Positions 1 to 64,000 of a stretch of DNA of 64,000 nucleotides are shown one piece after another. A program made the position numbers and the translations under genes. Numbering within the stretch: position 1 is the stretch's first letter; each line of letters begins with the position of its first letter. The notes below the pieces were generated by a model. That model was not told the DNA's origin and did no database searches. It saw only the letters and a program-made list of their open reading frames with translations. This stretch comes from Trueperaceae bacterium (GTDB taxonomy: Bacteria > Deinococcota > Deinococci > Deinococcales > Trueperaceae). The stretch lies in contig CBDCDZ010000004.1 in assembly GCA_965215565.1 (NCBI GenBank), positions 320,001-384,000 of the forward strand, given 5' to 3'.

Positions 1-124
1 TCTCCATCGTGCGCCCGGTGGCGCACCCTAAAACGAGGTTGGGCTTGCGGCGGAGCCTCTCAGCGACGAGCGCGGCGCAGAGCGTGGCGGCGGCTTCGGC
101 GCTGGGGCGGATGACGAGGTCCAC
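1..124 (-). CDS. nagB: Glucosamine-6-phosphate deaminase, N-terminal part (runs off the window)
   Basis: Manual translation from GTG at 124: MDLVIRPSAEAAATLCAALVAERLRRKPNLVLGCATGRTME, with the NagB-type LVLGxATGxT motif; directly downstream of murQ. Confidence 0.8.
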   Translation of the reverse strand, partial: MDLVIRPSAEAAATLCAALVAERLRRKPNLVLGCATGRTME

Positions 125-125
125 G

Positions 126-1028
126 CTAGCCCTGCGCTCTTTCTTGCGCCTTCTCCAAAGCGTCGCGCAGACGCGGATACCGCGCCAAGAGGTCGCGGCT
201 GGCTTCGGGGGAGAGGTCCGTTTCGAGCCTCAAGATCGCCTCGCTTATACTCCAATTCGTTTCGCGCAGCACCTCTTCCACCTGGGCGCTTGGTTTGCCC
301 GTCGCCGTCAGTACCATCTGTACCGCCCTTTTATAGAGCTTGTCGTTGACGGGCTTCATCCCCACCATGAGGTTTTTATAGACGCCGCCGAGTTCGGGCA
401 TGACGGCGGTGGAGAGGGCGTTGAGGGCAACTTTTTGCGCGGTTCCCGCCGCTAAGCGCGTCGAGCCAGCGATGACTTCGGGTCCGGTGGCTAAGAGGAC
501 GGGGCTCTCGGCAACGTTGAGGAGCCTCGAGCCGGGGTTGTTCGCGATGCCGACTGTAAACGCGCCTCTTGACCGGGCTTCTTCCACACCCGCCACCGTG
601 TAAGGCGTCCCTCCGCTCGCGGCTAAGCCGATGACCGCGTCCCTATCATCTACTTCAGCTTGACGTACGGCGTCGCGGGCGGCGTTTTCGTCGTCTTCCG
701 CGCCCTCTTGCGCCTGTTTGCCAGCTTCTTCGCCTCCAGCGAGCAATACGACGGTTCGGTTAAACCCGAACGTCGGCGGCAGTTCGGCGGCGTCTTGCAG
801 CGCTAAACGCCCCGACGTGCCCGCACCGATGTAGACGAGCCTACCGCCTAAGGTCAAGCGTTCGCGGATGCCAGCGGCGGCGTTCGTAAGCTCGGGTAAG
901 GCGTGAGCCACCGCTTCCACTGCGCGTTGATTCGCTCCGGTAAGAACCTCGAGCCTTCTCTCTAAGCTCCACGTATCGAACCGCTCGAAGTTCTTGTCAA
1001 CCTCTTCGGTAAAGCTAACTCTCGTCAT
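126..1028 (-). CDS. murQ: N-acetylmuramic acid 6-phosphate etherase (SIS domain)
   Basis: GAGTSGRLALQDAAELPPTFG, EGAEDD and GPEVIAGSTRLAAGTAQK motifs; start taken at ATG 1028. Confidence 0.9.
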   Translation of the reverse strand: MTRVSFTEEVDKNFERFDTWSLERRLEVLTGANQRAVEAVAHALPELTNAAAGIRERLTLGGRLVYIGAGTSGRLALQDAAELPPTFGFNRTVVLLAGGEEAGKQAQEGAEDDENAARDAVRQAEVDDRDAVIGLAASGGTPYTVAGVEEARSRGAFTVGIANNPGSRLLNVAESPVLLATGPEVIAGSTRLAAGTAQKVALNALSTAVMPELGGVYKNLMVGMKPVNDKLYKRAVQMVLTATGKPSAQVEEVLRETNWSISEAILRLETDLSPEASRDLLARYPRLRDALEKAQERAQG

Positions 1029-1035
1029 AAAACCT

Positions 1036-1767
1036 CTAAGCTCGCAGCTCGAGCAGTAGCCGGTACCTATCGCTGCGGTAGGCGCTGCGCACGTATTCGA
1101 AGGGTTGCGTGTCCATGAAGGTGGTGCGCTCAAGCGCCAACACGGGCGTGGTCTCGGAAATCGCCAGCATGTCGCGCTCGCCTCTGAGCGGCAAGCGGGC
1201 GCTGATGGCTTGTTTCGCGCCGGTCGGCACGACGCCGAACTGGGTCTGCAAGGTTTCATAGAGGCTGCTCGTTGACTTGAGCAGGTCACGGGAGAGGTCC
1301 AGATACGGCGGTGAGAGGTGCGACACTTGCAGGGCTAAGGGCTCGTCGTCGGCGGTGCGTAAGCGGCTGATGCGCAAAACAGTAGCCATTTCCTCCAACG
1401 CCAAAGCGTGAGCAACCTCTTCATCGGCTGAAACCTGCTCAATGCCTAAGAGCACGCTGCCGGGTTTGAAACCTAAGAGTTGCGCCTCGTCGGTGAAACC
1501 CTGGACGCGGTCTACGGTCTGCTCGAGCCTCCTCCCCAACACATACGTCCCCGAGCCGCGCCGCTGCTCGACATAGTGCGCCGCCGCGAGTTCCTCCAAG
1601 GCGCGGCGCACCGTCATGCGCGAGAGCCCCAGACGCTCGGCCAACACGCGCTCGGACGGGAGCGCCCTGCCCGCCTTGAACTCGCCCGCGCGAATGGCGC
1701 GTTTGAGCTGCTCGGTGAGTTGCAAGTAGGCTGGCGTAGGGAGCGTTTTGTTGATATCTAGGGTCAC
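1036..1767 (-). CDS. GntR/HutC-family regulator (NagR/DasR-like, UTRA domain)
   Basis: wHTH LPSERVLAERLGLSRMTVRRAL plus C-terminal UTRA-type region; lies inside an amino-sugar operon. Confidence 0.9.
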   Translation of the reverse strand: MTLDINKTLPTPAYLQLTEQLKRAIRAGEFKAGRALPSERVLAERLGLSRMTVRRALEELAAAHYVEQRRGSGTYVLGRRLEQTVDRVQGFTDEAQLLGFKPGSVLLGIEQVSADEEVAHALALEEMATVLRISRLRTADDEPLALQVSHLSPPYLDLSRDLLKSTSSLYETLQTQFGVVPTGAKQAISARLPLRGERDMLAISETTPVLALERTTFMDTQPFEYVRSAYRSDRYRLLLELRA

Positions 1768-2690
1768 GGGTTCGCCTCTCGCTCGCTTGCGGCTCCTGCC
1801 AGCTCGAGCGCGAGTCTAGCCGCTGCCCGCACAGGTTCGCCCGAGACGCACTTCAAAGAACTGCTCGTGGGTAGGTGACGCTCGAGCGCCGCCGCGACAA
1901 TACGATTCTGAGCAATGCCACCTGAAAAGACGACGGGTAGAGGTTCGCCTAAGCGCGTGAAGATAGTCTGCGCCAGCACCGCGAGTTCTGCGCCCGCTCG
2001 CTCTAAAATCTCTGTCGCCGCTTCGTCGCCTGCCTCCGCAGCTAGGGCGACAGCGGGGACAAGTGCGGCGACCTGACGCCGCCCGCCGCCGTAGACCACC
2101 TCGATGATGTCGTCCCAAAACTCGCTTCCTAACGCTCTATAGACCTCTCGCGCAAGAGGTCTCGTGTCGGGTTGCCCACGCTTATCGAACCAGCGCAGCA
2201 CCTGTCTCAACCCCTGCTGACCGATCCAGAAGCCGCCGCCCGCGTCGTCGATGAGGTAGCCGTAGCCGCCCGCCCGAACGACTTCTCCCCCCAAGCTCAC
2301 GTGATAGGCGATGCTGCCCGTGCCCGCGTAGACGAGCACGCCTTCACTCGGACCCAGCACGCTCGCGTACGCTACGGACATATCATTGTCTAAACGCACT
2401 TGTTCGGGACCCAGCTCGAGCGCACGGCAAATCTCACGCTGGAGCGTCTCGGCGGCGGGCGTATCCTTGTGAAGTCCAGTGATGCCCCCTACAACCGCGT
2501 CCGGTTGCGCAATCTTAGCAGCGCTCTGGAGCACCTCTTGCAAACGTCCCAAGTTCTCCGCTCGCCCCTCGTCTGTAAAGATGTGACCCGTGATAGGCGG
2601 CGCACTGCCCGAGCCAACTTCGTGACCCTGTTCGTCCAGCAAAAGCCAGCGGCTGCTCGAGCCCCCCGTGTCCAGCCCCAAACCGATCAT
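1764..2690 (-). CDS. BadF/BadG-type N-acetylhexosamine kinase
   Basis: GLDTGGSSS, DND, AGTGSIA and GGYGYLIDDAGGGFWIG motifs. Confidence 0.85.
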   Translation of the reverse strand: MIGLGLDTGGSSSRWLLLDEQGHEVGSGSAPPITGHIFTDEGRAENLGRLQEVLQSAAKIAQPDAVVGGITGLHKDTPAAETLQREICRALELGPEQVRLDNDMSVAYASVLGPSEGVLVYAGTGSIAYHVSLGGEVVRAGGYGYLIDDAGGGFWIGQQGLRQVLRWFDKRGQPDTRPLAREVYRALGSEFWDDIIEVVYGGGRRQVAALVPAVALAAEAGDEAATEILERAGAELAVLAQTIFTRLGEPLPVVFSGGIAQNRIVAAALERHLPTSSSLKCVSGEPVRAAARLALELAGAASEREANP

Positions 2691-3355
2691 GTGTTCTCCG
2701 GTACAGCGGTAACGAAGCGTCTGGTGATTTCTGTAGGATTTGTAATCGCCGTGCCGATGACGACGGCGTGGGCTCCTGAGTCGAACGCTCGAGCGACTTG
2801 CTCAGGGGTCCAGAAGCGCCCCTCTGCAACGACGGGAAGGTCCACCGCCCGGACGAGTTCGCGCAAGAGGTCAAAGTCCGGTGTGTCCGTGCACGTCGTA
2901 TAAGAGGTATAGCCCGAGAGCGTCGTAGAGACGTAGTCCGCGCCCGCCTCGGCAGCGGCGACGCCCTCTTCCAAGGTGGCAATATCCGCGAAGATAGGGC
3001 GCTGCAACTCAGCCCTGACCTTATTCAGAAACCCTTCTCCTTCGGGATGCGCCCTCAAAGTGGTGTCGATGGCGACGAGGTCCGCACCCGCCTCCGCTAT
3101 CGCCCTGGCACTTTCTAGCGTCGGCGTGATGTAGGGCTCGAAATCGGAAAGCTCGAGCTTCCATAGCCCAATAAGAGGCAGGCTGCTCACCTCTTTGATC
3201 GCCCGAATATCCTCTGGACCATTCGCCCTGAGCGCCGCTGCGCCGCCCAACTCCGCCGCCTTCGCCATCGCCGCCATGAACACAGGACCGTGCAAGGGAC
3301 TCCCCGGCTGCGCCTGACACGACACGATGAGACCTCTTGGAAGAATTTCGTCCAC
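2687..3355 (-). CDS. nanE: N-acetylmannosamine-6-phosphate 2-epimerase
   Basis: GLIVSCQA, YITPT, TTLSGYT, AEGR and VIGTAITNP motifs. Confidence 0.92.
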   Translation of the reverse strand: MDEILPRGLIVSCQAQPGSPLHGPVFMAAMAKAAELGGAAALRANGPEDIRAIKEVSSLPLIGLWKLELSDFEPYITPTLESARAIAEAGADLVAIDTTLRAHPEGEGFLNKVRAELQRPIFADIATLEEGVAAAEAGADYVSTTLSGYTSYTTCTDTPDFDLLRELVRAVDLPVVAEGRFWTPEQVARAFDSGAHAVVIGTAITNPTEITRRFVTAVPENT

Positions 3356-3356
3356 C

Positions 3357-4481
3357 TCAGCCCACCACCTTGTGACCCGCAACGTAGACCTCTAAAACTT
3401 GCAAGTCGTCATCCAAAAGAATGAGGTCCGCGCGTTTGCCCACCTCTAAACGCCCTCTATCCGTCAGACCTAGATAGCGAGCGGGCACGTCCGACAAGAG
3501 CGTGCTGACCTGCGCTAACGGTACGCCTACGTTGTAAGCGTTGCGTAGAGCTTGGTCAAGCGTCAACACGCTGCCTGCTAGCGTGCCGCCCTCTAAACGC
3601 GCCGCGCCTTCTGAAACCGTCACAGTTTGTCCGCCTAGCTCCGTCTCACCTTCTCGTAGACCACATGCCCGAATCGCATCGGTGATGAGGTGCAGACGTT
3701 CAGGTTTAGCGCTCAGCGCAGCTAAAAAGCTACCCGGATGGACGTGGTGCGTGTCGAGGATGAGTTCGGCGTAGGCGTCTCTTTCCGCAAGCGCCGCGCC
3801 GACTGCGCCGGGTGCGCGGCTTTCTAAGGCGCTCATCGCGTTATAGAGGTGGGTAAAGCCGACTACGCCGCCGACTTCTCGAGCCTTGTTGATAAGAGTT
3901 CTAACCTCCTCAAACGTCGCATTCGTATGTCCAATACTTACGCGCACACCCGCTTGTGCAAAGTGCTTTGCGGCTCGAAGCGCACCAGCAATCTCGGGTG
4001 CTAAGGTCACGAGCTTGACAATACCAAGGTCTAACACCTCTCGGACGTGTTCGGCGGTTGGCTCTAACGTATGCGCAGGCTGCGCCCCCAACCGCTCCGG
4101 GCTGATGAAGGGACCTTCCAAATGTGCGCCAGGGATGCTCGGCAGCGTCTCATCTCCCTGCCCCGCAACCTCTTTCACGCCGCGCAGTGCACCTAAAACC
4201 TCTTCCCAAGGATTTGTCATCGTCGTTGGCAGAAGCGTCGTCGTGCCGCGCTGGAGGTGAAAACGAGCCAGCGTGCGCACGCCCTGTGCGCCGTCCATCG
4301 TGTCGCCGCCATCGCCACCGTGTACGTGGGTGTCGATGAAACCCGGCAGGATGTACGGACCGCCCGCTGCCACCGTAGATGTCGCTGTAAAAAGGTTGAG
4401 CGCTTCGATCTGTTCGTCAAAGCGCACTTCGCCCATCCGAACGCCACCGGAAGAAACGAGTTGACCCCTTAGCTTTGTCAT
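3357..4481 (-). CDS. nagA: N-acetylglucosamine-6-phosphate deacetylase
   Basis: PGFIDTHVHG, HLEGPF, GHT, THLYNAM, TDA and LAGS motifs. Confidence 0.93.
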   Translation of the reverse strand: MTKLRGQLVSSGGVRMGEVRFDEQIEALNLFTATSTVAAGGPYILPGFIDTHVHGGDGGDTMDGAQGVRTLARFHLQRGTTTLLPTTMTNPWEEVLGALRGVKEVAGQGDETLPSIPGAHLEGPFISPERLGAQPAHTLEPTAEHVREVLDLGIVKLVTLAPEIAGALRAAKHFAQAGVRVSIGHTNATFEEVRTLINKAREVGGVVGFTHLYNAMSALESRAPGAVGAALAERDAYAELILDTHHVHPGSFLAALSAKPERLHLITDAIRACGLREGETELGGQTVTVSEGAARLEGGTLAGSVLTLDQALRNAYNVGVPLAQVSTLLSDVPARYLGLTDRGRLEVGKRADLILLDDDLQVLEVYVAGHKVVG

Positions 4482-4543
4482 TTTCGAGCCCGCCACGCGC
4501 ATCTATTCCTACCGAACTCACCACGCCATCTTTCCATTTTGCC

Positions 4544-4588
4544 TAGTATACCCTATACCAATCCCTTACCACTACTTGACAACTTGTG
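4544..4588. promoter_or_regulatory. Candidate NagR/DasR-type (dre-like) operator in the divergent promoter
   Basis: Minus strand ATTGGTATAGGG (4551-4562) plus AGTGGT and AGTTGTC half-sites, overlapping TTGACA; resembles dre half-sites. Confidence 0.45.
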
Positions 4589-4658
4589 CACCGTGCGCGG
4601 TACAATATTCGGAGCAGCGTCACAACAATTATGTAGGAATATTCCAAGGAGGTAGAAC

Positions 4659-5909
4659 GTGAAGCGTTGGCTTTCGGTTTTGTTGGTTGCGTTTTTGGTG
4701 TCGGTAGGGACGGCGCAGGCGCAAGAAGAGGTTGAACTCGAGATGTGGACCCTCGCCCTCTCGCCCACCTTTGACGACTACATCAACGGCGTCATCTCTG
4801 AATTTGAGGAGGAGGTTTCGAACGAGGAGCGCACCGTCACGGTCAACTGGGTAGACCTTCCTGACGGCGGCTTCCCGGACAAGTTCTTTGCCTCTATCGC
4901 TGCAGGCGAAGCGCCCGACGTGGTGAACCTCAATACCGCAAGGATGCGCACCGCCGTGCGTGAAGACGCGCTCGTCAACCTCTCCGAAGCGGCAACGGAG
5001 GAGCAACTGAGCATCTACTTCCCTTCACTCTTAGAGTCCTCCTCAGTCGAGGGCAACGTCTACGCCTTCCCCTGGTATCAAGCGCCCACCATCCTGATGT
5101 ACAACAAATCTCTATTCGAAGAGGCGGGGCTTGACCCGGAAGCTGCGCCCGGTAGCTACGAAGAGGTCTTTGGCGCGGCGCTTTCCATCCGCGAGGGGCT
5201 CCTCCTAGACGGCATCAACCTCTTGCCCTTCCCGGAGGATTGGCTTGTTCAGAACGATGTCCCAATTCTCAACGAGGACGACACCGCCGCTGCCTTCAAT
5301 ACTCCTGAGGGCGTCGCCGCGCTGCAGACTTACATGGACGCCGTCGAAAACCGCGCTATTAGCCGCGAGACGATCAGCAACACCACCGACGAGGCGGGCT
5401 ACCAAAACGCCATCGGCGACTTCGCCGGCGGACAGGTCGCCATGCTGGTCTCGGGACCCCAGTTTTTGCGCACCGTCGAGTCGGACGGTCCCGACGTGTA
5501 CGAGAACTTAGGACTCGCGCCGTATCCGCAAACCGAAACGGGCATCATCCCCAACGCGATTCAGAACATGGTGGTCCCTGCGGCGAGCGACAACGTCGAG
5601 CTTGCGGTTGAACTCGCCAACTGGATGACGAACGACGAGAACCAGCTTGCATTCGCCAAGCTCGTCTCCATCTTCCCCTCCACCATAGAAGCCGCCCAAG
5701 ACCCCTTCTTCTGCTCGGACCAGGAGAGCTTAGAAGGACGTGCCCGCTGCATCCAAGCGGAGTCGGTGGAGCGCAGCTTCGACAACCAGGTGCGCACCGA
5801 CATCAGAGACGCCATCCGCCGCCAGTTCGCCGAGGCGATGCTCGGGCAAAAAGACGCGGAGACCGCGTTAAGTGAGGCGGAGTCGGCGGTGAATAATATT
5901 CTGCAGTAG
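4659..5909 (+). CDS. Sugar ABC transporter substrate-binding protein
   Basis: Signal peptide; AAGEAPDVV and PWY...YNKSLF motifs; AGGAGG RBS. Confidence 0.9.
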   Translation: MKRWLSVLLVAFLVSVGTAQAQEEVELEMWTLALSPTFDDYINGVISEFEEEVSNEERTVTVNWVDLPDGGFPDKFFASIAAGEAPDVVNLNTARMRTAVREDALVNLSEAATEEQLSIYFPSLLESSSVEGNVYAFPWYQAPTILMYNKSLFEEAGLDPEAAPGSYEEVFGAALSIREGLLLDGINLLPFPEDWLVQNDVPILNEDDTAAAFNTPEGVAALQTYMDAVENRAISRETISNTTDEAGYQNAIGDFAGGQVAMLVSGPQFLRTVESDGPDVYENLGLAPYPQTETGIIPNAIQNMVVPAASDNVELAVELANWMTNDENQLAFAKLVSIFPSTIEAAQDPFFCSDQESLEGRARCIQAESVERSFDNQVRTDIRDAIRRQFAEAMLGQKDAETALSEAESAVNNILQ

Positions 5910-5960
5910 GAGGGGCTCGAGTTGCCTAATAGCTTACCTGGAATAGAGTTTTTTATAGGG

Positions 5961-6040
5961 AGCAATGAGTTGAAAGCAATGAGCAATGAGTGAAGACCAA
6001 AACCTTTAGACTCATTGCTCATTGCTCGGTACTTATTGCT
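5961..6040. repeat. Inverted heptamer array, (AGCAATG)n-spacer-(CATTGCT)n, copy 1
   Basis: 7-bp periodicity on both arms; homologous copies at 7190 and 16019. Confidence 0.85.
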
Positions 6041-6067
6041 ATCATTCTCAGAAATAGACACTTATTA

Positions 6068-6173
6068 TAGCCATTTCACTTATCGTTGCACCACTGCAAA
6101 TATCATCCCTGAACGTGCGTGCTAGGCGATGTTCTTTCCAGTGAGAGTGTAGCTGACCAGATGATACCTGCTA
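6068..6173. mobile_element. MITE, TAGCAG family (minimal 106-bp form), TTA target duplication
   Basis: TAGCCA...CCAGATGATACCTGCTA flanked by TTA on both sides. Confidence 0.8.
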
Positions 6174-6204
6174 TTAGTCTCGAGGCTTAAAAGAAAGACA
6201 TCCC

Positions 6205-7140
6205 TTGGCTACTTCTGCAAAATCCGTCCCCTCGACTCCCGCTCGCGCCGCCAAGCTCCGGCGCGAGGCGAGCTTCGGGTGGCTCATGGTCTCGCCCGCA
6301 CTTCTCATCTTTTCGGCGTTCGTGCTCTTTCCCATCCTCGTCGGTCTCCCTCTCGCTTTCTTTGAAGTGACGATTCGCCGCGCCGGGGTTGACCTCGACT
6401 GGGTAGGTCTGTCGCACTTTCGCCGCTTGGCGAGCGACGCGAACTTCTGGAGCGCCATGTGGCACTCGCTTCTCTACCTCTTGGTAGTGCCGCCCTTACA
6501 ACTCTTCTCCATCGTCTTGGCGGTCTTGCTCAATCAGAAGTTGCCGGGGACGGTGGTCTTTCGGACGATGTACTACATCCCTGTCGTGACCTCGATTGTG
6601 GCGGTGGGCATCACGTGGCGGCTCATCTATCAAGATAGAGGGGTCGTCAACGGTTTACTCGCGTCACTGGGCGTGATTCATCCCTTGGACCCTATTGGCT
6701 TTTTGTCTGACCCAAACGTGGCGCTATGGGCAGTCATGAGTGTGACGCTCTGGAAGGGCATCGGCTACTACATGGTTATCTATCTGGCGGGATTGCAGGG
6801 CATTCCGAAAGAACTCACCGAGGCGGCGCGCATCGACGGCGCGGGCTACGCGCAAAGTGTTTGGTTCGTGACGATTCCGCTCTTGCGCCCGTTCGTCCTT
6901 CTGTGCAGCCTCCTCTCGACGATTGCCGCGTTGCGCGTGTTCGACGAGGTCTGGGTCATGACAAAAGGTGGACCTGTCGGCTCGACGTCGGTGGCAAACA
7001 CGTACCTTTACCGGACGGGCTTCGAGCAAGTTCAATACGGCTATGCGGCGGCGGTGGGTCTAGCCATCGGCGTGGTGGTGCTCATCGTGTCGGTGGCGGT
7101 GTTTATCTTCAATCGGCGCGGCGGGGTGAGGGCGTATTAG
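6205..7140 (+). CDS. Sugar ABC transporter permease
   Basis: Multiple TM segments; EAARIDGA motif. Confidence 0.92.
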   Translation: MATSAKSVPSTPARAAKLRREASFGWLMVSPALLIFSAFVLFPILVGLPLAFFEVTIRRAGVDLDWVGLSHFRRLASDANFWSAMWHSLLYLLVVPPLQLFSIVLAVLLNQKLPGTVVFRTMYYIPVVTSIVAVGITWRLIYQDRGVVNGLLASLGVIHPLDPIGFLSDPNVALWAVMSVTLWKGIGYYMVIYLAGLQGIPKELTEAARIDGAGYAQSVWFVTIPLLRPFVLLCSLLSTIAALRVFDEVWVMTKGGPVGSTSVANTYLYRTGFEQVQYGYAAAVGLAIGVVVLIVSVAVFIFNRRGGVRAY

Positions 7141-7189
7141 GGAGACCCAGTTGCGCAATAACCCGTTTAGGATGCGGTTTCTTATAGGG

Positions 7190-7290
7190 AGCAATCCCCT
7201 TTCGGGGACGAACGGTGAGTTGAAAGCAATGAGCAATGAGTCTAAAGGCTCTATTTTTCACTCATTGCTCATTGCTCGTTGCTCATTGCT
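7190..7290. repeat. Inverted heptamer array copy 2, with a 21-bp insertion at 7196-7216
   Basis: Aligns to 5961-6040 except for extra CCCCTTTCGGGGACGAACGGT. Confidence 0.85.
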
Positions 7291-7331
7291 AAAATATCCA
7301 TGCGAGTTTCAAACGAGTCCAAGGTCCGTGT

Positions 7332-8150
7332 ATGACTAAAGCGTTACGCTGGACGCTCCTCTACGCGCTCCTCCTCTTCTTCGCGCTGGTCTCCGTCGGT
7401 CCTTTCTTGTGGCTCGTCTCGACGTCACTCAAGTCGGGCAACGTCTTCGCCTATCCGCCGCAGCTTTTACCCGAAGAGCCGACGTTAGAGGCGTATATCA
7501 CCGTCTGGAACGCCCAAGACATGCCCCGCTTTCTGTGGAACACCGTGCTCATCACCTTTTGGGGCGTATTTGCGAACGTGGCGCTCTCGTCCACGGCGGG
7601 CTACGCTCTGGCGCGGGTGCGCTTTCCGGGGCGCAACATTATCTTCGGGCTCATCTTGTCTACGCTCGTTTTGCCCGACACGGTGGGCATCATCGTCAAC
7701 TTCATCACGCTGGCGCGGCTCGGGCTCATCAATACGATCATCGGCGTGGTGCTACCTTACGCGGTGGTGGCGGTCAATATCTTTATCATGCGGCAAGCCT
7801 TTATCGGCATCCCGAGCGAGCTAGAAGACGCCGCCCGTATCGACGGGGCGAGCGCGTTCGGCATCTGGTGGCGCATCATGCTGCCACTGGTGCGCCCTGC
7901 CTTGATGACGGTGGTAATCTTTCAGTTCGTCAACATGTGGAACCTCTACATCTGGCCCCTCATCGTGTTACAAGACCCGGACAAGTATCCGCTGTCGGTA
8001 GCGATTGCCAGTTTGACGCAAGGGGAGCTGTCGCTGAACTTTTCGAACATCGCGGCGGCGACGGTGATTTCAATTGTTCCGGTAATCATCTTGTTTTTAG
8101 CCTTACAGCGCTACTTTATCGAAGGCTTAGCGGGCTCGGTGAAAGGGTGA
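7332..8150 (+). CDS. Sugar ABC transporter permease
   Basis: EDAARIDGA motif; ends GSVKG. Confidence 0.92.
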   Translation: MTKALRWTLLYALLLFFALVSVGPFLWLVSTSLKSGNVFAYPPQLLPEEPTLEAYITVWNAQDMPRFLWNTVLITFWGVFANVALSSTAGYALARVRFPGRNIIFGLILSTLVLPDTVGIIVNFITLARLGLINTIIGVVLPYAVVAVNIFIMRQAFIGIPSELEDAARIDGASAFGIWWRIMLPLVRPALMTVVIFQFVNMWNLYIWPLIVLQDPDKYPLSVAIASLTQGELSLNFSNIAAATVISIVPVIILFLALQRYFIEGLAGSVKG

Positions 8151-8162
8151 AGTCGGGCTGAC

Positions 8163-9647
8163 GTGACCCTCCTCCTCGTCCCCCCCGACACGCGCCCGCC
8201 GACGCTGGCGTTTCCCCGTAACCTCGCTCTAGCTGTTGGCTTGAACGTTCTTGTCCCGCCACCGAACGCGCTCAACACAATCAACGAACCCGGCGATACT
8301 GAAGTTTTGCGTGAATGGCTTTTGGACAACGCCGCTGACGCTTCGCTTCTTATCGTGTCGCTCGAGACCCTCACCTTGGGCGGCATGATTCCGGCGCGGC
8401 GGGTAGATACTTCTTCGGAAGAGGTAAAGGAGAGGCTCGAGCTTTTACGAACCCTAAAAGAGGTCAATCCTGAGCTGCGCACCTTAGCGCACGGCGTCAT
8501 CGTACGTGTGGCTCACGATAATGATCCAATAGAAGAAAAGTCTTACTACGGCGTGTGGGGTGACGCTTTGCGGCGCTACTCTGAGCTGAGTGACCGCGCT
8601 TCAAGAGGTGAAGACGTTTCTTTGGAGACAAGCGAGCTACCCGAAGAGATTTTAGAGGACTGGCTCACCACGCGGCGGCGCAACCATCGGCTTCACCTAG
8701 ACGCTTTGGACCTCGTAGCGGAAGGAGTGCTAGAACACCTGTGTTTGACGTTGGACGACACGAGCACCTACGGACTCGCCGCGCAGGACAGGCGGGGGTT
8801 AGAAGCGAAAACGGATAACTTGGGTTTGTGGTCACAGGTAGATATCTACCCTGGTGCAGATGAGGTTTCCGCGACTCTGTTAGCAAGAGCGCTCAATCCC
8901 GAACCCCTTAGAGTAGCGGTGTGCTATCCGAATGCAAAGAGTCCTTTAGTAGAACTGCGCTACGAAGACCGCTGTCTGGGTGAACTCGTCAAGGCGCACG
9001 TGCGGGCAGCGCGCGCGGTAGAGGTTGAGCGTGTCGAGGACGCCGACCTTATCTTGGCGGTGAACGCGCCCGCACTGAAACAAGGAGAGGTGCAGCCGGA
9101 TTACGCGAATGTAGACACCGCTGAGCGACACTTGCCGTTATTTGTAGAGAGCGTGAAAGGGTGGTTGGGGCAAGGCACCCCCGTCACCCTCGCCGACGTC
9201 GCCTACGCCAACGGAGCCGAAGCGCGGCTCATGAGGTTGCTCGCCGCACAAATACGGCTGAGTGACCTCTCCGGTTTTAGCGCGTGGAATACGGCGGGCA
9301 ATTCGCTGGGTGGCGCGTTGGCGCAAGGACTGCTTGCACATAGGATAGAAAACCAGGAGAAATGGCTCGAGCTGCGTTTCAACCGCTTCGTGGACGACTA
9401 CCTCTACCAAACTCACGTCCGCGCCGAAGTTTATATAGCGTTGCCCAATCCCGACCCCTTCGACCTCGGTGAGCAAGTCGAGCAAGCCGAAATTATGATC
9501 GATGAGCGCATTCGACCTCTCGCTGAAACCCTTTGGGCTGAGCATTTCGCAGATGAAACGCACGACCTCGTCTGGCAGCCTGCCCGCCTCGCCTGGGCGC
9601 GTCTCTTTACGGGAGTGTTTGGGCTCGAGGTGAAAGCGAGAGCGTAA
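8163..9647 (+). CDS. DUF4127-family protein
   Basis: N-terminal VPPDTRP, YPGADEV, DVAYANGAE and AWNTAGNSLG motifs typical of this family. Confidence 0.75.
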   Translation: MTLLLVPPDTRPPTLAFPRNLALAVGLNVLVPPPNALNTINEPGDTEVLREWLLDNAADASLLIVSLETLTLGGMIPARRVDTSSEEVKERLELLRTLKEVNPELRTLAHGVIVRVAHDNDPIEEKSYYGVWGDALRRYSELSDRASRGEDVSLETSELPEEILEDWLTTRRRNHRLHLDALDLVAEGVLEHLCLTLDDTSTYGLAAQDRRGLEAKTDNLGLWSQVDIYPGADEVSATLLARALNPEPLRVAVCYPNAKSPLVELRYEDRCLGELVKAHVRAARAVEVERVEDADLILAVNAPALKQGEVQPDYANVDTAERHLPLFVESVKGWLGQGTPVTLADVAYANGAEARLMRLLAAQIRLSDLSGFSAWNTAGNSLGGALAQGLLAHRIENQEKWLELRFNRFVDDYLYQTHVRAEVYIALPNPDPFDLGEQVEQAEIMIDERIRPLAETLWAEHFADETHDLVWQPARLAWARLFTGVFGLEVKARA

Positions 9648-9674
9648 TATGTTTAGGGATTCTGACGGCGTTCG

Positions 9675-9696
9675 ACAAGGGGTTGAAACCCCTTGT
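9675..9696. repeat. 22-bp hairpin ACAAGGGGTTGAAACCCCTTGT
   Basis: Perfect stem; degenerate copy at 26817-26835. Confidence 0.6.
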
Positions 9697-9781
9697 TTAG
9701 GAGGAGAGCGATGTGTGGCAGGCTTTTTCAATTCACTTCTGAGATGTATAGAGGCGCTGATAACGCGCACTTCTCACCTTT

Positions 9782-12652
9782 ATGCTGACCCTCCAGCAAC
9801 GCCTCGTTCGCGCTCAAGCGCGAGTTCATGAGCTGTCACTTTGGAAGGTGAGAGCACATGTGCAAATAGAGGGCTGGCGCTGGGACGGTCAACCGCTTCA
9901 AATCGACGAGGCTTGGCCCAAGCGTGAAGGCGTTCACCATCTGACCTGTGAAAAGGTGCGTGTACCGGACGACTGGAACTTGGACGAGAGTTTTCTGCAT
10001 CTGAACGTGGGCGGCGAGAGCTTATTGAGCTTGGAGTACGAGGGAGAGACCGAACGCTTCGGCCTCAACTCGCACCATGAACACTTTCCACTTCTAGGAC
10101 GAAATTTCTCTATTCACACCGAGTCCGTCGCTCGCTTTGAATTCGGCGTGCCGAACCCTGACCCGCGTTTGGAGGTGGCGCGGCTCGAGTGGCGAGACAG
10201 CGCGGTTGACTCTCTGGTGCGTCTCTTGAGTTTGACGCTCGAGACCGCCGAGTGCCTGCCCGACCATGAAGTCGCGCCGCTGCTCATCAAGGCTGCCGAA
10301 CGCGCAGTTCAAATGGTGGCGTTGCCCTCGCACACCCCTCTTTACACCGCCCGCACCCTCGGAGAGTTCGACACGCCGCCTATTTGGAGCGCGCCCGACG
10401 TTGACAGCCATCCTGCTGGACTGAGTAAGGGTGAGCGTGAGAGTGTACGCCGAGCGCAGGGGACCTTGGAGGAAGACCTCGCGCAACTCCGCACCTGGTT
10501 TCCCAAAGTCGGTAAGCTCTGTCTCACCGGACACGCGCACCTAGACCTTGCCTGGCTCTGGCCCCTGGACGAATCCAAACGCAAAGCGCGGCGCACCGCC
10601 TATACCCAACTCGCGCTGATGAAACGTTACCCCGAGTTTCGCTTCAACCAGTCCTCGGCGCAGTGGTATGCGTGGTTGGAGGAGGACGCCGACCTCTTCA
10701 GAGGGATTCAAGCGGCGGTGCAAAGAGGTCAGTGGGAAGTCGTGGGCGGCATGTGGGTGGAGCCCGACATGAACCTCTTAGCGGGCGAGTCGGTGGTGCG
10801 GCAGCTTCTCTATGGGCAGCGGTATTTTGAAAAGCACTTCGGCGCGACATGCGACACGGCGTGGCTCCCGGATTGCTTCGGCTTCTCGGGCGCGGTGCCG
10901 CAGCTTTTGCGGGGCGCAGGCATCCGCAACTTCTTCACGGCGAAACTCAACTGGAATGAGACGACGAAGTTTCCGCACGACCTCTTCTGGTGGGAGGGCT
11001 TAGACGGGTCCAGCGTGCTCACCCACACCCTCGACAACAAGCCTTTCGGCGAGGGCTACAACGGACTTGTGCGCCCCGAATCGCTGCTGCGCACGTGGGG
11101 CAACTACCGCGGCAAGACGGCTCACCGCGAGAGCCTCTTTGCGGCGGGCTGGGGCGACGGCGGCGGCGGTCCGACGCCGGACATGCTCGAGGATGCCCGC
11201 GCCATGACCCACCTGCCCGTCGTACCCGAAGCGACGTGGGGCAGCGTGAGCGACTTCTTCGCCCGTGCAAGAGAGAGCGCCGAGCGCGAGCCCATTTCCT
11301 TGTGGCAAGGCGAGATGTACTTGGAGTTTCACCGGGGCACGTACACCTCGCAGGAGCGCACCAAAAACCTCCACCGCCGCGCCGAGGTTGCGCTCGTGGA
11401 GGCGGAAAAGGACTCGAGCCTCGCTTATATCCGAAATCAGAGCGAGCAAGAGGTTAGTAGGGAAGAGGTCTACCCGAAAACGCTCGAGCAAGAGTGGCGA
11501 ACTGTCCTCCTCAGCGAGTTTCACGACGTGTTACCGGGCACCTCCATACGCGAGGTTTACGAAGAGATCGAGCCACTACTAGAGAAAACGCTGGAGGAGG
11601 TGTTGGCGTCGTTGCCGCCTACCGAAGAGGTCCACAATCCTGATATACAACAATCCGAAGTAGAACAAGAGGTGCGGCAGGGTGGGCTCGAGAACGAGCA
11701 CCTCCGCGCCACCTTTTCATCCTCCGGGCACCTCACCAGTTTGTTCGACAAACGCGCCGAACGCGAACTGCTTAGTGAGCCCAGTAACGCGCTTTGGGTC
11801 TACCCAGACAAGCCGCGCCGCTGGGACGCCTGGGACGTTGAAGACTTACACGCTTCCTATAGCGCTCCCGGTGAGCCGTTGCACGCGGAGTACGTCGAAG
11901 TCGTAGAGGAGGGTCTGGCGGTTCACTACGTTTTTCGCGAGAGTCGCATTGTGCAAACGCACCGCTTAGCTGGGAGGCGCCTCGAGGTGCAGACTGAACT
12001 CGAGTGGCGCGAGCGGCGGCACCGGCTGAATGCGACGTTCGGTCTGCGCGGAACCGGCCAGGTTCTTACAGGTACGGCGTTCGGCTTTCACACCCGCTCA
12101 CCGCTTTTGACGGATTTGGCGCGTCAAGCGAAGTTCGAAGTGCCGATGCAAGGCTTTGCGGCGCTTTTAGGAACGGATGGTTACGCGCCCGCGCTCCTTG
12201 CGAGCGGGCGTTACGGTCTCTCGCTCCGTTCACTCGGGAGGACGACGGAACTCGCCCTATCGCTCCTCCGCTCACCCGTCTACCCGGACCCCTACGCCGA
12301 CGAAGGTGCGCACACCTTTCATTACGCGCTCACGGCGGGTCACTTCGCGCAGGGCGAGGTTCACGCGGAACTAGCGGCGCTGGAGAACCGTTCGACCTCC
12401 GCACTCGAGTGGCTGGGGCTGGACCCGAAAGGAGCGTTAGAGCTAGCCGCGCTCAAAAGAGCCGAAGACGGGAATGGGCTTATTGCTCGGTTTGCGGAGC
12501 GTTTCGGGCTCTACACTGCACCCTTTGAGAGGCTCGAGCTAAAGGGCTGGCGCGTCCAAGAGGTTGACCTCTTAGAAGGTGAGCTTGAAACGACCTCTTT
12601 CGACTTCGCCCCCTTTCAGGTGCGCTCGTACCACTTGACCGAGGATGACTGA
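9782..12652 (+). CDS. GH38 alpha-mannosidase
   Basis: GHAHLDLAWLW, WLPDCFG, GDGGGGP, EMYLEFHRGTYTSQ and FHDVLPGTSI motifs. Confidence 0.92.
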   Translation: MLTLQQRLVRAQARVHELSLWKVRAHVQIEGWRWDGQPLQIDEAWPKREGVHHLTCEKVRVPDDWNLDESFLHLNVGGESLLSLEYEGETERFGLNSHHEHFPLLGRNFSIHTESVARFEFGVPNPDPRLEVARLEWRDSAVDSLVRLLSLTLETAECLPDHEVAPLLIKAAERAVQMVALPSHTPLYTARTLGEFDTPPIWSAPDVDSHPAGLSKGERESVRRAQGTLEEDLAQLRTWFPKVGKLCLTGHAHLDLAWLWPLDESKRKARRTAYTQLALMKRYPEFRFNQSSAQWYAWLEEDADLFRGIQAAVQRGQWEVVGGMWVEPDMNLLAGESVVRQLLYGQRYFEKHFGATCDTAWLPDCFGFSGAVPQLLRGAGIRNFFTAKLNWNETTKFPHDLFWWEGLDGSSVLTHTLDNKPFGEGYNGLVRPESLLRTWGNYRGKTAHRESLFAAGWGDGGGGPTPDMLEDARAMTHLPVVPEATWGSVSDFFARARESAEREPISLWQGEMYLEFHRGTYTSQERTKNLHRRAEVALVEAEKDSSLAYIRNQSEQEVSREEVYPKTLEQEWRTVLLSEFHDVLPGTSIREVYEEIEPLLEKTLEEVLASLPPTEEVHNPDIQQSEVEQEVRQGGLENEHLRATFSSSGHLTSLFDKRAERELLSEPSNALWVYPDKPRRWDAWDVEDLHASYSAPGEPLHAEYVEVVEEGLAVHYVFRESRIVQTHRLAGRRLEVQTELEWRERRHRLNATFGLRGTGQVLTGTAFGFHTRSPLLTDLARQAKFEVPMQGFAALLGTDGYAPALLASGRYGLSLRSLGRTTELALSLLRSPVYPDPYADEGAHTFHYALTAGHFAQGEVHAELAALENRSTSALEWLGLDPKGALELAALKRAEDGNGLIARFAERFGLYTAPFERLELKGWRVQEVDLLEGELETTSFDFAPFQVRSYHLTEDD

Positions 12653-14135
12653 GACGCTAAAAGCTGACGTCGCCATCATCGGTGGCAGTTTAGGCGGTGT
12701 CGCCGCCGCGCTCGCGGCGTGTGAGGCAGGCTGTACCGTCATCTTGAGTGAAGAGACGGACCTCTTGGGTGGACAGCTCAGCGCTCAGGGCGTCTCGGCG
12801 TTAGATGAGCACGAACGTATCGAAACGCACGCCAACGCCCGCTATTTGACGTTGCGCCGCCGCATCCGTGAGCATTACGTCAAAAGAGGTGCGCCGCGCT
12901 TCATGCCGGATGGTCAACCGCTCAACCCCGGCAACGCTTGGGTCAGTCGGCTCTGCTTCGAACCTCTTGTCGGCACTAAGGTGATACGCAAAATGCTCCG
13001 TCCGTTTGAGCGAGCGGGGCGGCTCAAGATACTGTTAGAGCATCGCCCCGTCGCCGCTAAAGTCATAGGTGAAGAGGTGCGAGAGGTGAGGCTCGAGGCT
13101 CCACATACGCACACTACTATCCGCGCCGACCTCTTCCTAGACGCCACCGACTTGGGCGACCTGCTCCCGCTGACCCACACGCCGTTCGTCATGGGCGCAG
13201 AATCTCGGTTTGATACAGGCGAACCTCACGCGCCCGATGTGGCGAAACCGAATGAGGTGCAGAGCTTCACCGCCTGCTTCGCAGTCGAGTATTGCCCCGG
13301 CGAGTCGCACGTGATTCCTAAGCCCGAAGGGTACGAAACGCTCCGGGACGCTCAGCCTTACAGCTTGAGCTTGGACATCGGCACGGGGCAAGAAAAGCAT
13401 TTCAAGATGTTCTCCGAGGGCGAAAACGGCGAACTCCCATTCTGGACGTACCGCCGCTTACTCGACGCGAAACTTCTGAACCTTTCGAACGACGTTGCGC
13501 TGATCAACTGGGCGAGCAATGATTACAGCGAGGTGAGTCTGTTAGAAGATTACGAACGCGCTTGGGCAGAAGCCAAACGCCTCTCGCTGGGCTTCCTCTA
13601 CTGGCTCCAGACCGAAGCCCCTCGAGACGAAGGCGGGCAGGGCTATCCTGAATTTAAGTTGCGCCCCGACGTAATGGGAACTTCGGACGGACTCGCCAAA
13701 GCGCCCTACGTCCGTGAACCGCGGCGGATTATCGGCTTGGAGCGCGTTTTAGAACAACACCTCACGGACGCTCACGATTGGCGCACGCCCGTCGCTATCG
13801 GCTGGTATCCGCTTGACTTGCACCCTTGCGTGGGCAACCCGGAGCGCTCCATGTATCATCCTACGCGCCCTTTCACCCTCCCGCTCGGCACACTGATTCC
13901 GAAGACGCGCCCAAATCTCTTAGCCGCGTGCAAAAACGTCAGCACGACGCACCTGAGTAACGGCGCGTGCCGCGTCCACCACGTCGAGTGGGCGTTAGGC
14001 GAGGCGGCGGGTGCCGTGGCGGCGCTCTGCGTTAGGGAGCGGTGCACGCTGCATGAGGTCTACGCTTCAAAGAGGTTACAAAAGAGGTTGGTTGAGCGCT
14101 TTGCGCAGCAAGATATCCTCACCTCGTGGACGTGA
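12645..14135 (+). CDS. FAD-dependent oxidoreductase
   Basis: IIGGSLGGVAAA dinucleotide-binding motif, DATDLGDL, PYVREPRRI. Confidence 0.85.
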   Translation: MTETLKADVAIIGGSLGGVAAALAACEAGCTVILSEETDLLGGQLSAQGVSALDEHERIETHANARYLTLRRRIREHYVKRGAPRFMPDGQPLNPGNAWVSRLCFEPLVGTKVIRKMLRPFERAGRLKILLEHRPVAAKVIGEEVREVRLEAPHTHTTIRADLFLDATDLGDLLPLTHTPFVMGAESRFDTGEPHAPDVAKPNEVQSFTACFAVEYCPGESHVIPKPEGYETLRDAQPYSLSLDIGTGQEKHFKMFSEGENGELPFWTYRRLLDAKLLNLSNDVALINWASNDYSEVSLLEDYERAWAEAKRLSLGFLYWLQTEAPRDEGGQGYPEFKLRPDVMGTSDGLAKAPYVREPRRIIGLERVLEQHLTDAHDWRTPVAIGWYPLDLHPCVGNPERSMYHPTRPFTLPLGTLIPKTRPNLLAACKNVSTTHLSNGACRVHHVEWALGEAAGAVAALCVRERCTLHEVYASKRLQKRLVERFAQQDILTSWT

Positions 14136-14164
14136 CGCTGAATTGAATGAGGTAGCGTTCAAGA

Positions 14165-14773
14165 TTAGCGGAGTCTCTGTCCCATGTAGACCTCTTTGGG
14201 CTCCTCGAGTAAAACCTCGAAGCCCATTTTCTTATAAAACTCGAAAGCTCCCCGGTTACTCGCCCCCAAACCGAGGTGCACCCCCGCTGAGCCGCGCCGC
14301 CTGAGTTCGCCCAGCAGCGTTTCCATCAGCTTGCGTCCCCAACCTTGACCTTGTGCGCGCGGTAAGAGGTCGATGTGGAGGTGCGAGGGGTACGCACTCA
14401 AATCGATGGGTTTGGAGAGGTCGGGGTGATGAATCCTACTGTAGAGGCGTTCAGAGGATGTCCAGCTCTCCGGGTTTCCTGTCGGATTAGGCAGCTCGGC
14501 TTGTAGCGGGGGGAGCCACTCGAGCCGATACCTCTTATTAAACCTCTTCGTGTCCAGTGCGCCGAGGATGTAGCCTATAACCTCTTCTTTATCCGTAAGC
14601 ATAAAGGCGAGTGCGGGCTCGAGCGTCACGTAGGGTCCCGCGTAGAGGTGTCCTAAGATATCAGGGTCATCATAAAGTTCGCTAGCGTCGTCTCCCGAGT
14701 CGCCTGTACAGAGGCAGATGTCGTAGACTGCGCTCAAGTCTCGCGCGTCATAAGGGCGGATGGAGAAAGCCAT
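14165..14773 (-). CDS. GNAT acetyltransferase (similar to the O-GlcNAcase C-terminal AT-like domain)
   Basis: YDICLCTG...YAGPY and YPSHLHIDLLPRAQGQGWG motifs. Confidence 0.8.
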   Translation of the reverse strand: MAFSIRPYDARDLSAVYDICLCTGDSGDDASELYDDPDILGHLYAGPYVTLEPALAFMLTDKEEVIGYILGALDTKRFNKRYRLEWLPPLQAELPNPTGNPESWTSSERLYSRIHHPDLSKPIDLSAYPSHLHIDLLPRAQGQGWGRKLMETLLGELRRRGSAGVHLGLGASNRGAFEFYKKMGFEVLLEEPKEVYMGQRLR

Positions 14774-14820
14774 GCTCAAGTTTAGACCTTCGCGCATCCT
14801 CGAACCTTGCCTTATGCGGA

Positions 14821-14952
14821 TAGCAGTTCCATAACCTATTGAGACAGAATGTAGCAGGTATCATCACCGAACGTGCGTGTTAAACGGTGTTTTATAAAGT
14901 GGGAGTGTTGCTTCGCATAACTTCGTTCACTCTGACTAGATGATACCTGCTA
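14821..14952. mobile_element. MITE, TAGCAG family, carrying a 21-bp module at 14909-14929
   Basis: TAGCAGTTCC...GATGATACCTGCTA termini; flanks do not match. Confidence 0.75.
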
Positions 14953-15015
14953 AAAATTATGTCGTGCAACCTCGTATTACCTCTTCTGAGCAAGACTTCG
15001 CGATAAGGTGAAAGG

Positions 15016-15966
15016 GTGAAAGAGGGTCGTCAAAAGAGGTGTTGTAGCCCTTCGCGTTCAGCAAGTGAGGCTCGGGTCGGCTCGAGCGAGGATAGCGTTG
15101 CAAAAAGCCCGGTGAGCAGTTCCGCAAAAGGAATGGTTTACCTTGAAGGCGGGAGCTTTCTCATGGGCACGGACGAGCCGACGTTTCCCGCCGACGGTGA
15201 GGGTCCGGTGCGCGAGGTGACGCTCTCGCCTTTTTGGATAGGACCTTTTGCCGTTACTAACGCGCAGTTCGCGGCGTTTGTAGAGGCGACGGGTTACGTG
15301 AGTGAAGCGGAGCGCTACGGCTGGTCTTTCGTATTCTACCAGTTCTTACCCGAAGACGCGCCGCCGACACAGGGCGTCGCCAACACCCCTTGGTGGCGAC
15401 AGGTCTTCGGCGCATCGTGGAGAAATCCCGAGGGTCCGCACTCGTCGGTGGATGGACGTCTGAATCACCCTGTCATCCATGTCTCTTGGAATGATGCTAC
15501 GGCTTATGCACGCTGGGCGGGCAAACGCTTACCGACGGAAGCGGAGTGGGAATACGCGGCGCGAGGGGGGCTCGAGCAAAATACCTATCCTTGGGGCGAC
15601 CGCTTGGTCCCCAATAAAAAGCACCGCTGCAACATCTGGCAAGGAACCTTCCCGAGCAAGAACACCGCCAAGGACGGCTTCGTCGGCACCGCGCCCGTGG
15701 ACGCCTTTGCGCCCAACGGCTACGGGCTCTACAACGTGACGGGCAACACCTGGGAGTGGTGCGCGGATTGGTGGGGCACTGAGCACGCAAAAGGGCCTCA
15801 CCTCAACCCGTGCGGACCCGAAGAGGGTCAGGCAAAGGTCATCAAGGGTGGCTCTTACCTCTGCCACGCTTCGTACTGTAACCGCTATAGGGTCGCGGCG
15901 CGGACGAGCAATACGCCGGACAGCACAACAGGACACATGGGCTTTCGGGTGGTGCGGGATGCTTGA
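15016..15966 (+). CDS. Formylglycine-generating enzyme (SUMF1/FGE)
   Basis: RLPTEAEWEYAARGG and catalytic KGGSYLCHASYCNRYRVAAR motifs. Confidence 0.9.
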   Translation: MKEGRQKRCCSPSRSASEARVGSSEDSVAKSPVSSSAKGMVYLEGGSFLMGTDEPTFPADGEGPVREVTLSPFWIGPFAVTNAQFAAFVEATGYVSEAERYGWSFVFYQFLPEDAPPTQGVANTPWWRQVFGASWRNPEGPHSSVDGRLNHPVIHVSWNDATAYARWAGKRLPTEAEWEYAARGGLEQNTYPWGDRLVPNKKHRCNIWQGTFPSKNTAKDGFVGTAPVDAFAPNGYGLYNVTGNTWEWCADWWGTEHAKGPHLNPCGPEEGQAKVIKGGSYLCHASYCNRYRVAARTSNTPDSTTGHMGFRVVRDA

Positions 15967-16018
15967 GGGATGAGGCTGAGGTACTTACCGAGAAGTCCGA
16001 ACGCGGTAGCTTGGAAAG

Positions 16019-16282
16019 AGCAATGAGAAAAGACAGCGATGAGTACCGAGCAATCCCCTTTTGGGGTTACGCAGTCTTCCGAAGGAAACGAACGGTGAGC
16101 AATGAGTAAAAACTGAAGACTTTAGACTCACTACTCACCGTTTCGTTTCGTCGCTTTGCTCCCACTAGGCGAAAACTTCATAATCGTTCCTTCGGCTAGT
16201 GGCTAGCGGGAGCGCACCACGCGACAGCGTATGCGACTGTACTGCGTAACCAGTTCGACTGAGTTGCTTTCAACTCATTGCT
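16019..16282. repeat. Inverted heptamer array copy 3, expanded by nested small modules
   Basis: AGCAATG/CATTGCT arms; nested 21+21-bp insertion at 16055-16096 and a longer nest at about 16137-16262. Confidence 0.8.
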
Positions 16283-16345
16283 AAACCACATGCAAGCACC
16301 GAACAAACGTAAATTGATGAGTCACAAATCATACTGGGGGACAAT

Positions 16346-16657
16346 ATGAAACACGTACAAATGCAACTCGGCGGTAGCGGCAGCTTCAAGGTCATCGCGG
16401 AGGCGAGCCACTCGCAAGTCGCGGTGATGACGTTGGGGGTAAACGAGAGTGTAGGTGGACCGAATAACGTTCACAACTCGAGTGAACAGTGGCTCTACGT
16501 CGTCTCCGGTGTAGGCGAAGCTGTCGTCGCGGGGGAACGGGTGGACCTGTCGAAGGGTAGCCTCTTGCTCATCGAAGCGGGCGAAGGGCATGAGATTGTC
16601 AATACCGGGGACGAGCCGCTCAGGACGCTGAACGTCTACGCGCCGCCGGAGTACTGA
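16346..16657 (+). CDS. Cupin-domain protein
   Basis: H-x4-E-x2-Y-V-x2-G and G-x5-EAGEGH cupin motifs. Confidence 0.85.
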   Translation: MKHVQMQLGGSGSFKVIAEASHSQVAVMTLGVNESVGGPNNVHNSSEQWLYVVSGVGEAVVAGERVDLSKGSLLLIEAGEGHEIVNTGDEPLRTLNVYAPPEY

Positions 16658-16975
16658 TTGTTACGACGTTCACATCACGGCTTCTGGCGGGCACTCCGCG
16701 AAACGAACTTGTAGGTTCTTGTTGAGAACGCTCAGGGGAGACGGCTCAGGGACGCAGCGTCCGTAGCGTCCGCCCCTCACGTTCGCTGAGCCAATCCACC
16801 TCTTCCGTGCCCGCTCCAAAATGTTTTATACTCTAAATAGTGAAGTTCAATTCTCTCTAAACTCCGAATGCTGGTGCTGACCTCTACGCTGTGCCCTTCA
16901 CTATTCGAATTAAGAAGGAGGTCGAGGCGGAGTTGTTGACCTTTATAAATTTACTCGAGCAGATGAGGTGCCGAA

Positions 16976-19900
16976 ATGACGAGCAAGCAAGACCGTTTTG
17001 TGCAGAAGTTACGTGTAGCAAGGTGGACGGGTAGAGGCGCGCTATTTGCCTTCGTATTCGTACTCGTCGCAACAGGAATGTGGGGCGCAGCCCAAAGTGC
17101 GGCGTTAGAAACGCTCGACCTCAATGAGTTGGACAGTTCGCCTGCGCGTGTTGAGGTGTCGCCTGACTATCTCACCATCATCGAGTTCGAGGGGATGAGT
17201 GTCGAGAGCGCATTGTCGGGGCGCTCTGATCAGATCACCACACAGATCGCTGACAACATCATCAGCGTCAGGGCGAACCAAGAGGAGGTCAATACCGACC
17301 TCTTCGTCCGGGTGGGCGGGCGCACGGCGCTCTTCAGGCTCGTCTCCAATCCGTCTGCGCAGAGTCCGAAGCGCTACGTCGTAAGCGACGAGCAGCCACC
17401 CGAGCGGAGCTTACAGGGCAGCCGTGCGCCCGGCGGTCTCTCCAGACCTGCCGACACCGGGTTGCCGCCTCCACCTCCCGGTCTGACTTTAAGGGTAAGT
17501 GCCTACCGCCCCAATCCTGAGGCGGTGGTGATTCAGTATGCGCTCACGAACAACACGGCGTATCCTATCGTCAACGATCCGCTGCGCCTGCGCGTCTACC
17601 TCGAGGGGGTCACGAGGGAGTACGAACGCACCGCGTCGCCTACCCCAGGGCGCGCGGGGCGTCTCGCTATGGGTGAGTCTGAGTATGGTCAAATTGTTGT
17701 CCCCGGTGTTCCTGCCAACGCGGAGAGCCTAGAGCTTGAGTGGATGCTGGTTGCGATTGGACCGGGCACGGTCTACCAAGCGACGAGCGATCTGCTCGTC
17801 GCCCTGGGCGAAAAGACGCCGGGTGTTGCTTCAGACGCAGAAACGTCCGAAGCGCCCGTTGCGTCTTCCGGGGGCGCACCCGGAGGAACACCCTTCGCTG
17901 ACGCAGCCCCCGCTACAGAATCCGTTACGGAGCAACCTACGGGAGGTGCGCCCAGCACTGCACAGAGGACGGATGGACCTAGCGGCCTCACTGAGGCGCA
18001 AGTGGCGTCTGAAACGCTCGTGCTGAGCGCCGACGCTTTTGACGGCGGGGACGACGCTTGGTGGGTCTACACAGATTCGGCGGCGGAGGCGGTACGCGAG
18101 AGCGGGGACAGCGAGGCTTGCGTTCTAGTGACTGGCGGAGGCTCGGAGCTTTGGGACGTCGCCTTTGGGCGCTCCGGCGTAGCGCTCAGGGAAGCGCAGC
18201 AGTACCTGCTGAGCTTCGACGCTCGAGCGGACAAGCCCGTCACGTTCCGCTCAGCCGTAGGTATCGACAGCGCGCCCTGGACGGAAACGTTCGCACAGGT
18301 GGACACCTTAGGACCTGAAATGCAGAACTTTACCTACGCTTTTAGCGCGCGGCGCGACTTTGAAAACAACCGCCTAGCGTTCTATCTCGGGCAGAATGAA
18401 ACCGCGCCGTACCGCGTTTGCTTCGACAACGTGGTCTTGGCTGAGGTCGTCGGACCGTCCGCGGACGCCGCGCTTAGTGGTGACGACGCTGACTCCGCTC
18501 AGGCTCGAGCCGACGAGCAACCTGAGACGCAAGACCTAACGGACATAGAAACCGCGCCTGTGGACCGGGCGACGCCTCCCACGGATTCAATCGCCGACTC
18601 AACTGACGCTCCAACCGACGTTCCTGCACAGAATCAGGGACCGGCTCAGGTGCTGATCGATGAGAGCTTTAGCGAGGCGGCAGCGCCAGCGTGGTCGGTG
18701 TACGCTGCGCCGCCCGGACAGGGGGACATTGAGGGTGCAGTCGAGGACGGCGCGTTTTGCTCCGTGACTACGAACGCGGGAAGCGAACATTGGAACGTCG
18801 GCGTGTTGCGCGAGTCGCTGTCTCTAACGAACGGGAAGACCTACACACTGAGTTTCTCCGCGCGCGCTGATAAACCCATATCGCTGCGCCCCGCCGTCAC
18901 CCTCAACGACCAACCCTGGGCTGAGATTTTCGGGGAAGACCAGCAGTTGAGTGCGGAGATGCAGACCTATTCCTACACCTTTGACGCGGCTGGCATCGAG
19001 GAGGACGGTTGGCTCGTCTTCTTCCTGGGTGGCAACGGCGACGTGCCCTACAGGGTCTGTTTCGACAATATTGTGCTCGCCGAGGCTGACGTGCCCGTAG
19101 CAGAAACGGCAGACGCGCCCGCCGCGGCAGGGTTTTTCCTGAACGAGACTTTTGAGGGTGAAGCCGCCGCTTGGGAGGAGTACACTATCCAGCAAGCCGA
19201 GATGACTTACGAGGTCAGTGACGGCGAGGCGTGCACCGTGACGAGCGACGGGGGCAGCGCCATCTGGGACGTCGGTCTCGTGCGCGAAGCCCTGCCTTTC
19301 GAGGATGATCAGGCCTACACCCTGACGTTCGACGCCTACGCGGACCGCCCTATGCTGATACGTTCAGCCATCACCCTCGACGAGGTTCCCTGGACGGAAG
19401 TTTTCGGGCAGACGCAGGAGTTGAGTATGGAGACGCGCTCCTACGGATACTCGTTTGACGCGGTGGGGTTGGAGCGGGGCGGACGGCTCATCTTCTTCTT
19501 GGGGGGCAGCGACGACACGCCCTACAGGGTGTGCTTTGACAACGTCACCATCACCCCTACGCCGGGCGAAGGCGCGCTGGCACCTACGGATAGCAACCCG
19601 TCCGCAGCATCTGAAAGCGCGCAGATGAACGCTGCGGGCGATCAGCGCAGCGCGATGCTCGTCACCGGGGCAGCCAGCTCCAGCGAGAACGACGCACTCC
19701 TAGCACGCTACCTCGCGCAACTCGGCTTCAACGTTCAGATGGAGGACGCCGCCTCAGTTCTGGACGCTGATATTCGCGGGGCAGATGTAGTAGTCGTCTC
19801 GCCCTCTGTCAGCGAAGGCGAGATAGGCACGTTGTTCCGAGATGCGGCGGTGCCTATCGTCACCTCCTCAGCCGACCTCTTCGGTCTTATGGGCATGACG

Positions 19901-20266
19901 GGCGACACCCGCTCGATCTACTACGGGAACGAAGACAGCGTCGCGCTCCAGTTCGTCACTTCTGAGCATCCTCTAAGCGCAGGGCTCTCCGGTCCGGTCC
20001 TCGTCCTGAACGAGCCTCACGAACTCGCTTGGGGAACGCCGAGCTTAGGCGCGACGGTGGTTGCGACGATTCCTGGCGACGAGACGAAAGCCACGATTTT
20101 CGCCTACGAAGCGGGTGCGCCGATGGTGGGCATCACCGCACCTGCGCGCCGCGTCGGTCTCTTTCACGGTGCGAGTGGCACATATAATGACGACGCTTGG
20201 GCACTCTTTAGCGCGGCGGTCGAATGGGCTGCCCAGACCTCGGTACCGGACGCAGCGTCCAACTAA
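16976..20266 (+). CDS. Large exported multidomain protein with three CBM4/9-like repeats
   Basis: N-terminal hydrophobic segment; three repeats of C-x5-G-x3-W[DN]V...Y.L[ST]F.A.AD.P...PW.E.F...LG....PYRVCFDN; acidic Pro/Ala linkers. Confidence 0.8.
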   Translation: MTSKQDRFVQKLRVARWTGRGALFAFVFVLVATGMWGAAQSAALETLDLNELDSSPARVEVSPDYLTIIEFEGMSVESALSGRSDQITTQIADNIISVRANQEEVNTDLFVRVGGRTALFRLVSNPSAQSPKRYVVSDEQPPERSLQGSRAPGGLSRPADTGLPPPPPGLTLRVSAYRPNPEAVVIQYALTNNTAYPIVNDPLRLRVYLEGVTREYERTASPTPGRAGRLAMGESEYGQIVVPGVPANAESLELEWMLVAIGPGTVYQATSDLLVALGEKTPGVASDAETSEAPVASSGGAPGGTPFADAAPATESVTEQPTGGAPSTAQRTDGPSGLTEAQVASETLVLSADAFDGGDDAWWVYTDSAAEAVRESGDSEACVLVTGGGSELWDVAFGRSGVALREAQQYLLSFDARADKPVTFRSAVGIDSAPWTETFAQVDTLGPEMQNFTYAFSARRDFENNRLAFYLGQNETAPYRVCFDNVVLAEVVGPSADAALSGDDADSAQARADEQPETQDLTDIETAPVDRATPPTDSIADSTDAPTDVPAQNQGPAQVLIDESFSEAAAPAWSVYAAPPGQGDIEGAVEDGAFCSVTTNAGSEHWNVGVLRESLSLTNGKTYTLSFSARADKPISLRPAVTLNDQPWAEIFGEDQQLSAEMQTYSYTFDAAGIEEDGWLVFFLGGNGDVPYRVCFDNIVLAEADVPVAETADAPAAAGFFLNETFEGEAAAWEEYTIQQAEMTYEVSDGEACTVTSDGGSAIWDVGLVREALPFEDDQAYTLTFDAYADRPMLIRSAITLDEVPWTEVFGQTQELSMETRSYGYSFDAVGLERGGRLIFFLGGSDDTPYRVCFDNVTITPTPGEGALAPTDSNPSAASESAQMNAAGDQRSAMLVTGAASSSENDALLARYLAQLGFNVQMEDAASVLDADIRGADVVVVSPSVSEGEIGTLFRDAAVPIVTSSADLFGLMGMTGDTRSIYYGNEDSVALQFVTSEHPLSAGLSGPVLVLNEPHELAWGTPSLGATVVATIPGDETKATIFAYEAGAPMVGITAPARRVGLFHGASGTYNDDAWALFSAAVEWAAQTSVPDAASN

Positions 20267-21036
20267 AAACGGCGCGTTACGGCGATCTGACCTTTCTCGA
20301 AATTAAAGAGCGCGCCGATAACGGTTGCGTCGCCATCGTTCCTACGGGCTGCACGGAGCAACAGGGACCCCACCTGAGCGTGGACTTTGACACGTGGTTT
20401 GCCGAAACGTTCATGAACGCGGTATCTGAGTACGCAAAAGAGCATTACGGTGTATGTTCTCTCGTGCTTCCTGCCCTACCCTACGGTCCCACACCGGAGC
20501 ATCGTCACTTCGGCTACGGCTACATCGACATACCTCAAACGCTTCACCAAGACCTGATAAGAGCAACGGTCAAGTCTTTGTCAGAACAGGGTTTTACGCG
20601 CATCATCTTGTGGCGCGGTTGCGGCGCTCATCAGCTTCAAGGTGTGGCTGACGAAATCAATGCTCACTCAGAAGACTTGGAGGTTTTTGTCCCCGACGCC
20701 CCCTATCATGAAAGCTGGTGCCGCATCGGTGATCCAAGCGTTCCCGGTGGACACGCCGACAGTTTCACGACCTCGCTCGCCCTCTATCTGCGCCCCGAAA
20801 GCGTTCGGGAAGATAAAATTGTCAACCCAAATAGCGCGGCGGTTGACTGGGATGACCCGCAGTTGGACTTCGCTCAATATTCGGCTACGGGTGTAATCGG
20901 CGACCCGACGCACGCCAGCACCGAGCTTGGAGAAAAGCTCTGGCGTGACATCGTTAAGAGCACGGCGCAGCTTCTAAAGAGGATTGCTCTGGGTGATGTT
21001 GCGCCTTTAAGCGTCACGTATGGTAGTCCGCGTTGA
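20224..21036 (+). CDS. Creatininase-family amidohydrolase
   Basis: PTGCTEQQGPHLSVDFD, GGHADSFTTS and GVIGDP motifs; start uncertain. Confidence 0.85.
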   Translation: MGCPDLGTGRSVQLKTARYGDLTFLEIKERADNGCVAIVPTGCTEQQGPHLSVDFDTWFAETFMNAVSEYAKEHYGVCSLVLPALPYGPTPEHRHFGYGYIDIPQTLHQDLIRATVKSLSEQGFTRIILWRGCGAHQLQGVADEINAHSEDLEVFVPDAPYHESWCRIGDPSVPGGHADSFTTSLALYLRPESVREDKIVNPNSAAVDWDDPQLDFAQYSATGVIGDPTHASTELGEKLWRDIVKSTAQLLKRIALGDVAPLSVTYGSPR

Positions 21037-22162
21037 TCCGCACGTAGTCTGCCGAGAGGTCACAACCCCACGCTGCCCCCGACGCTGTTCCAACACCCAG
21101 ATCAACCTCAATGAAGAGGCCGGGCGCGTCCATCTTACGGGAGACCTCTTTCGCGTCAAACGCCCTAGCCTCGCCGCAGTACACCTCTTGACCTTGCACG
21201 CGAACCGAGAGTTTAGCGAGGTCGAGCGCCACGCCTGACGCGCCCACTGAACTGAGGATACGTCCCCAGTTCGGATCGTTGCCGTGCGCCGCTGCTTTGA
21301 CCAAAGGGCTGAGCACGACCGCCCGCGCCGCGCGCCGCGCTTCGGCTTCACTGTCTGCACCGCTGACCTGGACGGTAAGGAGCTTCGTCGCGCCTTCGCC
21401 GTCTCTGGCGATCTGTTTGGCTAAGTCTTGACAGACGCTGAGGAGCGCACGCTTGACCTCTTCAGTATCGGCTGGGATTCGTTGGCTCGAGAGCACCACC
21501 GCCGTGTCATTGGGCGAGGTGTCCCCGTCCACCGTCACCTGATTGAAGCTCTGATTCACAACGCCGAGCCACATCTCGCGCAGGACCTCTCGTGGTACGT
21601 CCGCGTCCGTTAGAACGAACGCCAACATCGTCGCCATGTTCGGATGAATCATCCCGGAGCCTTTAGCGACGCCGACGACGCGCGCGCCCCCGGAGAGGTC
21701 CACCTCAGCCGTTTTAAGGACGAGGTCAGTGGTGAGAATCGCTGCGGCGATAGGGTCTACCTCTTCGGATAACTCGAGGTTCGGAAGTGCTGCCTCGATT
21801 TTATCGACGGGTAGAGCGTGACCGATGACGCCGGTGCTGAGCGTCAAGACCTCTTGAGCGGTAACGCCCAACCTCTTCGCCACCGCCGCTACAAAAGCCT
21901 CGTTCGCCGCCACGTCCCCTCGCGCCGCGCAGTTGGCGTTGCCGCTGTTGATGGCAACGGCGCGGACCTCGCTGCCCTCTTCGTACCGCTGACGATTCCG
22001 AATCACGAAAGGCGCTTTAAGCGTATTCGTCGTAGAAGCGAGCGCCCAACTCAGCCCGCCCTCTCCAAAGATGAGTGCCAAATCTGGCTTACCTGACGCT
22101 TTGATGCCCGCTGCAACGCCCGCCCCGCGAAACCCTTTCGGTAGCTTCACAGATACACTCAC
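21014..22162 (-). CDS. argJ: Ornithine acetyltransferase/N-acetylglutamate synthase
   Basis: KGSGMIHPNMATML, DGDTSPND, DGEGATK and DPNWGRI motifs. Confidence 0.96.
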   Translation of the reverse strand: MSVSVKLPKGFRGAGVAAGIKASGKPDLALIFGEGGLSWALASTTNTLKAPFVIRNRQRYEEGSEVRAVAINSGNANCAARGDVAANEAFVAAVAKRLGVTAQEVLTLSTGVIGHALPVDKIEAALPNLELSEEVDPIAAAILTTDLVLKTAEVDLSGGARVVGVAKGSGMIHPNMATMLAFVLTDADVPREVLREMWLGVVNQSFNQVTVDGDTSPNDTAVVLSSQRIPADTEEVKRALLSVCQDLAKQIARDGEGATKLLTVQVSGADSEAEARRAARAVVLSPLVKAAAHGNDPNWGRILSSVGASGVALDLAKLSVRVQGQEVYCGEARAFDAKEVSRKMDAPGLFIEVDLGVGTASGAAWGCDLSADYVRINADYHT

Positions 22163-23262
22163 GGCCACACCCCCTGCGTGAAAAGCCCGAGCGTCTCCTC
22201 GAAACCCATCATCAGGTTGAAGTTGTGTATGGCTTGTCCTGCCGCGCCCTTACCCAAGTTGTCGATGACCGCTATCGCCACGACTTGCCCGCTCCGCTTA
22301 TCGAAGCGCACGCTCATGACGCATCTGTCGCCTCCATAAACCGCTTTGGTCTGCGGCAAATCGGTCTGCACGCTGATGAGGGGTTCGTTTTGATAGAAGT
22401 CGTGGTAAAGCTCGAGTAAACTCTCATCACTAAGCGGTCTATCCGTCTCCTCGGGTCTCGTGTGGCAGGTCGCTAAAATCCCCCGCGTCATCGGCACGAG
22501 GTGCGGCGAAAGGGTCACGATAGGTTTGCCAAACGCCTCGTGCGTCTCCAAATGTCGCCCACCTTTTTGTCTCGCGCGCTGCGCTCGCCCCAACGTCGCC
22601 TCGATTTCTGCGATATGGCGGTGCGTTCCCGCCACCTTGTACGGCCGCATGTTCTCGTTGAGTTCGGAGTAGTGCAGCCCCAAACTAGGGCTGCGCCCCG
22701 CTCCCGACACGCCCGAGGCGTTGCTGATGACGGTGTCTCTTCCGAGAAGTCCGTGTGCGGCGAGCGGCGCGAGGGCGAGGATGGCGGCTGTCGCGTTACA
22801 CCCTGGATTGGCGATAAGCTCTGCGCCTTTTAGCTCGCCCCGGTGAAGCTCGACGAGACCGTACACCGCGCGTTCGTAAAGCTCGGGGTGGGGATGTTCG
22901 CCGTACCAATGCGCGTACTCGTCTGGCGGCAAGCGGAAGTCGGCGGAGAGGTCGATGACCTTACAGCCCGCGTCTAACGCCTTTTTGACGAGTGGTGCAG
23001 TTGCGCCGTGCGGAGTGGCGCAGAAGAGAACGTCGCAGGATTCGGTGACAGCGTCGTTGTCTTGAAAGGTCAAGTCTGAGAAGTGCCCGGTGAGTTGCGG
23101 CCAACATGCGCTGACGGGTTGGGCTAGGAACTGCCTCGAGGCGATCCCCGTCACCTCTACACAAGGATGAACCGCCAGCCGCCTAAGCAAGCCCGCCCCG
23201 CCGTAGCCGCTCGCGCCCAAAATACCGACTTTGACTTTGGAAGAGGTGTTGGAATCTGCCAC
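22159..23262 (-). CDS. argC: N-acetyl-gamma-glutamyl-phosphate reductase
   Basis: GASGYGG, IANPGC, SGVSGAG and DNLGKGAAGQA motifs. Confidence 0.96.
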   Translation of the reverse strand: MADSNTSSKVKVGILGASGYGGAGLLRRLAVHPCVEVTGIASRQFLAQPVSACWPQLTGHFSDLTFQDNDAVTESCDVLFCATPHGATAPLVKKALDAGCKVIDLSADFRLPPDEYAHWYGEHPHPELYERAVYGLVELHRGELKGAELIANPGCNATAAILALAPLAAHGLLGRDTVISNASGVSGAGRSPSLGLHYSELNENMRPYKVAGTHRHIAEIEATLGRAQRARQKGGRHLETHEAFGKPIVTLSPHLVPMTRGILATCHTRPEETDRPLSDESLLELYHDFYQNEPLISVQTDLPQTKAVYGGDRCVMSVRFDKRSGQVVAIAVIDNLGKGAAGQAIHNFNLMMGFEETLGLFTQGVWP

Positions 23263-23263
23263 G

Positions 23264-24214
23264 CTAATCCCTCAAAAGCTGAAAGAGAATCGCTTTATGT
23301 GCGTGTAGCCTGTTCTCCGCCTGGTCGAAGACGCGGCTGCGCTCGTGGTAAACGGCTTCTTCGGTGCACTCCTCGCCGTAGTGCGCGGGCAAGTCGTGCA
23401 TGAAAATACCTCTTTCGGAGAGGTCAGCAAACCACTCTGGCGTCACCGTGTAGCCCGCGAACGCCTCCCTGCGCCGCTCGGTCTCCTCCTCTTGCCCCAT
23501 AGAAATCCACACGTCGGTATAGAGAACATCGGCACCTCTCACTGCTTTACGCGGGTCTCTTTCGATGGTCACGTCCGCGCCGCTCTCTCTCGCCTGTTCC
23601 AGCACCCCTTCATCTGGGTCGAACCCTTCCGGGCAGACGATGGTTAGGGAGGTCCCTGCGTGCATCGCCGCATACAGGTGCGAGTTGGCGACGTTGTTGC
23701 CGTCGCCCACAAAGCAGACCTTGACGCCCTCCAACACACCAAATTCCTCTTTAAGCGTGAGGTAGTCCGCCGTGAGTTGACAGGGGTGCACCAAATCCGA
23801 GAGCCCATTGATGATCGGCACGTGTGCATAGCGGGCGAGTTCTACCAATGTGCCGTGCCCGTAGGTCCGCGCCATGATGCCCTCCACCCAGCGCTCCAAG
23901 TTGTGCGCCACATCTTTAATCGTTTCGCGCACGCCCCAGCCGATGTAGTTCTGGCTCAGCAAGACCGAGTGCCCGCCAAGTTGGTACATGGCGATGTCGA
24001 AGGTCGAGCGGGTGCGTAAGGACTGCTTCTCGAAGATCATCGCAATGGTTTTGCCCTGCAAGTAAAGAGGTCGTTCGCCGCGCTTGAAGTTGTTTTTCAT
24101 GATGTGGGCGCTCTGCAAAAGCCCTTCGAACTCCTCTTTAGAGAGATCGGCGAGGGAGAGGAGGTCGCGCCCTTTGAGGCTGTCAACGGCGGGTACGTCG
24201 GCGGTTGTGGTCAT
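23264..24214 (-). CDS. argF: Ornithine carbamoyltransferase
   Basis: FEKQSLRT, HPCQ, WISMG and HDLP motifs; in the arg operon. Confidence 0.93.
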   Translation of the reverse strand: MTTTADVPAVDSLKGRDLLSLADLSKEEFEGLLQSAHIMKNNFKRGERPLYLQGKTIAMIFEKQSLRTRSTFDIAMYQLGGHSVLLSQNYIGWGVRETIKDVAHNLERWVEGIMARTYGHGTLVELARYAHVPIINGLSDLVHPCQLTADYLTLKEEFGVLEGVKVCFVGDGNNVANSHLYAAMHAGTSLTIVCPEGFDPDEGVLEQARESGADVTIERDPRKAVRGADVLYTDVWISMGQEEETERRREAFAGYTVTPEWFADLSERGIFMHDLPAHYGEECTEEAVYHERSRVFDQAENRLHAHKAILFQLLRD

Positions 24215-24261
24215 TAAAGTTCCTTCCGGGTCCAAGTGTGTTGAAAACTCGAGTCCCAAGA

Positions 24262-24300
24262 AACCGATAGTATATGCAGCGAGGTGTATAAATCAAGCAA
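24262..24300. promoter_or_regulatory. Possible tandem ARG boxes upstream of argF
   Basis: TATGCA and TGTATA half-sites in an AT-rich stretch just upstream of the arg operon. Confidence 0.35.
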
Positions 24301-24311
24301 ATAAAGGAAAT

Positions 24312-24785
24312 TTAGTTATCGTTGGCGATGAGAACATTTAGTGTCTCCTGTGCCTGTATTCGCGCTTGCAGGTCTGCTCGACCTGGTTGTTCTTCAATTT
24401 GCTTTTTAGCGCTTTGTAGGTTGATGCCATTAGCATTGCGCTCCAGCTTTTGTCTAATTACAGGGCTATCGTACTTCGCTTCGCGGATAGTCCAAGCGGT
24501 ATCGTATCGCACCCAAGCCTCCGGGTCTGACAATTTGTCCGTTAGCGCTTCTTTAAGCCCTGGCACATCGAACATCTGAGAGTGACGACATGCGCTTATA
24601 GCAATACGCCTGACAATCATGTTCGGGTGTTCAAAAAGCTCGTTAATTAGTCGCGCAATAACTTTCTCCTGTTTGGGTAGCTCGGAAAACGCCACGGAAA
24701 GCTGAATCATATCAATTGGCATTATCGGAAAGCTACTACCAAGTTTTATCGATTTAGCGGCTAATCGGTCAAAGCGAGAAAGCAT
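24312..24785 (-). CDS. HEAT-repeat protein (lower GC than neighbours)
   Basis: LFEHPNMIVRRIA and LSDPEAWVRYDTAW HEAT-like units. Confidence 0.65.
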   Translation of the reverse strand: MLSRFDRLAAKSIKLGSSFPIMPIDMIQLSVAFSELPKQEKVIARLINELFEHPNMIVRRIAISACRHSQMFDVPGLKEALTDKLSDPEAWVRYDTAWTIREAKYDSPVIRQKLERNANGINLQSAKKQIEEQPGRADLQARIQAQETLNVLIANDN

Positions 24786-24807
24786 GTTCACAGTTGGCAG
24801 CTTCAAT

Positions 24808-25956
24808 CTAAACTCCTAACATCCCCAAATACCACCCCGCCAGCGCGTCCCCGTAAAACAGCGCAATCAGCCCACCAATCGCCAGGTACGGACCAAACGG
24901 AACCACCCGTCCGCCGCCAAACGCTTTAAGCGTAAGCCCGCCCGCCGCGCCAATAAAGAACGATAAGAGGAGCGCCACCAAGAGGTTCTGCCAACCCAGC
25001 ATCACGCCTAAAACCGCCGCGAGCTTCACGTCACCAAAACCCATCGCGACGGGCTCGTCATCCTCTTCGTTGAGTACACCTTCTTCGTTTGGCGCTTTAC
25101 CGAGTAGGTCCAAAATCCACCAATACACCGCCCCTAAAACCGCTACCGAGCCCGCCGCCGCTAACGAGCCACTAAGCGAACTGATGCCGAGGTAGACGCT
25201 ACCCGCGCCGAGCGCTAGCACCCATAAGCCGTAAAGAAGAGGTTCGGAGAGCCTGAGCGTGCGGCGTGTGACGAGGTTAGCGACGACGGACGCAGCCGCG
25301 AGCACTAGGCCGACGGTCCAGCCGCCCAGCGCGCCGCCTACAAACGCCACGTTCACCTGGTCCAAACCGATAGGGAAGAGCCGCTCTTTGGTGTCAGCAA
25401 AGCGGCGCAGCACGAGCGCGCCCAAGCGGTTGATCAGCACGATGATACCCGCGCCTAACGCGCCGCCAAAGAGTGCTGCTTGCAGGCTCGGTAAGCCGCC
25501 AGGCGTCGCGTAGAAAAAGCTGCCCAGAAGCCCTACGGCGATAGCGGGTAACGTCAAACTGTCGGGCAGGATGTACTCGTCGATGTCAATCGCCGACATC
25601 ATCACGAGCATGGCGTAAATCGCGGCGAGGATAAACGCGGTTAAGCCGTACTGCTCGATGGGGTAGCGCAGCGCAATCAGTACGAAACCGAGCGCGGTGA
25701 TCGCTTCAATTAAAGGATAGCGTAGCGCGATGCCCTCTTTGCAGCCCCGGCAGCGTCCGCGCAGGGCGAGCCAGGAGAAAATGGGAACGAGGTCCAAAAC
25801 GGTCAGTGGGCGCTCACAGTTCGGGCAGTGTGAGCCGGGGAAGGCGATGGACTCGCCGCGCGGCACGCGGTAGATCACGACGTTGGCGAATGAGCCGATT
25901 AAAGCGCCTAGTACGCCAAGCAGTGAGACAGTAACGAGGGTCAACATAAGGGGCAT
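24808..25956 (-). CDS. pilD: Prepilin peptidase/N-methyltransferase
   Basis: GSFANVVIYRVP, CPNC and CRGC, MGFGDVKL, PFGPYL. Confidence 0.93.
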   Translation of the reverse strand: MPLMLTLVTVSLLGVLGALIGSFANVVIYRVPRGESIAFPGSHCPNCERPLTVLDLVPIFSWLALRGRCRGCKEGIALRYPLIEAITALGFVLIALRYPIEQYGLTAFILAAIYAMLVMMSAIDIDEYILPDSLTLPAIAVGLLGSFFYATPGGLPSLQAALFGGALGAGIIVLINRLGALVLRRFADTKERLFPIGLDQVNVAFVGGALGGWTVGLVLAAASVVANLVTRRTLRLSEPLLYGLWVLALGAGSVYLGISSLSGSLAAAGSVAVLGAVYWWILDLLGKAPNEEGVLNEEDDEPVAMGFGDVKLAAVLGVMLGWQNLLVALLLSFFIGAAGGLTLKAFGGGRVVPFGPYLAIGGLIALFYGDALAGWYLGMLGV

Positions 25957-26202
25957 TATAGGTTTGGGGAGGGTATTTATGGCGTGTGATTTTGGGCATT
26001 TGCGGCTTACGAGGTGCAGCGGTCACTGATATTTCGTAGCGTCTGCGTCAGCTAATCAGCGTTTTAGGAATTAAAAGCTGACGTGCTGAAATGCTACTTT
26101 CTATCCCAGCCAAAAGAATCCAACCAACGTTAAGCATATCGTGAAGCCCGTAACGGTTTTTAAGAGGATGCATTCTCATCCTCCCCTCGGTATACTGCCC
26201 CC

Positions 26203-26697
26203 ATGAAGCGATTTTTACCCGTTACTCTACTCGTAAGCCTTCTCTCTCTCTTCGCGCTCGGCGCGGCGCAGGACGAACTCAACATCGCCTTTGTGGACGC
26301 GGGCGCGGTTTTAGCGGCGCATCCCGCCGGGGCGCAGGCGCAGCAGTTGGAGGAGCAAGCCAGAACCGAACTCGGCGAGATTCAAGCGAACGTCGCGCCG
26401 CTCCTAGAGCGTCTCAACGCGGGCGAAGAGCTGACCGCTGAGGAGCGCAGCACCTTAGACCTCTCGCAGCGCACCTATCAGGAGACCCAAGCGCGTTACC
26501 GCGAGGAGATTCAAGCGACAATTCAACCCGCAGAAGAGGCGGTGGACGCAATTATTCAAGAAATCGCTCAGACGAACGGCTACACGCTCGTGCTTAACCA
26601 AGGGGTCGCGGCAAGCTCGGCGCTCGTCGTCTACGCGGCGGAGGGCTTTCCCAACATCACCCAAGAGGTCATCGACCGCGTCAACGCGGGCGGCTAG
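26203..26697 (+). CDS. skp: OmpH/Skp-family periplasmic chaperone
   Basis: Signal peptide, IAFVD start, helical core, NGYTLVL...NITQEVI end. Confidence 0.8.
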   Translation: MKRFLPVTLLVSLLSLFALGAAQDELNIAFVDAGAVLAAHPAGAQAQQLEEQARTELGEIQANVAPLLERLNAGEELTAEERSTLDLSQRTYQETQARYREEIQATIQPAEEAVDAIIQEIAQTNGYTLVLNQGVAASSALVVYAAEGFPNITQEVIDRVNAGG

Positions 26698-26700
26698 AGA

Positions 26701-26836
26701 TAGCAGGTATCATCTGGTTTGAAACACTCTCACTTTTGACAACATTGTGCAGCACGCACATTCTGAGATGAGGTTCCGTTACAGCAAGCTGTGAAATCTG
26801 CGCTTATCCGTCTCAGCAAGGGGTTGAAGTCCCTTA
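26701..26836. mobile_element. MITE, TAGCAG family (one end degraded)
   Basis: TAGCAGGTATCATCTGG start; internal similarity to 30415-30594 and 31294-31505. Confidence 0.7.
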
Positions 26837-26854
26837 TACGAAGTCCAGGCGGCG

Positions 26855-27595
26855 CTAAGCGTCGCCCTCTTTTTTAGCTTGTAGTGTCTTCAAAAAGGTT
26901 CTGTCAGCGTTGGTGAGGTTCGCGTGCTCGAGCAAATCCGGTCTCCGCGCCAGCGTGCGTTCTAATGCCCGTTCGCGCCGCCACCTCTCGACGTTCGCGT
27001 GGTGTCCACTCGTCAAGATTTCGGGGATGCCCATACCTTCATATTCAGCCGGACGGGTGTATTCGGGGTAGTCCAAGAGCCCTGTCGAGAACGAATCCTG
27101 CTCATAACTTTGCGCGTCGCCCAACACGCCCGGCACGAGCCGCGCCGTCGCTTCAATCAGCGCTAGCGCCGCGATTTCGCCGCCCATGAGCACGTAATCG
27201 CCGATGCTGACCTCTTTGATGACGAAAGACTCCACCCTCGCGTCAAACCCCTCATAGCGTCCTGAAAGTAAACAAAGGTGCTCTTTCGCCGCCAAATCCT
27301 CTGCCATCTTTTGCGTGAAGGGTTCGCCAGCAGGGGAGAGCAGAATCACCTCATCGGGCAGCGATTCCCTTTTGACCGCTTCAATCGCCCGCGCCGCAAC
27401 GTCCACCCGAATGACCATCCCCGCGCCGCCGCCATAAGGTGTGTCGTCCACGTTTCGGTGCTTATTCTCGGCGTAGTCGCGCAAATCGCGCACGTCGAAG
27501 CTGAGGTGTCCGTTTTTCACGGCGCGTCCTAAGAGGGCTTCTTCGGTCCAAGGACGCAAGAGGTTGGGGAAGAGGGTGAGGAGGGTGTATTTCAT
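26855..27595 (-). CDS. trmD: tRNA (guanine37-N1)-methyltransferase
   Basis: [19 protein letters not shown] and [11 protein letters not shown] motifs. Confidence 0.97.
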
Positions 27596-28105
27596 TTAGC
27601 TAGGTTCGAGCAACCCCTCCGGCGCATTTTCGATCACGATACCCTCGTCGCTAATTTCCACATAATCGGCTTGGAGCGGCACCAGATATTCTTCACCTTC
27701 GTGGAGAATTGCCAAGAGGTCTTGGAAGCCTGCGGAGATCACGTCGACGACTTCGCCGAAGGCTTCGCCGTCCACGTATACGGGAAGCTCGAGCAATAGT
27801 TCTAAATAGAACCCCTCTTCGGGCTCGGGTAGGTCTTCAGCCCTCGCGTAGACCTCTTCATTGACGAGGGGTTTGGCTTGTTCGATTTTGGTAATGCCCC
27901 CGAGATACACCACTGTTTGACCACCGACGCGCCGCACCTGCGTCAGTCTGCGCTCGCCCAAACTCGTGACGAAAACGCGCTCCAGCTTGAAGATCGCCTC
28001 CGCCTCCGCCTGACCCAAACCGTAAAAACGGAGACCCCCGGCGAGTTGGAAGGTCTTTCCCAACGTGCCGAGGAGCAGGGCGTTTTCGGGCGGTTCTACT
28101 GCCAC
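27596..28105 (-). CDS. rimM: Ribosome maturation factor RimM
   Basis: Sequence pattern and rpsP-khpA-rimM-trmD synteny. Confidence 0.9.
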   Translation of the reverse strand: MAVEPPENALLLGTLGKTFQLAGGLRFYGLGQAEAEAIFKLERVFVTSLGERRLTQVRRVGGQTVVYLGGITKIEQAKPLVNEEVYARAEDLPEPEEGFYLELLLELPVYVDGEAFGEVVDVISAGFQDLLAILHEGEEYLVPLQADYVEISDEGIVIENAPEGLLEPS

Positions 28106-28112
28106 GTGCTAG

Positions 28113-28343
28113 TTAATCAATGAGGTGAACGTCGACGCGCTGCCGCCCGTCTGCAGCGGCGCGGGCGAGCGTGCGGATGCTGTTGATCAGGCGTCCGCCG
28201 CGCCCGATGATGCGCCCCGCGTCACCCTCCGCACAGTGAATCTCGATGTGGACGCCGCGCGCGTCGGCGCGCGACTCGACGCGGAGCTTGTCGGGCTCCT
28301 CCACGAGATTTTGTAAGGCGAAGGTAACAAGTTCTAGGGGCAT
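28113..28343 (-). CDS. khpA: KH-domain RNA-binding protein
   Basis: DAGRIIGRGGRLINSIRT motif; synteny. Confidence 0.9.
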   Translation of the reverse strand: MPLELVTFALQNLVEEPDKLRVESRADARGVHIEIHCAEGDAGRIIGRGGRLINSIRTLARAAADGRQRVDVHLID

Positions 28344-28351
28344 GGCTCGCT

Positions 28352-28654
28352 CTACGCGCTCGCTTGCGTTCTCGCTTCGTAGGCGCTCGAGCGCTTCGCT
28401 TGAACCTTGCCCACCGTGACGCCGGACTTCTCTAAGAGCCGAATGGCTGCGCCCGTGGGCTGCGCGCCCTGCGAGAGCCAGTGCTCCGCGCGTTCGACGT
28501 CGATTTTAAGAGGCGTTTCGCTCTTTTCGCGCGGGTCGTAGTAGCCGAGCGACTCGATGTAGTCGCCGCTACGCTTGGTGCGGGCGTCGGTGACGACGAC
28601 GCGGTAGTGGGGGTTCTTTTTTGCGCCAAGGCGCGTTAAACGGATTTTAACCAT
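28352..28654 (-). CDS. rpsP: 30S ribosomal protein S16
   Basis: [21 protein letters not shown]. Confidence 0.98.
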
Positions 28655-28689
28655 GCTGTTTCCTCTTTCCTGAATGTTAGAGATACTCA

Positions 28690-28963
28690 GTTCTGCCGGA
28701 CGGTTCTCTTAATGTTTACTGATCTTGCACCACGCAGATTTCACGGTCTCATTGTAACGGAACCTCATCTTTTGATGTGCGTCCGAGGCGATACCTTCTA
28801 GGCTAGGTGTGTTGCTTCGCCTAGCGGGAGCGGGACCACGCAACTTAACTTCGTTCACTATGACCAGATGACATCCCGCTCTCAGGCAAAGCCGGTCCGC
28901 TAGGCTCTGCCTGAGAGCGGGATGGCTTACGGCTGAGCGCGAAGCCTACGAAGTAACCTGCTA
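28690..28963. mobile_element. MITE, TAGCAG family, expanded by nested modules (left end approximate)
   Basis: Ends ...ACCTGCTA; contains the TGCTTCGC module, a CTAGCGGGAGCG module and the CATCCCGCTCTCAGGC hairpin (28872-28924). Confidence 0.7.
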
Positions 28964-28976
28964 TCAGTGTACACTA

Positions 28977-30284
28977 TCAGCGCCCTAGACTGCGTCCCAT
29001 CCCTCTACCGGGTTGACGCTTGCCCATCTTTTTCATCATCTTCTTCATCTGCTCGTAGTTCTTCATCAGGCGGTTGATGTCCTGGACGCTCGTCCCCGAG
29101 CCCGCCGCGATGCGTTTGCGGCGGCTCGCGTTCAACACCTTGGGTCTGCGCCGCTCTTTTTCCGTCATGGACGAGATAATGGCTTCGATGCGGGCGATTT
29201 CGCCCTCGTCGATGTCTGCGCCGCCCAACATCTTGCTCGCGCCGGGAATCATCTTGAGAATGTCGGTGAACGAGCCCATCTTCTTGATCTTTTGCATCTG
29301 GGTAAGCATGTCCTGCAGGGTGAAATCCTTGAGGCTCGTGACCTCGTCGTCGTCGCCCTCTAAGACTTTCGCCTTTTCGATGAGCGTCATCACGTCGCCC
29401 ATGCCGAGGATGCGGCCCGCCACGCGGTCGGGGTAGAAGGGCTCTAAGCCGTCTATTTTCTCGCTCATCCCCGCGAAGTAGATGGGCTTGCCCGTGACGT
29501 GCTTCGCGGAGAGCGCTGCGCCGCCCCGCGCGTCGCCGTCGAGTTTCGTCATGATGAGACCCGAGACGCCCACGCGCGCGTCGAAGGCGGTGGCGACGGG
29601 CAGCGTTTGCTGTCCGGTCATGGCGTCCACGACGAGCATCGCCTCGTTAGGCTCTAGCGCGTCTTTAAGCTCAGCAAGCGCGTCCATGAGGTTTTCGTCG
29701 ATCTGCAAACGCCCCGCCGTGTCCACGATGATGAGGTCGCGGTAGTTCGTCTTGAGGTAGGCTTGCAGGCGCTCTTTGGTGCGCCCCGGCGCTTCGTCGT
29801 CCTCGACTTCTAAAACGGGCACGCTGATCTGCTGACCCAACACGCGGAGTTGGTCACGCGCTGCCGGGCGCTGCGTGTCCGCCGCGATGAGAAGAGGTCT
29901 ACGTCCCTGCGCTTTGTATTTGTACGCGAGCTTGCCCGCTGTCGTCGTCTTACCAGCACCCTGCAAACCCATGAGCATCCACACGTTTTGCTCGCTCTGG
30001 AGGCTAGGCTGCGCCGCCTTGCCGCCTAAGATATCCACAAGCTCGTCGTGGACGATGGAGATTACGCGCTGCTCGGGTTGGAGTGACATCAAAACTTCGG
30101 AGCCGGTGGCTTTCTCTTGAACGCGCCTGGTGAACTCGCGAGCGACTTCCAAGTTGACGTCCGCCTCTAAGAGCGCCACGCGCACCTCGCGGAGCGCTGT
30201 TTTAACCTCCGCCTCGGTCAGTTTGCCGCGCCCGCGCAGCGAATCGAATACACCTTGTAGCCTGTCGCCTAAACTCTCAAACAT
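28977..30284 (-). CDS. ffh: Signal recognition particle protein
   Basis: [25 protein letters not shown] and Met-rich M domain. Confidence 0.98.
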
Positions 30285-30414
30285 ATGGGTTCCTTACCGT
30301 CTAAAGAAAGACCGCTCCCTACCCTAGCGTACTCATGTAGGCGGGGTCAAGGCGTGGTGAGGCTCGAGATTGGCAAAGGTGCGCCTGACCCGCAGCATAC
30401 GGCTAGCCTAGTAA

Positions 30415-30594
30415 TAGCAGGTATCATCTAGTTTGAGTGTACGTAAGTTTTGCGAAGCAACGCTCACACCGTAAATAGCGCTGTTGCTAGGCAGCAAACT
30501 TGCGTAACTAGCGCGCACATTCCGAGATGAAATCCCGCTAGCCTTGACAGGCTGAGATCTGCGCTCATCCGTCTCAGTATGTTTGGAACTGCTA
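30415..30594. mobile_element. MITE, TAGCAG family, TAA target duplication
   Basis: TAA-TAGCAGGTATCATC...GGAACTGCTA-TAA. Confidence 0.85.
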
Positions 30595-30607
30595 TAAGAT
30601 GCAGAGC

Positions 30608-31080
30608 GTGAGCGCCTACACCCTCCTCTACGCGCTGAGCGTCGTTCTCATCAATCCCTGGGGTGACGGGTGCGATCTGGACCGCCCCTAAAGTGTACGT
30701 CTTGACCGCGATCTTGCTCCTCAACGGCTTCTTTCTCAGCCGCTGTGAGCTGCTCGAGCTAGGGGCCGCTTGGCGGCGTTCCTGAGCGTCACGCTCATCC
30801 TGACGCTCGCGCTCGTCAGTTTAACGCGGCGGTGGCTGCGCCCGGAACTCGTGTGGGCTGTACTCGGCGCGGCGGGCTTCACTTTCTACGCCGCGCTGCT
30901 AGGCTACCTCCTGCTCGTCACCGCCCGGGGTCCCGCTGCGCCTTTAGAGGTGTTCACCGTCGTCTACCTCGGCTTCACCTTGACCTGGTACGACGCGGCG
31001 CAGTTTAGCCACCTCCCGGAGAGCGAACGGACCACCGATATCCCCACCGATACGTTTCCAGTCACCGGGCTCAACACCGG
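30608..31080 (+). pseudogene. Fragmented membrane-protein gene, possibly O-antigen-ligase-like
   Basis: Hydrophobic segments spread over shifting frames (INPWG, TAPKVYVL, TLTWYDAAQF). Confidence 0.35.
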
Positions 31081-31146
31081 GTCCATCAGCGTCTTCACGG
31101 ACTCGAGTGACACCACGTCACGCAGCCTCTCAGCGTCCCCGCGCTT

Positions 31147-31293
31147 GGCATGGTCGCCCTCAACTCCCAAGAGGTCCCGCGCTAATTTCTGATGGTGGGT
31201 GCGGTCGTTGTCACGGTGCCCATCATAGTGCTCTTCTTCTGGTTCGAGAAGTATCTGGTTAGCAGGCTCACAGCGGGCGGGGTTAAGGAGTGA
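31147..31293 (+). pseudogene. 3-prime fragment of an ABC permease paralogous to 54727-56010
   Basis: GMVALNSQEVPR*FLMVGAVVVTVPIIVLFFWFEKYLVSRLTAGGVKE* versus GMVALNSQEVPRQFLMAGAVIVTVPIMVLFFWFEKYLVGGLTAGGVKE. Confidence 0.9.
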
Positions 31294-31505
31294 AGCAACA
31301 CTCTTACTTATAAGAACATCGTTTCCTTTTGCTGCGCAAAAACTACGTAATCGGAAAACTGCGTCTGCTCGCTCACGCGGAGCAACTTTTAGAAATGTAG
31401 CGTGCACTTGATTGTGATGAAGTTCCGTTACAGTAAAGCTGTGAAATCTGCGGAGAAGTGTTGCTTCGCATAGTTGCACTCAAGCAATGAAACGTGGAAA
31501 TGCTA
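31294..31505. mobile_element. Truncated TAGCAG-family MITE
   Basis: Inverse similarity to 40075-40227; ends GGAAATGCTA. Confidence 0.7.
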
Positions 31506-31604
31506 TTTCAAGCGCTTCGGTTGCATTCAGCTCGAGCAAAACAGCGCGGTCAAATGACTCAAAGCCGCGCTGTCTCGCTTAAACTATAGACCCTGTTCAG
31601 GCTA

Positions 31605-31805
31605 AAGCAGTTCACAGAAGTACTGAATTGGAAGAGCGCTTACGAAGTTTTGCCCCCGGCAAAAGCCTCAGTTCGAAGAACCATCCCGCTCTCAGGCAAA
31701 GCCTAGCGAGACGGCTTCGCCTGAGAGCGGGATTTCATTTAAGAATGTGCGTGCTCACCCAAGTTCTCTAAGGTGAGACTGGCTCAAACCAAATGATACT
31801 TGCTA
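31605..31805. mobile_element. Degenerate TAGCAG-family MITE with the CATCCCGCTCTCAGGC hairpin
   Basis: AAGCAGTTC...ATGATACTTGCTA termini; hairpin 31682-31733 nearly identical to 28872-28924. Confidence 0.7.
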
Positions 31806-31926
31806 TATTTATACGAAATTGCAGGGTTTACTTACCCTCACTGGGGACGTTGGAGCTTACCACCACAGATGGGCTTGCAAACTAAGCCATGCAACCTCGT
31901 ATTACGTCTTCAGCGTTGGATGTTGC

Positions 31927-33867
31927 TCACTCACCGTCCGTCAATCCGCACGGAGGGTACTCAATAACGTAGCTCGGCATACCCGGACTACCGCTATCAA
32001 CTTGATCACCGCAGTCGTTGATTACATCCTCGATGGTACCCGCAGTGAGGTTGACGGTCATAATGTGCGTGAGCTGCACGCCCGGTACCGCCGGCACCTC
32101 GAAGCCCCTCTCCGTGACAATGGACGGATTGTTCTGATTGAAAACGTAGACGCCGCCGCCATAGAGGGTGTGCGTTTTGACGTTATCCGCTACCTTGTAG
32201 CCAGCCCAGCCGAGGGTATCGCCGTTCATCCAGTCGTCCTGGGTAGGTGGGTCATAAGGTAATTCGTTTTGGTACAAAATCGTCGTGCCGTTCTCACCGT
32301 TCCAGATGGTGTTGTACTCCTGGAAGTGCTCGACGAAAAGACCCGTTGCCGTTACGTTGTTCCCATTGATAATCGCACCGTTGCGACCCAAGTTCGTGTT
32401 CCAGCGCTCGGTGTCGCCGTTGACGCCCTCCGTGAAGCCTTCGACGCCGTGGTCGCCGCGCCACACCCAGGTGTGGTCAATGAGGACATTGTCGCTGTTG
32501 ACCTCGAGTGCGACCACCGTCTTACCGATATAGGGTCCGCCCACGCGGAAGTACACGTCGGAGAGCGTCGTCGGATTAGCTGCGTCGCTCTCGCCTGCGT
32601 CGCCGTTCTTCTCACCCACTTGTAAAAGAAGGGGCGACAGCTCGCTGCCCGCGTCGATGGTGATACCTGCAACTACAACGCCGGGCACGTCAGCCACCGT
32701 TAGCGGAACAGCACCGTTCGTCGCTTTGAGGGTCGCGTGCCCGATACCTAGCACAACGGTATTGGCACGCACGACTTGGATGGTTTGAGCGACCTCGTAG
32801 ACGCCTGGCGTCAGGAAGAGGTGACGCCCCTCCGCCAACCGTTTATTAATCGTGTCCACCGAGGCAGAGGGGGTCGCCACAAAGAATTCCCCTAACGCCA
32901 GAGTACGTCCCGCCGTCATGGTCTCCCCCCAAGAGACGCCCCGCGTCTCGCTCTGGGCTGAGGGCACGCGGACCTTGTAGTCACCCTCTTCCAGGAAGAG
33001 GTAGGGCTTCTCACGGCTCACCGGGGTGGTCTCTAAGTTGGTATAGGGTAGCTGCGGGACGCCTTCATCGTCGTAACCGGGGAAGCTGGCGTCGTCGGGT
33101 GCGCCCACAACGCCTGCGAATACCTGGTTCCACACGCCGTTGGTCCACTCACCGACCTCGCTGTTGCGGGTCAGCCACTGCTGCTGGGAGCCGTTGAGGA
33201 CCGTTTCTGCCCTTGTGTCCGCGACGAACCCGCCGCTGGCGAACTGGGGACCCGCCGTACAGAAGTCCATGAGCGAGAGGGTTCCGCCGCGAACGTCCAC
33301 GCGGCGCACCGAGACGGCTTGCGACACCGCCCAGAAGTTCGCCTCTTGGCGGCACTCGTCCTGACCCTTCGCGTTGATGTGCAGCGTGAGGTTGGAGAGC
33401 GTACGCCAAAAGTTGTTGAGCGCGATGCAGTTGCTCGCGCCGTTATCCTCCAAGCAGCGGTTGTAAACCTCGATTTTGCCGTTGATTATGACATCGCCGG
33501 GTGACGCGCCCAGACCGGAAACCTCAGTATAGTACCCGACCTTAATCTGGAGCGGCTCCTCGTCGGTTCCGTAGGTGCCGGGCTTGAAGAGGTAGGCAAA
33601 ACGCGCACCGCCCATCTCATTATCGACTTGCTGCGCGTGCGTGGCGTCGAGAACACCTTGAATCTCACTCACGGGCATACTGGAATCGAATACCGTCGTG
33701 TTCGGACCGAGGTCATCGGTTTTGATGGGCTCTGACCCTTGATGGCTATTACATGCGCCCATGAAGAAGATCACCCCTAGCAGAAGGATGGGGATTGGTT
33801 TAGTCTTGCATCTGCTCTCAGCGTTCGTCTCACTTGACCCTAAGTTACTCGCCCTGTGTGGCTTCAT
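31927..33867 (-). CDS. GH55-like exo-beta-1,3-glucanase, probable lipoprotein
   Basis: LFKPGTY, VGYYTEVSGLG, NFWR, WAVSQA, SQQQW, WVWRGDHG and GLFVEHFQ motifs; lipobox-like MGAC. Confidence 0.75.
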   Translation of the reverse strand: MKPHRASNLGSSETNAESRCKTKPIPILLLGVIFFMGACNSHQGSEPIKTDDLGPNTTVFDSSMPVSEIQGVLDATHAQQVDNEMGGARFAYLFKPGTYGTDEEPLQIKVGYYTEVSGLGASPGDVIINGKIEVYNRCLEDNGASNCIALNNFWRTLSNLTLHINAKGQDECRQEANFWAVSQAVSVRRVDVRGGTLSLMDFCTAGPQFASGGFVADTRAETVLNGSQQQWLTRNSEVGEWTNGVWNQVFAGVVGAPDDASFPGYDDEGVPQLPYTNLETTPVSREKPYLFLEEGDYKVRVPSAQSETRGVSWGETMTAGRTLALGEFFVATPSASVDTINKRLAEGRHLFLTPGVYEVAQTIQVVRANTVVLGIGHATLKATNGAVPLTVADVPGVVVAGITIDAGSELSPLLLQVGEKNGDAGESDAANPTTLSDVYFRVGGPYIGKTVVALEVNSDNVLIDHTWVWRGDHGVEGFTEGVNGDTERWNTNLGRNGAIINGNNVTATGLFVEHFQEYNTIWNGENGTTILYQNELPYDPPTQDDWMNGDTLGWAGYKVADNVKTHTLYGGGVYVFNQNNPSIVTERGFEVPAVPGVQLTHIMTVNLTAGTIEDVINDCGDQVDSGSPGMPSYVIEYPPCGLTDGE

Positions 33868-33975
33868 AGTTTCCTTTCCGGTGCTTTGAACTGTGCGGTG
33901 CTATGTCGATATAGCAATGTTGACTACCAAGTGCTCCGAGAGCCCGTCTAGCTGACTACAGCGGTGACTTCCCAC

Positions 33976-35317
33976 CTAGACGACGCCCTCCTTGGTTGCC
34001 GCGACGGTCTCGGCGTACCACTTGGCACTCGCTTTGGGGATGCGCTCTAAAGTCTTGTAGTCGGTATAGACCAGCCCGAAACGCTTGCTGTAACCAAAGG
34101 CCCACTCGAAGTTGTCCAGGAGGCTCCAGGCGAAGTAGCCCCGCACATCCGCGCCGCGCTCTATCGCCTCGGCAACTGCCACCAAATGCGTTTTGAGGTA
34201 GCGGATACGCGCCTCATCTTTGACCTCTCCGTGCTCGAGCACGTCGGGATACGCCGCGCCGTTCTCGGTGACCAGCAGAGGCGGCGAGGTCGGATAATCC
34301 GCACTGAGCTGGACGAGCAAATCCGTCAACCCCTGCGGATAAACTTCCCAGCCCATATCCGTGTGTTCGCCTGTCGCCGAGACGTTGCGAAAGCATGGCG
34401 GGTCGCCGTCCGGATCGTGCGCTATTACCGCGCGGCTGTAGTAGTTCACGCCCAAAAAGTCGAGGGGCGCGCTGATTCGCTCCAGGTCGCCCGCTCGAAC
34501 CTCAGGCACGTCCTCACCGTAGACCTCCCACATATCCTCTGGATACTCGCCCTTGACGAGCGGCTCCAAGAACCAGCGGTTGAAAAAGCCGTCGAAGAGA
34601 CGAGCAGCTCTTTCGTCTTGAGGACTGTCGCTCGCAGGATAGCTCGGCGTGAAGTTGAGGACGATACCGTGCTGCGCGCCGGGCGCGTTCTCGCGCATGA
34701 CGGACAGCGCCGCGCCGTGTGCCAAAAGCATAATGATGCGCCGCTTGGAGCGCCTTTTTGCGGTTTTTGAATCCTGGCGCGTGTTCGCCAAAGTAGTGAC
34801 CCAGTATCGCGCTGCACCAAGGTTCGTTGAGGGTAGTGTAGGCGTGCACGCGGTCGCCCAGGCGTGCGGTAACTGCGTCGGCGTAAGTAATAAACGCCTC
34901 CACGATGTCTCTCGAGACCCATCCCCCTATGTCCTGCAAAGCTTGTGGCAGGTCCCAGTGGTAGAGGGTCACGTGCGGCTCGAGCCTCCGCTCTAAAAGG
35001 CTATCGACCAAACGGTCGTAAAAGTCGAGCCCCTTCTCGTTCACTTGACCTGTTCCTTGGGGTAGGACGCGCGGCCACGCCACTGAGAAGCGGTACGCGC
35101 CGACGTTCAGGCTCTGGATGAGGTCTAAGTCGCTCTGCCAGCGGTGGTAGTGGTCGCAAGCGACTTCGCCGGTGTCGTCCCCTTGGACTTTGCCGGATGT
35201 TGCGCAAAAGGTGTCCCAGATAGAAAGACCACGTCCGTCCTCGCGGGTTGCCCCTTCGATTTGAAAGGCGGCGGTAGCGACGCCCCAGGTGAAGTCAGGT
35301 AGAAAATCTAAGCTCAT
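33976..35317 (-). pseudogene. GH1 beta-glucosidase with a single +1 frameshift near 34732
   Basis: ATAAFQIEG and TLNEP in one frame, TENG and WSLLDNFEW in another; removing one base restores AAHHMLLAHG. Confidence 0.88.
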
Positions 35318-35445
35318 ATGGGCTCCTGGTAAAATCTGTACGAATTTCAGTTTCCATGTTTCCCTACAAACGAATTCAAAAAGGTAAGAACAGCGTCAAA
35401 GGTACACCTTTGACCTGCGCCCCTCTCTAGCTACCTCGACATCCC

Positions 35446-36318
35446 TCAACCTTTCACTGCGCCCTGCGTCAGCCCTTCGATGATCTGCTTAGAGGCGAAA
35501 ACGAAAACGATCAAGAGGGGTAAAACCGTGAGCGCCGCCGCCAACATCACCGCGCCCCAGTCGGTCGAATAGAGCCCCTGAAGGTTGCGCAACGTCACGG
35601 GTAGCGTGTAGGTCTCGTCTTGTTGAAGGACGATCAGCGGAATGATGAAGTTGTTCCACGAGGTGATGAAGGTGATGAGCCCCAGCGTGCCCAAGGCGGG
35701 GCGCACGAGGGGGAGCACCACGCCCCAGTAGATGCGGAACTCCGATGCGCCGTCGATGCGCGAAGCGTCCATCAGTTCGCGGGGGATGCTGGACGCGATA
35801 AACTGCCGCATCAGGAATATCCCGAAGGCGTTCGCCATCCCCGGCACCCACAGCGCACGGGGCGTATCGATCCAACCGAAGAGCTTGATGATGATGAAGT
35901 ACGGGATGATATTGAGCGCCGCTGGAATCATCAGCGTAGCTAGCACGAAGCCGAACAGCACGTTTTTGTAACGGAAGTCGTACATGGCGAAGCCGAACCC
36001 GCCCAAGCTACAAAAGAAAAGTGTCGTGACAGTTGCCATGACCGCGATGTAGAGGCTGTTCCAAGCGCTCCTCCAGAAGGGCACTTGGTCGAGCAGCGAC
36101 GTGTAGTTTGTAGCCAGGTCATCTCCGAACCATAGAGGCGGCGGCGTGGTGTAAATTTCGCTCGTGCTGTGCGTACCCAGAGTATGCACCCAGTACACGG
36201 GAAACACCGCGATAAGCGCGAGAAAGGCTACGCCGAGAAGGGCGACTGCCCGCTTGATACCCGTCCGAGTCCTATTCTCTGCGCCCGCCGCCCGCATTTC
36301 ACCCGGCGCCAACGCCAT
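35446..36318 (-). CDS. Sugar ABC transporter permease
   Basis: DASRIDGA motif; ends GAVKG. Confidence 0.92.
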   Translation of the reverse strand: MALAPGEMRAAGAENRTRTGIKRAVALLGVAFLALIAVFPVYWVHTLGTHSTSEIYTTPPPLWFGDDLATNYTSLLDQVPFWRSAWNSLYIAVMATVTTLFFCSLGGFGFAMYDFRYKNVLFGFVLATLMIPAALNIIPYFIIIKLFGWIDTPRALWVPGMANAFGIFLMRQFIASSIPRELMDASRIDGASEFRIYWGVVLPLVRPALGTLGLITFITSWNNFIIPLIVLQQDETYTLPVTLRNLQGLYSTDWGAVMLAAALTVLPLLIVFVFASKQIIEGLTQGAVKG

Positions 36319-37319
36319 TATTCTCGCCTCTCTAACCCGCTGCGTCCCATCACCATGAACTGCACGGCGGTTACGACGCCGATGATAAAAAAGAGTACCC
36401 AGGACATCGCGGCAGCCGTGCCCATATCCGACCAGTTAAAGGCGGTGCGGTAGAGGTACAGAACCACCGTCATGCCGCTCCGCGCCGGTCCACCCTCACC
36501 ACCGGTTAAGATAAAGGGCTCTTCAAACATCTGTAGGTTGCCAATAATCGATAGGGTGACGGCAAAAAAGGCGATGGGGCGCACCAGCGGCAAGCTAATA
36601 TACCAGAACTTCTGCCAGGTGTTCGCGCCGTCAACTTCGGCCGCTTCGTAGTATTCACGGGGGATAGAGGCGAAGCCGCTGCTGTAGAGCACGGCGTTGA
36701 AGCCGAAGAACTTCCAGAAGACCAGCAGGGCAATCGCAGGTTTGACATAAGGGGCGGAGCCCAGCCAGTTGATGGGTAAAGCTTCGGCAAGTCCGCCCCA
36801 GAGCCAGGCACTCCAGGGCGCGGTTACCAAGTAGCTCAGCAGGGTGTTCAGCAGCCCGTGGTGAAGCCCGTATAGGGTTGAAAATACCAGCGCGACTGCC
36901 ACAGTCGAGGCGATGTAGGGCACGAACACCATGCCGCTAAAGAGGTTGCGAAACCTGGGCAGCATGACGATGAGCGCGAACGCTAGCGGAATAGCGACGA
37001 GGTGCTGCGGCACGCCCGAGACGACCGCCAGCCACACCGTGTTGCCGAGCGACTGCCAGAACCAGGGGTCAGTGAGGAGGAACTGGTAGTTCTCAAAACC
37101 GACGAAGCGCATCGCGCCGATGCCCTGCACGGGGTCCCAGCGCTGAAAGGAGAGGTAGACCGAAAAGAGGATAGGAAACAGCCCGAAAATAAGGAACAGA
37201 ACAAAAAAAGGGCTGATGAAGATATAGGGTGCGTAGCGGCGCTGAAAGATGTGTAGGCGCGTTTTCCAGGGGAGCTTCTCCCGCTTGGGCGGGGCGGTTG
37301 AAGTTGAGCGAACAGCCAT
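36318..37319 (-). CDS. Sugar ABC transporter permease
   Basis: EAAEVDGA motif; TM segments. Confidence 0.92.
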   Translation of the reverse strand: MAVRSTSTAPPKREKLPWKTRLHIFQRRYAPYIFISPFFVLFLIFGLFPILFSVYLSFQRWDPVQGIGAMRFVGFENYQFLLTDPWFWQSLGNTVWLAVVSGVPQHLVAIPLAFALIVMLPRFRNLFSGMVFVPYIASTVAVALVFSTLYGLHHGLLNTLLSYLVTAPWSAWLWGGLAEALPINWLGSAPYVKPAIALLVFWKFFGFNAVLYSSGFASIPREYYEAAEVDGANTWQKFWYISLPLVRPIAFFAVTLSIIGNLQMFEEPFILTGGEGGPARSGMTVVLYLYRTAFNWSDMGTAAAMSWVLFFIIGVVTAVQFMVMGRSGLERRE

Positions 37320-37376
37320 AGCCGAGCCTCCAAAGGTGGAAGGGGGGTGCAAGGAGCACCCCCGAAGACGTTGTGA

Positions 37377-38603
37377 TCACTGGCGCGAGATGCGACGCTC
37401 GATGAGCATCTGGGCTTCCTCCAAAGCAGCGCTGATCTCTTTGCCCTGGGTCAGAACCTGCGTAAGCTGGTCTCCTACAATCTCATCCGCGAGTGCATCA
37501 TTGGGGTTGACGGGCTGACCGGTAATCTCATTGGCGATATCGATGGCGACTCGGTAAGCTTGCTGTCCACCCAGAAACTCCACGGGCTCTTCAAAAACGG
37601 CATTGTCGTAAACCTCGGTATCTGAAGGAAACGCACTGATAGTCTCAAACGCGAGCATCTGCGTATCGGGATTCGTGGTGAGAAACTGAATAAAGTCCCA
37701 AGCGAGTTCCTTGTTGTCAGACCTCTCGGGAACCGCGTAGAACGAGCCACCCCAACTGACGTAGCTCTCGGCGGGTAGGGTTGTCACGCCCCACAGCCCG
37801 GAGGTGTCAGGAACGGTACTCTCCAACCAAGTTGTGAGCCAGAACCCAAACAGCTCGGTTGCCGCTTGACCACTCTGGAACGACGCCGCCCACTCGGGAG
37901 ACCAGTCATCCACATTGAGGTCCATGCCCTCGTCGCGAATCGTCTTGGCAAGCTCGAAAGCTTCCGCGAAGCGTTCACTGGTGACCAGGGGGTTGCCTTC
38001 GGCGTCGAAATAAAGCCCCTCGCCCTCGGCAGCGTTGCTGCGGATGTAAGCGTGATAGACGCGAGCGGCGTTCGGAATTAAGACGAGCCCCTGCTCTTTA
38101 AGCGCCCGACCGAACTCCAGGTAGCTGTCCCAGCTCTGCCCGATTTCTTCGACGGTTGTGCCCATCTGCTCCAAGATGTCGCGGCGGTAGAACATCGTAC
38201 CGGGTCCCAAGTCGGTCGGGATGGCGATGAGACGTCCGTCTGAAGTCGTCGCCTGCTCGAGCGCGTAATCGACGAGGTCTTGGGTGACTTCAGCCGCATT
38301 GTAGGGCGCTTCGTTGAGGTCGACAAGTCCTCCCGCTGAAGCGAACTGCGAGATAAAACCTATTTCGATAGCGGTGACGTCCGGTGCGCCTGCGCCGCTC
38401 GCCAGGGTGGTGAGAAGCGCCGTGTGGTGGTCGACGAACTCTTTGGAGACGACTTCGACGCTCACGTCCGGGTTCTGCTCTTGGTAGGCAGTAGCCGCCA
38501 CGCGCACCGCCTCGGTGAGGTTGGGGAACGCGGCGACGGTCAGCGTCTGCTGCGCAAATACAGGGGTCAGTAACAGGGTGGCGAGGATCAAAAGTCGTTT
38601 CAT
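37377..38603 (-). CDS. Sugar ABC transporter substrate-binding protein
   Basis: Signal peptide; GAGAPDV and WGGS motifs; AAGGAG RBS. Confidence 0.9.
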   Translation of the reverse strand: MKRLLILATLLLTPVFAQQTLTVAAFPNLTEAVRVAATAYQEQNPDVSVEVVSKEFVDHHTALLTTLASGAGAPDVTAIEIGFISQFASAGGLVDLNEAPYNAAEVTQDLVDYALEQATTSDGRLIAIPTDLGPGTMFYRRDILEQMGTTVEEIGQSWDSYLEFGRALKEQGLVLIPNAARVYHAYIRSNAAEGEGLYFDAEGNPLVTSERFAEAFELAKTIRDEGMDLNVDDWSPEWAASFQSGQAATELFGFWLTTWLESTVPDTSGLWGVTTLPAESYVSWGGSFYAVPERSDNKELAWDFIQFLTTNPDTQMLAFETISAFPSDTEVYDNAVFEEPVEFLGGQQAYRVAIDIANEITGQPVNPNDALADEIVGDQLTQVLTQGKEISAALEEAQMLIERRISRQ

Positions 38604-38672
38604 CTAAAGCTCCTTTTCTGTGCGAGTTCTGCGCTAGGGATTTGGATGGTGCTCACGTACTGAACCGAACCT

Positions 38673-39680
38673 TTAGAGACGCTTAACCGAACGCCGAACG
38701 ATGAGTCTAGGCTCGAATTTTCGCTTCACCTCCGCTTCTCGCTGGTCCAGAGCCGCGAGTGCGATGTGCGCGGCAGCCTGCCCCATCTCCTCCAAGGGTT
38801 GCTGAACCGTCGTCAGCGCCGGATAGAAGTACCGGGCGATAAAAACGTCGTCGTAGCCGACGAGGGAGATGTCTTGAGGAATGTTCAAACCGTGGGCGCG
38901 GAGCGTGTGCAAGATGCCCGCCGCCATCTGGTCGTTCGCCGAAAAGATAGCGCTCAGGTCCAACCTTCTGTCCAGCAACCGCTGCGCGGCGCGCTGACCG
39001 CCTTCTTCCTTGAAGTCCGCCTCGACCACGTAAGCCTCGTCGTAAGGAAGCCCGGCAGTCTCAAGCGCTCGGCGGTAGCCTTGCAAACGGTCGCGACTGT
39101 CTTTCATAGCGAGCGGCCCGGCAACATGCGCGATACGCCGATGTCCTTGCTCGAGCAGATACTGGGTTGCTAAAAAGCCGCCCTTTTCATTGTCCAGGTG
39201 GATGCAGCGCTCGCCTAGTTCGGTGATGTTGCGGCCCATGATGACGATAGGGGTTTCAGCAGGGAGATTCCCTTCGAGCCAGCTCAAAAGCTCGCCGTCC
39301 GTCAGCGTTTCCAGACGCAGGATGAGCGCGTCTGAGCGGCGTTGTACCAGATAGCTCGCCGCCTTACGCTCGAACGCCGCATCCGCGTGACCGCTCGAGA
39401 CGATGAGGTGCATACCCGCCGCTTCGACTACCCGTTCGATACCGCGCACGATGCCGCTGTAGTAGGGGCTCGAAATTTCGTTAATCACTACCCCGATACC
39501 GCCCGAACGGTTTGTGACCAGCCCTCGCGCAAAGGCGTTGGGCTGGTAGTTGAGTTTTTCGATGGCGTCCAGCACGCGCTTTTTGGTATCACTCGCAACG
39601 GGTACAGTTCCATTAAGAACCCGTGAGACCGTCGCGGCTGAGACCCCGGCGTGGTAAGACACCTCTTTGATCGTCGGCAT
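38673..39680 (-). CDS. LacI-family transcriptional regulator
   Basis: PTIKEVS...VSAATVSRVLN HTH; PALTTV. Confidence 0.95.
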   Translation of the reverse strand: MPTIKEVSYHAGVSAATVSRVLNGTVPVASDTKKRVLDAIEKLNYQPNAFARGLVTNRSGGIGVVINEISSPYYSGIVRGIERVVEAAGMHLIVSSGHADAAFERKAASYLVQRRSDALILRLETLTDGELLSWLEGNLPAETPIVIMGRNITELGERCIHLDNEKGGFLATQYLLEQGHRRIAHVAGPLAMKDSRDRLQGYRRALETAGLPYDEAYVVEADFKEEGGQRAAQRLLDRRLDLSAIFSANDQMAAGILHTLRAHGLNIPQDISLVGYDDVFIARYFYPALTTVQQPLEEMGQAAAHIALAALDQREAEVKRKFEPRLIVRRSVKRL

Positions 39681-39693
39681 CAGCACCTCTTTA

Positions 39694-39707
39694 TGAAATC
39701 GCTTTCA
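39694..39707. promoter_or_regulatory. LacI-type operator TGAAATCGCTTTCA (proximal)
   Basis: Near-palindrome with central CG; identical copy at 39855. Confidence 0.75.
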
Positions 39708-39854
39708 TTGCAGCGTAGTAGACTCTACGGGAATTGTCAAGTCGCTTTTTCTCGATCTTCCTTTACAATTTAAGATTAAAGAGGGTCAACATGCTCTATT
39801 TTCCTCATTACTATTAGTTATAGAAGCAGGAGGCTGACTTTAGGTTGAAATATC

Positions 39855-39868
39855 TGAAATCGCTTTCA
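39855..39868. promoter_or_regulatory. LacI-type operator TGAAATCGCTTTCA (distal)
   Basis: Exact 14-bp duplicate 161 bp upstream of the proximal site. Confidence 0.7.
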
Positions 39869-40074
39869 TAGCGTAAGTTGTGCCGAGCGCACTTATATGA
39901 GCGTGGGTGCGCAGCTTCTGTGTTGAGAAGGGGTGGAAAGAGCGTTCAATCAGAGTTCACAGGTGCTGAGGCGTTGATGCTCCAACGCCCCGTACGGCTG
40001 ACGTCTCCGCCGCTTCGTGACAAGTAGTGCCAAAGAGCTAGAGCTATCCGTTTGGCTATCGCGGATCATACACA

Positions 40075-40227
40075 TAGCAGTTCCACTTACCGTTGCTTGA
40101 GTGCAACTATGCGAAGCAACACTTCTCCGCAGATATCATCCCTGAAAGTACGTGCTAGGCGATGTTCTCTTTAGTAAGAGTGTTGCTTCGCATGGCTTCG
40201 CCCAAGCTGACCAGATGATACCTGCTA
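40075..40227. mobile_element. MITE, TAGCAG family, ACA target duplication, with two 21-bp modules
   Basis: ACA-TAGCAGTTCC...GATACCTGCTA-ACA; modules at 40098-40118 and 40184-40204. Confidence 0.88.
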
Positions 40228-40470
40228 ACAGTACAGCTCCCCCATTCTCCGGCAGCATAGCTGCTTAGACATCCTGCAGTTGCGTAGGAATTTAGGGAAA
40301 GGTAGAGATTTAGCCGATCGAGAAGTCGCGGCAAGCGTGACGAACGAAACGCTTTTAGCAGCCGAGGCAGCTTTGAGAGCCCTCATCTTTGCAGTTCCCG
40401 AGACGAAGAATACATTTCTAAAAAGGACACTAAGTTTTGCCTGGGTTCGCTTAAGCTGAAACCAAAAAAC

Positions 40471-40572
40471 AACCCCGCCAGGTTTCAGCGGCACCTGACG
40501 ATCACCTCTTATGGCTGCTTCTTCCGACCTGACCAGGTTCGAGGGTCGCCACCGCGCTGAGCCGACGGGGTT
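40471..40572 (-). ncRNA. ffs: SRP RNA (small bacterial 4.5S type)
   Basis: Minus strand contains GAACCTGGTCAGGTCGGAAGAAGCAGCCATAAG (helix 8, GGAA tetraloop); ends AACCCCG/CGGGGTT pair; U-tract follows; TGGTATTCT -10-like element upstream. Confidence 0.88.
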
Positions 40573-40731
40573 AGAAAGAGAATACCACACGCTCCTTGAA
40601 GAGGGCAAAAGGGGAGAACAAACGAACCTAGAGAATTTGTGTAAATCAGCAGTTCCGCGACATACCGAGGCAGATTACCGCTTCTTTAAGGTGCGCTGCC
40701 TCCTTCCTCATAGCCGCTAGAAAGTGACTAT

Positions 40732-40891
40732 TAGCAGTTCCACGACATACTGAGATTGAGCGCAGATCTCTGTCCGCAAGGACTAGCGTTACGGGCAGGC
40801 CGCCCTGCCGTTGCGGGATTTCATCCCCCAAAGTGCGTGCTAGACTGTTCATTTCTCACTAAGGGTGTCTCTGACCAGATGATACCTGCTA
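40732..40891. mobile_element. MITE, TAGCAG family, TAT target duplication
   Basis: TAT-TAGCAGTTCC...GATACCTGCTA-TAT. Confidence 0.88.
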
Positions 40892-40934
40892 TATGTTACG
40901 CACCTCTACGCACGCTGCACCCTCTAAAAACGCT

Positions 40935-41780
40935 TCAGTAGCCGAAGCGCCCTAGCGTTCTCTCCACGCGCTGCACGTAGCTCCCGCCGAAAAGGGTCAC
41001 GTGGACGAGCAGCGGGTAGAGGTTGTAGAGGTGGCGGCGTTCTCCGAAGCCTCCGCGAATGTCCCTCAGCTCGTCGTAGCGCCTGAAAAAGCGCTCTCCA
41101 AAGGTGTCGAAGAGGCTGATATACGCAAGCTCCATCTCGGCGTCGGCGTAGTAGAGCGCGGGGTCTAAAACGCCGGTGACGGCGTCCCCTCGCGCCAACA
41201 CGTTGCTGCGCCAGATGTCGCCGTGGATTAGCGAGGGATGTGGGGGCGCGTCCAAGAGGTCCGGGAGGGCTTGGGCGAGCGACTCGAGTCTGTCACCCAA
41301 CCTTGCGGACAAGTGGCCGGACTCGAGCGCCAACCCCGTCATGTAGCGCAGGCGGTGCTCGCGGAAGAAGTCCACCCACACGTTCGTCCTCGGATTAGGC
41401 TGTGGCAGCGGACCGATGAGGGTGTCCTTTTCCAACCCGTACTGCTCAGCGCGCACCTCGTGCAGTGCGGCGAAGAGTTCGGCGGCGTGGGGCTCGGCGC
41501 GTTCCAGGTTCTGCGGGCTGCCGGGGAGGTACTCCAGGACCAAGAGCGTGTCCGAGGCGTAGATGACTTCAGGAACGGGCAGGGAGCTATGGTCTCTAAG
41601 ATAGGCGAGCATGAACGCCTCGAGCTGCAAGTCCCCCTCGTCGTCCACCTTCGCTACGGCGCTTCCGCCCGCGTAATGCACCCCGTAGACCTCGGCGACG
41701 CAGCCGCCGCGCAACCTCTTCGCTGAACGAAGCTCCGCGCCCAAAATCTCGCCGAGCTGGGCTCTGAGCGCGTCTTTCAC
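40935..41780 (-). CDS. Fructosamine kinase family protein
   Basis: PSLIHGDIWRSN, DPALYYADAEMELA and YPLLVH motifs. Confidence 0.9.
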   Translation of the reverse strand: MKDALRAQLGEILGAELRSAKRLRGGCVAEVYGVHYAGGSAVAKVDDEGDLQLEAFMLAYLRDHSSLPVPEVIYASDTLLVLEYLPGSPQNLERAEPHAAELFAALHEVRAEQYGLEKDTLIGPLPQPNPRTNVWVDFFREHRLRYMTGLALESGHLSARLGDRLESLAQALPDLLDAPPHPSLIHGDIWRSNVLARGDAVTGVLDPALYYADAEMELAYISLFDTFGERFFRRYDELRDIRGGFGERRHLYNLYPLLVHVTLFGGSYVQRVERTLGRFGY

Positions 41781-42256
41781 CCCGCCACCTCTCGGCGGAC
41801 GTGCGCCAAGAGCCCTTCGGACGCCGCTTCAATGAGGTCCAGTACGCGCTCGAATCCGCCGCCGCCACCGTAGTAGGGGTCGGGCACGTCCGCCTCGTCT
41901 ACTTGCGCGTAAGAGAGGAACTTCTGAGCCCTCGGACACTGGGGCTCGACGATCTGGCGGTTCGCTTCGTCCATGACGAGCACGTAGTCGAAGTATTCAC
42001 AGTCGTCTCGGCTGATCTGGCGGGCGCGCTGCGCCGAGAGGTCATAGCCGCGCCGCTTAGCCGCGCCCTGTGACCGCTCGTCCGGCGCGTCACCCACATG
42101 GTAGCCGTGCGTGCCCGCCGAGTCGACGCGGACGCGCCCACTCAACCCTTCGCGCTCCACCAAGCTGCGGAAGACGCCCTCGGCGGTAGGCGAACGGCAG
42201 ATATTGCCGGTGCAGACGAAGAGGACGGAAACCGTCCGTTGGGCAGAGCGCTTCAT
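41777..42256 (-). CDS. Low molecular weight protein-tyrosine phosphatase (ancestral start probably 42420)
   Basis: VCTGNICRSPTAE P-loop; DSAGT; DPYYG. Confidence 0.95.
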   Translation of the reverse strand: MKRSAQRTVSVLFVCTGNICRSPTAEGVFRSLVEREGLSGRVRVDSAGTHGYHVGDAPDERSQGAAKRRGYDLSAQRARQISRDDCEYFDYVLVMDEANRQIVEPQCPRAQKFLSYAQVDEADVPDPYYGGGGGFERVLDLIEAASEGLLAHVRREVAG

Positions 42257-42389
42257 ACGGATTCCGATTGATTCGCTGACAAGCGCGAATCAATCCGAAC
42301 GGATGTGAGTAGGAAAAAGGATACGGATGAAGTGTATGGGCGATCACCGAGGCTTCTTCTTGGTAATAGGGAGTTAGACGGAATCCGTA
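42256..42389. mobile_element. Deinococcus-type dispersed repeat/MITE with TACGGATTCCG termini
   Basis: TACGGATTCCG...CGGAATCCGTA inverted ends, flanked by TCA/TTA; internal hairpin GATTGATTCGC...GCGAATCAATC. Confidence 0.8.
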
Positions 42390-42712
42390 TTACAGGGCGC
42401 TCTGGAGCGGCTGGAGTCATGTGAGGTCTCCTCGAGGATGAGCTTCATTGAATACGGACGTCTTTTGCACGGCTGCGGTGCGGTGTCAAGGTGTGGCTGA
42501 GCACATTGCGGTTTAGCGAGACACCCGAATATAGGTGCGTTATATCATGGGGCGACTCGAGTCGTCCTCACCTTCGAATCAGCTACCCTTACACGAGAAA
42601 CCGCCCATGAAACAAAAAAATCACAAGCAGAAGTATTGTGAAATAAATCATTTACAGAGTACGCTCGAATTAGCTCCGAGTCAAACTAAAAACAAATTAA
42701 GTCAGGAAGTTG

Positions 42713-43080
42713 TAGCTATCCTTAGAGTGTGTACCAATTGCGTAGTTTGCCGTTAGGAAACGATGTTCTTATAAGTAAGAGCGTTGCTTCGCTTCTCCCG
42801 AAGGTGCGCGAAGCCTCCGTCAGGAAGGGCTTGCGCGTTAGCCAACGAAGTTACGCAAACGAAGTTTCCCTTTCGCATACAGGTGATCGCTGAACAGGTG
42901 AAGGCTAAGAGCCTAGTGAGCTTTGCTCTAACCTGAGGTGAAGGCTAAGAGCCTAGTGAGCTTTGCTCTAACCTATGCGAACGGTTTTCAACCGTAACCT
43001 GTGCGAAAACGGCGTGACCGGGAATGGCTTCGATCAAGCTGACCAGATGATTGCGCGAAGCTTTACGAAGTAACCTGCTA
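42713..43080. mobile_element. Heavily nested TAGCAG-family MITE containing a tandem 39-bp repeat (42896-42934, 42936-42974)
   Basis: Backbone CGATGTTCTTATAAGTAAGAG...AGCTGACCAGATGA...ACCTGCTA; left end approximate. Confidence 0.7.
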
Positions 43081-43233
43081 TATAGAGCGAAATCACCGGC
43101 GATTCGCACGTTCCCAGAGACACGTCCCGAGAGAGCAGGAACGAATCTTGCAGGAGTGCTCAACTGTCCAAACCTCTCTGCTGCAGTTGAGCCGCCCAGG
43201 AGGTTGTGCGGGGTTCGCTCTTTCGGAAGAGCG

Positions 43234-44250
43234 CTAGCGCACCTCGAGCCCTAATTCGATCAGCCGCGTGATCAGCTCTCTATAGGGCAAACCCGTCGCT
43301 TCCCACAACTTGGGGTACATGCTCGTCGCCGTGAAGCCCGGCATGGTGTTGATCTCGTTGAGGTAGAGCGTGCCGTCTGCCAAAAAAAAGTCCACGCGCG
43401 CGAGCCCCGCCGCGTCCACCGCGCTGAACGCCTCTTTCGCAAGCTGCTGACAGCGCGCGGCTGTGGACCCGCCAAGGCGCGCGGGAATGTCTAACTGGGC
43501 GCAGCCTTCGGTGTATTTCGTCTCGTAGTCGTAGAAGTCGCCCCCGAAACGAATCTCGCCGACGACGCTCACCTCGGGCGCGTCGTTGCCGAGCACGCCA
43601 ACTTCCAGCTCGCGCGCGCCAGTGAGCCCTACCTCGACGACGACGCGCCGGCCATACCGCGCCGCGAGGGAGAGCGCCGCGCGCAAACCCGCCTCGTCCT
43701 CCGCTCTGCTGATACCCACCGACGAGCCCAGATTGGCGGGTTTGACGAATAGGGGATAGGGGAGACCCTGCAGGGTGCGCAAGACCTCTTCGGGGCGCTC
43801 CAGCCAGGCGCGCCGGTCAACGCCCCGGTAAGGCACCTGCGGCAAGCCGTGGGCGGCGAAAACCGCTTTCATCATCAGCTTGTCCATGCCGACGGCGCTG
43901 CCTAGCACGTCTGAGCCGACGAAGGGGAGCCCCATCAGTTTGAGGAGACCCTGGACGCTGCCGTCTTCGCCCAGAGGACCATGCAACAGGGGAAAAACGA
44001 CGTCGAACGCGCCAGGATCGAGGTGTTGAAGTGACTGCCCGGCTATCTCACGCGCATCTAGACGCCCATCCGAGCCGAGCGCCCGAGCCGAAACGTCGGC
44101 TGGCAGTAGCCGCCCCGCTCTGTCGATGACCAGAGGCGTCACTGCGAAGCGCCCACCCGCCGCCGCCACCACAGAACGCGCCGAGGCGAGCGACACCTCG
44201 TGCTCCTCGGACTGACCGCCGCAGAGGAGGAGCACCCTGGGTTTAGCCAC
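43234..44250 (-). CDS. ddl: D-alanine--D-alanine ligase
   Basis: GGQSEEHEVS, HGPLGEDG, KPANLGSSVGI and NEINTMPG motifs. Confidence 0.97.
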   Translation of the reverse strand: MAKPRVLLLCGGQSEEHEVSLASARSVVAAAGGRFAVTPLVIDRAGRLLPADVSARALGSDGRLDAREIAGQSLQHLDPGAFDVVFPLLHGPLGEDGSVQGLLKLMGLPFVGSDVLGSAVGMDKLMMKAVFAAHGLPQVPYRGVDRRAWLERPEEVLRTLQGLPYPLFVKPANLGSSVGISRAEDEAGLRAALSLAARYGRRVVVEVGLTGARELEVGVLGNDAPEVSVVGEIRFGGDFYDYETKYTEGCAQLDIPARLGGSTAARCQQLAKEAFSAVDAAGLARVDFFLADGTLYLNEINTMPGFTATSMYPKLWEATGLPYRELITRLIELGLEVR

Positions 44251-44516
44251 GCCGACCTCTCACGGGCAACCTTAAATTCGTGTGTAAGTTACACATACTT
44301 TCAGCTTACGCTGCTCAAAGGTGAGAGTCAAGCGTCGCATACCTTCTCGATTTACAACGTCGTTTTTTTAGATCGGTATTGCTCAACCTCTTCTTTGCAC
44401 GGTTAGCCTTACTTAGGCGAGAGGGTGCGCGGCGTAGGGGCACGCAATTTACCACTGTATGAATCGCCCTTGCTTAAACATTAGCGTTTCGCATTTCAAC
44501 GTGCATAATAGAGGAC

Positions 44517-45713
44517 ATGGCCCTGTTTCAGTCCACGTCTCAACCTCTTTCCGAAGTGCTCCGAGAGATTCACGCTGCGCCGCATCTAGGCGTCATTCGT
44601 TTCGCGGGGGCGGGGGCGCAGGCGCTCGCGTGGCTGCACAGCGTGGGGGGGTCCTCGAGGACCCTCTTAGAGGCGACGGACCACTACGCCGCCGCCTCGC
44701 TCGTCCAGGCCGTGGGCTTCGAGCCGGAAAGTTTCGCCTCCGAGCGCGTCGCGCTCGCGTTAGCGAAGAGCGCCTACCGCCGGGCGCAGGTGCTCGCCCC
44801 GGACGCCCCGGTGTTCGGCCTCGGCTGCGCCGCGAGCATCGCCACGGACAGACCCAAGCGCGGCGAGCACCGCGCGTTCGTCGCGTCGCGCAGCCCTTTG
44901 GGTACGTCTTCTTACGCACTCACGTTCACCAAGGGTGCTTTGACCCGCCAGGGCGAGGAGCGCCAGGTGAGCCTTCTCACGCTGCAGGCGTTGGCGAACG
45001 TGTGTGGTTTGCAGAACGCGGACGTCGCCCGCCTAGAGCACCCCGAGTCGGAGCATCCCGAGTCAGAGCGTCCTGAGTTAGAGTACCCCACGCCCCAGTT
45101 CGAGCCCGCGCCCGCGTTGCAGCGGCTGCGTTCGGGCGAGGTATCTTGGGTGAGCGTTGACCCGAACGGGCACCTGCAAGTAGCGAAGAGCGTAGCGGAG
45201 GGGCTCGCGCTTCTCTCCGGCTCATTCAACCCGCTGCACGAGGGGCACAAGGAATTGGCGGACACCGCTTCGGCGCATCTAGGTCAGCGCGTCCAGTTCG
45301 AGCTACCCCTCGTCAACGCTGACAAAGCGCCTATCGACCTCTTTGAAGCGAGCCGCCGCGCGGCGCAGTTCGCCGCTTACGCGCCCCTCATCTTGACGCG
45401 CGCGCCGCTATTTCAGCAAAAAGCTGACCTCTTTCCCGAAAGCACCTTCGTCGTCGGTGTGGACACCGCCATGCGCCTGGTTGCGCCGCGTTTCTATGGG
45501 GGCGAAGCGGCGATGGAGAATGCCCTAGATACCCTAACGGCGACCGGCTGCCGCTTCCTGGTAGCGGGGCGAGAGCGGCAGGAAGCGGGCGACGCGCGCT
45601 TTCTTACTCTGCACGACATCAACATCCCCCGCGCTTATAGGGCGCTCTTTAGCGCGCTACCGGAATCGGTCTTTCGGCGCGACATCTCATCGACTACGTT
45701 GCGCGCCAAATAA
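44517..45713 (+). CDS. CinA-C-like plus nucleotidyltransferase (HxGH) fusion protein
   Basis: N-terminal GGSSRTLLEA...RPKRGEHR; C-terminal SGSFNPLHEGH, VGVDT and DISSTTLR. Confidence 0.75.
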   Translation: MALFQSTSQPLSEVLREIHAAPHLGVIRFAGAGAQALAWLHSVGGSSRTLLEATDHYAAASLVQAVGFEPESFASERVALALAKSAYRRAQVLAPDAPVFGLGCAASIATDRPKRGEHRAFVASRSPLGTSSYALTFTKGALTRQGEERQVSLLTLQALANVCGLQNADVARLEHPESEHPESERPELEYPTPQFEPAPALQRLRSGEVSWVSVDPNGHLQVAKSVAEGLALLSGSFNPLHEGHKELADTASAHLGQRVQFELPLVNADKAPIDLFEASRRAAQFAAYAPLILTRAPLFQQKADLFPESTFVVGVDTAMRLVAPRFYGGEAAMENALDTLTATGCRFLVAGRERQEAGDARFLTLHDINIPRAYRALFSALPESVFRRDISSTTLRAK

Positions 45714-45883
45714 GCGTGGCTCAGCAAATATATGAAATAATATGTTCACGAGCCTGACTATTGTGAAATATTTCTAAAGCTAGTCGATGTGCCCTGAAGA
45801 ATTTTTGAGGACATAAGCACTTTGCCAGCTTGCAAAAGAGTCATCAACCGCATTGGCGGGTTAGTGGGAACGCTCGGAAGTCG

Positions 45884-46420
45884 TCAGCGCGACGTGTGAG
45901 GCGGCTCGGCGGCTTCGAGCAAACTGAGGGCGTTAGAGCCGTAGACGCGCCTGTCGCATCCGGCGAGGAGCGGCAGCGCCGAGCCCGCCGGATGCTGAAA
46001 GATATAGAGGTCTCTCGCCGCGCCCGACTCAGAAATCTGCTGAAAAATCCCCCCCAAGTCTAGCGGGTAGGGAGGTGCGGCAAAGACGATATCGTACGCT
46101 CCGGGGTGCTGCCGCGCGAAGCGGAGCGCGTCGCCCTGCACAACCTCTACGCCCAGCTTGATGTTCCGCGCATTTTTGCGGATCACGCCTGCCGCCTCGC
46201 GACTCACGTCGACACACGTCGCCTCCCAACCTCGCGAAGCTGCCTCTAAACCCACCGCGCCCGAGCCGCTATAGAGGTCTAGAAATGATCCTCTAGGGTG
46301 AAAGCCGAGGATGTTAAAGAGCGCTTCGCGCAGCCGTGAGGGGCTAGGGCGGGTGCCGCGCTTAGGCGTCTCGAGCACCCGCCCCTTCGCCGCGCCGCCG
46401 ATGATACGAGGTTGAGCCAT
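45884..46420 (-). CDS. rsmD: RsmD-family RNA methyltransferase
   Basis: RIIGG, TRPS..RLREALFN, DLYSGSGAVGLEA and APPY motifs. Confidence 0.88.
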   Translation of the reverse strand: MAQPRIIGGAAKGRVLETPKRGTRPSPSRLREALFNILGFHPRGSFLDLYSGSGAVGLEAASRGWEATCVDVSREAAGVIRKNARNIKLGVEVVQGDALRFARQHPGAYDIVFAAPPYPLDLGGIFQQISESGAARDLYIFQHPAGSALPLLAGCDRRVYGSNALSLLEAAEPPHTSR

Positions 46421-46546
46421 CGCCAGAAAGTGTACCGCTCAAGTTGCTTTGGGTAAGCGTGCTAGGTAACGTGCTGAGCAGTGGGCGTGAAGTGAGCGAA
46501 AGCACAAAAATTTCACAAGCAAAAGTGTTGTGAAATAATTCTTATT

Positions 46547-47803
46547 TTACGCGCCCCGCGCTCGTCCCATCGCAGCAGCGTCGTTGAGGAGAATGGCCGC
46601 CGCCTTTTCGCCACTTTCCATCGCGCCCTGCACCGAACTCATGCTCGTCGCTTCGGACGCGATGAGCACATTAGGTAGCGGGGTGGTGTGCCCTAAAAGG
46701 GTGGCGCTAAAGCCCGGCGGCTGAGCGAACTGGGCGTAGGGGAGACGTAGGACGCTGAGTAGGCGCAAGGTGTCAGCGCCTTTGTACCAGCGCCCTAACT
46801 CACCCTTGACGGCGCGCGCTAGCGCGTCGTCTGAAAGCTCGCTCAGCCCCAATACCGTGACCGCCAAGAGGTGCTGTCCCGCTGGCGCAAGCTCGGGGTT
46901 CGTGTTGCTGCTCCACAAGGCGTTGTTGATGAGCCCGTCCTCCGCGTTTAAGAGTAGGCGTGGCTCGGCGCTCAAGACCTGATCGGTCGCGAAGTAGAGA
47001 TAGGTGCTCGTTACTGCGCGCCCCTTCGCTGCGACGCCTGTGAGCCGCCGCAACGTGGGCGGGTCCGCCGCGACGATGACGCGCTCCGCTCGGAATATCT
47101 CACGGTCCGTGTGGAGCGTGACGCCACCTTCGGCCGCCTCTAGGCGCGCGACGCGAGTGCTGAGCTGCAGCTCGAGCCCCTCCGCGAGCTGCGCCGTCAC
47201 CGCCCCGATGCCGCGTCGCGGCACCGCGATCTGACCGTCCATGAGCATCCGAAAGTAGTAGCGAAAGAGCCGCGCGCTCGTGGTCAAGTCACGGTTGAGA
47301 AAGATGCCGCCGAAAAAGGGGGCGAAAAAGCTCCCTACCGCACGCTCTGAAAAGCCTTTTCGCCGCAGGTACGCGAGCGCGGTCTCGTCGGCTCCTTGCA
47401 GAAGCGTATGCGCACCCCCTAACTTGAGCGAGGCGGCGAGCCGGGCGACGCGCAGCTTATCACGCGGGGTCAAAACTGCCGTGCTCAGGGTCGAGGGCAG
47501 GCTGCGGGGGTCACGTAGCGGATCGCCGAGCGCGTCACGCTCACGCCCCCGGTGGACGACTGCAGCCGGGGGCAGGGGGACGAGGTCCAAGCGTTTCAGG
47601 TCAAGGTGACGCTTGACCGCTGGGTACGCTGTAAAAAGGACCTGAAAGCCCCGGTCCAAAGTGAACCCGGCAACAGTTGCCGAGCGCACGCGGCCACCTA
47701 CAGAAGGTTCAGCCTCGAGCACCTTCACTCGGACGCCCGCCGAGCACAACACTTTAGCCGCCGTCAGACCTGCCAACCCCGCACCTACGATGGTAACGTT
47801 CAT
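46547..47803 (-). CDS. FAD-dependent oxidoreductase (flavin amine oxidase family)
   Basis: VGAGLAGL, VGGRVRS, DRGFQVLFTAYP and GAMESG motifs. Confidence 0.88.
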   Translation of the reverse strand: MNVTIVGAGLAGLTAAKVLCSAGVRVKVLEAEPSVGGRVRSATVAGFTLDRGFQVLFTAYPAVKRHLDLKRLDLVPLPPAAVVHRGRERDALGDPLRDPRSLPSTLSTAVLTPRDKLRVARLAASLKLGGAHTLLQGADETALAYLRRKGFSERAVGSFFAPFFGGIFLNRDLTTSARLFRYYFRMLMDGQIAVPRRGIGAVTAQLAEGLELQLSTRVARLEAAEGGVTLHTDREIFRAERVIVAADPPTLRRLTGVAAKGRAVTSTYLYFATDQVLSAEPRLLLNAEDGLINNALWSSNTNPELAPAGQHLLAVTVLGLSELSDDALARAVKGELGRWYKGADTLRLLSVLRLPYAQFAQPPGFSATLLGHTTPLPNVLIASEATSMSSVQGAMESGEKAAAILLNDAAAMGRARGA

Positions 47804-48176
47804 ACCGCCGAGTTTAGCGCTCATTCATCCCCGCGTTTTGACCTGGCGCTGCACAGCCACATCTCTAAGTAACCTGAGTCCGAGGTTTTTCCAGGAGTGC
47901 TTTTCCGTCTCTGATGCGCTTCCTTTCACAAGAGCAAGGCGTACCCGTTGTTCAAACGCCCAAACATTATCGAAAAACGGTGGAACCGCAATCTCGAGAA
48001 GGTCGTCAGCCACCGAAAGTGTAGGATTCGCGTGCCTGACATGAAAGTAACTCCGAACTCAGGTTAAGTAGCCTAAAGAGGCGTGCGCAGGGTCTTCACT
48101 CAATTGAGGAGTGGTCTACACCTTCCTACGCCCGAAGTCTCTTCAAACAAGGAACATATCACCCTGCATAAGAGGT

Positions 48177-49361
48177 TCACGTCTGCGGGTAGACCCGCCC
48201 CTGCGCGCCGCTGTAGCGTGAACTCGGGCGGATCAGCTCGTCCTCGCCGCGCTGCTCTAAGACGTGCGCGGTCCAGCCGCCGACGCGGGCGAGCGCGAAA
48301 ACGCAGGAGAAGAGTTGGGCGTCTAAACCCACGCCGTGTAAGACGAGCGCCGTATAGAACTCGACGTTCGTCTGCAAGTTGAGGTTCGGCTTGTGCGCTT
48401 TAAGGGACCGTAAAACAACCTCTTCAACAGTTTTGGCGTCGCTGTAAAGTTGCGCGTCTCTCTCGGCGAAGAGCGTATCCGCTGCGCGGGCGAGCACGTC
48501 TGCGCGCGGATCGCGCACCCGGTAGACGCGGTGACCGAAACCCATGATGCGCTCCTTTTGCGCCAACCTCTCTCGCACCCAAACCTCGGCTTCTTGCGCG
48601 ATACTCTCCTGCGACGCTTCAGCGCGGCGCTGAATCTCGAAGACCATGTCCATCGCCGGCCCCGGCGCGCCGCCATGCAAAGGACCCTTGAGCGCGCCGA
48701 TCGCGCCCACCACCGCCGAGACCAAGTCCGAGCGGGTGCTAGCGATGACGCGCGCTGTGAATGTGGAGTTGTTCACGCCGTGGTCAACGACGGTGTTGAA
48801 GTACGTCTCTAAAGCGCGCGCCGCCGCCTCTGCAGGTTCCTCGCCGCGCAGCATGTAGAGGAAGTTAGCGGCGTGAGACAAATTCGCTCGCGGCTCTATG
48901 GGCCCCTGCCCTAACCGCAAGCGCCAATAGGCGGCGAGGACGCTCGGCAGCGCGGCGATGAGGTGCACAGCGCGGCGCACCTCGGCGGGTTTCGAGAGGT
49001 CAGACGTCGCCTCGTCGCTGAGGCTCAAGGTGTCCGCCCCGAGGCGCAGCGCGTCCATAGGCGGCAGTGTACGCTCGGCTGCGCGCCGCAACACGCTGAG
49101 CGTCGGTTCGCTCAGCGTGCGCCGCGCCGTCAGTTCACGTTTCAGTTCGAGCAGCTCTGCTCCGGAAGGTAAGCGGTCGTTCCACAGTAAGAAGAGCACC
49201 TCTTCGAAGCTCGCCTGAGGTGCGAGGTCCTCTACTGGGAAGCCGCCAATGAGCAGGCTACCCGCCTGACCGTCAACCGAGCTGAGCCGAGTTTCACAGA
49301 AGATGACGCCCCTCAAGCCGTGAGCGACGTGCTGCGCGTTTGTCGTCTTTGCGTTCATCAT
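48177..49361 (-). CDS. Citrate synthase/2-methylcitrate synthase
   Basis: DHGVNNST, GPLHGGA, GFGHRVY...DPR and NVEFY motifs. Confidence 0.92.
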   Translation of the reverse strand: MMNAKTTNAQHVAHGLRGVIFCETRLSSVDGQAGSLLIGGFPVEDLAPQASFEEVLFLLWNDRLPSGAELLELKRELTARRTLSEPTLSVLRRAAERTLPPMDALRLGADTLSLSDEATSDLSKPAEVRRAVHLIAALPSVLAAYWRLRLGQGPIEPRANLSHAANFLYMLRGEEPAEAAARALETYFNTVVDHGVNNSTFTARVIASTRSDLVSAVVGAIGALKGPLHGGAPGPAMDMVFEIQRRAEASQESIAQEAEVWVRERLAQKERIMGFGHRVYRVRDPRADVLARAADTLFAERDAQLYSDAKTVEEVVLRSLKAHKPNLNLQTNVEFYTALVLHGVGLDAQLFSCVFALARVGGWTAHVLEQRGEDELIRPSSRYSGAQGRVYPQT

Positions 49362-49366
49362 GCTCC

Positions 49367-50005
49367 TTAATCTGCGCCTGCGGGAAAAGCAGGCGTGTTC
49401 ATCCATAGAGGTGTAAAGGAGGAGGCGGTGTGAGCCACCTTGTGGGTAGCGAAGAGGGACTCGAGCAGCGCGGGCTCAATCAGGGTGGCGACGTAGTTTT
49501 GGCGTCTATAAGAGGTTGGGGTTGCGGGTACGAAGTTCAGCGCTTGCCCGAACAGCGCTCTCGCTTTTCGGGCGAGCAATGCGGCTTGCGCTGCGTCACC
49601 CGCGAGCACCGCGACGCATGGCGCTCGCTCAGTCATAACCGCCTTAGTCGCAGCGTGCGCACCGATAAGCTGAAGCGTGTCATTGGTGTCCAGCCCTAAA
49701 GCGCAAATTTGCTCCGCAATCCCTGCGCTCAAATGAACAGCCAGCACCTCTTGCGTATCAATAGGGGGCTTAGCGGCTACCCGCGTTCCGGCGCGCCGCC
49801 GCTGCATTAGGTAGCCCTGCGCCTCTAAAGCCCGGTAAGCCGCAGCGACGGTGTTGTAATTCGTGTTTGTCGCCGCCGCTAAGGTTTGCACCGTCGGTAA
49901 GAGGTCATGAGGCGCAAGCTCGCCCGTGATGATGCGCACGCGGATGTGGGCTTGGAGTTGATCCCCTAGAGGAACCGGACTCTTTTTGTCGAGGGTAACG
50001 TCCAT
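49367..50005 (-). CDS. GntR-family regulator with atypical C-terminal domain
   Basis: LPTVQTLA...NYNTVAAAYRALE wHTH of the YtrA-like type. Confidence 0.85.
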   Translation of the reverse strand: MDVTLDKKSPVPLGDQLQAHIRVRIITGELAPHDLLPTVQTLAAATNTNYNTVAAAYRALEAQGYLMQRRRAGTRVAAKPPIDTQEVLAVHLSAGIAEQICALGLDTNDTLQLIGAHAATKAVMTERAPCVAVLAGDAAQAALLARKARALFGQALNFVPATPTSYRRQNYVATLIEPALLESLFATHKVAHTASSFTPLWMNTPAFPAGAD

Positions 50006-50015
50006 ATCTTATATT

Positions 50016-50031
50016 AACTGCTATACTAGTT
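50016..50031. promoter_or_regulatory. Candidate GntR autoregulatory operator AACTGCTATACTAGTT
   Basis: Imperfect palindrome about 10 bp upstream of the regulator start codon. Confidence 0.45.
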
Positions 50032-50190
50032 GAAATCAACCGTTCATATCTCATTTAATCCCAGTACAAACAGAGTTTTTGAGTCTTATTTCTACTGCAT
50101 AAATAGCACAAATACAATTGGTATAGGGAGTTTTACAGGTTTGACTCGAGTCATATTAGCCACAAGTACAGCCAAAAAGCTCACAGACGC

Positions 50191-50220
50191 TTGACAGCGC
50201 TCTAAAAGCACCGTTATAGT
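50191..50220 (+). promoter_or_regulatory. Sigma70-type promoter of tRNA-Ala
   Basis: TTGACA-N18-TATAGT. Confidence 0.65.
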
Positions 50221-50236
50221 TTTCTTTGCGCTGCGC

Positions 50237-50312
50237 GGGGCCTTAGCTCAGCTGGGAGAGCACCTGCTTTGCAAGCAGGGGGTCATCAGTTCGAATCTGA
50301 TAGGCTCCACCA
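50237..50312 (+). tRNA. tRNA-Ala (TGC)
   Basis: GGGGCCT acceptor stem with G3:U70, TGC anticodon, TTCGAAT T-loop, encoded CCA; 76 nt. Confidence 0.97.
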
Positions 50313-50338
50313 TTAGAAAAGCGCGTCAGAAACGTAGG

Positions 50339-50380
50339 AAACCGGAATGCTTAAATGGCGTTCCGGTTCTCTTTTTGTTT
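50339..50380 (+). terminator. Intrinsic terminator downstream of the tRNA
   Basis: AACCGGAATGC/GCGTTCCGGTT stem followed by a T-rich tract. Confidence 0.7.
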
Positions 50381-50427
50381 GATTTACTACTACGCCACTA
50401 CTAAAGGCTATAAACCGAGTCAACACA

Positions 50428-51460
50428 CTACGTCTCGTCACGTGATGGCGTAATACCAGGCACAACTTCAACAGCCTCGTCTTCAGCGAAGTGCGTGTAG
50501 ATGTCTAAGGTCATACTTGGTCTCGAGTGTCCCAATAGTCCCGAAGCTGTTTTGAGAGGGACGCCCGCGTAGTGCAAATTCGTTGCGAACATATGCCTCA
50601 AATCGTGTAAATTTGCGCGAGGAATCTGCGCCTTGTCCTGCAATACCTGCCAAGTGCGCGTTAAGTTACGGTGGCTGATAGGCGTGTTGGTTACAGACGT
50701 GAATATGAGATTATGGATAGGCGCATCTGCTCCTAAAGCGCATGACTCTTGCCGCTGAACCTTTTGGTAAATGTAGAGTGCAGCGAGAACGTCATCAGGT
50801 AAGCCGAGCCGCCGCTGGCTCGAACGTGTTTTCAGGGGCGCAAGTTGTCCGTCACGCCCTAGCTGATAGGTCACTCTAAAGACATTACCGGATAGGTCGT
50901 CCTACCTCAACCCGAGGAGTTCACCCTGCCGTAAGCCGGTAGCGAGGGCTAGTGTGAAGAGTGCGCATAGTCGATGAGCCTGGAGAGAGGCGAGGATACG
51001 TTGCTTATCTTCGCTGCTCCAACTGATTGGTGTTCGAGGTGTTTCAGGAAAGGGTTTGGTGGCGCTCACCGGATTGCGGTGGATCAGCTCGAGATCGTAG
51101 GCGTCGTTAAGCGCGTTGAGTAAAACGGCGCGACACTGGTTAGCAGAACGTGTCCCGACCTCGTCAGCAAGTGTTCCTATTGCGGCGCGAACTTCTTGAG
51201 GGGAGCGCGCGACGAGCTTTGAGCGTCCTAGTACGCGAGATAGATAATGAACGTTACGTGTATAAGTTTCAGCCGTTCTAGGGCGTATACTGCGCCGCTT
51301 ATAGGTCAGCCACTCCTCCAAATACTCGTTGAGAGTTCGTGTACTCCCGTTGTAAGTACCTTGCTTCACTTGCTGCTTTAGGTTATCTAACTTCTGAGCA
51401 ACTTCTTACCGCGTCTTCCCGTAAACGAACTTGGGGTTTTCGGCCCAACCCCTCGAAAAG
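50428..51460 (-). pseudogene. Phage/ICE-type tyrosine integrase pseudogene next to tRNA-Ala
   Basis: KFVYGKTR*EVAQKL, TGLRQGELLGLR*DD, LHDLRH and LGHS..MTLDIY; in-frame stops at 50902 and near 51406. Confidence 0.88.
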
Positions 51461-51518
51461 GTACATTTCAGAGCTAGCGCAGGGACTCTATAACCGCGTC
51501 CAGGTCTCTACCCTCTTA

Positions 51519-52134
51519 GAGGGTGTCTGGGAAGGGTCTATCTCTTGGATTTTGCGAGCCTTGTCAACATCGAACGTACCATAGCAGCGTAGATCAAGGC
51601 TTCACTACTTTGGGGCAGGCGCTCGTAGTCTTTGCTGTGGCGTCTATGACGGCTAATCCCAGGTTAGGTACATCGTGCCAGCACTCGAACGGGCAAAGCC
51701 CGCCCCTTCGGGGCTAGTTCTCTGTGATGCTCACCTGTACAAAGGTTCTTTCTACCACCTAGCGTCTAGGCAAGACCTTAAAGGTGCGGTTGCCCTTGAG
51801 CATAGCAAGTTGTTCAGGCGTGAGTTCTTGTCCTTCGGGAAGCCAAAAGCCTCGGATGCCTGCGTAAGCATGTTGCACAATCTCGATGGTCCAGCCTAAG
51901 GAGTCCGTGACCCACTCTTGGAAGGTGCGCTCCCCCGTCAATAAAGAGGTGGCGAAGTCTACCGAAGCGCCCCTGTAGTGCTTCAAGCAGTTGCTCGCCT
52001 CCGGCTGGGTCACTGATGTTGGCGGCAAGCACAAGTACGCCCAGAAGTAGCCCTTGCGTATCAACCAGGATGTGTCGCCGTCGCCCTTTAACTTTCTTGC
52101 CCCCATCGCACCCTTTGACGCCGCCTGCTTCAGT
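51519..52134 (-). mobile_element. IS5-family (IS1031-like) remnant: 3-prime half of the transposase and right IR
   Basis: GGKKVKGRRRHILVDTQG, FKVLPRRW.ERTFAW and SKDYERLPQSSEA; end GAGGGTGTCTGGGAA next to TTA; frameshifts and a 76-bp insertion. Confidence 0.85.
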
Positions 52135-52812
52135 GTGCCTTAGCCGCGTCGCCAACTCAGGTCCAGACAAGGACCTGCCGTGACCCGCCGCGAGGGTAAA
52201 GGGCTCGAGTTCAGCGAGGCTCGAGACCGAACGTCGAGCTGCGACCCAGTCAGGCGTAAAGGGCGTAGGCGGGCGGCTCAGCTCGCGCGCGTGTGTAAGC
52301 TGGGATGTCCAAGAATCCAGGTTCATCGTAGCGAGCGCGTCGCCCGCGATGAGGGTCCGGTCCGCCTCGCGCCACAAGGACACATGACCGGGTGTGTGAC
52401 CCGGCGTGTGAACCGCACGCCACCCCGGTAGCCCCGGTACGCTGCCGTTCGTCGGGAGGGGCTGCACCCGAACACCGAAATCGTAACCGCGGTGCGGGAA
52501 GGCTCGAGACATCATCGCGAGTGCGCCGCCCACGGTCGGGTCTTGCGGCGGGTAGTCCGACGCGCCTGTCAAGTAGGACAGCTCGAGCAAATGTGCGTAG
52601 ATAGGAACGTCCCAGGTCCTGGCTAACTCGAGCGCCGTGCCCGCGTGGTCAAAGTGTCCATGGGTGAGCACGATGGCTTCAGGCTTAGCGCTCTGACCGT
52701 AGCGCTCTTCAGCCGCCTTGCGAAGATAGCGCTCTGAGTCGGGCAGCCCCGTATCGACCAAGACCCAGCCCCCCTGCGGCGCACCAACCAGATAAGCGTT
52801 GACAAAGACTAT
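52135..52812 (-). pseudogene. Metallo-beta-lactamase-fold hydrolase, truncated at both ends
   Basis: FVNAYLV, THGHFDHAG, TPGHTPGH and AGHG; fused to the IS5 remnant; no start. Confidence 0.8.
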
Positions 52813-53378
52813 GGGGGTCGGCCCTGCTGGACCTCGGGTGCGTGCTGGGTCTGAAAATGTGGAGCACGGCGTCCCAGGCTAAACATGAGGTCATAGCAAG
52901 ATACGGCGCGGCACCCATCGATTATCAGCGCGAAGACTTTGTAGCGCGGCTCGAACGCGACGTGCCAGGCGGTGTTGACCTTGTCGTAGACCCTATAGGG
53001 GGTGCTCACCTGGACCGCTCATGGCGAGTGCTGTATCGAGGCGGCGCGCTCGTGGCGACGGCGGCAATCGGTGCGCTGCACGGCGCGTCCGCTCTATCCA
53101 CGATCGGCGGCTTCACCAAGCTGTGGGTGCGTGACAAGCTGCCCAATGGGCGCTCAGCACTGCTCTTCAACGTGGTGGACTTTAACAAGGCGCATCTGGG
53201 AGCTTTAGCACAAGACCTCGAAGCCCTAATTAGCCATCTCAGAGCTGAACGTATCACGCCCCTCATCGCCGCGGAGTTGCCGCTGGAGCAGGCAGCTCGG
53301 GCGCAGCAGTTACTCATCACCTCGCGGGCGCGGGCGCGGGGGCGAGTCGTGCTGCGTCCTGACCTCGCCGCAGGATGA
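52813..53378 (+). pseudogene. C-terminal half of a zinc-type alcohol dehydrogenase/quinone oxidoreductase
   Basis: PIDYQREDF, GGVDLVVDPIGG and GRVVL; N-terminal GroES-like domain absent. Confidence 0.75.
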
Positions 53379-53464
53379 TCTGAAACTTGTGGGTTTTGTG
53401 CAGCGAACGCGCGCAACTCTTACAGAACGTAAAAACCTACTTTTGCAAGAGGTTTACGGTTTCT

Positions 53465-54730
53465 TTAGCTCTTCCAAGCCAGTATCAGCGCCGCTGTCCA
53501 CGCGAACGTATGCCCGCCCAGACCTTTACCCGTCTTAGGATCATAGTACTCAAAAATCTCCGTCTTCTCCGCGAGCGCGAGGCTGTCCTCTTTGATCTTC
53601 TGCGCCCACACCAAGAAGCCGTTTTCAGTCAGACCCTGATAAAGCATCCAATTGACGTTAATCCAAACTGGGCCGCGCCAGTAGCGTTGCGGTTCAAAAG
53701 CCGGGTCGAGCGGGCTCGTACTCGGCACGAGGTAGCGCACCTCGCCGTTCCAGGTTTCCAATACGTGGAGCATTTTCCGCGTCTGCGCCTCCGTTGCCAC
53801 GCCTGCATAAATCGGCATGAATCCCTCAAACGTGCGCACGCCGATGCGCTCGCCGCTGATGAGGTCTTTGGAGAAGAAAAAAGCCTCCTCTTCGTCCCAT
53901 AGCGATTGCAGAGCAGGTTTACTCAGGTCTAACCAACCTTCGATTTCAACCGTCTCCAGGTCAAAACGTTCGGCTAGCTCGAGCAAATCGCGGTCCGCGC
54001 GGTGCAAGATGGCGTTAAAGGCAACATCGACAACCTTAAAGGGTGACGCTTCATAGATTTTTTCAGGCTCATACTCGTGCTCGCGAAAGAGGTTGACGAG
54101 TCCGATATAGTGCTCGTACGCTTCACTGCCGGGGCGCTGCTCGGCGCTCACGTGCTCCGTGTCGCGGCGCTCACTCGGCAAAGACGCACGCGGCACACGC
54201 GCAAGTGCTTCGTCCCATAAAGGGCTGTTGTCCATCCCGCTCTCCCAAGGATGCAAGAGAGCGACGAGCCCGGTGCCCTTTGGGTCTCTAGCGCGGTAAA
54301 GCCAGCGGTGAAACTCGAGAATCTTAGGAACCAGTGCTTCGGCTTTCTCCTCCGCCAACGCCTTATCCTTGGCATTCTCAACAAGTTCTCGCACCACCGT
54401 CGCGAGAATCGGTGGCTGCGTGATGCCACTGCTCGCTACCTTACCCGAGCGCGACACCGGAACGCCCCACACGTCAGGGCCGGGAAAATAGCCCTTGCTC
54501 TCCTGGTGAAAGGCGATGTGCGGGACCATGCCATCTTGCCACTGCGCGGAGAGAAGCGTTTCAAGCTCAAGCCACGCTCTTTTCTCGTCAAACGTCGCCC
54601 AACCAAGCGCGACAAAGCCTGCGTCCCAGTTCCACTGGTAGGGATACAGGTCTGGCGCAGGGATGGTGTAGGAGCCGTGGTCGTTTGCACGGAGCACCTC
54701 TTCGCACCTCTTGATGAGTTCCGGCTTCAT
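53465..54730 (-). CDS. GH63-type glucosylglycerate/mannosylglycerate hydrolase
   Basis: LYPYQWNWDAGF, SGITQPP, HPWESGMDNSP, YWRGPVW and EYY motifs. Confidence 0.85.
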   Translation of the reverse strand: MKPELIKRCEEVLRANDHGSYTIPAPDLYPYQWNWDAGFVALGWATFDEKRAWLELETLLSAQWQDGMVPHIAFHQESKGYFPGPDVWGVPVSRSGKVASSGITQPPILATVVRELVENAKDKALAEEKAEALVPKILEFHRWLYRARDPKGTGLVALLHPWESGMDNSPLWDEALARVPRASLPSERRDTEHVSAEQRPGSEAYEHYIGLVNLFREHEYEPEKIYEASPFKVVDVAFNAILHRADRDLLELAERFDLETVEIEGWLDLSKPALQSLWDEEEAFFFSKDLISGERIGVRTFEGFMPIYAGVATEAQTRKMLHVLETWNGEVRYLVPSTSPLDPAFEPQRYWRGPVWINVNWMLYQGLTENGFLVWAQKIKEDSLALAEKTEIFEYYDPKTGKGLGGHTFAWTAALILAWKS

Positions 54731-56010
54731 TCTTTGACGCCTCCCGCTGTGAGCCCACCGACCAGATACTTCTCAAACCAGAAGAAGAGCACCATAATAG
54801 GCACGGTAACAATGACTGCACCCGCCATCAAGAATTGACGCGGGACCTCTTGCGAATTCAAAGCGACCATCCCTCTCGAGAGCGTAAAAATCTCCGGCGA
54901 GTCCAAAAACATGAAGGCGAACAAAAACTCGTTCCAGGCGATCATAAAAACGTAGAGCCCAACCGAAGCGAGCGCGGGCACACTTAAAGGCAGCGTGATG
55001 CGCCAGATGACCCCTAAGCGCGTGCAGCCGTCAATCATGCCCGCCTCCTCTAAATCTTTAGGCAACGTCTGAAAGTAACTTCGCAGCATATAGAGCGCCA
55101 CGGGAATCGTCGTTGCAGGGTAGACGACCAAAAGACCAGGAAGTGTGTCGCGTAAACCGATCTGAGTGAAAACTGCATAGAGCGGCACGACCAACACGAT
55201 AGCCGGGAACATATAGATGAGCAAAATCGAGCGTGAGAGCATGTCGCGCCCCGGAAAGCGCAGCCGCGTCACGGCGTATGCGCCTAAGACCGCTAGCAAA
55301 AGGGTAATAATCACAGTGGCGACGGCGACTATCGTGCTGTTCAAGATGTAGCGGGCGAAGTCGAAGCGGACCAATACCTCGCGGTAGCCGACCAACAAGT
55401 TACCGAGTCCTTGCGAGAAGTCGATGCTCAAATTGGTGGGATCTTGTAAAAAGGTCGAGCGAGACTTGAGGCTCGAGGCGACCATGAAGTAGAAGGGAAA
55501 GACGACAACCGAGATAAAGAAGATAAAGCCAAAGCCGCGCAAAAGGCGCAAGGTGATGGTTTCATAGATGTTCGAGCCCGCCTCAGCCAAGTTGAGGTCG
55601 CGCAGGCCGTAGCGGGTTAAAAAGGCGGCAGCGCAGAAGGCGAGGGGCGCACCGATGACGCCCCATAAGACGCTGACCTCGCCGAAGCCGAGCGGTCTTA
55701 AACCTGTAAACACGAGCCAGAGCACGCCGACACCCGCGCCCACGGCGAGTGCGAACCAGAGCGGCGTCGTCTGTTTTCGGTTCTCCTCTTTGCGCATCGC
55801 GCTCAGCGTGAGTCCGATCACGAGACCGCTTAGAAGCGCCCAGCCGAGCGGCGTGCTGACCTCTAAGCGGCTAAAAATCACCGCGAAGAATGCCCACAGC
55901 AAGACGGCGGTCAGCGTCGAGAGTGCGCCCATCAGCGCGGCGATGGCGAAGCCCGTTACGGAGGGAAGGTTGCGGGGTGAGGTCTGGGTACGGGTTGCTT
56001 GTGCCATCAC
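54727..56010 (-). CDS. Sugar ABC permease with N-terminal extra TM segments
   Basis: EEAGMIDG motif; about 150-aa hydrophobic extension. Confidence 0.9.
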   Translation of the reverse strand: MMAQATRTQTSPRNLPSVTGFAIAALMGALSTLTAVLLWAFFAVIFSRLEVSTPLGWALLSGLVIGLTLSAMRKEENRKQTTPLWFALAVGAGVGVLWLVFTGLRPLGFGEVSVLWGVIGAPLAFCAAAFLTRYGLRDLNLAEAGSNIYETITLRLLRGFGFIFFISVVVFPFYFMVASSLKSRSTFLQDPTNLSIDFSQGLGNLLVGYREVLVRFDFARYILNSTIVAVATVIITLLLAVLGAYAVTRLRFPGRDMLSRSILLIYMFPAIVLVVPLYAVFTQIGLRDTLPGLLVVYPATTIPVALYMLRSYFQTLPKDLEEAGMIDGCTRLGVIWRITLPLSVPALASVGLYVFMIAWNEFLFAFMFLDSPEIFTLSRGMVALNSQEVPRQFLMAGAVIVTVPIMVLFFWFEKYLVGGLTAGGVKE

Positions 56011-57269
56011 TCACCCTCCGGGGTATAGCGGAAATAGATGACTATGAAAATTGCTAGGATGAAAAAGAGCACCACCGCCGTCGCCGCGCCCGCGCCGATG
56101 TCTGAGCGTCCAAAGGCGTTGTCATAGACCTGCACGGGCAGCGTCTCCGTCCCGGCTGCGCCGCCAGTCAAGAGGAACACGTCGTCGAACTTGTTAAAGG
56201 TCCAGATGAAGCGCAGCAAGAAGAGCGTCGCGACGATGCCCACGAGCTGCGGCAGGGTGATGTAGCGGAACTTCTGGAACGCGCCCGCACCGTCCACCTC
56301 GGCGGATTCGTAAAGCGCGTCGGGGATGGCTTGAAAGCGGGCGAGCACGAAGAGGAAAGCGAAGGGGAAGTAGCGCCACGCTTCAAAGGCGATGACGGTA
56401 GAAAGTGCAAGCGGGAAGCTAAATGAGAGCCCTAGCAAGCTCACCTCGAAGCTGCGCTGGCTCAGGAATGAGATGGGCTCGTGCATGAGGCCAAACTCTA
56501 AACCCAGCGCGTTCAAGCTGCCGCTAAAGGGGTCTAAAAAGAAGGTCCAGGTAAAGGCAACCGCGATCACTGGCGCGACGTAAGGAAAGAGGAAGAGCCC
56601 GCGCAAGAAGCCCTTGCCGAAGAACTCACCCTGCAAGAGCTGCGCGGCGAAAACGCCTAACAAAATCGAGCCGCCCGTGCCGAAAAGCGTGTACGCGAGC
56701 GTCGTCCACAGCACAGGCCAGAACTCGCGCCCGGAGAGTACGAAGCGGAAGTTTTGAAGTGTGAAGTTGAAGTTCGTCAGCACGTTGCTGGCGTCGCCGC
56801 TCAGAGTCGGTTGGGTTGGGGCACGCTGATCGATACTATCCGCGAAAAATGCTTTACTCGTCTCGAAGGAGAACGCCACGTTCTCGCTGTAGCCGCCCTC
56901 CCACTCGCCAAAGTCGCAGATTAGCGAGCGCCCGTCCACGCTACACGCTTCGGGCAACTCTGTCGGCGTCAGCCCGTCGGCGAGTTGCGCCTCTAACGTC
57001 ACGTTGCGAATCGTCACGTCGGGGCTGCTATTGCGCATCAAGTAGCGCACCTCTAAGGGGTCGCCAGGATTTTTGACGGACACCGCCCGCTCGCGCACCA
57101 CAGGTACAGGTGGGCGCAGGTCGCCCAGTTCGATGTTCTTGAAGCTGATCCAGAAGTTTGCCAGCACCGGGAAGATGACCACGGCAAAAACGATCAAAAA
57201 GGTCGGCGCGAGCATCCAGAAGGCGAGGCGCGCCTCGCGTTGGCTGAGACTTTGTTGTTGCTGGTCCAT
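56007..57269 (-). CDS. Sugar ABC permease with an inserted extracytoplasmic beta-rich domain
   Basis: ESAEVDGA motif; about 110-aa insert after TM1. Confidence 0.9.
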   Translation of the reverse strand: MDQQQQSLSQREARLAFWMLAPTFLIVFAVVIFPVLANFWISFKNIELGDLRPPVPVVRERAVSVKNPGDPLEVRYLMRNSSPDVTIRNVTLEAQLADGLTPTELPEACSVDGRSLICDFGEWEGGYSENVAFSFETSKAFFADSIDQRAPTQPTLSGDASNVLTNFNFTLQNFRFVLSGREFWPVLWTTLAYTLFGTGGSILLGVFAAQLLQGEFFGKGFLRGLFLFPYVAPVIAVAFTWTFFLDPFSGSLNALGLEFGLMHEPISFLSQRSFEVSLLGLSFSFPLALSTVIAFEAWRYFPFAFLFVLARFQAIPDALYESAEVDGAGAFQKFRYITLPQLVGIVATLFLLRFIWTFNKFDDVFLLTGGAAGTETLPVQVYDNAFGRSDIGAGAATAVVLFFILAIFIVIYFRYTPEGE

Positions 57270-57365
57270 CCTCGAGCCTCCTCAGTGAGATTTGAGGTTC
57301 TGTGCCCCGGGCTGTTAGCTAAAAACAAAAGCTAAGATGCTTCGTGCGCGTCTCTATACGCGCAC

Positions 57366-58706
57366 TCAGTTCTGCTGCAGCGCCCGCACCTCTTCCTGAA
57401 TCCTCGAGACCGCCTCCTCTACCGAGAATTCACCATCAGTGAACTGCCGGACGATCTCCGCCATAATCCGCGTGTCGTAAAGCTGCGAGGTCAGCTCGCC
57501 GTAGCCTTGACTGTAGCCCCAGCGCGTGCCCGTTTCCAAGCCTTCGACGAGGTCTTGAATCGTCTCCGCTTCATAGAACTCGCTTAGGGGCGCGCGGCGG
57601 TCCACGCCGACCTCTAGGTTCGACCAGGCGTTGATGAACTGCTCAGAGTTGTCTTGGGTGCCGCGCCGTTGCGGGAACTTACCCTCCGCCGCCATACCGA
57701 GTGTTTGGTCGTACGCTTCGGAGAGGGAATATTCCACGAACTGCCGCGCCGCCTCGAAGTCCGCGTCTACGGTGATGCCAAAGTAGCGCACGTCCGTCCA
57801 ACCTGCGCCCTCTTTATTGCTCGGACCGGATAAGCGAGTCACGAAGCCCGAGTCCTGGGCGAGTTGTGGGCTGGTGGGGTCGTCTACCGCCGTCACGGGC
57901 ACCTCGTTACGCAATCCAGCGAGTTCGTCTAGGATGAAGGGCGACCAGATAATCATGGCGGCGCTGCCCGCGAAGTATAGCTCGCGTGACTGCTGCCAGT
58001 AGAGGTTGCCAGGCGGACTCGCCTCGACCAAGTCTTTGTAGAACTCGAGCGTCTCGGTGAGCTTTTCCGTGTCGAGCGCGATGTTACCCTGGTCGTCCAC
58101 CAAGTTCACGCCGTTGGCGAGCGCGATGTGCTCGAAGACCTGCATCATGTAGCCCTCGCTGGGGTCGGTGGCGGCGACGAAGCCGTACATGTCGGGCGGG
58201 CTATGCAAGGCTTCAATCGCGGCGCGAATAGCTTCGTAACTCGTGGGCGGCTCTAAGCCTGCCTCTTCAAAGAGGTCTTGGCGGTAAACTAGAAGCTGCG
58301 TCCAGCCGTCAACGGGCACGGCAGCATAGCCATCCTCGACTTCAACTAAATTAAGTGCACCCTCGTAAAAGGTGTCCGCACCAAGCGTCTCGATGGCTTC
58401 GGCGGCGCTAAAGGGGTCTAAAATGCCCGCGCTCGCCCAGCCCAAAGTGTAGTTGAGCGGATGGTAAATCACGTCGGGCAGTTCGCCCGCGGCGAAGGCG
58501 GCGGTGACGCGCTCGCCCATCTGGGTTTCGGTTACAGGGATAACCTCGACGCTGACGCCCGTTTGCTCCTGGAAATCTGAAGCGATGTTGCGCTGCACCT
58601 CCAAGCGCTCAGGTTGCTCCTCGGTAGTCCAGAGGACGAGTTGGGCGGAGGCTACACTGCTTGCGAATAGAGCTATGGCGATGGCGACGCTTAGAAACTT
58701 CTTCAC
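57366..58706 (-). CDS. Sugar ABC transporter substrate-binding protein
   Basis: Signal peptide; AAGELPDV and VPVDGW.QLLVYR motifs; AAGGAG RBS. Confidence 0.9.
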   Translation of the reverse strand: MKKFLSVAIAIALFASSVASAQLVLWTTEEQPERLEVQRNIASDFQEQTGVSVEVIPVTETQMGERVTAAFAAGELPDVIYHPLNYTLGWASAGILDPFSAAEAIETLGADTFYEGALNLVEVEDGYAAVPVDGWTQLLVYRQDLFEEAGLEPPTSYEAIRAAIEALHSPPDMYGFVAATDPSEGYMMQVFEHIALANGVNLVDDQGNIALDTEKLTETLEFYKDLVEASPPGNLYWQQSRELYFAGSAAMIIWSPFILDELAGLRNEVPVTAVDDPTSPQLAQDSGFVTRLSGPSNKEGAGWTDVRYFGITVDADFEAARQFVEYSLSEAYDQTLGMAAEGKFPQRRGTQDNSEQFINAWSNLEVGVDRRAPLSEFYEAETIQDLVEGLETGTRWGYSQGYGELTSQLYDTRIMAEIVRQFTDGEFSVEEAVSRIQEEVRALQQN

Positions 58707-58963
58707 GGTTCACGCTCCTTACATTTTGTTTGGTACAGATTAACAGAAAAAGGCGTGAAGGAATAAATTTTCGGCACGAGGTTCGTACACACTGCGAGCG
58801 TGAATAGAACCTCTTTATGTGTCGCTGCGAATTTCTGGAGACTCTTCGGAGTGCTGTCTTCCGAAGCTTAGGAGAAGCGGGATGTAAGAAGCGTATAAAG
58901 TTATACTAACCTGATTCAAGGATGTCGTAAATTGAGAGCGTCTGAGGGTACGCGCTCACGCGC

Positions 58964-58995
58964 GGTTTAGATGTCGTACTTTTGACATCTAAACC
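58964..58995. repeat. Perfect 12-8-12 inverted repeat
   Basis: GGTTTAGATGTC-GTACTTTT-GACATCTAAACC. Confidence 0.8.
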
Positions 58996-59023
58996 TCACT
59001 TTAGTATTAGAGTTCTATGGGAG

Positions 59024-59795
59024 TGGGCTTGGCTTATTTCCTCGGACAGCCGAAGTATACAGCTAAGCGGCTAAGCTCATCTCCTGATTCTCTATAGGTT
59101 GTTGCGACAACTCGAACGTGTTGGGCGTTTCGTAGTTGAGCGAGCTATGCAGTCGTTCGCGGTTGTAATAGACCTCGTTATACTCGAACACTGCGACGCG
59201 AGCGTCATCACGGGTGGCAAAGCGCCCTACTGGGCAGACAAATTCGCGCTTTAAGGTTGACTAAAAGCTCTCGATCACCGCGTTGTCGAAGCACGCCCCT
59301 TTTCCAGCGAAGCTCGGCGGCATCTCATATGCGCGAAGTTCACGCTGATAGGCGTAAGAAGTGTATAGGCTACCTTTGCCGCCTAGGTGAAGGCATAGGT
59401 CAGAGCGAAGCTCAAAGCACCTTGTGCTTCACCTATAGAGCCTTTGAGCTTTGCTCTAACCTTGTGGGTCAAGCCGGGCGGGGCTTGCGCCGGGTCGCGG
59501 CTGAACGCAAGGCTTGTGACACCAAGTCATACCAGTCTGAAAAAGGGGTGTCGCAACGTGAGGGCGTCCGAAGTCACGCTCATAGAGCGTTTAAGGATGT
59601 CACGTTGCGACACCCTTAAATCACTTTGGTATCAGTTTTCATACTATCGGCTATCGCGTAGCCAACGATACGCTTCGAAAAACCGTCCATGACGCCCACC
59701 AGGTAGAGCTCGAATGATCAAAGCCCGGCCCTTCAGACCTAGTTTCCAGCCCTCGGCGGTCGGCAGATACGCAATATCGACTACCGTGCTATTCG
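59024..59795 (-). mobile_element. IS3-family remnant (OrfB integrase core and right IR) interrupted by three insertions
   Basis: DIAYLPTAEGW/LYLVGVMDGFSKRIVG, GSLYTS, GACFDNAVIESF*STLKRE and YYNRERLHSSL; end TGGGCTTGGC...GGACAG. Confidence 0.88.
59530..59631. mobile_element. 102-bp palindromic MITE with TACCA termini, TCA target duplication
   Basis: TCA-TACCA...TGGTA-TCA; long internal IR GGGTGTCGCAACGTGA/TCACGTTGCGACACCC; excision restores the IS3 frame (K-T-D-L). Confidence 0.88.
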
Positions 59796-59801
59796 GCCTG
59801 G

Positions 59802-60059
59802 GTGAGCGCCGCACCCGGGCTCGTCGAGAGGATACGCACCTCGGGCAGGTACGCGCGGGTGCTGCGCGTAACGTCGTGCGACCCGCCCAACGCGCGGGGC
59901 TGGCTGAACTTAGATATCCTCTTCGAGGTGGTATGGGAGGCGTGCGAGTGCCTATACCTACTCAGCTTCGGTCTGGTTGTCGAGGTGGTGGAACCTTCAG
60001 CCCTGCGCGCGTGGGTTGCAGAGGCGGCTAAGGCGACGGCGGAGCTGTATCGCCGGTGA
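59802..60059 (+). pseudogene. C-terminal fragment of a WYL-domain (YafY/PafC-like) regulator
   Basis: LLSFGLVVEVVEPSALRAWVAEAAKATAELY resembles the WCX C-terminus. Confidence 0.6.
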
Positions 60060-60261
60060 GTTCGTCGCTAGCTCATACTCTATAGAGGGGCGCAGTGTAT
60101 GCGTGACAGTTCGGTAAGCACGTTTCGTTAGCGGGTAAGCTTTCGTACGCTTCTGCGGCAGACGCGCGCGTTAGCTGCAGAATAAACCTCTATGCTCTTA
60201 GCTTGAGGAACAAAAAGTGAACACATATTGACCTATTATAATGCACGTCCTATACTAAGCT

Positions 60262-60633
60262 ATGGCAACAAGCTTGCTCGACCATACGCTTCTCAGCGCA
60301 CACGACCCCGCAACGGGCCGTTATGACGCCAAACTTTTAGCCGACGTTCTCGCTGTCTCTCAGAAAGAGATGGCAAAGGTTGTTAGCTACACACCGCGAG
60401 GACTCGGCAAAAACCCCGCCTCACCCCACCTACAACCGCAACTGGAGCGGCTCGTCAAGCTCGTCACGACGCTACGCGAGCTTCTCGACGGGGATATGAG
60501 TTTAGTGCGCGTCTGGCTCAAAGCGCCTCATCCGGCCCTAGGAAACGCGAAGCCGCTCGATTATCTCATGGAGGGCCACCTCGACCTTGTCGAAGGGCTC
60601 GTCTACGCGATTGAGACCGGGCAACCTGATTAG
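60262..60633 (+). CDS. Xre/MbcA/ParS-type antitoxin
   Basis: WLKAPHPALGNAKPLDYL toxin-binding motif; overlaps the RES gene. Confidence 0.88.
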   Translation: MATSLLDHTLLSAHDPATGRYDAKLLADVLAVSQKEMAKVVSYTPRGLGKNPASPHLQPQLERLVKLVTTLRELLDGDMSLVRVWLKAPHPALGNAKPLDYLMEGHLDLVEGLVYAIETGQPD

Positions 60634-61205
60634 TGCTCGATACTGAGAAGCTCGCGCTTGCCCTCCGTAATCTCCAGCCGACGCCTTTAACGCAAACTTT
60701 CTTCCGCATTATCCACGCGAAGTACGCCTCCACTGCTCTTTCCGCAGTGGGATCGTATCGTTTCGGCGGACGCTACAACCCAGCAGGCACGTTCGAGGTG
60801 CTCTACCTAGCCGACAATCCGGTTACAGCTCTGGAAGAGGTCGAAGCGCTGCTGCGCACCAACGACGACCTCAAAGGTGTTAAGGGACCACCGAGGATCG
60901 TGTTGTCAGTCGAGTGCGCACTTCAGCGTGTCGTTCAGCTTGGTGAAAGCGCACTGCGTAACCTCGAGCTTTCAGTTGAGGACGTCACCGGGCCGTGGCG
61001 CGAGAGCTTGAGGCGCAACCAAACCCCAATGACCCACCAGATAGGGCAAATCAGCTTCGAGCGGGGCGACGTTGAGGCGCTGCTCGCACCTTCTGCAAAG
61101 AACCCGGCAACCTCAAACCTCATAGTGTTTCCGGATAGATTGATGGAAGGTAGTGCTTTACGAGTCTTTGATGACTCCGGCATGATTGACGCGCGTCTAC
61201 CATAA
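60633..61205 (+). CDS. RES-domain toxin
   Basis: FFRI, GGRYNP, LYLA...ALEE, APSA and NLIVF motifs. Confidence 0.9.
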   Translation: MLDTEKLALALRNLQPTPLTQTFFRIIHAKYASTALSAVGSYRFGGRYNPAGTFEVLYLADNPVTALEEVEALLRTNDDLKGVKGPPRIVLSVECALQRVVQLGESALRNLELSVEDVTGPWRESLRRNQTPMTHQIGQISFERGDVEALLAPSAKNPATSNLIVFPDRLMEGSALRVFDDSGMIDARLP

Positions 61206-61234
61206 CCAAACCCATTGATCGAGAACTGACTGCT

Positions 61235-62119
61235 TCACTGCGGAAAATGTCTCCTGTAGAGCATCTGCCTAGATTCCCCGGATAGGTTGACGTAAAGCTG
61301 CGTCGTGGTAGGCGAGGCGTGCCCGAGGATGGACTGCACCGCTGCGATAGGTGCACCTTGATTTAAGAGCAGCGTGGCGAGGGTGTGGCGCAAGACGTGC
61401 GGCGTCACCTTTTCCTCTAAGCCGCACCGCTCGGTGACCTGCTTGAAAATACGCTGCATCTGTGAGGTGCTGAGGCGCTGATGTTGCAGCGTTTCATCCT
61501 CCTGTCGCCTGCGACGTTTTGTCACGAAGAGTGCTAAAGCGCTGTCCGAGCGACTGTCCAGATACCGCCTGAGCCACAGCGCCGCTTTCGCCCCGAAGTA
61601 CACCTCGCGCTCCTTATTCCCTTTGCCAAGAACCACAACACTCCGGCGTGACCAGTCGAGGTCAATGCGGTCAAGTTGATGAATTTTGCTAACCCTGCAG
61701 CCAGTCGCAAAAAAGAACTCAACGAGGGCGTGTTCCAATAAACTCTCGCAGGCGTCACGCAGTAGTTCTACTTCTTCGACAGATAGAGCCTTGGGTATCC
61801 GTGCGGGCAGGCGCGGCTCTCGCAGTTTCAGTGCAGGATTCCGCTCGAGAATCTCCTCCTCATAGAGTCACTTGAAAAACGCTTTGAGCGCTCGTACCTT
61901 GTTTGCCAAACTCGAGGTCTGCAAGTGCGTTAGGCTCGTGAGGTGAGCGCGCAGGTGCTCGAGCTTAATCGTCTGAACGGCAGTATCTACGTCCAAGTCA
62001 AGAACTAAGCCCTGCAAGTGCAACTTATAGGAGTAGAGCGTCTTGTTGCTATAGCCATCTAGCTTCTGGGCTTTCAGGTACGTGCGGATGCAGCTTACTA
62101 GGGTGAAATCCTCTTTCAT
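61235..62119 (-). pseudogene. XerC/D-like tyrosine recombinase with one nonsense codon (TGA at 61868-61870)
   Basis: Continuous frame AFFK*LYEEEILERNPA...TGCRVS, GKGNKER, PHVLRHT and LGHAS..TTQLY; GGAGG RBS. Confidence 0.88.
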
Positions 62120-62314
62120 GAGAAACCTCCAAGCCATAGTCTGTACGGCGATTTACTTTGTATCGTGCTTGAAAGGCAGTAGTTTTCTGCGATGACCACG
62201 CGCTGAAAATTTCGCCAACCTAAATGCGAAATACCTAGCCATCCAACCTCGCGTTCCTCACATGCAAGTAACGCCTCTTGCAAAATCAAGTATACTGAGG
62301 TCAAGGAGGCTGTC

Positions 62315-62809
62315 ATGGCTGCAAGTACCCCTCAAGCAACCTTGATTGATACGGATACGTTCTTTCAGACCCTTTCGGCGGATAAACCTAATGTGGTCAA
62401 GCGCAAAACCTTTGAGGCCGTTACGGGGCTCGACTACTACGCGCTTGACACCATCTGGCTCAGACAGGGTGAGATACCCGTGCGTCTCTCAGCTAGAGCG
62501 ATGATGACTAACCTAGGTACGCTCCTGGACCTTCGTAGCAAAGAGGTCGCGTCACTCCTCGGCGTTAGCGAGTCTCGCGTCAGTCGTAACAACCAGGTGA
62601 CGCTCGCCATGCTCGACCGCGCTGAAGGGGTCAGTGATACCTTCTCTAAGGTCGCCGCCGTGCTCGGCTTCGAGCACGCACGTGACTGGTTCAAATCACC
62701 CAATTCGGCTTTGGAGGGCGCAGCGCCTTACACGTTACTGAGCACCCACTATGGGCAAAAGAAGGTCGATAACCTGATCGCCGCACTCCTCAATGGGGCG
62801 GTTATTTGA
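62315..62809 (+). CDS. Xre/MbcA/ParS-type antitoxin
   Basis: HTH EVASLLGVSESRV and WFKSPNSALEGAAPYTLL motifs. Confidence 0.85.
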   Translation: MAASTPQATLIDTDTFFQTLSADKPNVVKRKTFEAVTGLDYYALDTIWLRQGEIPVRLSARAMMTNLGTLLDLRSKEVASLLGVSESRVSRNNQVTLAMLDRAEGVSDTFSKVAAVLGFEHARDWFKSPNSALEGAAPYTLLSTHYGQKKVDNLIAALLNGAVI

Positions 62810-63447
62810 TACGAATTTACCGGCTCGCCCACGAGCTGGCGCTCGCCAAAAACCCCCAACCTTTTCAGCCTGCTCCTAGTGAGAACCGCTGGAACTCGGT
62901 CGGCACGCAAGTGGCTTATGGCGGAGAACATATTGCGCTTAGCGCGTTGGAACTCCTGACCTGTTGGGGACACTATCCCAACATGCGTGGTTATCAGCTC
63001 TTTACGCTCGACATTCGCTCTGAAGACGTAGAGGATGTGCTTGATCAGCGTCCTAATATCGACCCAAACGACTACAGTCAAACGCGCCGCTACGGAGATA
63101 GTTGGGTCGAGGAAGGGCGTTCGCTGGCGCTTAAAGTGCCGAGCGTGGTCGTCCCGATGAGCTACAACTACCTCGTCAATCCTGATCACCCTGCTTTCGA
63201 TCCGGAGGCAGTTGCCTTCCGCGGTGCGTTCGAATACGAGGCGAGGATCGCAAAGCTTATCGAGGAAGCGAAAGCAGACCGCCCTTCGAGTCGAAGCTAC
63301 CCTACCTACAGAATCCGTTGTGCGAGAGATGCGCGCGTATGCCGCACAACCTTTGAGGCAGGCAGGGCAAGCTGTGAGCACGTTCTCCTCGGCGCGCCGT
63401 GCAGCTTCGCCGCTTCATACTCTTTTGCGCCTATACTGTCTTCGTGA
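62806..63447 (+). CDS. RES-domain toxin
   Basis: IYRL, NRWNS, LSALE and LKVPSVVVP..YNYLVNPDHP motifs; the C-terminal tail may be run-on. Confidence 0.88.
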   Translation: MIRIYRLAHELALAKNPQPFQPAPSENRWNSVGTQVAYGGEHIALSALELLTCWGHYPNMRGYQLFTLDIRSEDVEDVLDQRPNIDPNDYSQTRRYGDSWVEEGRSLALKVPSVVVPMSYNYLVNPDHPAFDPEAVAFRGAFEYEARIAKLIEEAKADRPSSRSYPTYRIRCARDARVCRTTFEAGRASCEHVLLGAPCSFAASYSFAPILSS

Positions 63448-63560
63448 AGCGCTACACCCTCAGATACGCCGCCCTACGTCTCGCCCCCAAGTTGCTGCAC
63501 CCCCACGCTCTGCGTGAACGACATAGTTGTTCAGATCATGGCGCAGGCGAGACATAAAGA

Positions 63561-64000
63561 ATGACGCCCTGGTTTTTGGTAGGGTTTCTCCTCACTGGGC
63601 TCTCCTTCGCACAAACGAGCTGCTTGCCCTCCTGGCAACCGTCCACAGAGACCCAGAGACTCGAGTGGCAGCGCGAGGTAGACGAGTGGGAGAGATACCT
63701 AGCGCTCCTACCTGGCTACCTGAGCCAGCTTCCCGAGGAGCCCGACATGCAGCTCGTCATGCCCGTAGAAGGTATGGGCGTCGCCGAAGTTACCGACACT
63801 TGGGGTGCGCCGCGTGGGGGCGGGCGCGTGCACGCCGGGCAGGACCTCTTCGCGCCGCGCGGCACGCCCGTGTACTCAGCCACCCCTGGCTTTGTCTGGC
63901 GCATCTCGGAGCGCAAACTCGGGGGCAAAACCGTCACCGTAATAGGCGGAGGCGGTCTACGCTACTACTATGCCCACCTAGAGCGCTACGCCGATGGGCT
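63561..64000 (+). CDS. M23-family metallopeptidase (runs off the window)
   Basis: Manual translation: signal-like N-terminus, DTWGAPRGGGRVHAGQDLFAPRGTPV (HxxxD) and YYYAHL. Confidence 0.88.
   Translation, partial: MTPWFLVGFLLTGLSFAQTSCLPSWQPSTETQRLEWQREVDEWERYLALLPGYLSQLPEEPDMQLVMPVEGMGVAEVTDTWGAPRGGGRVHAGQDLFAPRGTPVYSATPGFVWRISERKLGGKTVTVIGGGGLRYYYAHLERYADG

Follow-up and report, generated by a model that had tools for sequence, protein, structure and literature searches.

Rickettsia palindromic elements insert in frame into protein genes, and the IS200/IS605 elements (IS608, ISDra2) move by peel-and-paste transposition. How the small dispersed repeats (SDRs) of cyanobacteria move has been a question since 2008, when Elhai et al. 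reportedly proposed an RNA intermediate with reverse transcription. The passages on SDRs in three sources (PMC4390886, PMC5861425, PMC3116915) place these units only in Nostocaceae and report SDR5 from Nostoc, where inserts split HIP1; the relevant part of one of them (PMC5861425) gives none in HIP1-rich cyanobacteria outside Nostocaceae. Our literature search, outside which most subscription papers lay, returned nothing about SDR-like units in Deinococcota or about what mobilises them.

Module units of 17-27 nt were found by the hundreds in the genome under study (G000, 99.99% complete) and in two sister species (G001 and G002; genus set, n=3). Their hosts are other repeats, dead transposons, one another and one enzyme gene, and the insertions are clean. 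The initial annotation of the window, the 64,000-nucleotide stretch of G000 analysed here, had described MITEs with 3-bp target duplications, inverted heptamer arrays and modules of about 21 bp, and all three tiers are real. The features are given below by window position, strand and description.

5960..6041, no strand: inverted heptamer array, module site 5965^5966 empty
6068..6173, +: MITE-A copy without modules, 106 bp, 3-bp target duplication
about 7190..7291, no strand: inverted heptamer array, filled
about 7195..7216, +: M1, class II hairpin-plus-tail, 21 nt; exact genome count 3
9676..9695, no strand: 20-bp REP-like palindrome, 128 two-strand matches genome-wide
14821..14952, +: MITE-A, 132 bp, one module
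14909..14929, - (also 40184-40204, -): M3, class I-b twin mini-hairpin; exact genome count 19
16020..16137, no strand: inverted heptamer array in which modules are nested
16054..16095, +: M1-type module, interrupted by one of class I-a
16067..16087, +: M2, class I-a twin mini-hairpin; exact genome count 2
26701..26836, -: MITE-A whose left end is replaced, holding a class II D module of 23 nt
28690..28960, +: decayed MITE-A relative in which several class I-b and D modules are nested
30415..30594, -: MITE-A holding D (25 nt), I-a (30485-30507) and I-b (30438-30459), three modules in all
31290..31505, -: MITE-A carrying one I-a inside another (31328-31350) as well as I-b (31462-31482), D and I-c
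31605..31805, +: variant of MITE-A, holding I-a (31640-31662) and a D module within a D module
40075..40227, +: MITE-A with two opposite-strand I-b modules (40098-40118, +; 40184-40204, -)
40732..40891, +: MITE-A, D module containing a nested 27-nt module
42756..43079, +: right half of a MITE-A occupied by a composite nest of split I-b, split I-a, tandem 40-nt J, and I-b at the terminal repeat
42896..42974, +: two J modules in tandem, 39-40 nt, outer stem and two hairpins
43052..43072, +: M4, class I-b, inside the MITE terminal repeat; exact genome count 3
59111..59781, -: IS3-family remnant into which nested J modules (59385-59462) and a long palindrome are inserted

The modules resemble SDRs in a length of 21-27 nt per family (class I-c, with 17-19 nt, excepted), in two hairpins with compensatory changes, in nesting within their own kind, in having heptamer arrays and minitransposons as hosts and, for class I, in precise insertion before A without target duplication. 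They differ in belonging to another phylum, in the replacement of one host base by class II modules and in pointing to DNA rather than RNA. SDR5 inserts between bases 3 and 4 of HIP1, whereas the modules do not, the rule of insertion before A being common to both. On a Nostoc plasmid, 5 of 7 T-starting 21-mers that split HIP1 share the class I 21-nt blueprint, and the base pairs of class I-b are each matched in the Nostoc HIP1 inserts; on this shared blueprint we assign the modules to the cyanobacterial SDR kind, in a new phylum. The parallel micro-insertion system proposed by the initial annotation is upheld as independent and site-specific in Trueperaceae/Deinococcota, but not as unrelated to SDRs. 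Its term "HIP-like" applies only to other over-represented words, which exist but are not class I targets; HIP1 itself is under-represented in G000 (41 copies, 0.16x expected) and absent from module contexts. A blastn search of a module-rich stretch against plasmids gave no informative match.

Other described systems are more distant. The REP/REPIN-RAYT elements, as treated in PMC8266576, PMC3733652 and PMC3116915, share short hairpins, single-strand HUH chemistry and the absence of target duplication, whereas the modules have no GTAG tag, two hairpins of 2-4 bp instead of one palindrome and no cutting at C|T or C|A; their distribution does not follow that of RAYT either, and they fall outside this group. 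A separate GTAG-REP/RAYT pair is present in G000. Peel-and-paste transposition of IS200/IS605 (PMC6006769) is likewise single-stranded, hairpin-guided and duplication-free, and precise loss would restore the empty site; however, these elements are 30-100 times larger than the modules and have their conserved target bases, a fixed tetra- or pentanucleotide, 5' rather than 3' of the junction, so that the modules are not non-autonomous derivatives of this group. Neither an IS200-type TnpA in the genus nor a lagging-strand bias was detected. The in-frame gene insertion of the Rickettsia elements (compare the CGTC REPs of PMC3733652) has a counterpart here, although the modules, at 7 codons, are far shorter and seldom lie in genes: ORFs of at least 600 nt hold 4 of 271 class I matches, some of them spurious.

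The main host, the 111-bp MITE-A, is an ordinary non-autonomous transposon of conventional behavior. It has 358 full copies genome-wide, is exactly 111 bp long in 75 of 279 copies, and combines a 6-bp terminal match with a 3-bp target duplication, as a MITE does; the 3-bp flanks agree in 180 of 340 clean copies (shuffled mean 10.6, maximum 19), which rules out a TA duplication of the IS630 type. No autonomous partner sharing its ends was found in G000 or in 2.4 Mb of relatives; the ISAzo13 search matched no control. The suggestion that the system escapes normal TIR/transposase logic does not extend to all tiers, since the MITE and the IS110 that targets it are conventional.

Class lengths are conserved (I-b 21-22, I-a 21-24, I-c 17-19, M1-type 21-22 and D 20-25 nt). 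All four modules singled out in the initial annotation are present, but they are not four unrelated families, because M3 and M4 belong to a single family, read from opposite strands, and M2 shares their twin-hairpin design. The class I blueprint consists of a 5'-T and two abutting mini-hairpins with C-GNA-G loops and compensatory stems, the end being flush with the second hairpin; it lies directly 5' of A, with neither duplication nor loss, while in class II, modules D and E take the place of one host base. Of the modules for which an exact empty twin (11+11 bases) exists, 65/65 I-b, 69/73 I-a and 17/20 I-c are followed by A. The left flank varies, and the preceding base is C in 11 of 49 contexts, hence not C-specific. 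The junction scan de novo was noisy and recurrent clusters alone were taken.

Covariation in I-b was assessed on 34 distinct 21-mers gathered by host flanks alone. Pair 4-10 is Watson-Crick in 33 (16 G-C, 17 A-T), pair 5-9 is kept in 32, pair 14-20 in 29 and pair 3-11 in only 20, and both loops are GNA in 33. Paired first-stem cells number 85 against a shuffled mean of 52.5 and maximum of 65, a column shuffle that related sequences can beat even without selection. In I-a the first stem is AC/GT in 25/36 and AG/CT in 3/36, and the second loop is often other than GNA. Over all class I, the first loop is closed by C-G in 115 of 143 distinct modules. ViennaRNA energies, about -1 kcal/mol on both strands, are uninformative on folded-DNA stability. 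According to section 2.3 of a review (PMC13037366), GNA triloops alone form DNA mini-hairpins, and the sole RNA counterpart given there melts at 39 vs 76.5 °C. The modules share with its d(GCGNAGC) hairpins the GNA triloops closed by C-G, but pair them as a mobile unit, and many module stems hold A-T pairs, for which the review shows no equal stability.

Descriptor counts of 163, 102 and 61, against 4, 0 and 10 in reversed-genome controls, are above chance, whereas a generic twin-hairpin descriptor is barely above its control and a four-base-spacer pattern reaches only about 2-fold excess in the genus. The class I-b pattern has 165 matches in G002, as many as in G001; the I-a pattern in archaea gave a single match with no family behind it. 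Among 61 related genomes of one order, the module-rich burst is confined to the three genus members, the other 58 being module-poor. This contrast is a sharp handle for finding the mover.

The modules insert independently, many times. An identical module occurs in up to 5 unrelated contexts, and module status at one site differs in 188 of 412 pairs of near-identical MITE backbones. Module presence on the MITE tree is near-random (71 parsimony changes vs 80 shuffled), although this tree has 77 columns and repeated insertion at MITE sites could therefore be mimicked by gene conversion. Different modules occupy one site in different IS3 copies, and a 21-nt in-frame insert (7 codons) in nrdJ is present only in G000 and empty in 4/4 relatives; reading frame and outgroups at IS3 and nrdJ indicate that the empty alleles are ancestral rather than deletions. 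As the initial annotation had noted, empty and filled versions of the same sites coexist in the window, in three twin sets: array site 5965^5966 is empty whereas a module stands at 7195-7215; the M1-type module is unfilled at 7195 and encloses a second module at 16067; and MITE 6068-6173 is empty whereas the copies at 14821, 30415 and 40075 are filled. The nesting it described was also recovered (I-a in M1-type, I-a in I-a, D in D). No usable within-population signal was obtained, contigs cross-mapping among repeats.

We give about even chances to the reading that the 17-27-nt modules are SDR-type micro-insertion elements, repeatedly inserted and likely moving as folded single-stranded DNA via an enzyme acting in trans. 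One strand would fold into DNA mini-hairpins, and a trans-acting nuclease/joinase, likely of HUH-like chemistry, would cut 5' of the module T and 5' of the next A. The released strand may be short and linear or a dumbbell circle, and would be joined again at another N^A site, where single-stranded and mostly neutral DNA is exposed. Self-moving hosts (MITE, other modules) then likely raise copy number, to which gene conversion among MITE copies possibly adds. Somewhat short of even is the bolder proposal that Nostocaceae and this Deinococcota genus have in common one undescribed enzyme class, which cuts out and reinserts single-stranded DNA units of 17-27 nt capped by two GNA mini-hairpins, cleaving 5' of T and of A. 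If so, it would be the smallest transposition system known, DNA- and not RNA-based, and could lengthen an enzyme in frame by seven residues; its own enzyme could be found by subtracting the 58 module-poor relatives from the three module-rich genomes. Scar-free writing of 20-base units into DNA would be technically interesting too. The surprise is limited, since the kind is already described and our search pinned down no enzyme.

The best-surviving alternative, to which we give a low probability, dispenses with a dedicated enzyme: nuclease-resistant mini-hairpin scraps would be caught at nicks or breaks by host repair and then spread by gene conversion among repeats. The flush hairpin end of class I modules is a form resisting 3' exonuclease (PMC13037366), no candidate enzyme follows the burst, and a few MITE sites hold most copies; but the invariant first T, the following A, the fixed lengths and the confinement to 3/61 genomes, in an order that presumably has its core repair genes in common, suggest a specific factor.

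As for the co-occurring HUH/RAYT, IS110 or reverse-transcriptase (RT) genes that the initial annotation proposed to look for, no enzyme among RT, RAYT, IS110, Cas1, PF05635 and XisH tracks the burst, and several obvious candidates are thereby removed; RAYT was missed by the family search and caught with a local profile (G000, G001), so other negative family searches may overlook genes too. It is unlikely that the modules are moved, as a sideline, by this RAYT, a REP-associated HUH transposase whose gene lies between mutS and mutL. No other free-standing enzyme for single-strand hairpin strand transfer was found in G000, this RAYT occurs also in G001, and HUH chemistry leaves no target duplication; the cuts of known RAYTs (PMC8266576) fall at C|T or C|A, with one RAYT cutting before both T and A. 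However, module junctions lack this C, no RAYT was found in G002 despite its 165 class I-b matches, 11 other positive genomes have 2-19 pattern matches and no burst, and the enzyme has its own GTAG palindrome family, with one copy inside the RAYT gene.

Equally doubtful is the route reportedly proposed for SDRs, through RNA and reverse transcription. Four RT genes in G001 and a few loops of GNRA tetraloop type speak for it, while neither RVT_1 nor a local RT profile found a match in G000 or G002 (RT in 1/3 genus genomes), 3-nt loops predominate and there is no sense bias. The DNA route is favoured because the loops obey the rule for DNA mini-hairpins and RT is seen in neither G000 nor G002; the earlier notion of RNA- or hairpin-mediated movement thus stands for the hairpin, and the likely intermediate shifts to single-stranded DNA. 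Module strand showed no bias with respect to skew or to transcription, though skew is patchy and replichores are not definable.

Movement by the resident IS110 recombinase is very improbable. IS110 occurs in 3/3 genus genomes, and 7/7 intact G000 copies lie in the MITE terminal repeat, at a site that class II modules also use; yet its non-coding end has guide-like matches to the MITE repeat (9/11, 7/8) and to its own ends (8/9, 8-nt run), with none seen to module ends, and 21 nt would be too short for a double-stranded circular donor. Weakest of all, with hardly any probability left, is a single origin per site with inheritance through the parent element and empty alleles as deletions: some variants do group on similar backbones (for two of them, at a median distance of 2-3 of 77), but modules sit in dozens of unrelated contexts in many parents (62 by a greedy count that splits some sites and includes a few false matches), and this, the IS3 and nrdJ polarity and the near-random spread refute it for the class as a whole.

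Other genes were also considered. Cas1 belongs to an ordinary type I-E locus in 2/3 genus genomes; DUF559 is absent from G000; of three GIY-YIG genes, the two small ones examined are not flanked by module clusters; and XisH is present in 3/3 genus genomes but also in 10/58 others, with up to 11 matches there and no burst.

PF05635 occurs in 21/61 genomes and likewise does not follow the burst. We know of no activity for this four-helix-bundle protein (PF05635/TIGR02436, 23S rRNA IVS protein). All 5 PF05635 genes of the genus (5/5) are flanked by some heptamer family, as expected of a cassette, and that of G002 lies within the window's own array family, whereas the window's three arrays (63 genome-wide) have no gene between their arms; they are likely gene-less remnants of this cassette.

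The class I modules, built of twin mini-hairpins, share a single layout in which a first base T is followed by a 2-3-bp hairpin, zero or one spacer base, and a second hairpin that finishes exactly at the 3' end. Type I-b is 21 nt long (2+9+1+9), and I-a (21-24 nt) itself receives inserts in its interior, namely I-c (17-19 nt) and a 26-27-nt type. The initial annotation had presented four ~21-bp modules (M1 to M4) as unrelated, which has to be corrected for M3 and M4, a single family (I-b) on opposite strands; M2 belongs to I-a. Class I descriptors returned 163, 102 and 61 matches in the source genome (G000; 4.49 Mb, 58% GC, 99.99% complete), versus 4, 0 and 10 on reversed controls. Covariation of the folded modules, proposed earlier as a check, was found in the stems of 34 distinct I-b 21-mers, a set collected through host flanks alone and including one stray member; both loops are GNA in 33 of them. 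Among 36 I-a inserts taken from alignments, 35 start with TT. A GNA loop on a paired two-base stem is present in 28, and four others have four-base G..A loops; the second loop is non-GNA in many cases.

Several lines of evidence give good support to the proposal that such modules insert independently. A single I-a sequence recurs in five contexts that are unrelated to one another; among the 143 distinct modules, 11 have at least two contexts. Module status is distributed near randomly on a tree of 285 backbones of the host MITE, although this tree is weak (77 columns). Filled and empty versions are paired at aligned sites when G000 is compared with two sister species of the same genus, G001 (2.0 Mb covered) and G002 (0.4 Mb covered). 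IS3 remnants carry several modules apiece and their reading frame fixes the ancestral state; one IS3 site is empty in G000 but occupied in both G001 and G002, by modules that differ between the two, although these copies need not be positional orthologues. Similarly, the nrdJ gene of G000 (G000:C4:806925-810890) alone contains a 21-nt I-a-like insert adding seven residues, the site being empty in G001, G002, G025 and G005. The identical peptide is encoded in a small ORF whose two homologues are both empty at the same site. The middle region of this nrdJ also matches intein-containing profiles. Only 4 of 271 class I matches lie inside long ORFs, though these make up 74% of the chromosome, as expected under purifying selection or repeat targeting.

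The profile of the host MITE rests on 75 copies, all 111 bp long. In G000, 396 good copies were aligned, 358 of them with both ends, and 165 of the latter are module-free. Inserts cluster at eight sites, occupied in 20, 30, 87, 91, 80, 27, 4 and 5 of the 358 copies. The 3-bp target duplications first noted in the window hold genome-wide, with identical three-base flanks in 180 of 340 clean copies against a shuffled mean of 10.6. MITE matches were found in 6 of 61 genomes, the strong ones restricted to the genus, and a search for an autonomous partner in G000 and 2.4 Mb of relatives found none. In the related genome G020, the MITE right end is present as a 21-nt tandem repeat (L009 ~1640-1720, L013 ~1550-1670), and one MITE holds different REP-like inserts.

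In class II, M1-type modules combine a hairpin with a tail (21-22 nt). A single such sequence, one variable base permitted, has 22 copies spread over no fewer than 11 unrelated contexts, and the window version is once nested in itself. Types D and E place a pyrimidine where the host has A: this A is replaced in 94/94 filled D sites and 22/22 filled E sites, versus A in 321/331 and 244/250 empty ones. D is also found in G025. The J modules measure 39-42 nt.

With up to one mismatch allowed, the commonest I-a type is matched 35 times in G000 and once in either of G001 and G002; the 298 further genomes in the phylum sample contain no match. An archaeal contig carries one exact intergenic copy (L189 230-251), with no family in that genome. 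A family-blind pattern of two C-GNA-G loops spaced as in I-b gave 135, 165 and 165 matches in the three genus genomes versus 37, 26 and 22 in controls, and 0-40 in the other 58 genomes, mostly at control level, with G030, G024 and G020 mildly above. In the 61-genome tallies the unpublished G035 is a single row, and the conclusions are independent of it.

Class I sites with an exact empty twin lack a duplication and nearly always have A as next base; over 49 contexts the target is a loose N^A-C-G (C in 31, G in 36). PMC4390886 reports that SDR5, a small dispersed repeat (SDR) of Nostocaceae, inserts between bases 3 and 4 of HIP1, so that its insertion point also precedes an A. The likeness extends to structure: among the seven T-starting 21-mers splitting HIP1 on the Nostoc plasmid pNPUN01, five preserve at least five of the six I-b pairs and place their GNA loops as I-b does. 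Class I is therefore filed as the SDR kind by its blueprint and not under any named SDR family. This is a new phylum for a known but unexplained kind of repeat.

Confined to 3 of 61 genomes, the burst of modules provides a contrast that can be used to track down the mover. The initial annotation had suggested looking for co-occurring RAYT, IS110 or reverse transcriptase genes; all are present in the genus (2/3, 3/3 and 1/3 genomes), but none matches the burst. Cas1 (2/3 genus genomes) is likewise off this pattern, as are PF05635 and XisH (21/61 and 13/61 genomes). A XisH/XisI pair with ~46-50% identity to Nostoc plasmid proteins (G000:C4:1023467-1024203) occurs in all three genus genomes without being specific to them. 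IS110 guides point to the MITE: all seven intact G000 copies lie at one site inside its terminal repeat (e.g. G000:C4:681543-682807), and in the IS110 non-coding end both that repeat and the element's own ends have guide-like matches. This is what IS110 elements ordinarily do.

The duplication-free joints fit single-strand cut-and-join chemistry, and three-base G.A loops with C-G closing are a DNA mini-hairpin signature, far weaker as RNA, according to PMC13037366. We give about even odds to movement by a single-stranded DNA route with an enzyme still to be found; speculatively, the fixed first T and the following A could pair and so give a dimeric enzyme two symmetrically placed cut sites. 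Repair capture followed by gene conversion is an unlikely source of the spread. Mobilisation by RAYT is more doubtful still, the gene being found in two of three genus genomes but in 13 of 41 overall. A RAYT-like HUH gene with a GTAG palindrome within its own reading frame lies between mutS and mutL (G000:C4:3590035-3590598; examples in G000, G001 and G018); the PF01797 genome search had missed it, and absences from family searches are therefore provisional. An RNA route, for which one genus genome supplies a reverse transcriptase, is equally improbable given the weaker RNA hairpin, the failure of searches to find this enzyme in G000 and G002, and the lack of sense bias in the modules. Nor do the modules show a bias relative to skew, although the skew itself is patchy.

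The inverted heptamer arrays, rightly described as a separate tier, number 63 of the window type in G000. Such arrays bracket all five PF05635 four-helix-bundle genes of the three genus genomes, that of G002 with the window's own array family, and both Nostoc plasmid homologues. Scored for period-7 matches (10/14 or better on each side) or for a minimum of eight shared inverted 7-mers, 18 of 22 loci reach one threshold or the other (one short locus skipped, the unpublished genome excluded). Most but not all loci thus qualify, three showing little signal. We infer that the arrays are PF05635 cassettes minus the gene.

The window (G000:C4:320001-384000) otherwise holds ordinary metabolic and transport genes, and its only Rfam matches are one tRNA and the SRP RNA. 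Tyrosine recombinase fragments follow tRNA-Ala and lie next to two Xre-RES toxin-antitoxin pairs (50237-51369 and 59750-63450), with a related integrase gene found again nearby; they probably represent a decayed integrative element. Two overlapping frames form a split glycoside hydrolase family 1 gene (33976-35317), and a DDE transposase fragment continues from a metallo-beta-lactamase-fold ORF (51814-52761). Three similar AT-rich intergenic stretches (42607-42645, 45732-45770 and 46499-46537) are possibly regulator binding sites. Finally, two words are strongly over-represented throughout G000, a HIP-like phenomenon outside cyanobacteria: one is a palindromic octamer built around CTCGAG (1576 copies, five times the expectation), the other the non-palindromic AAGAGGT (its 8-mers 7-10x expected).
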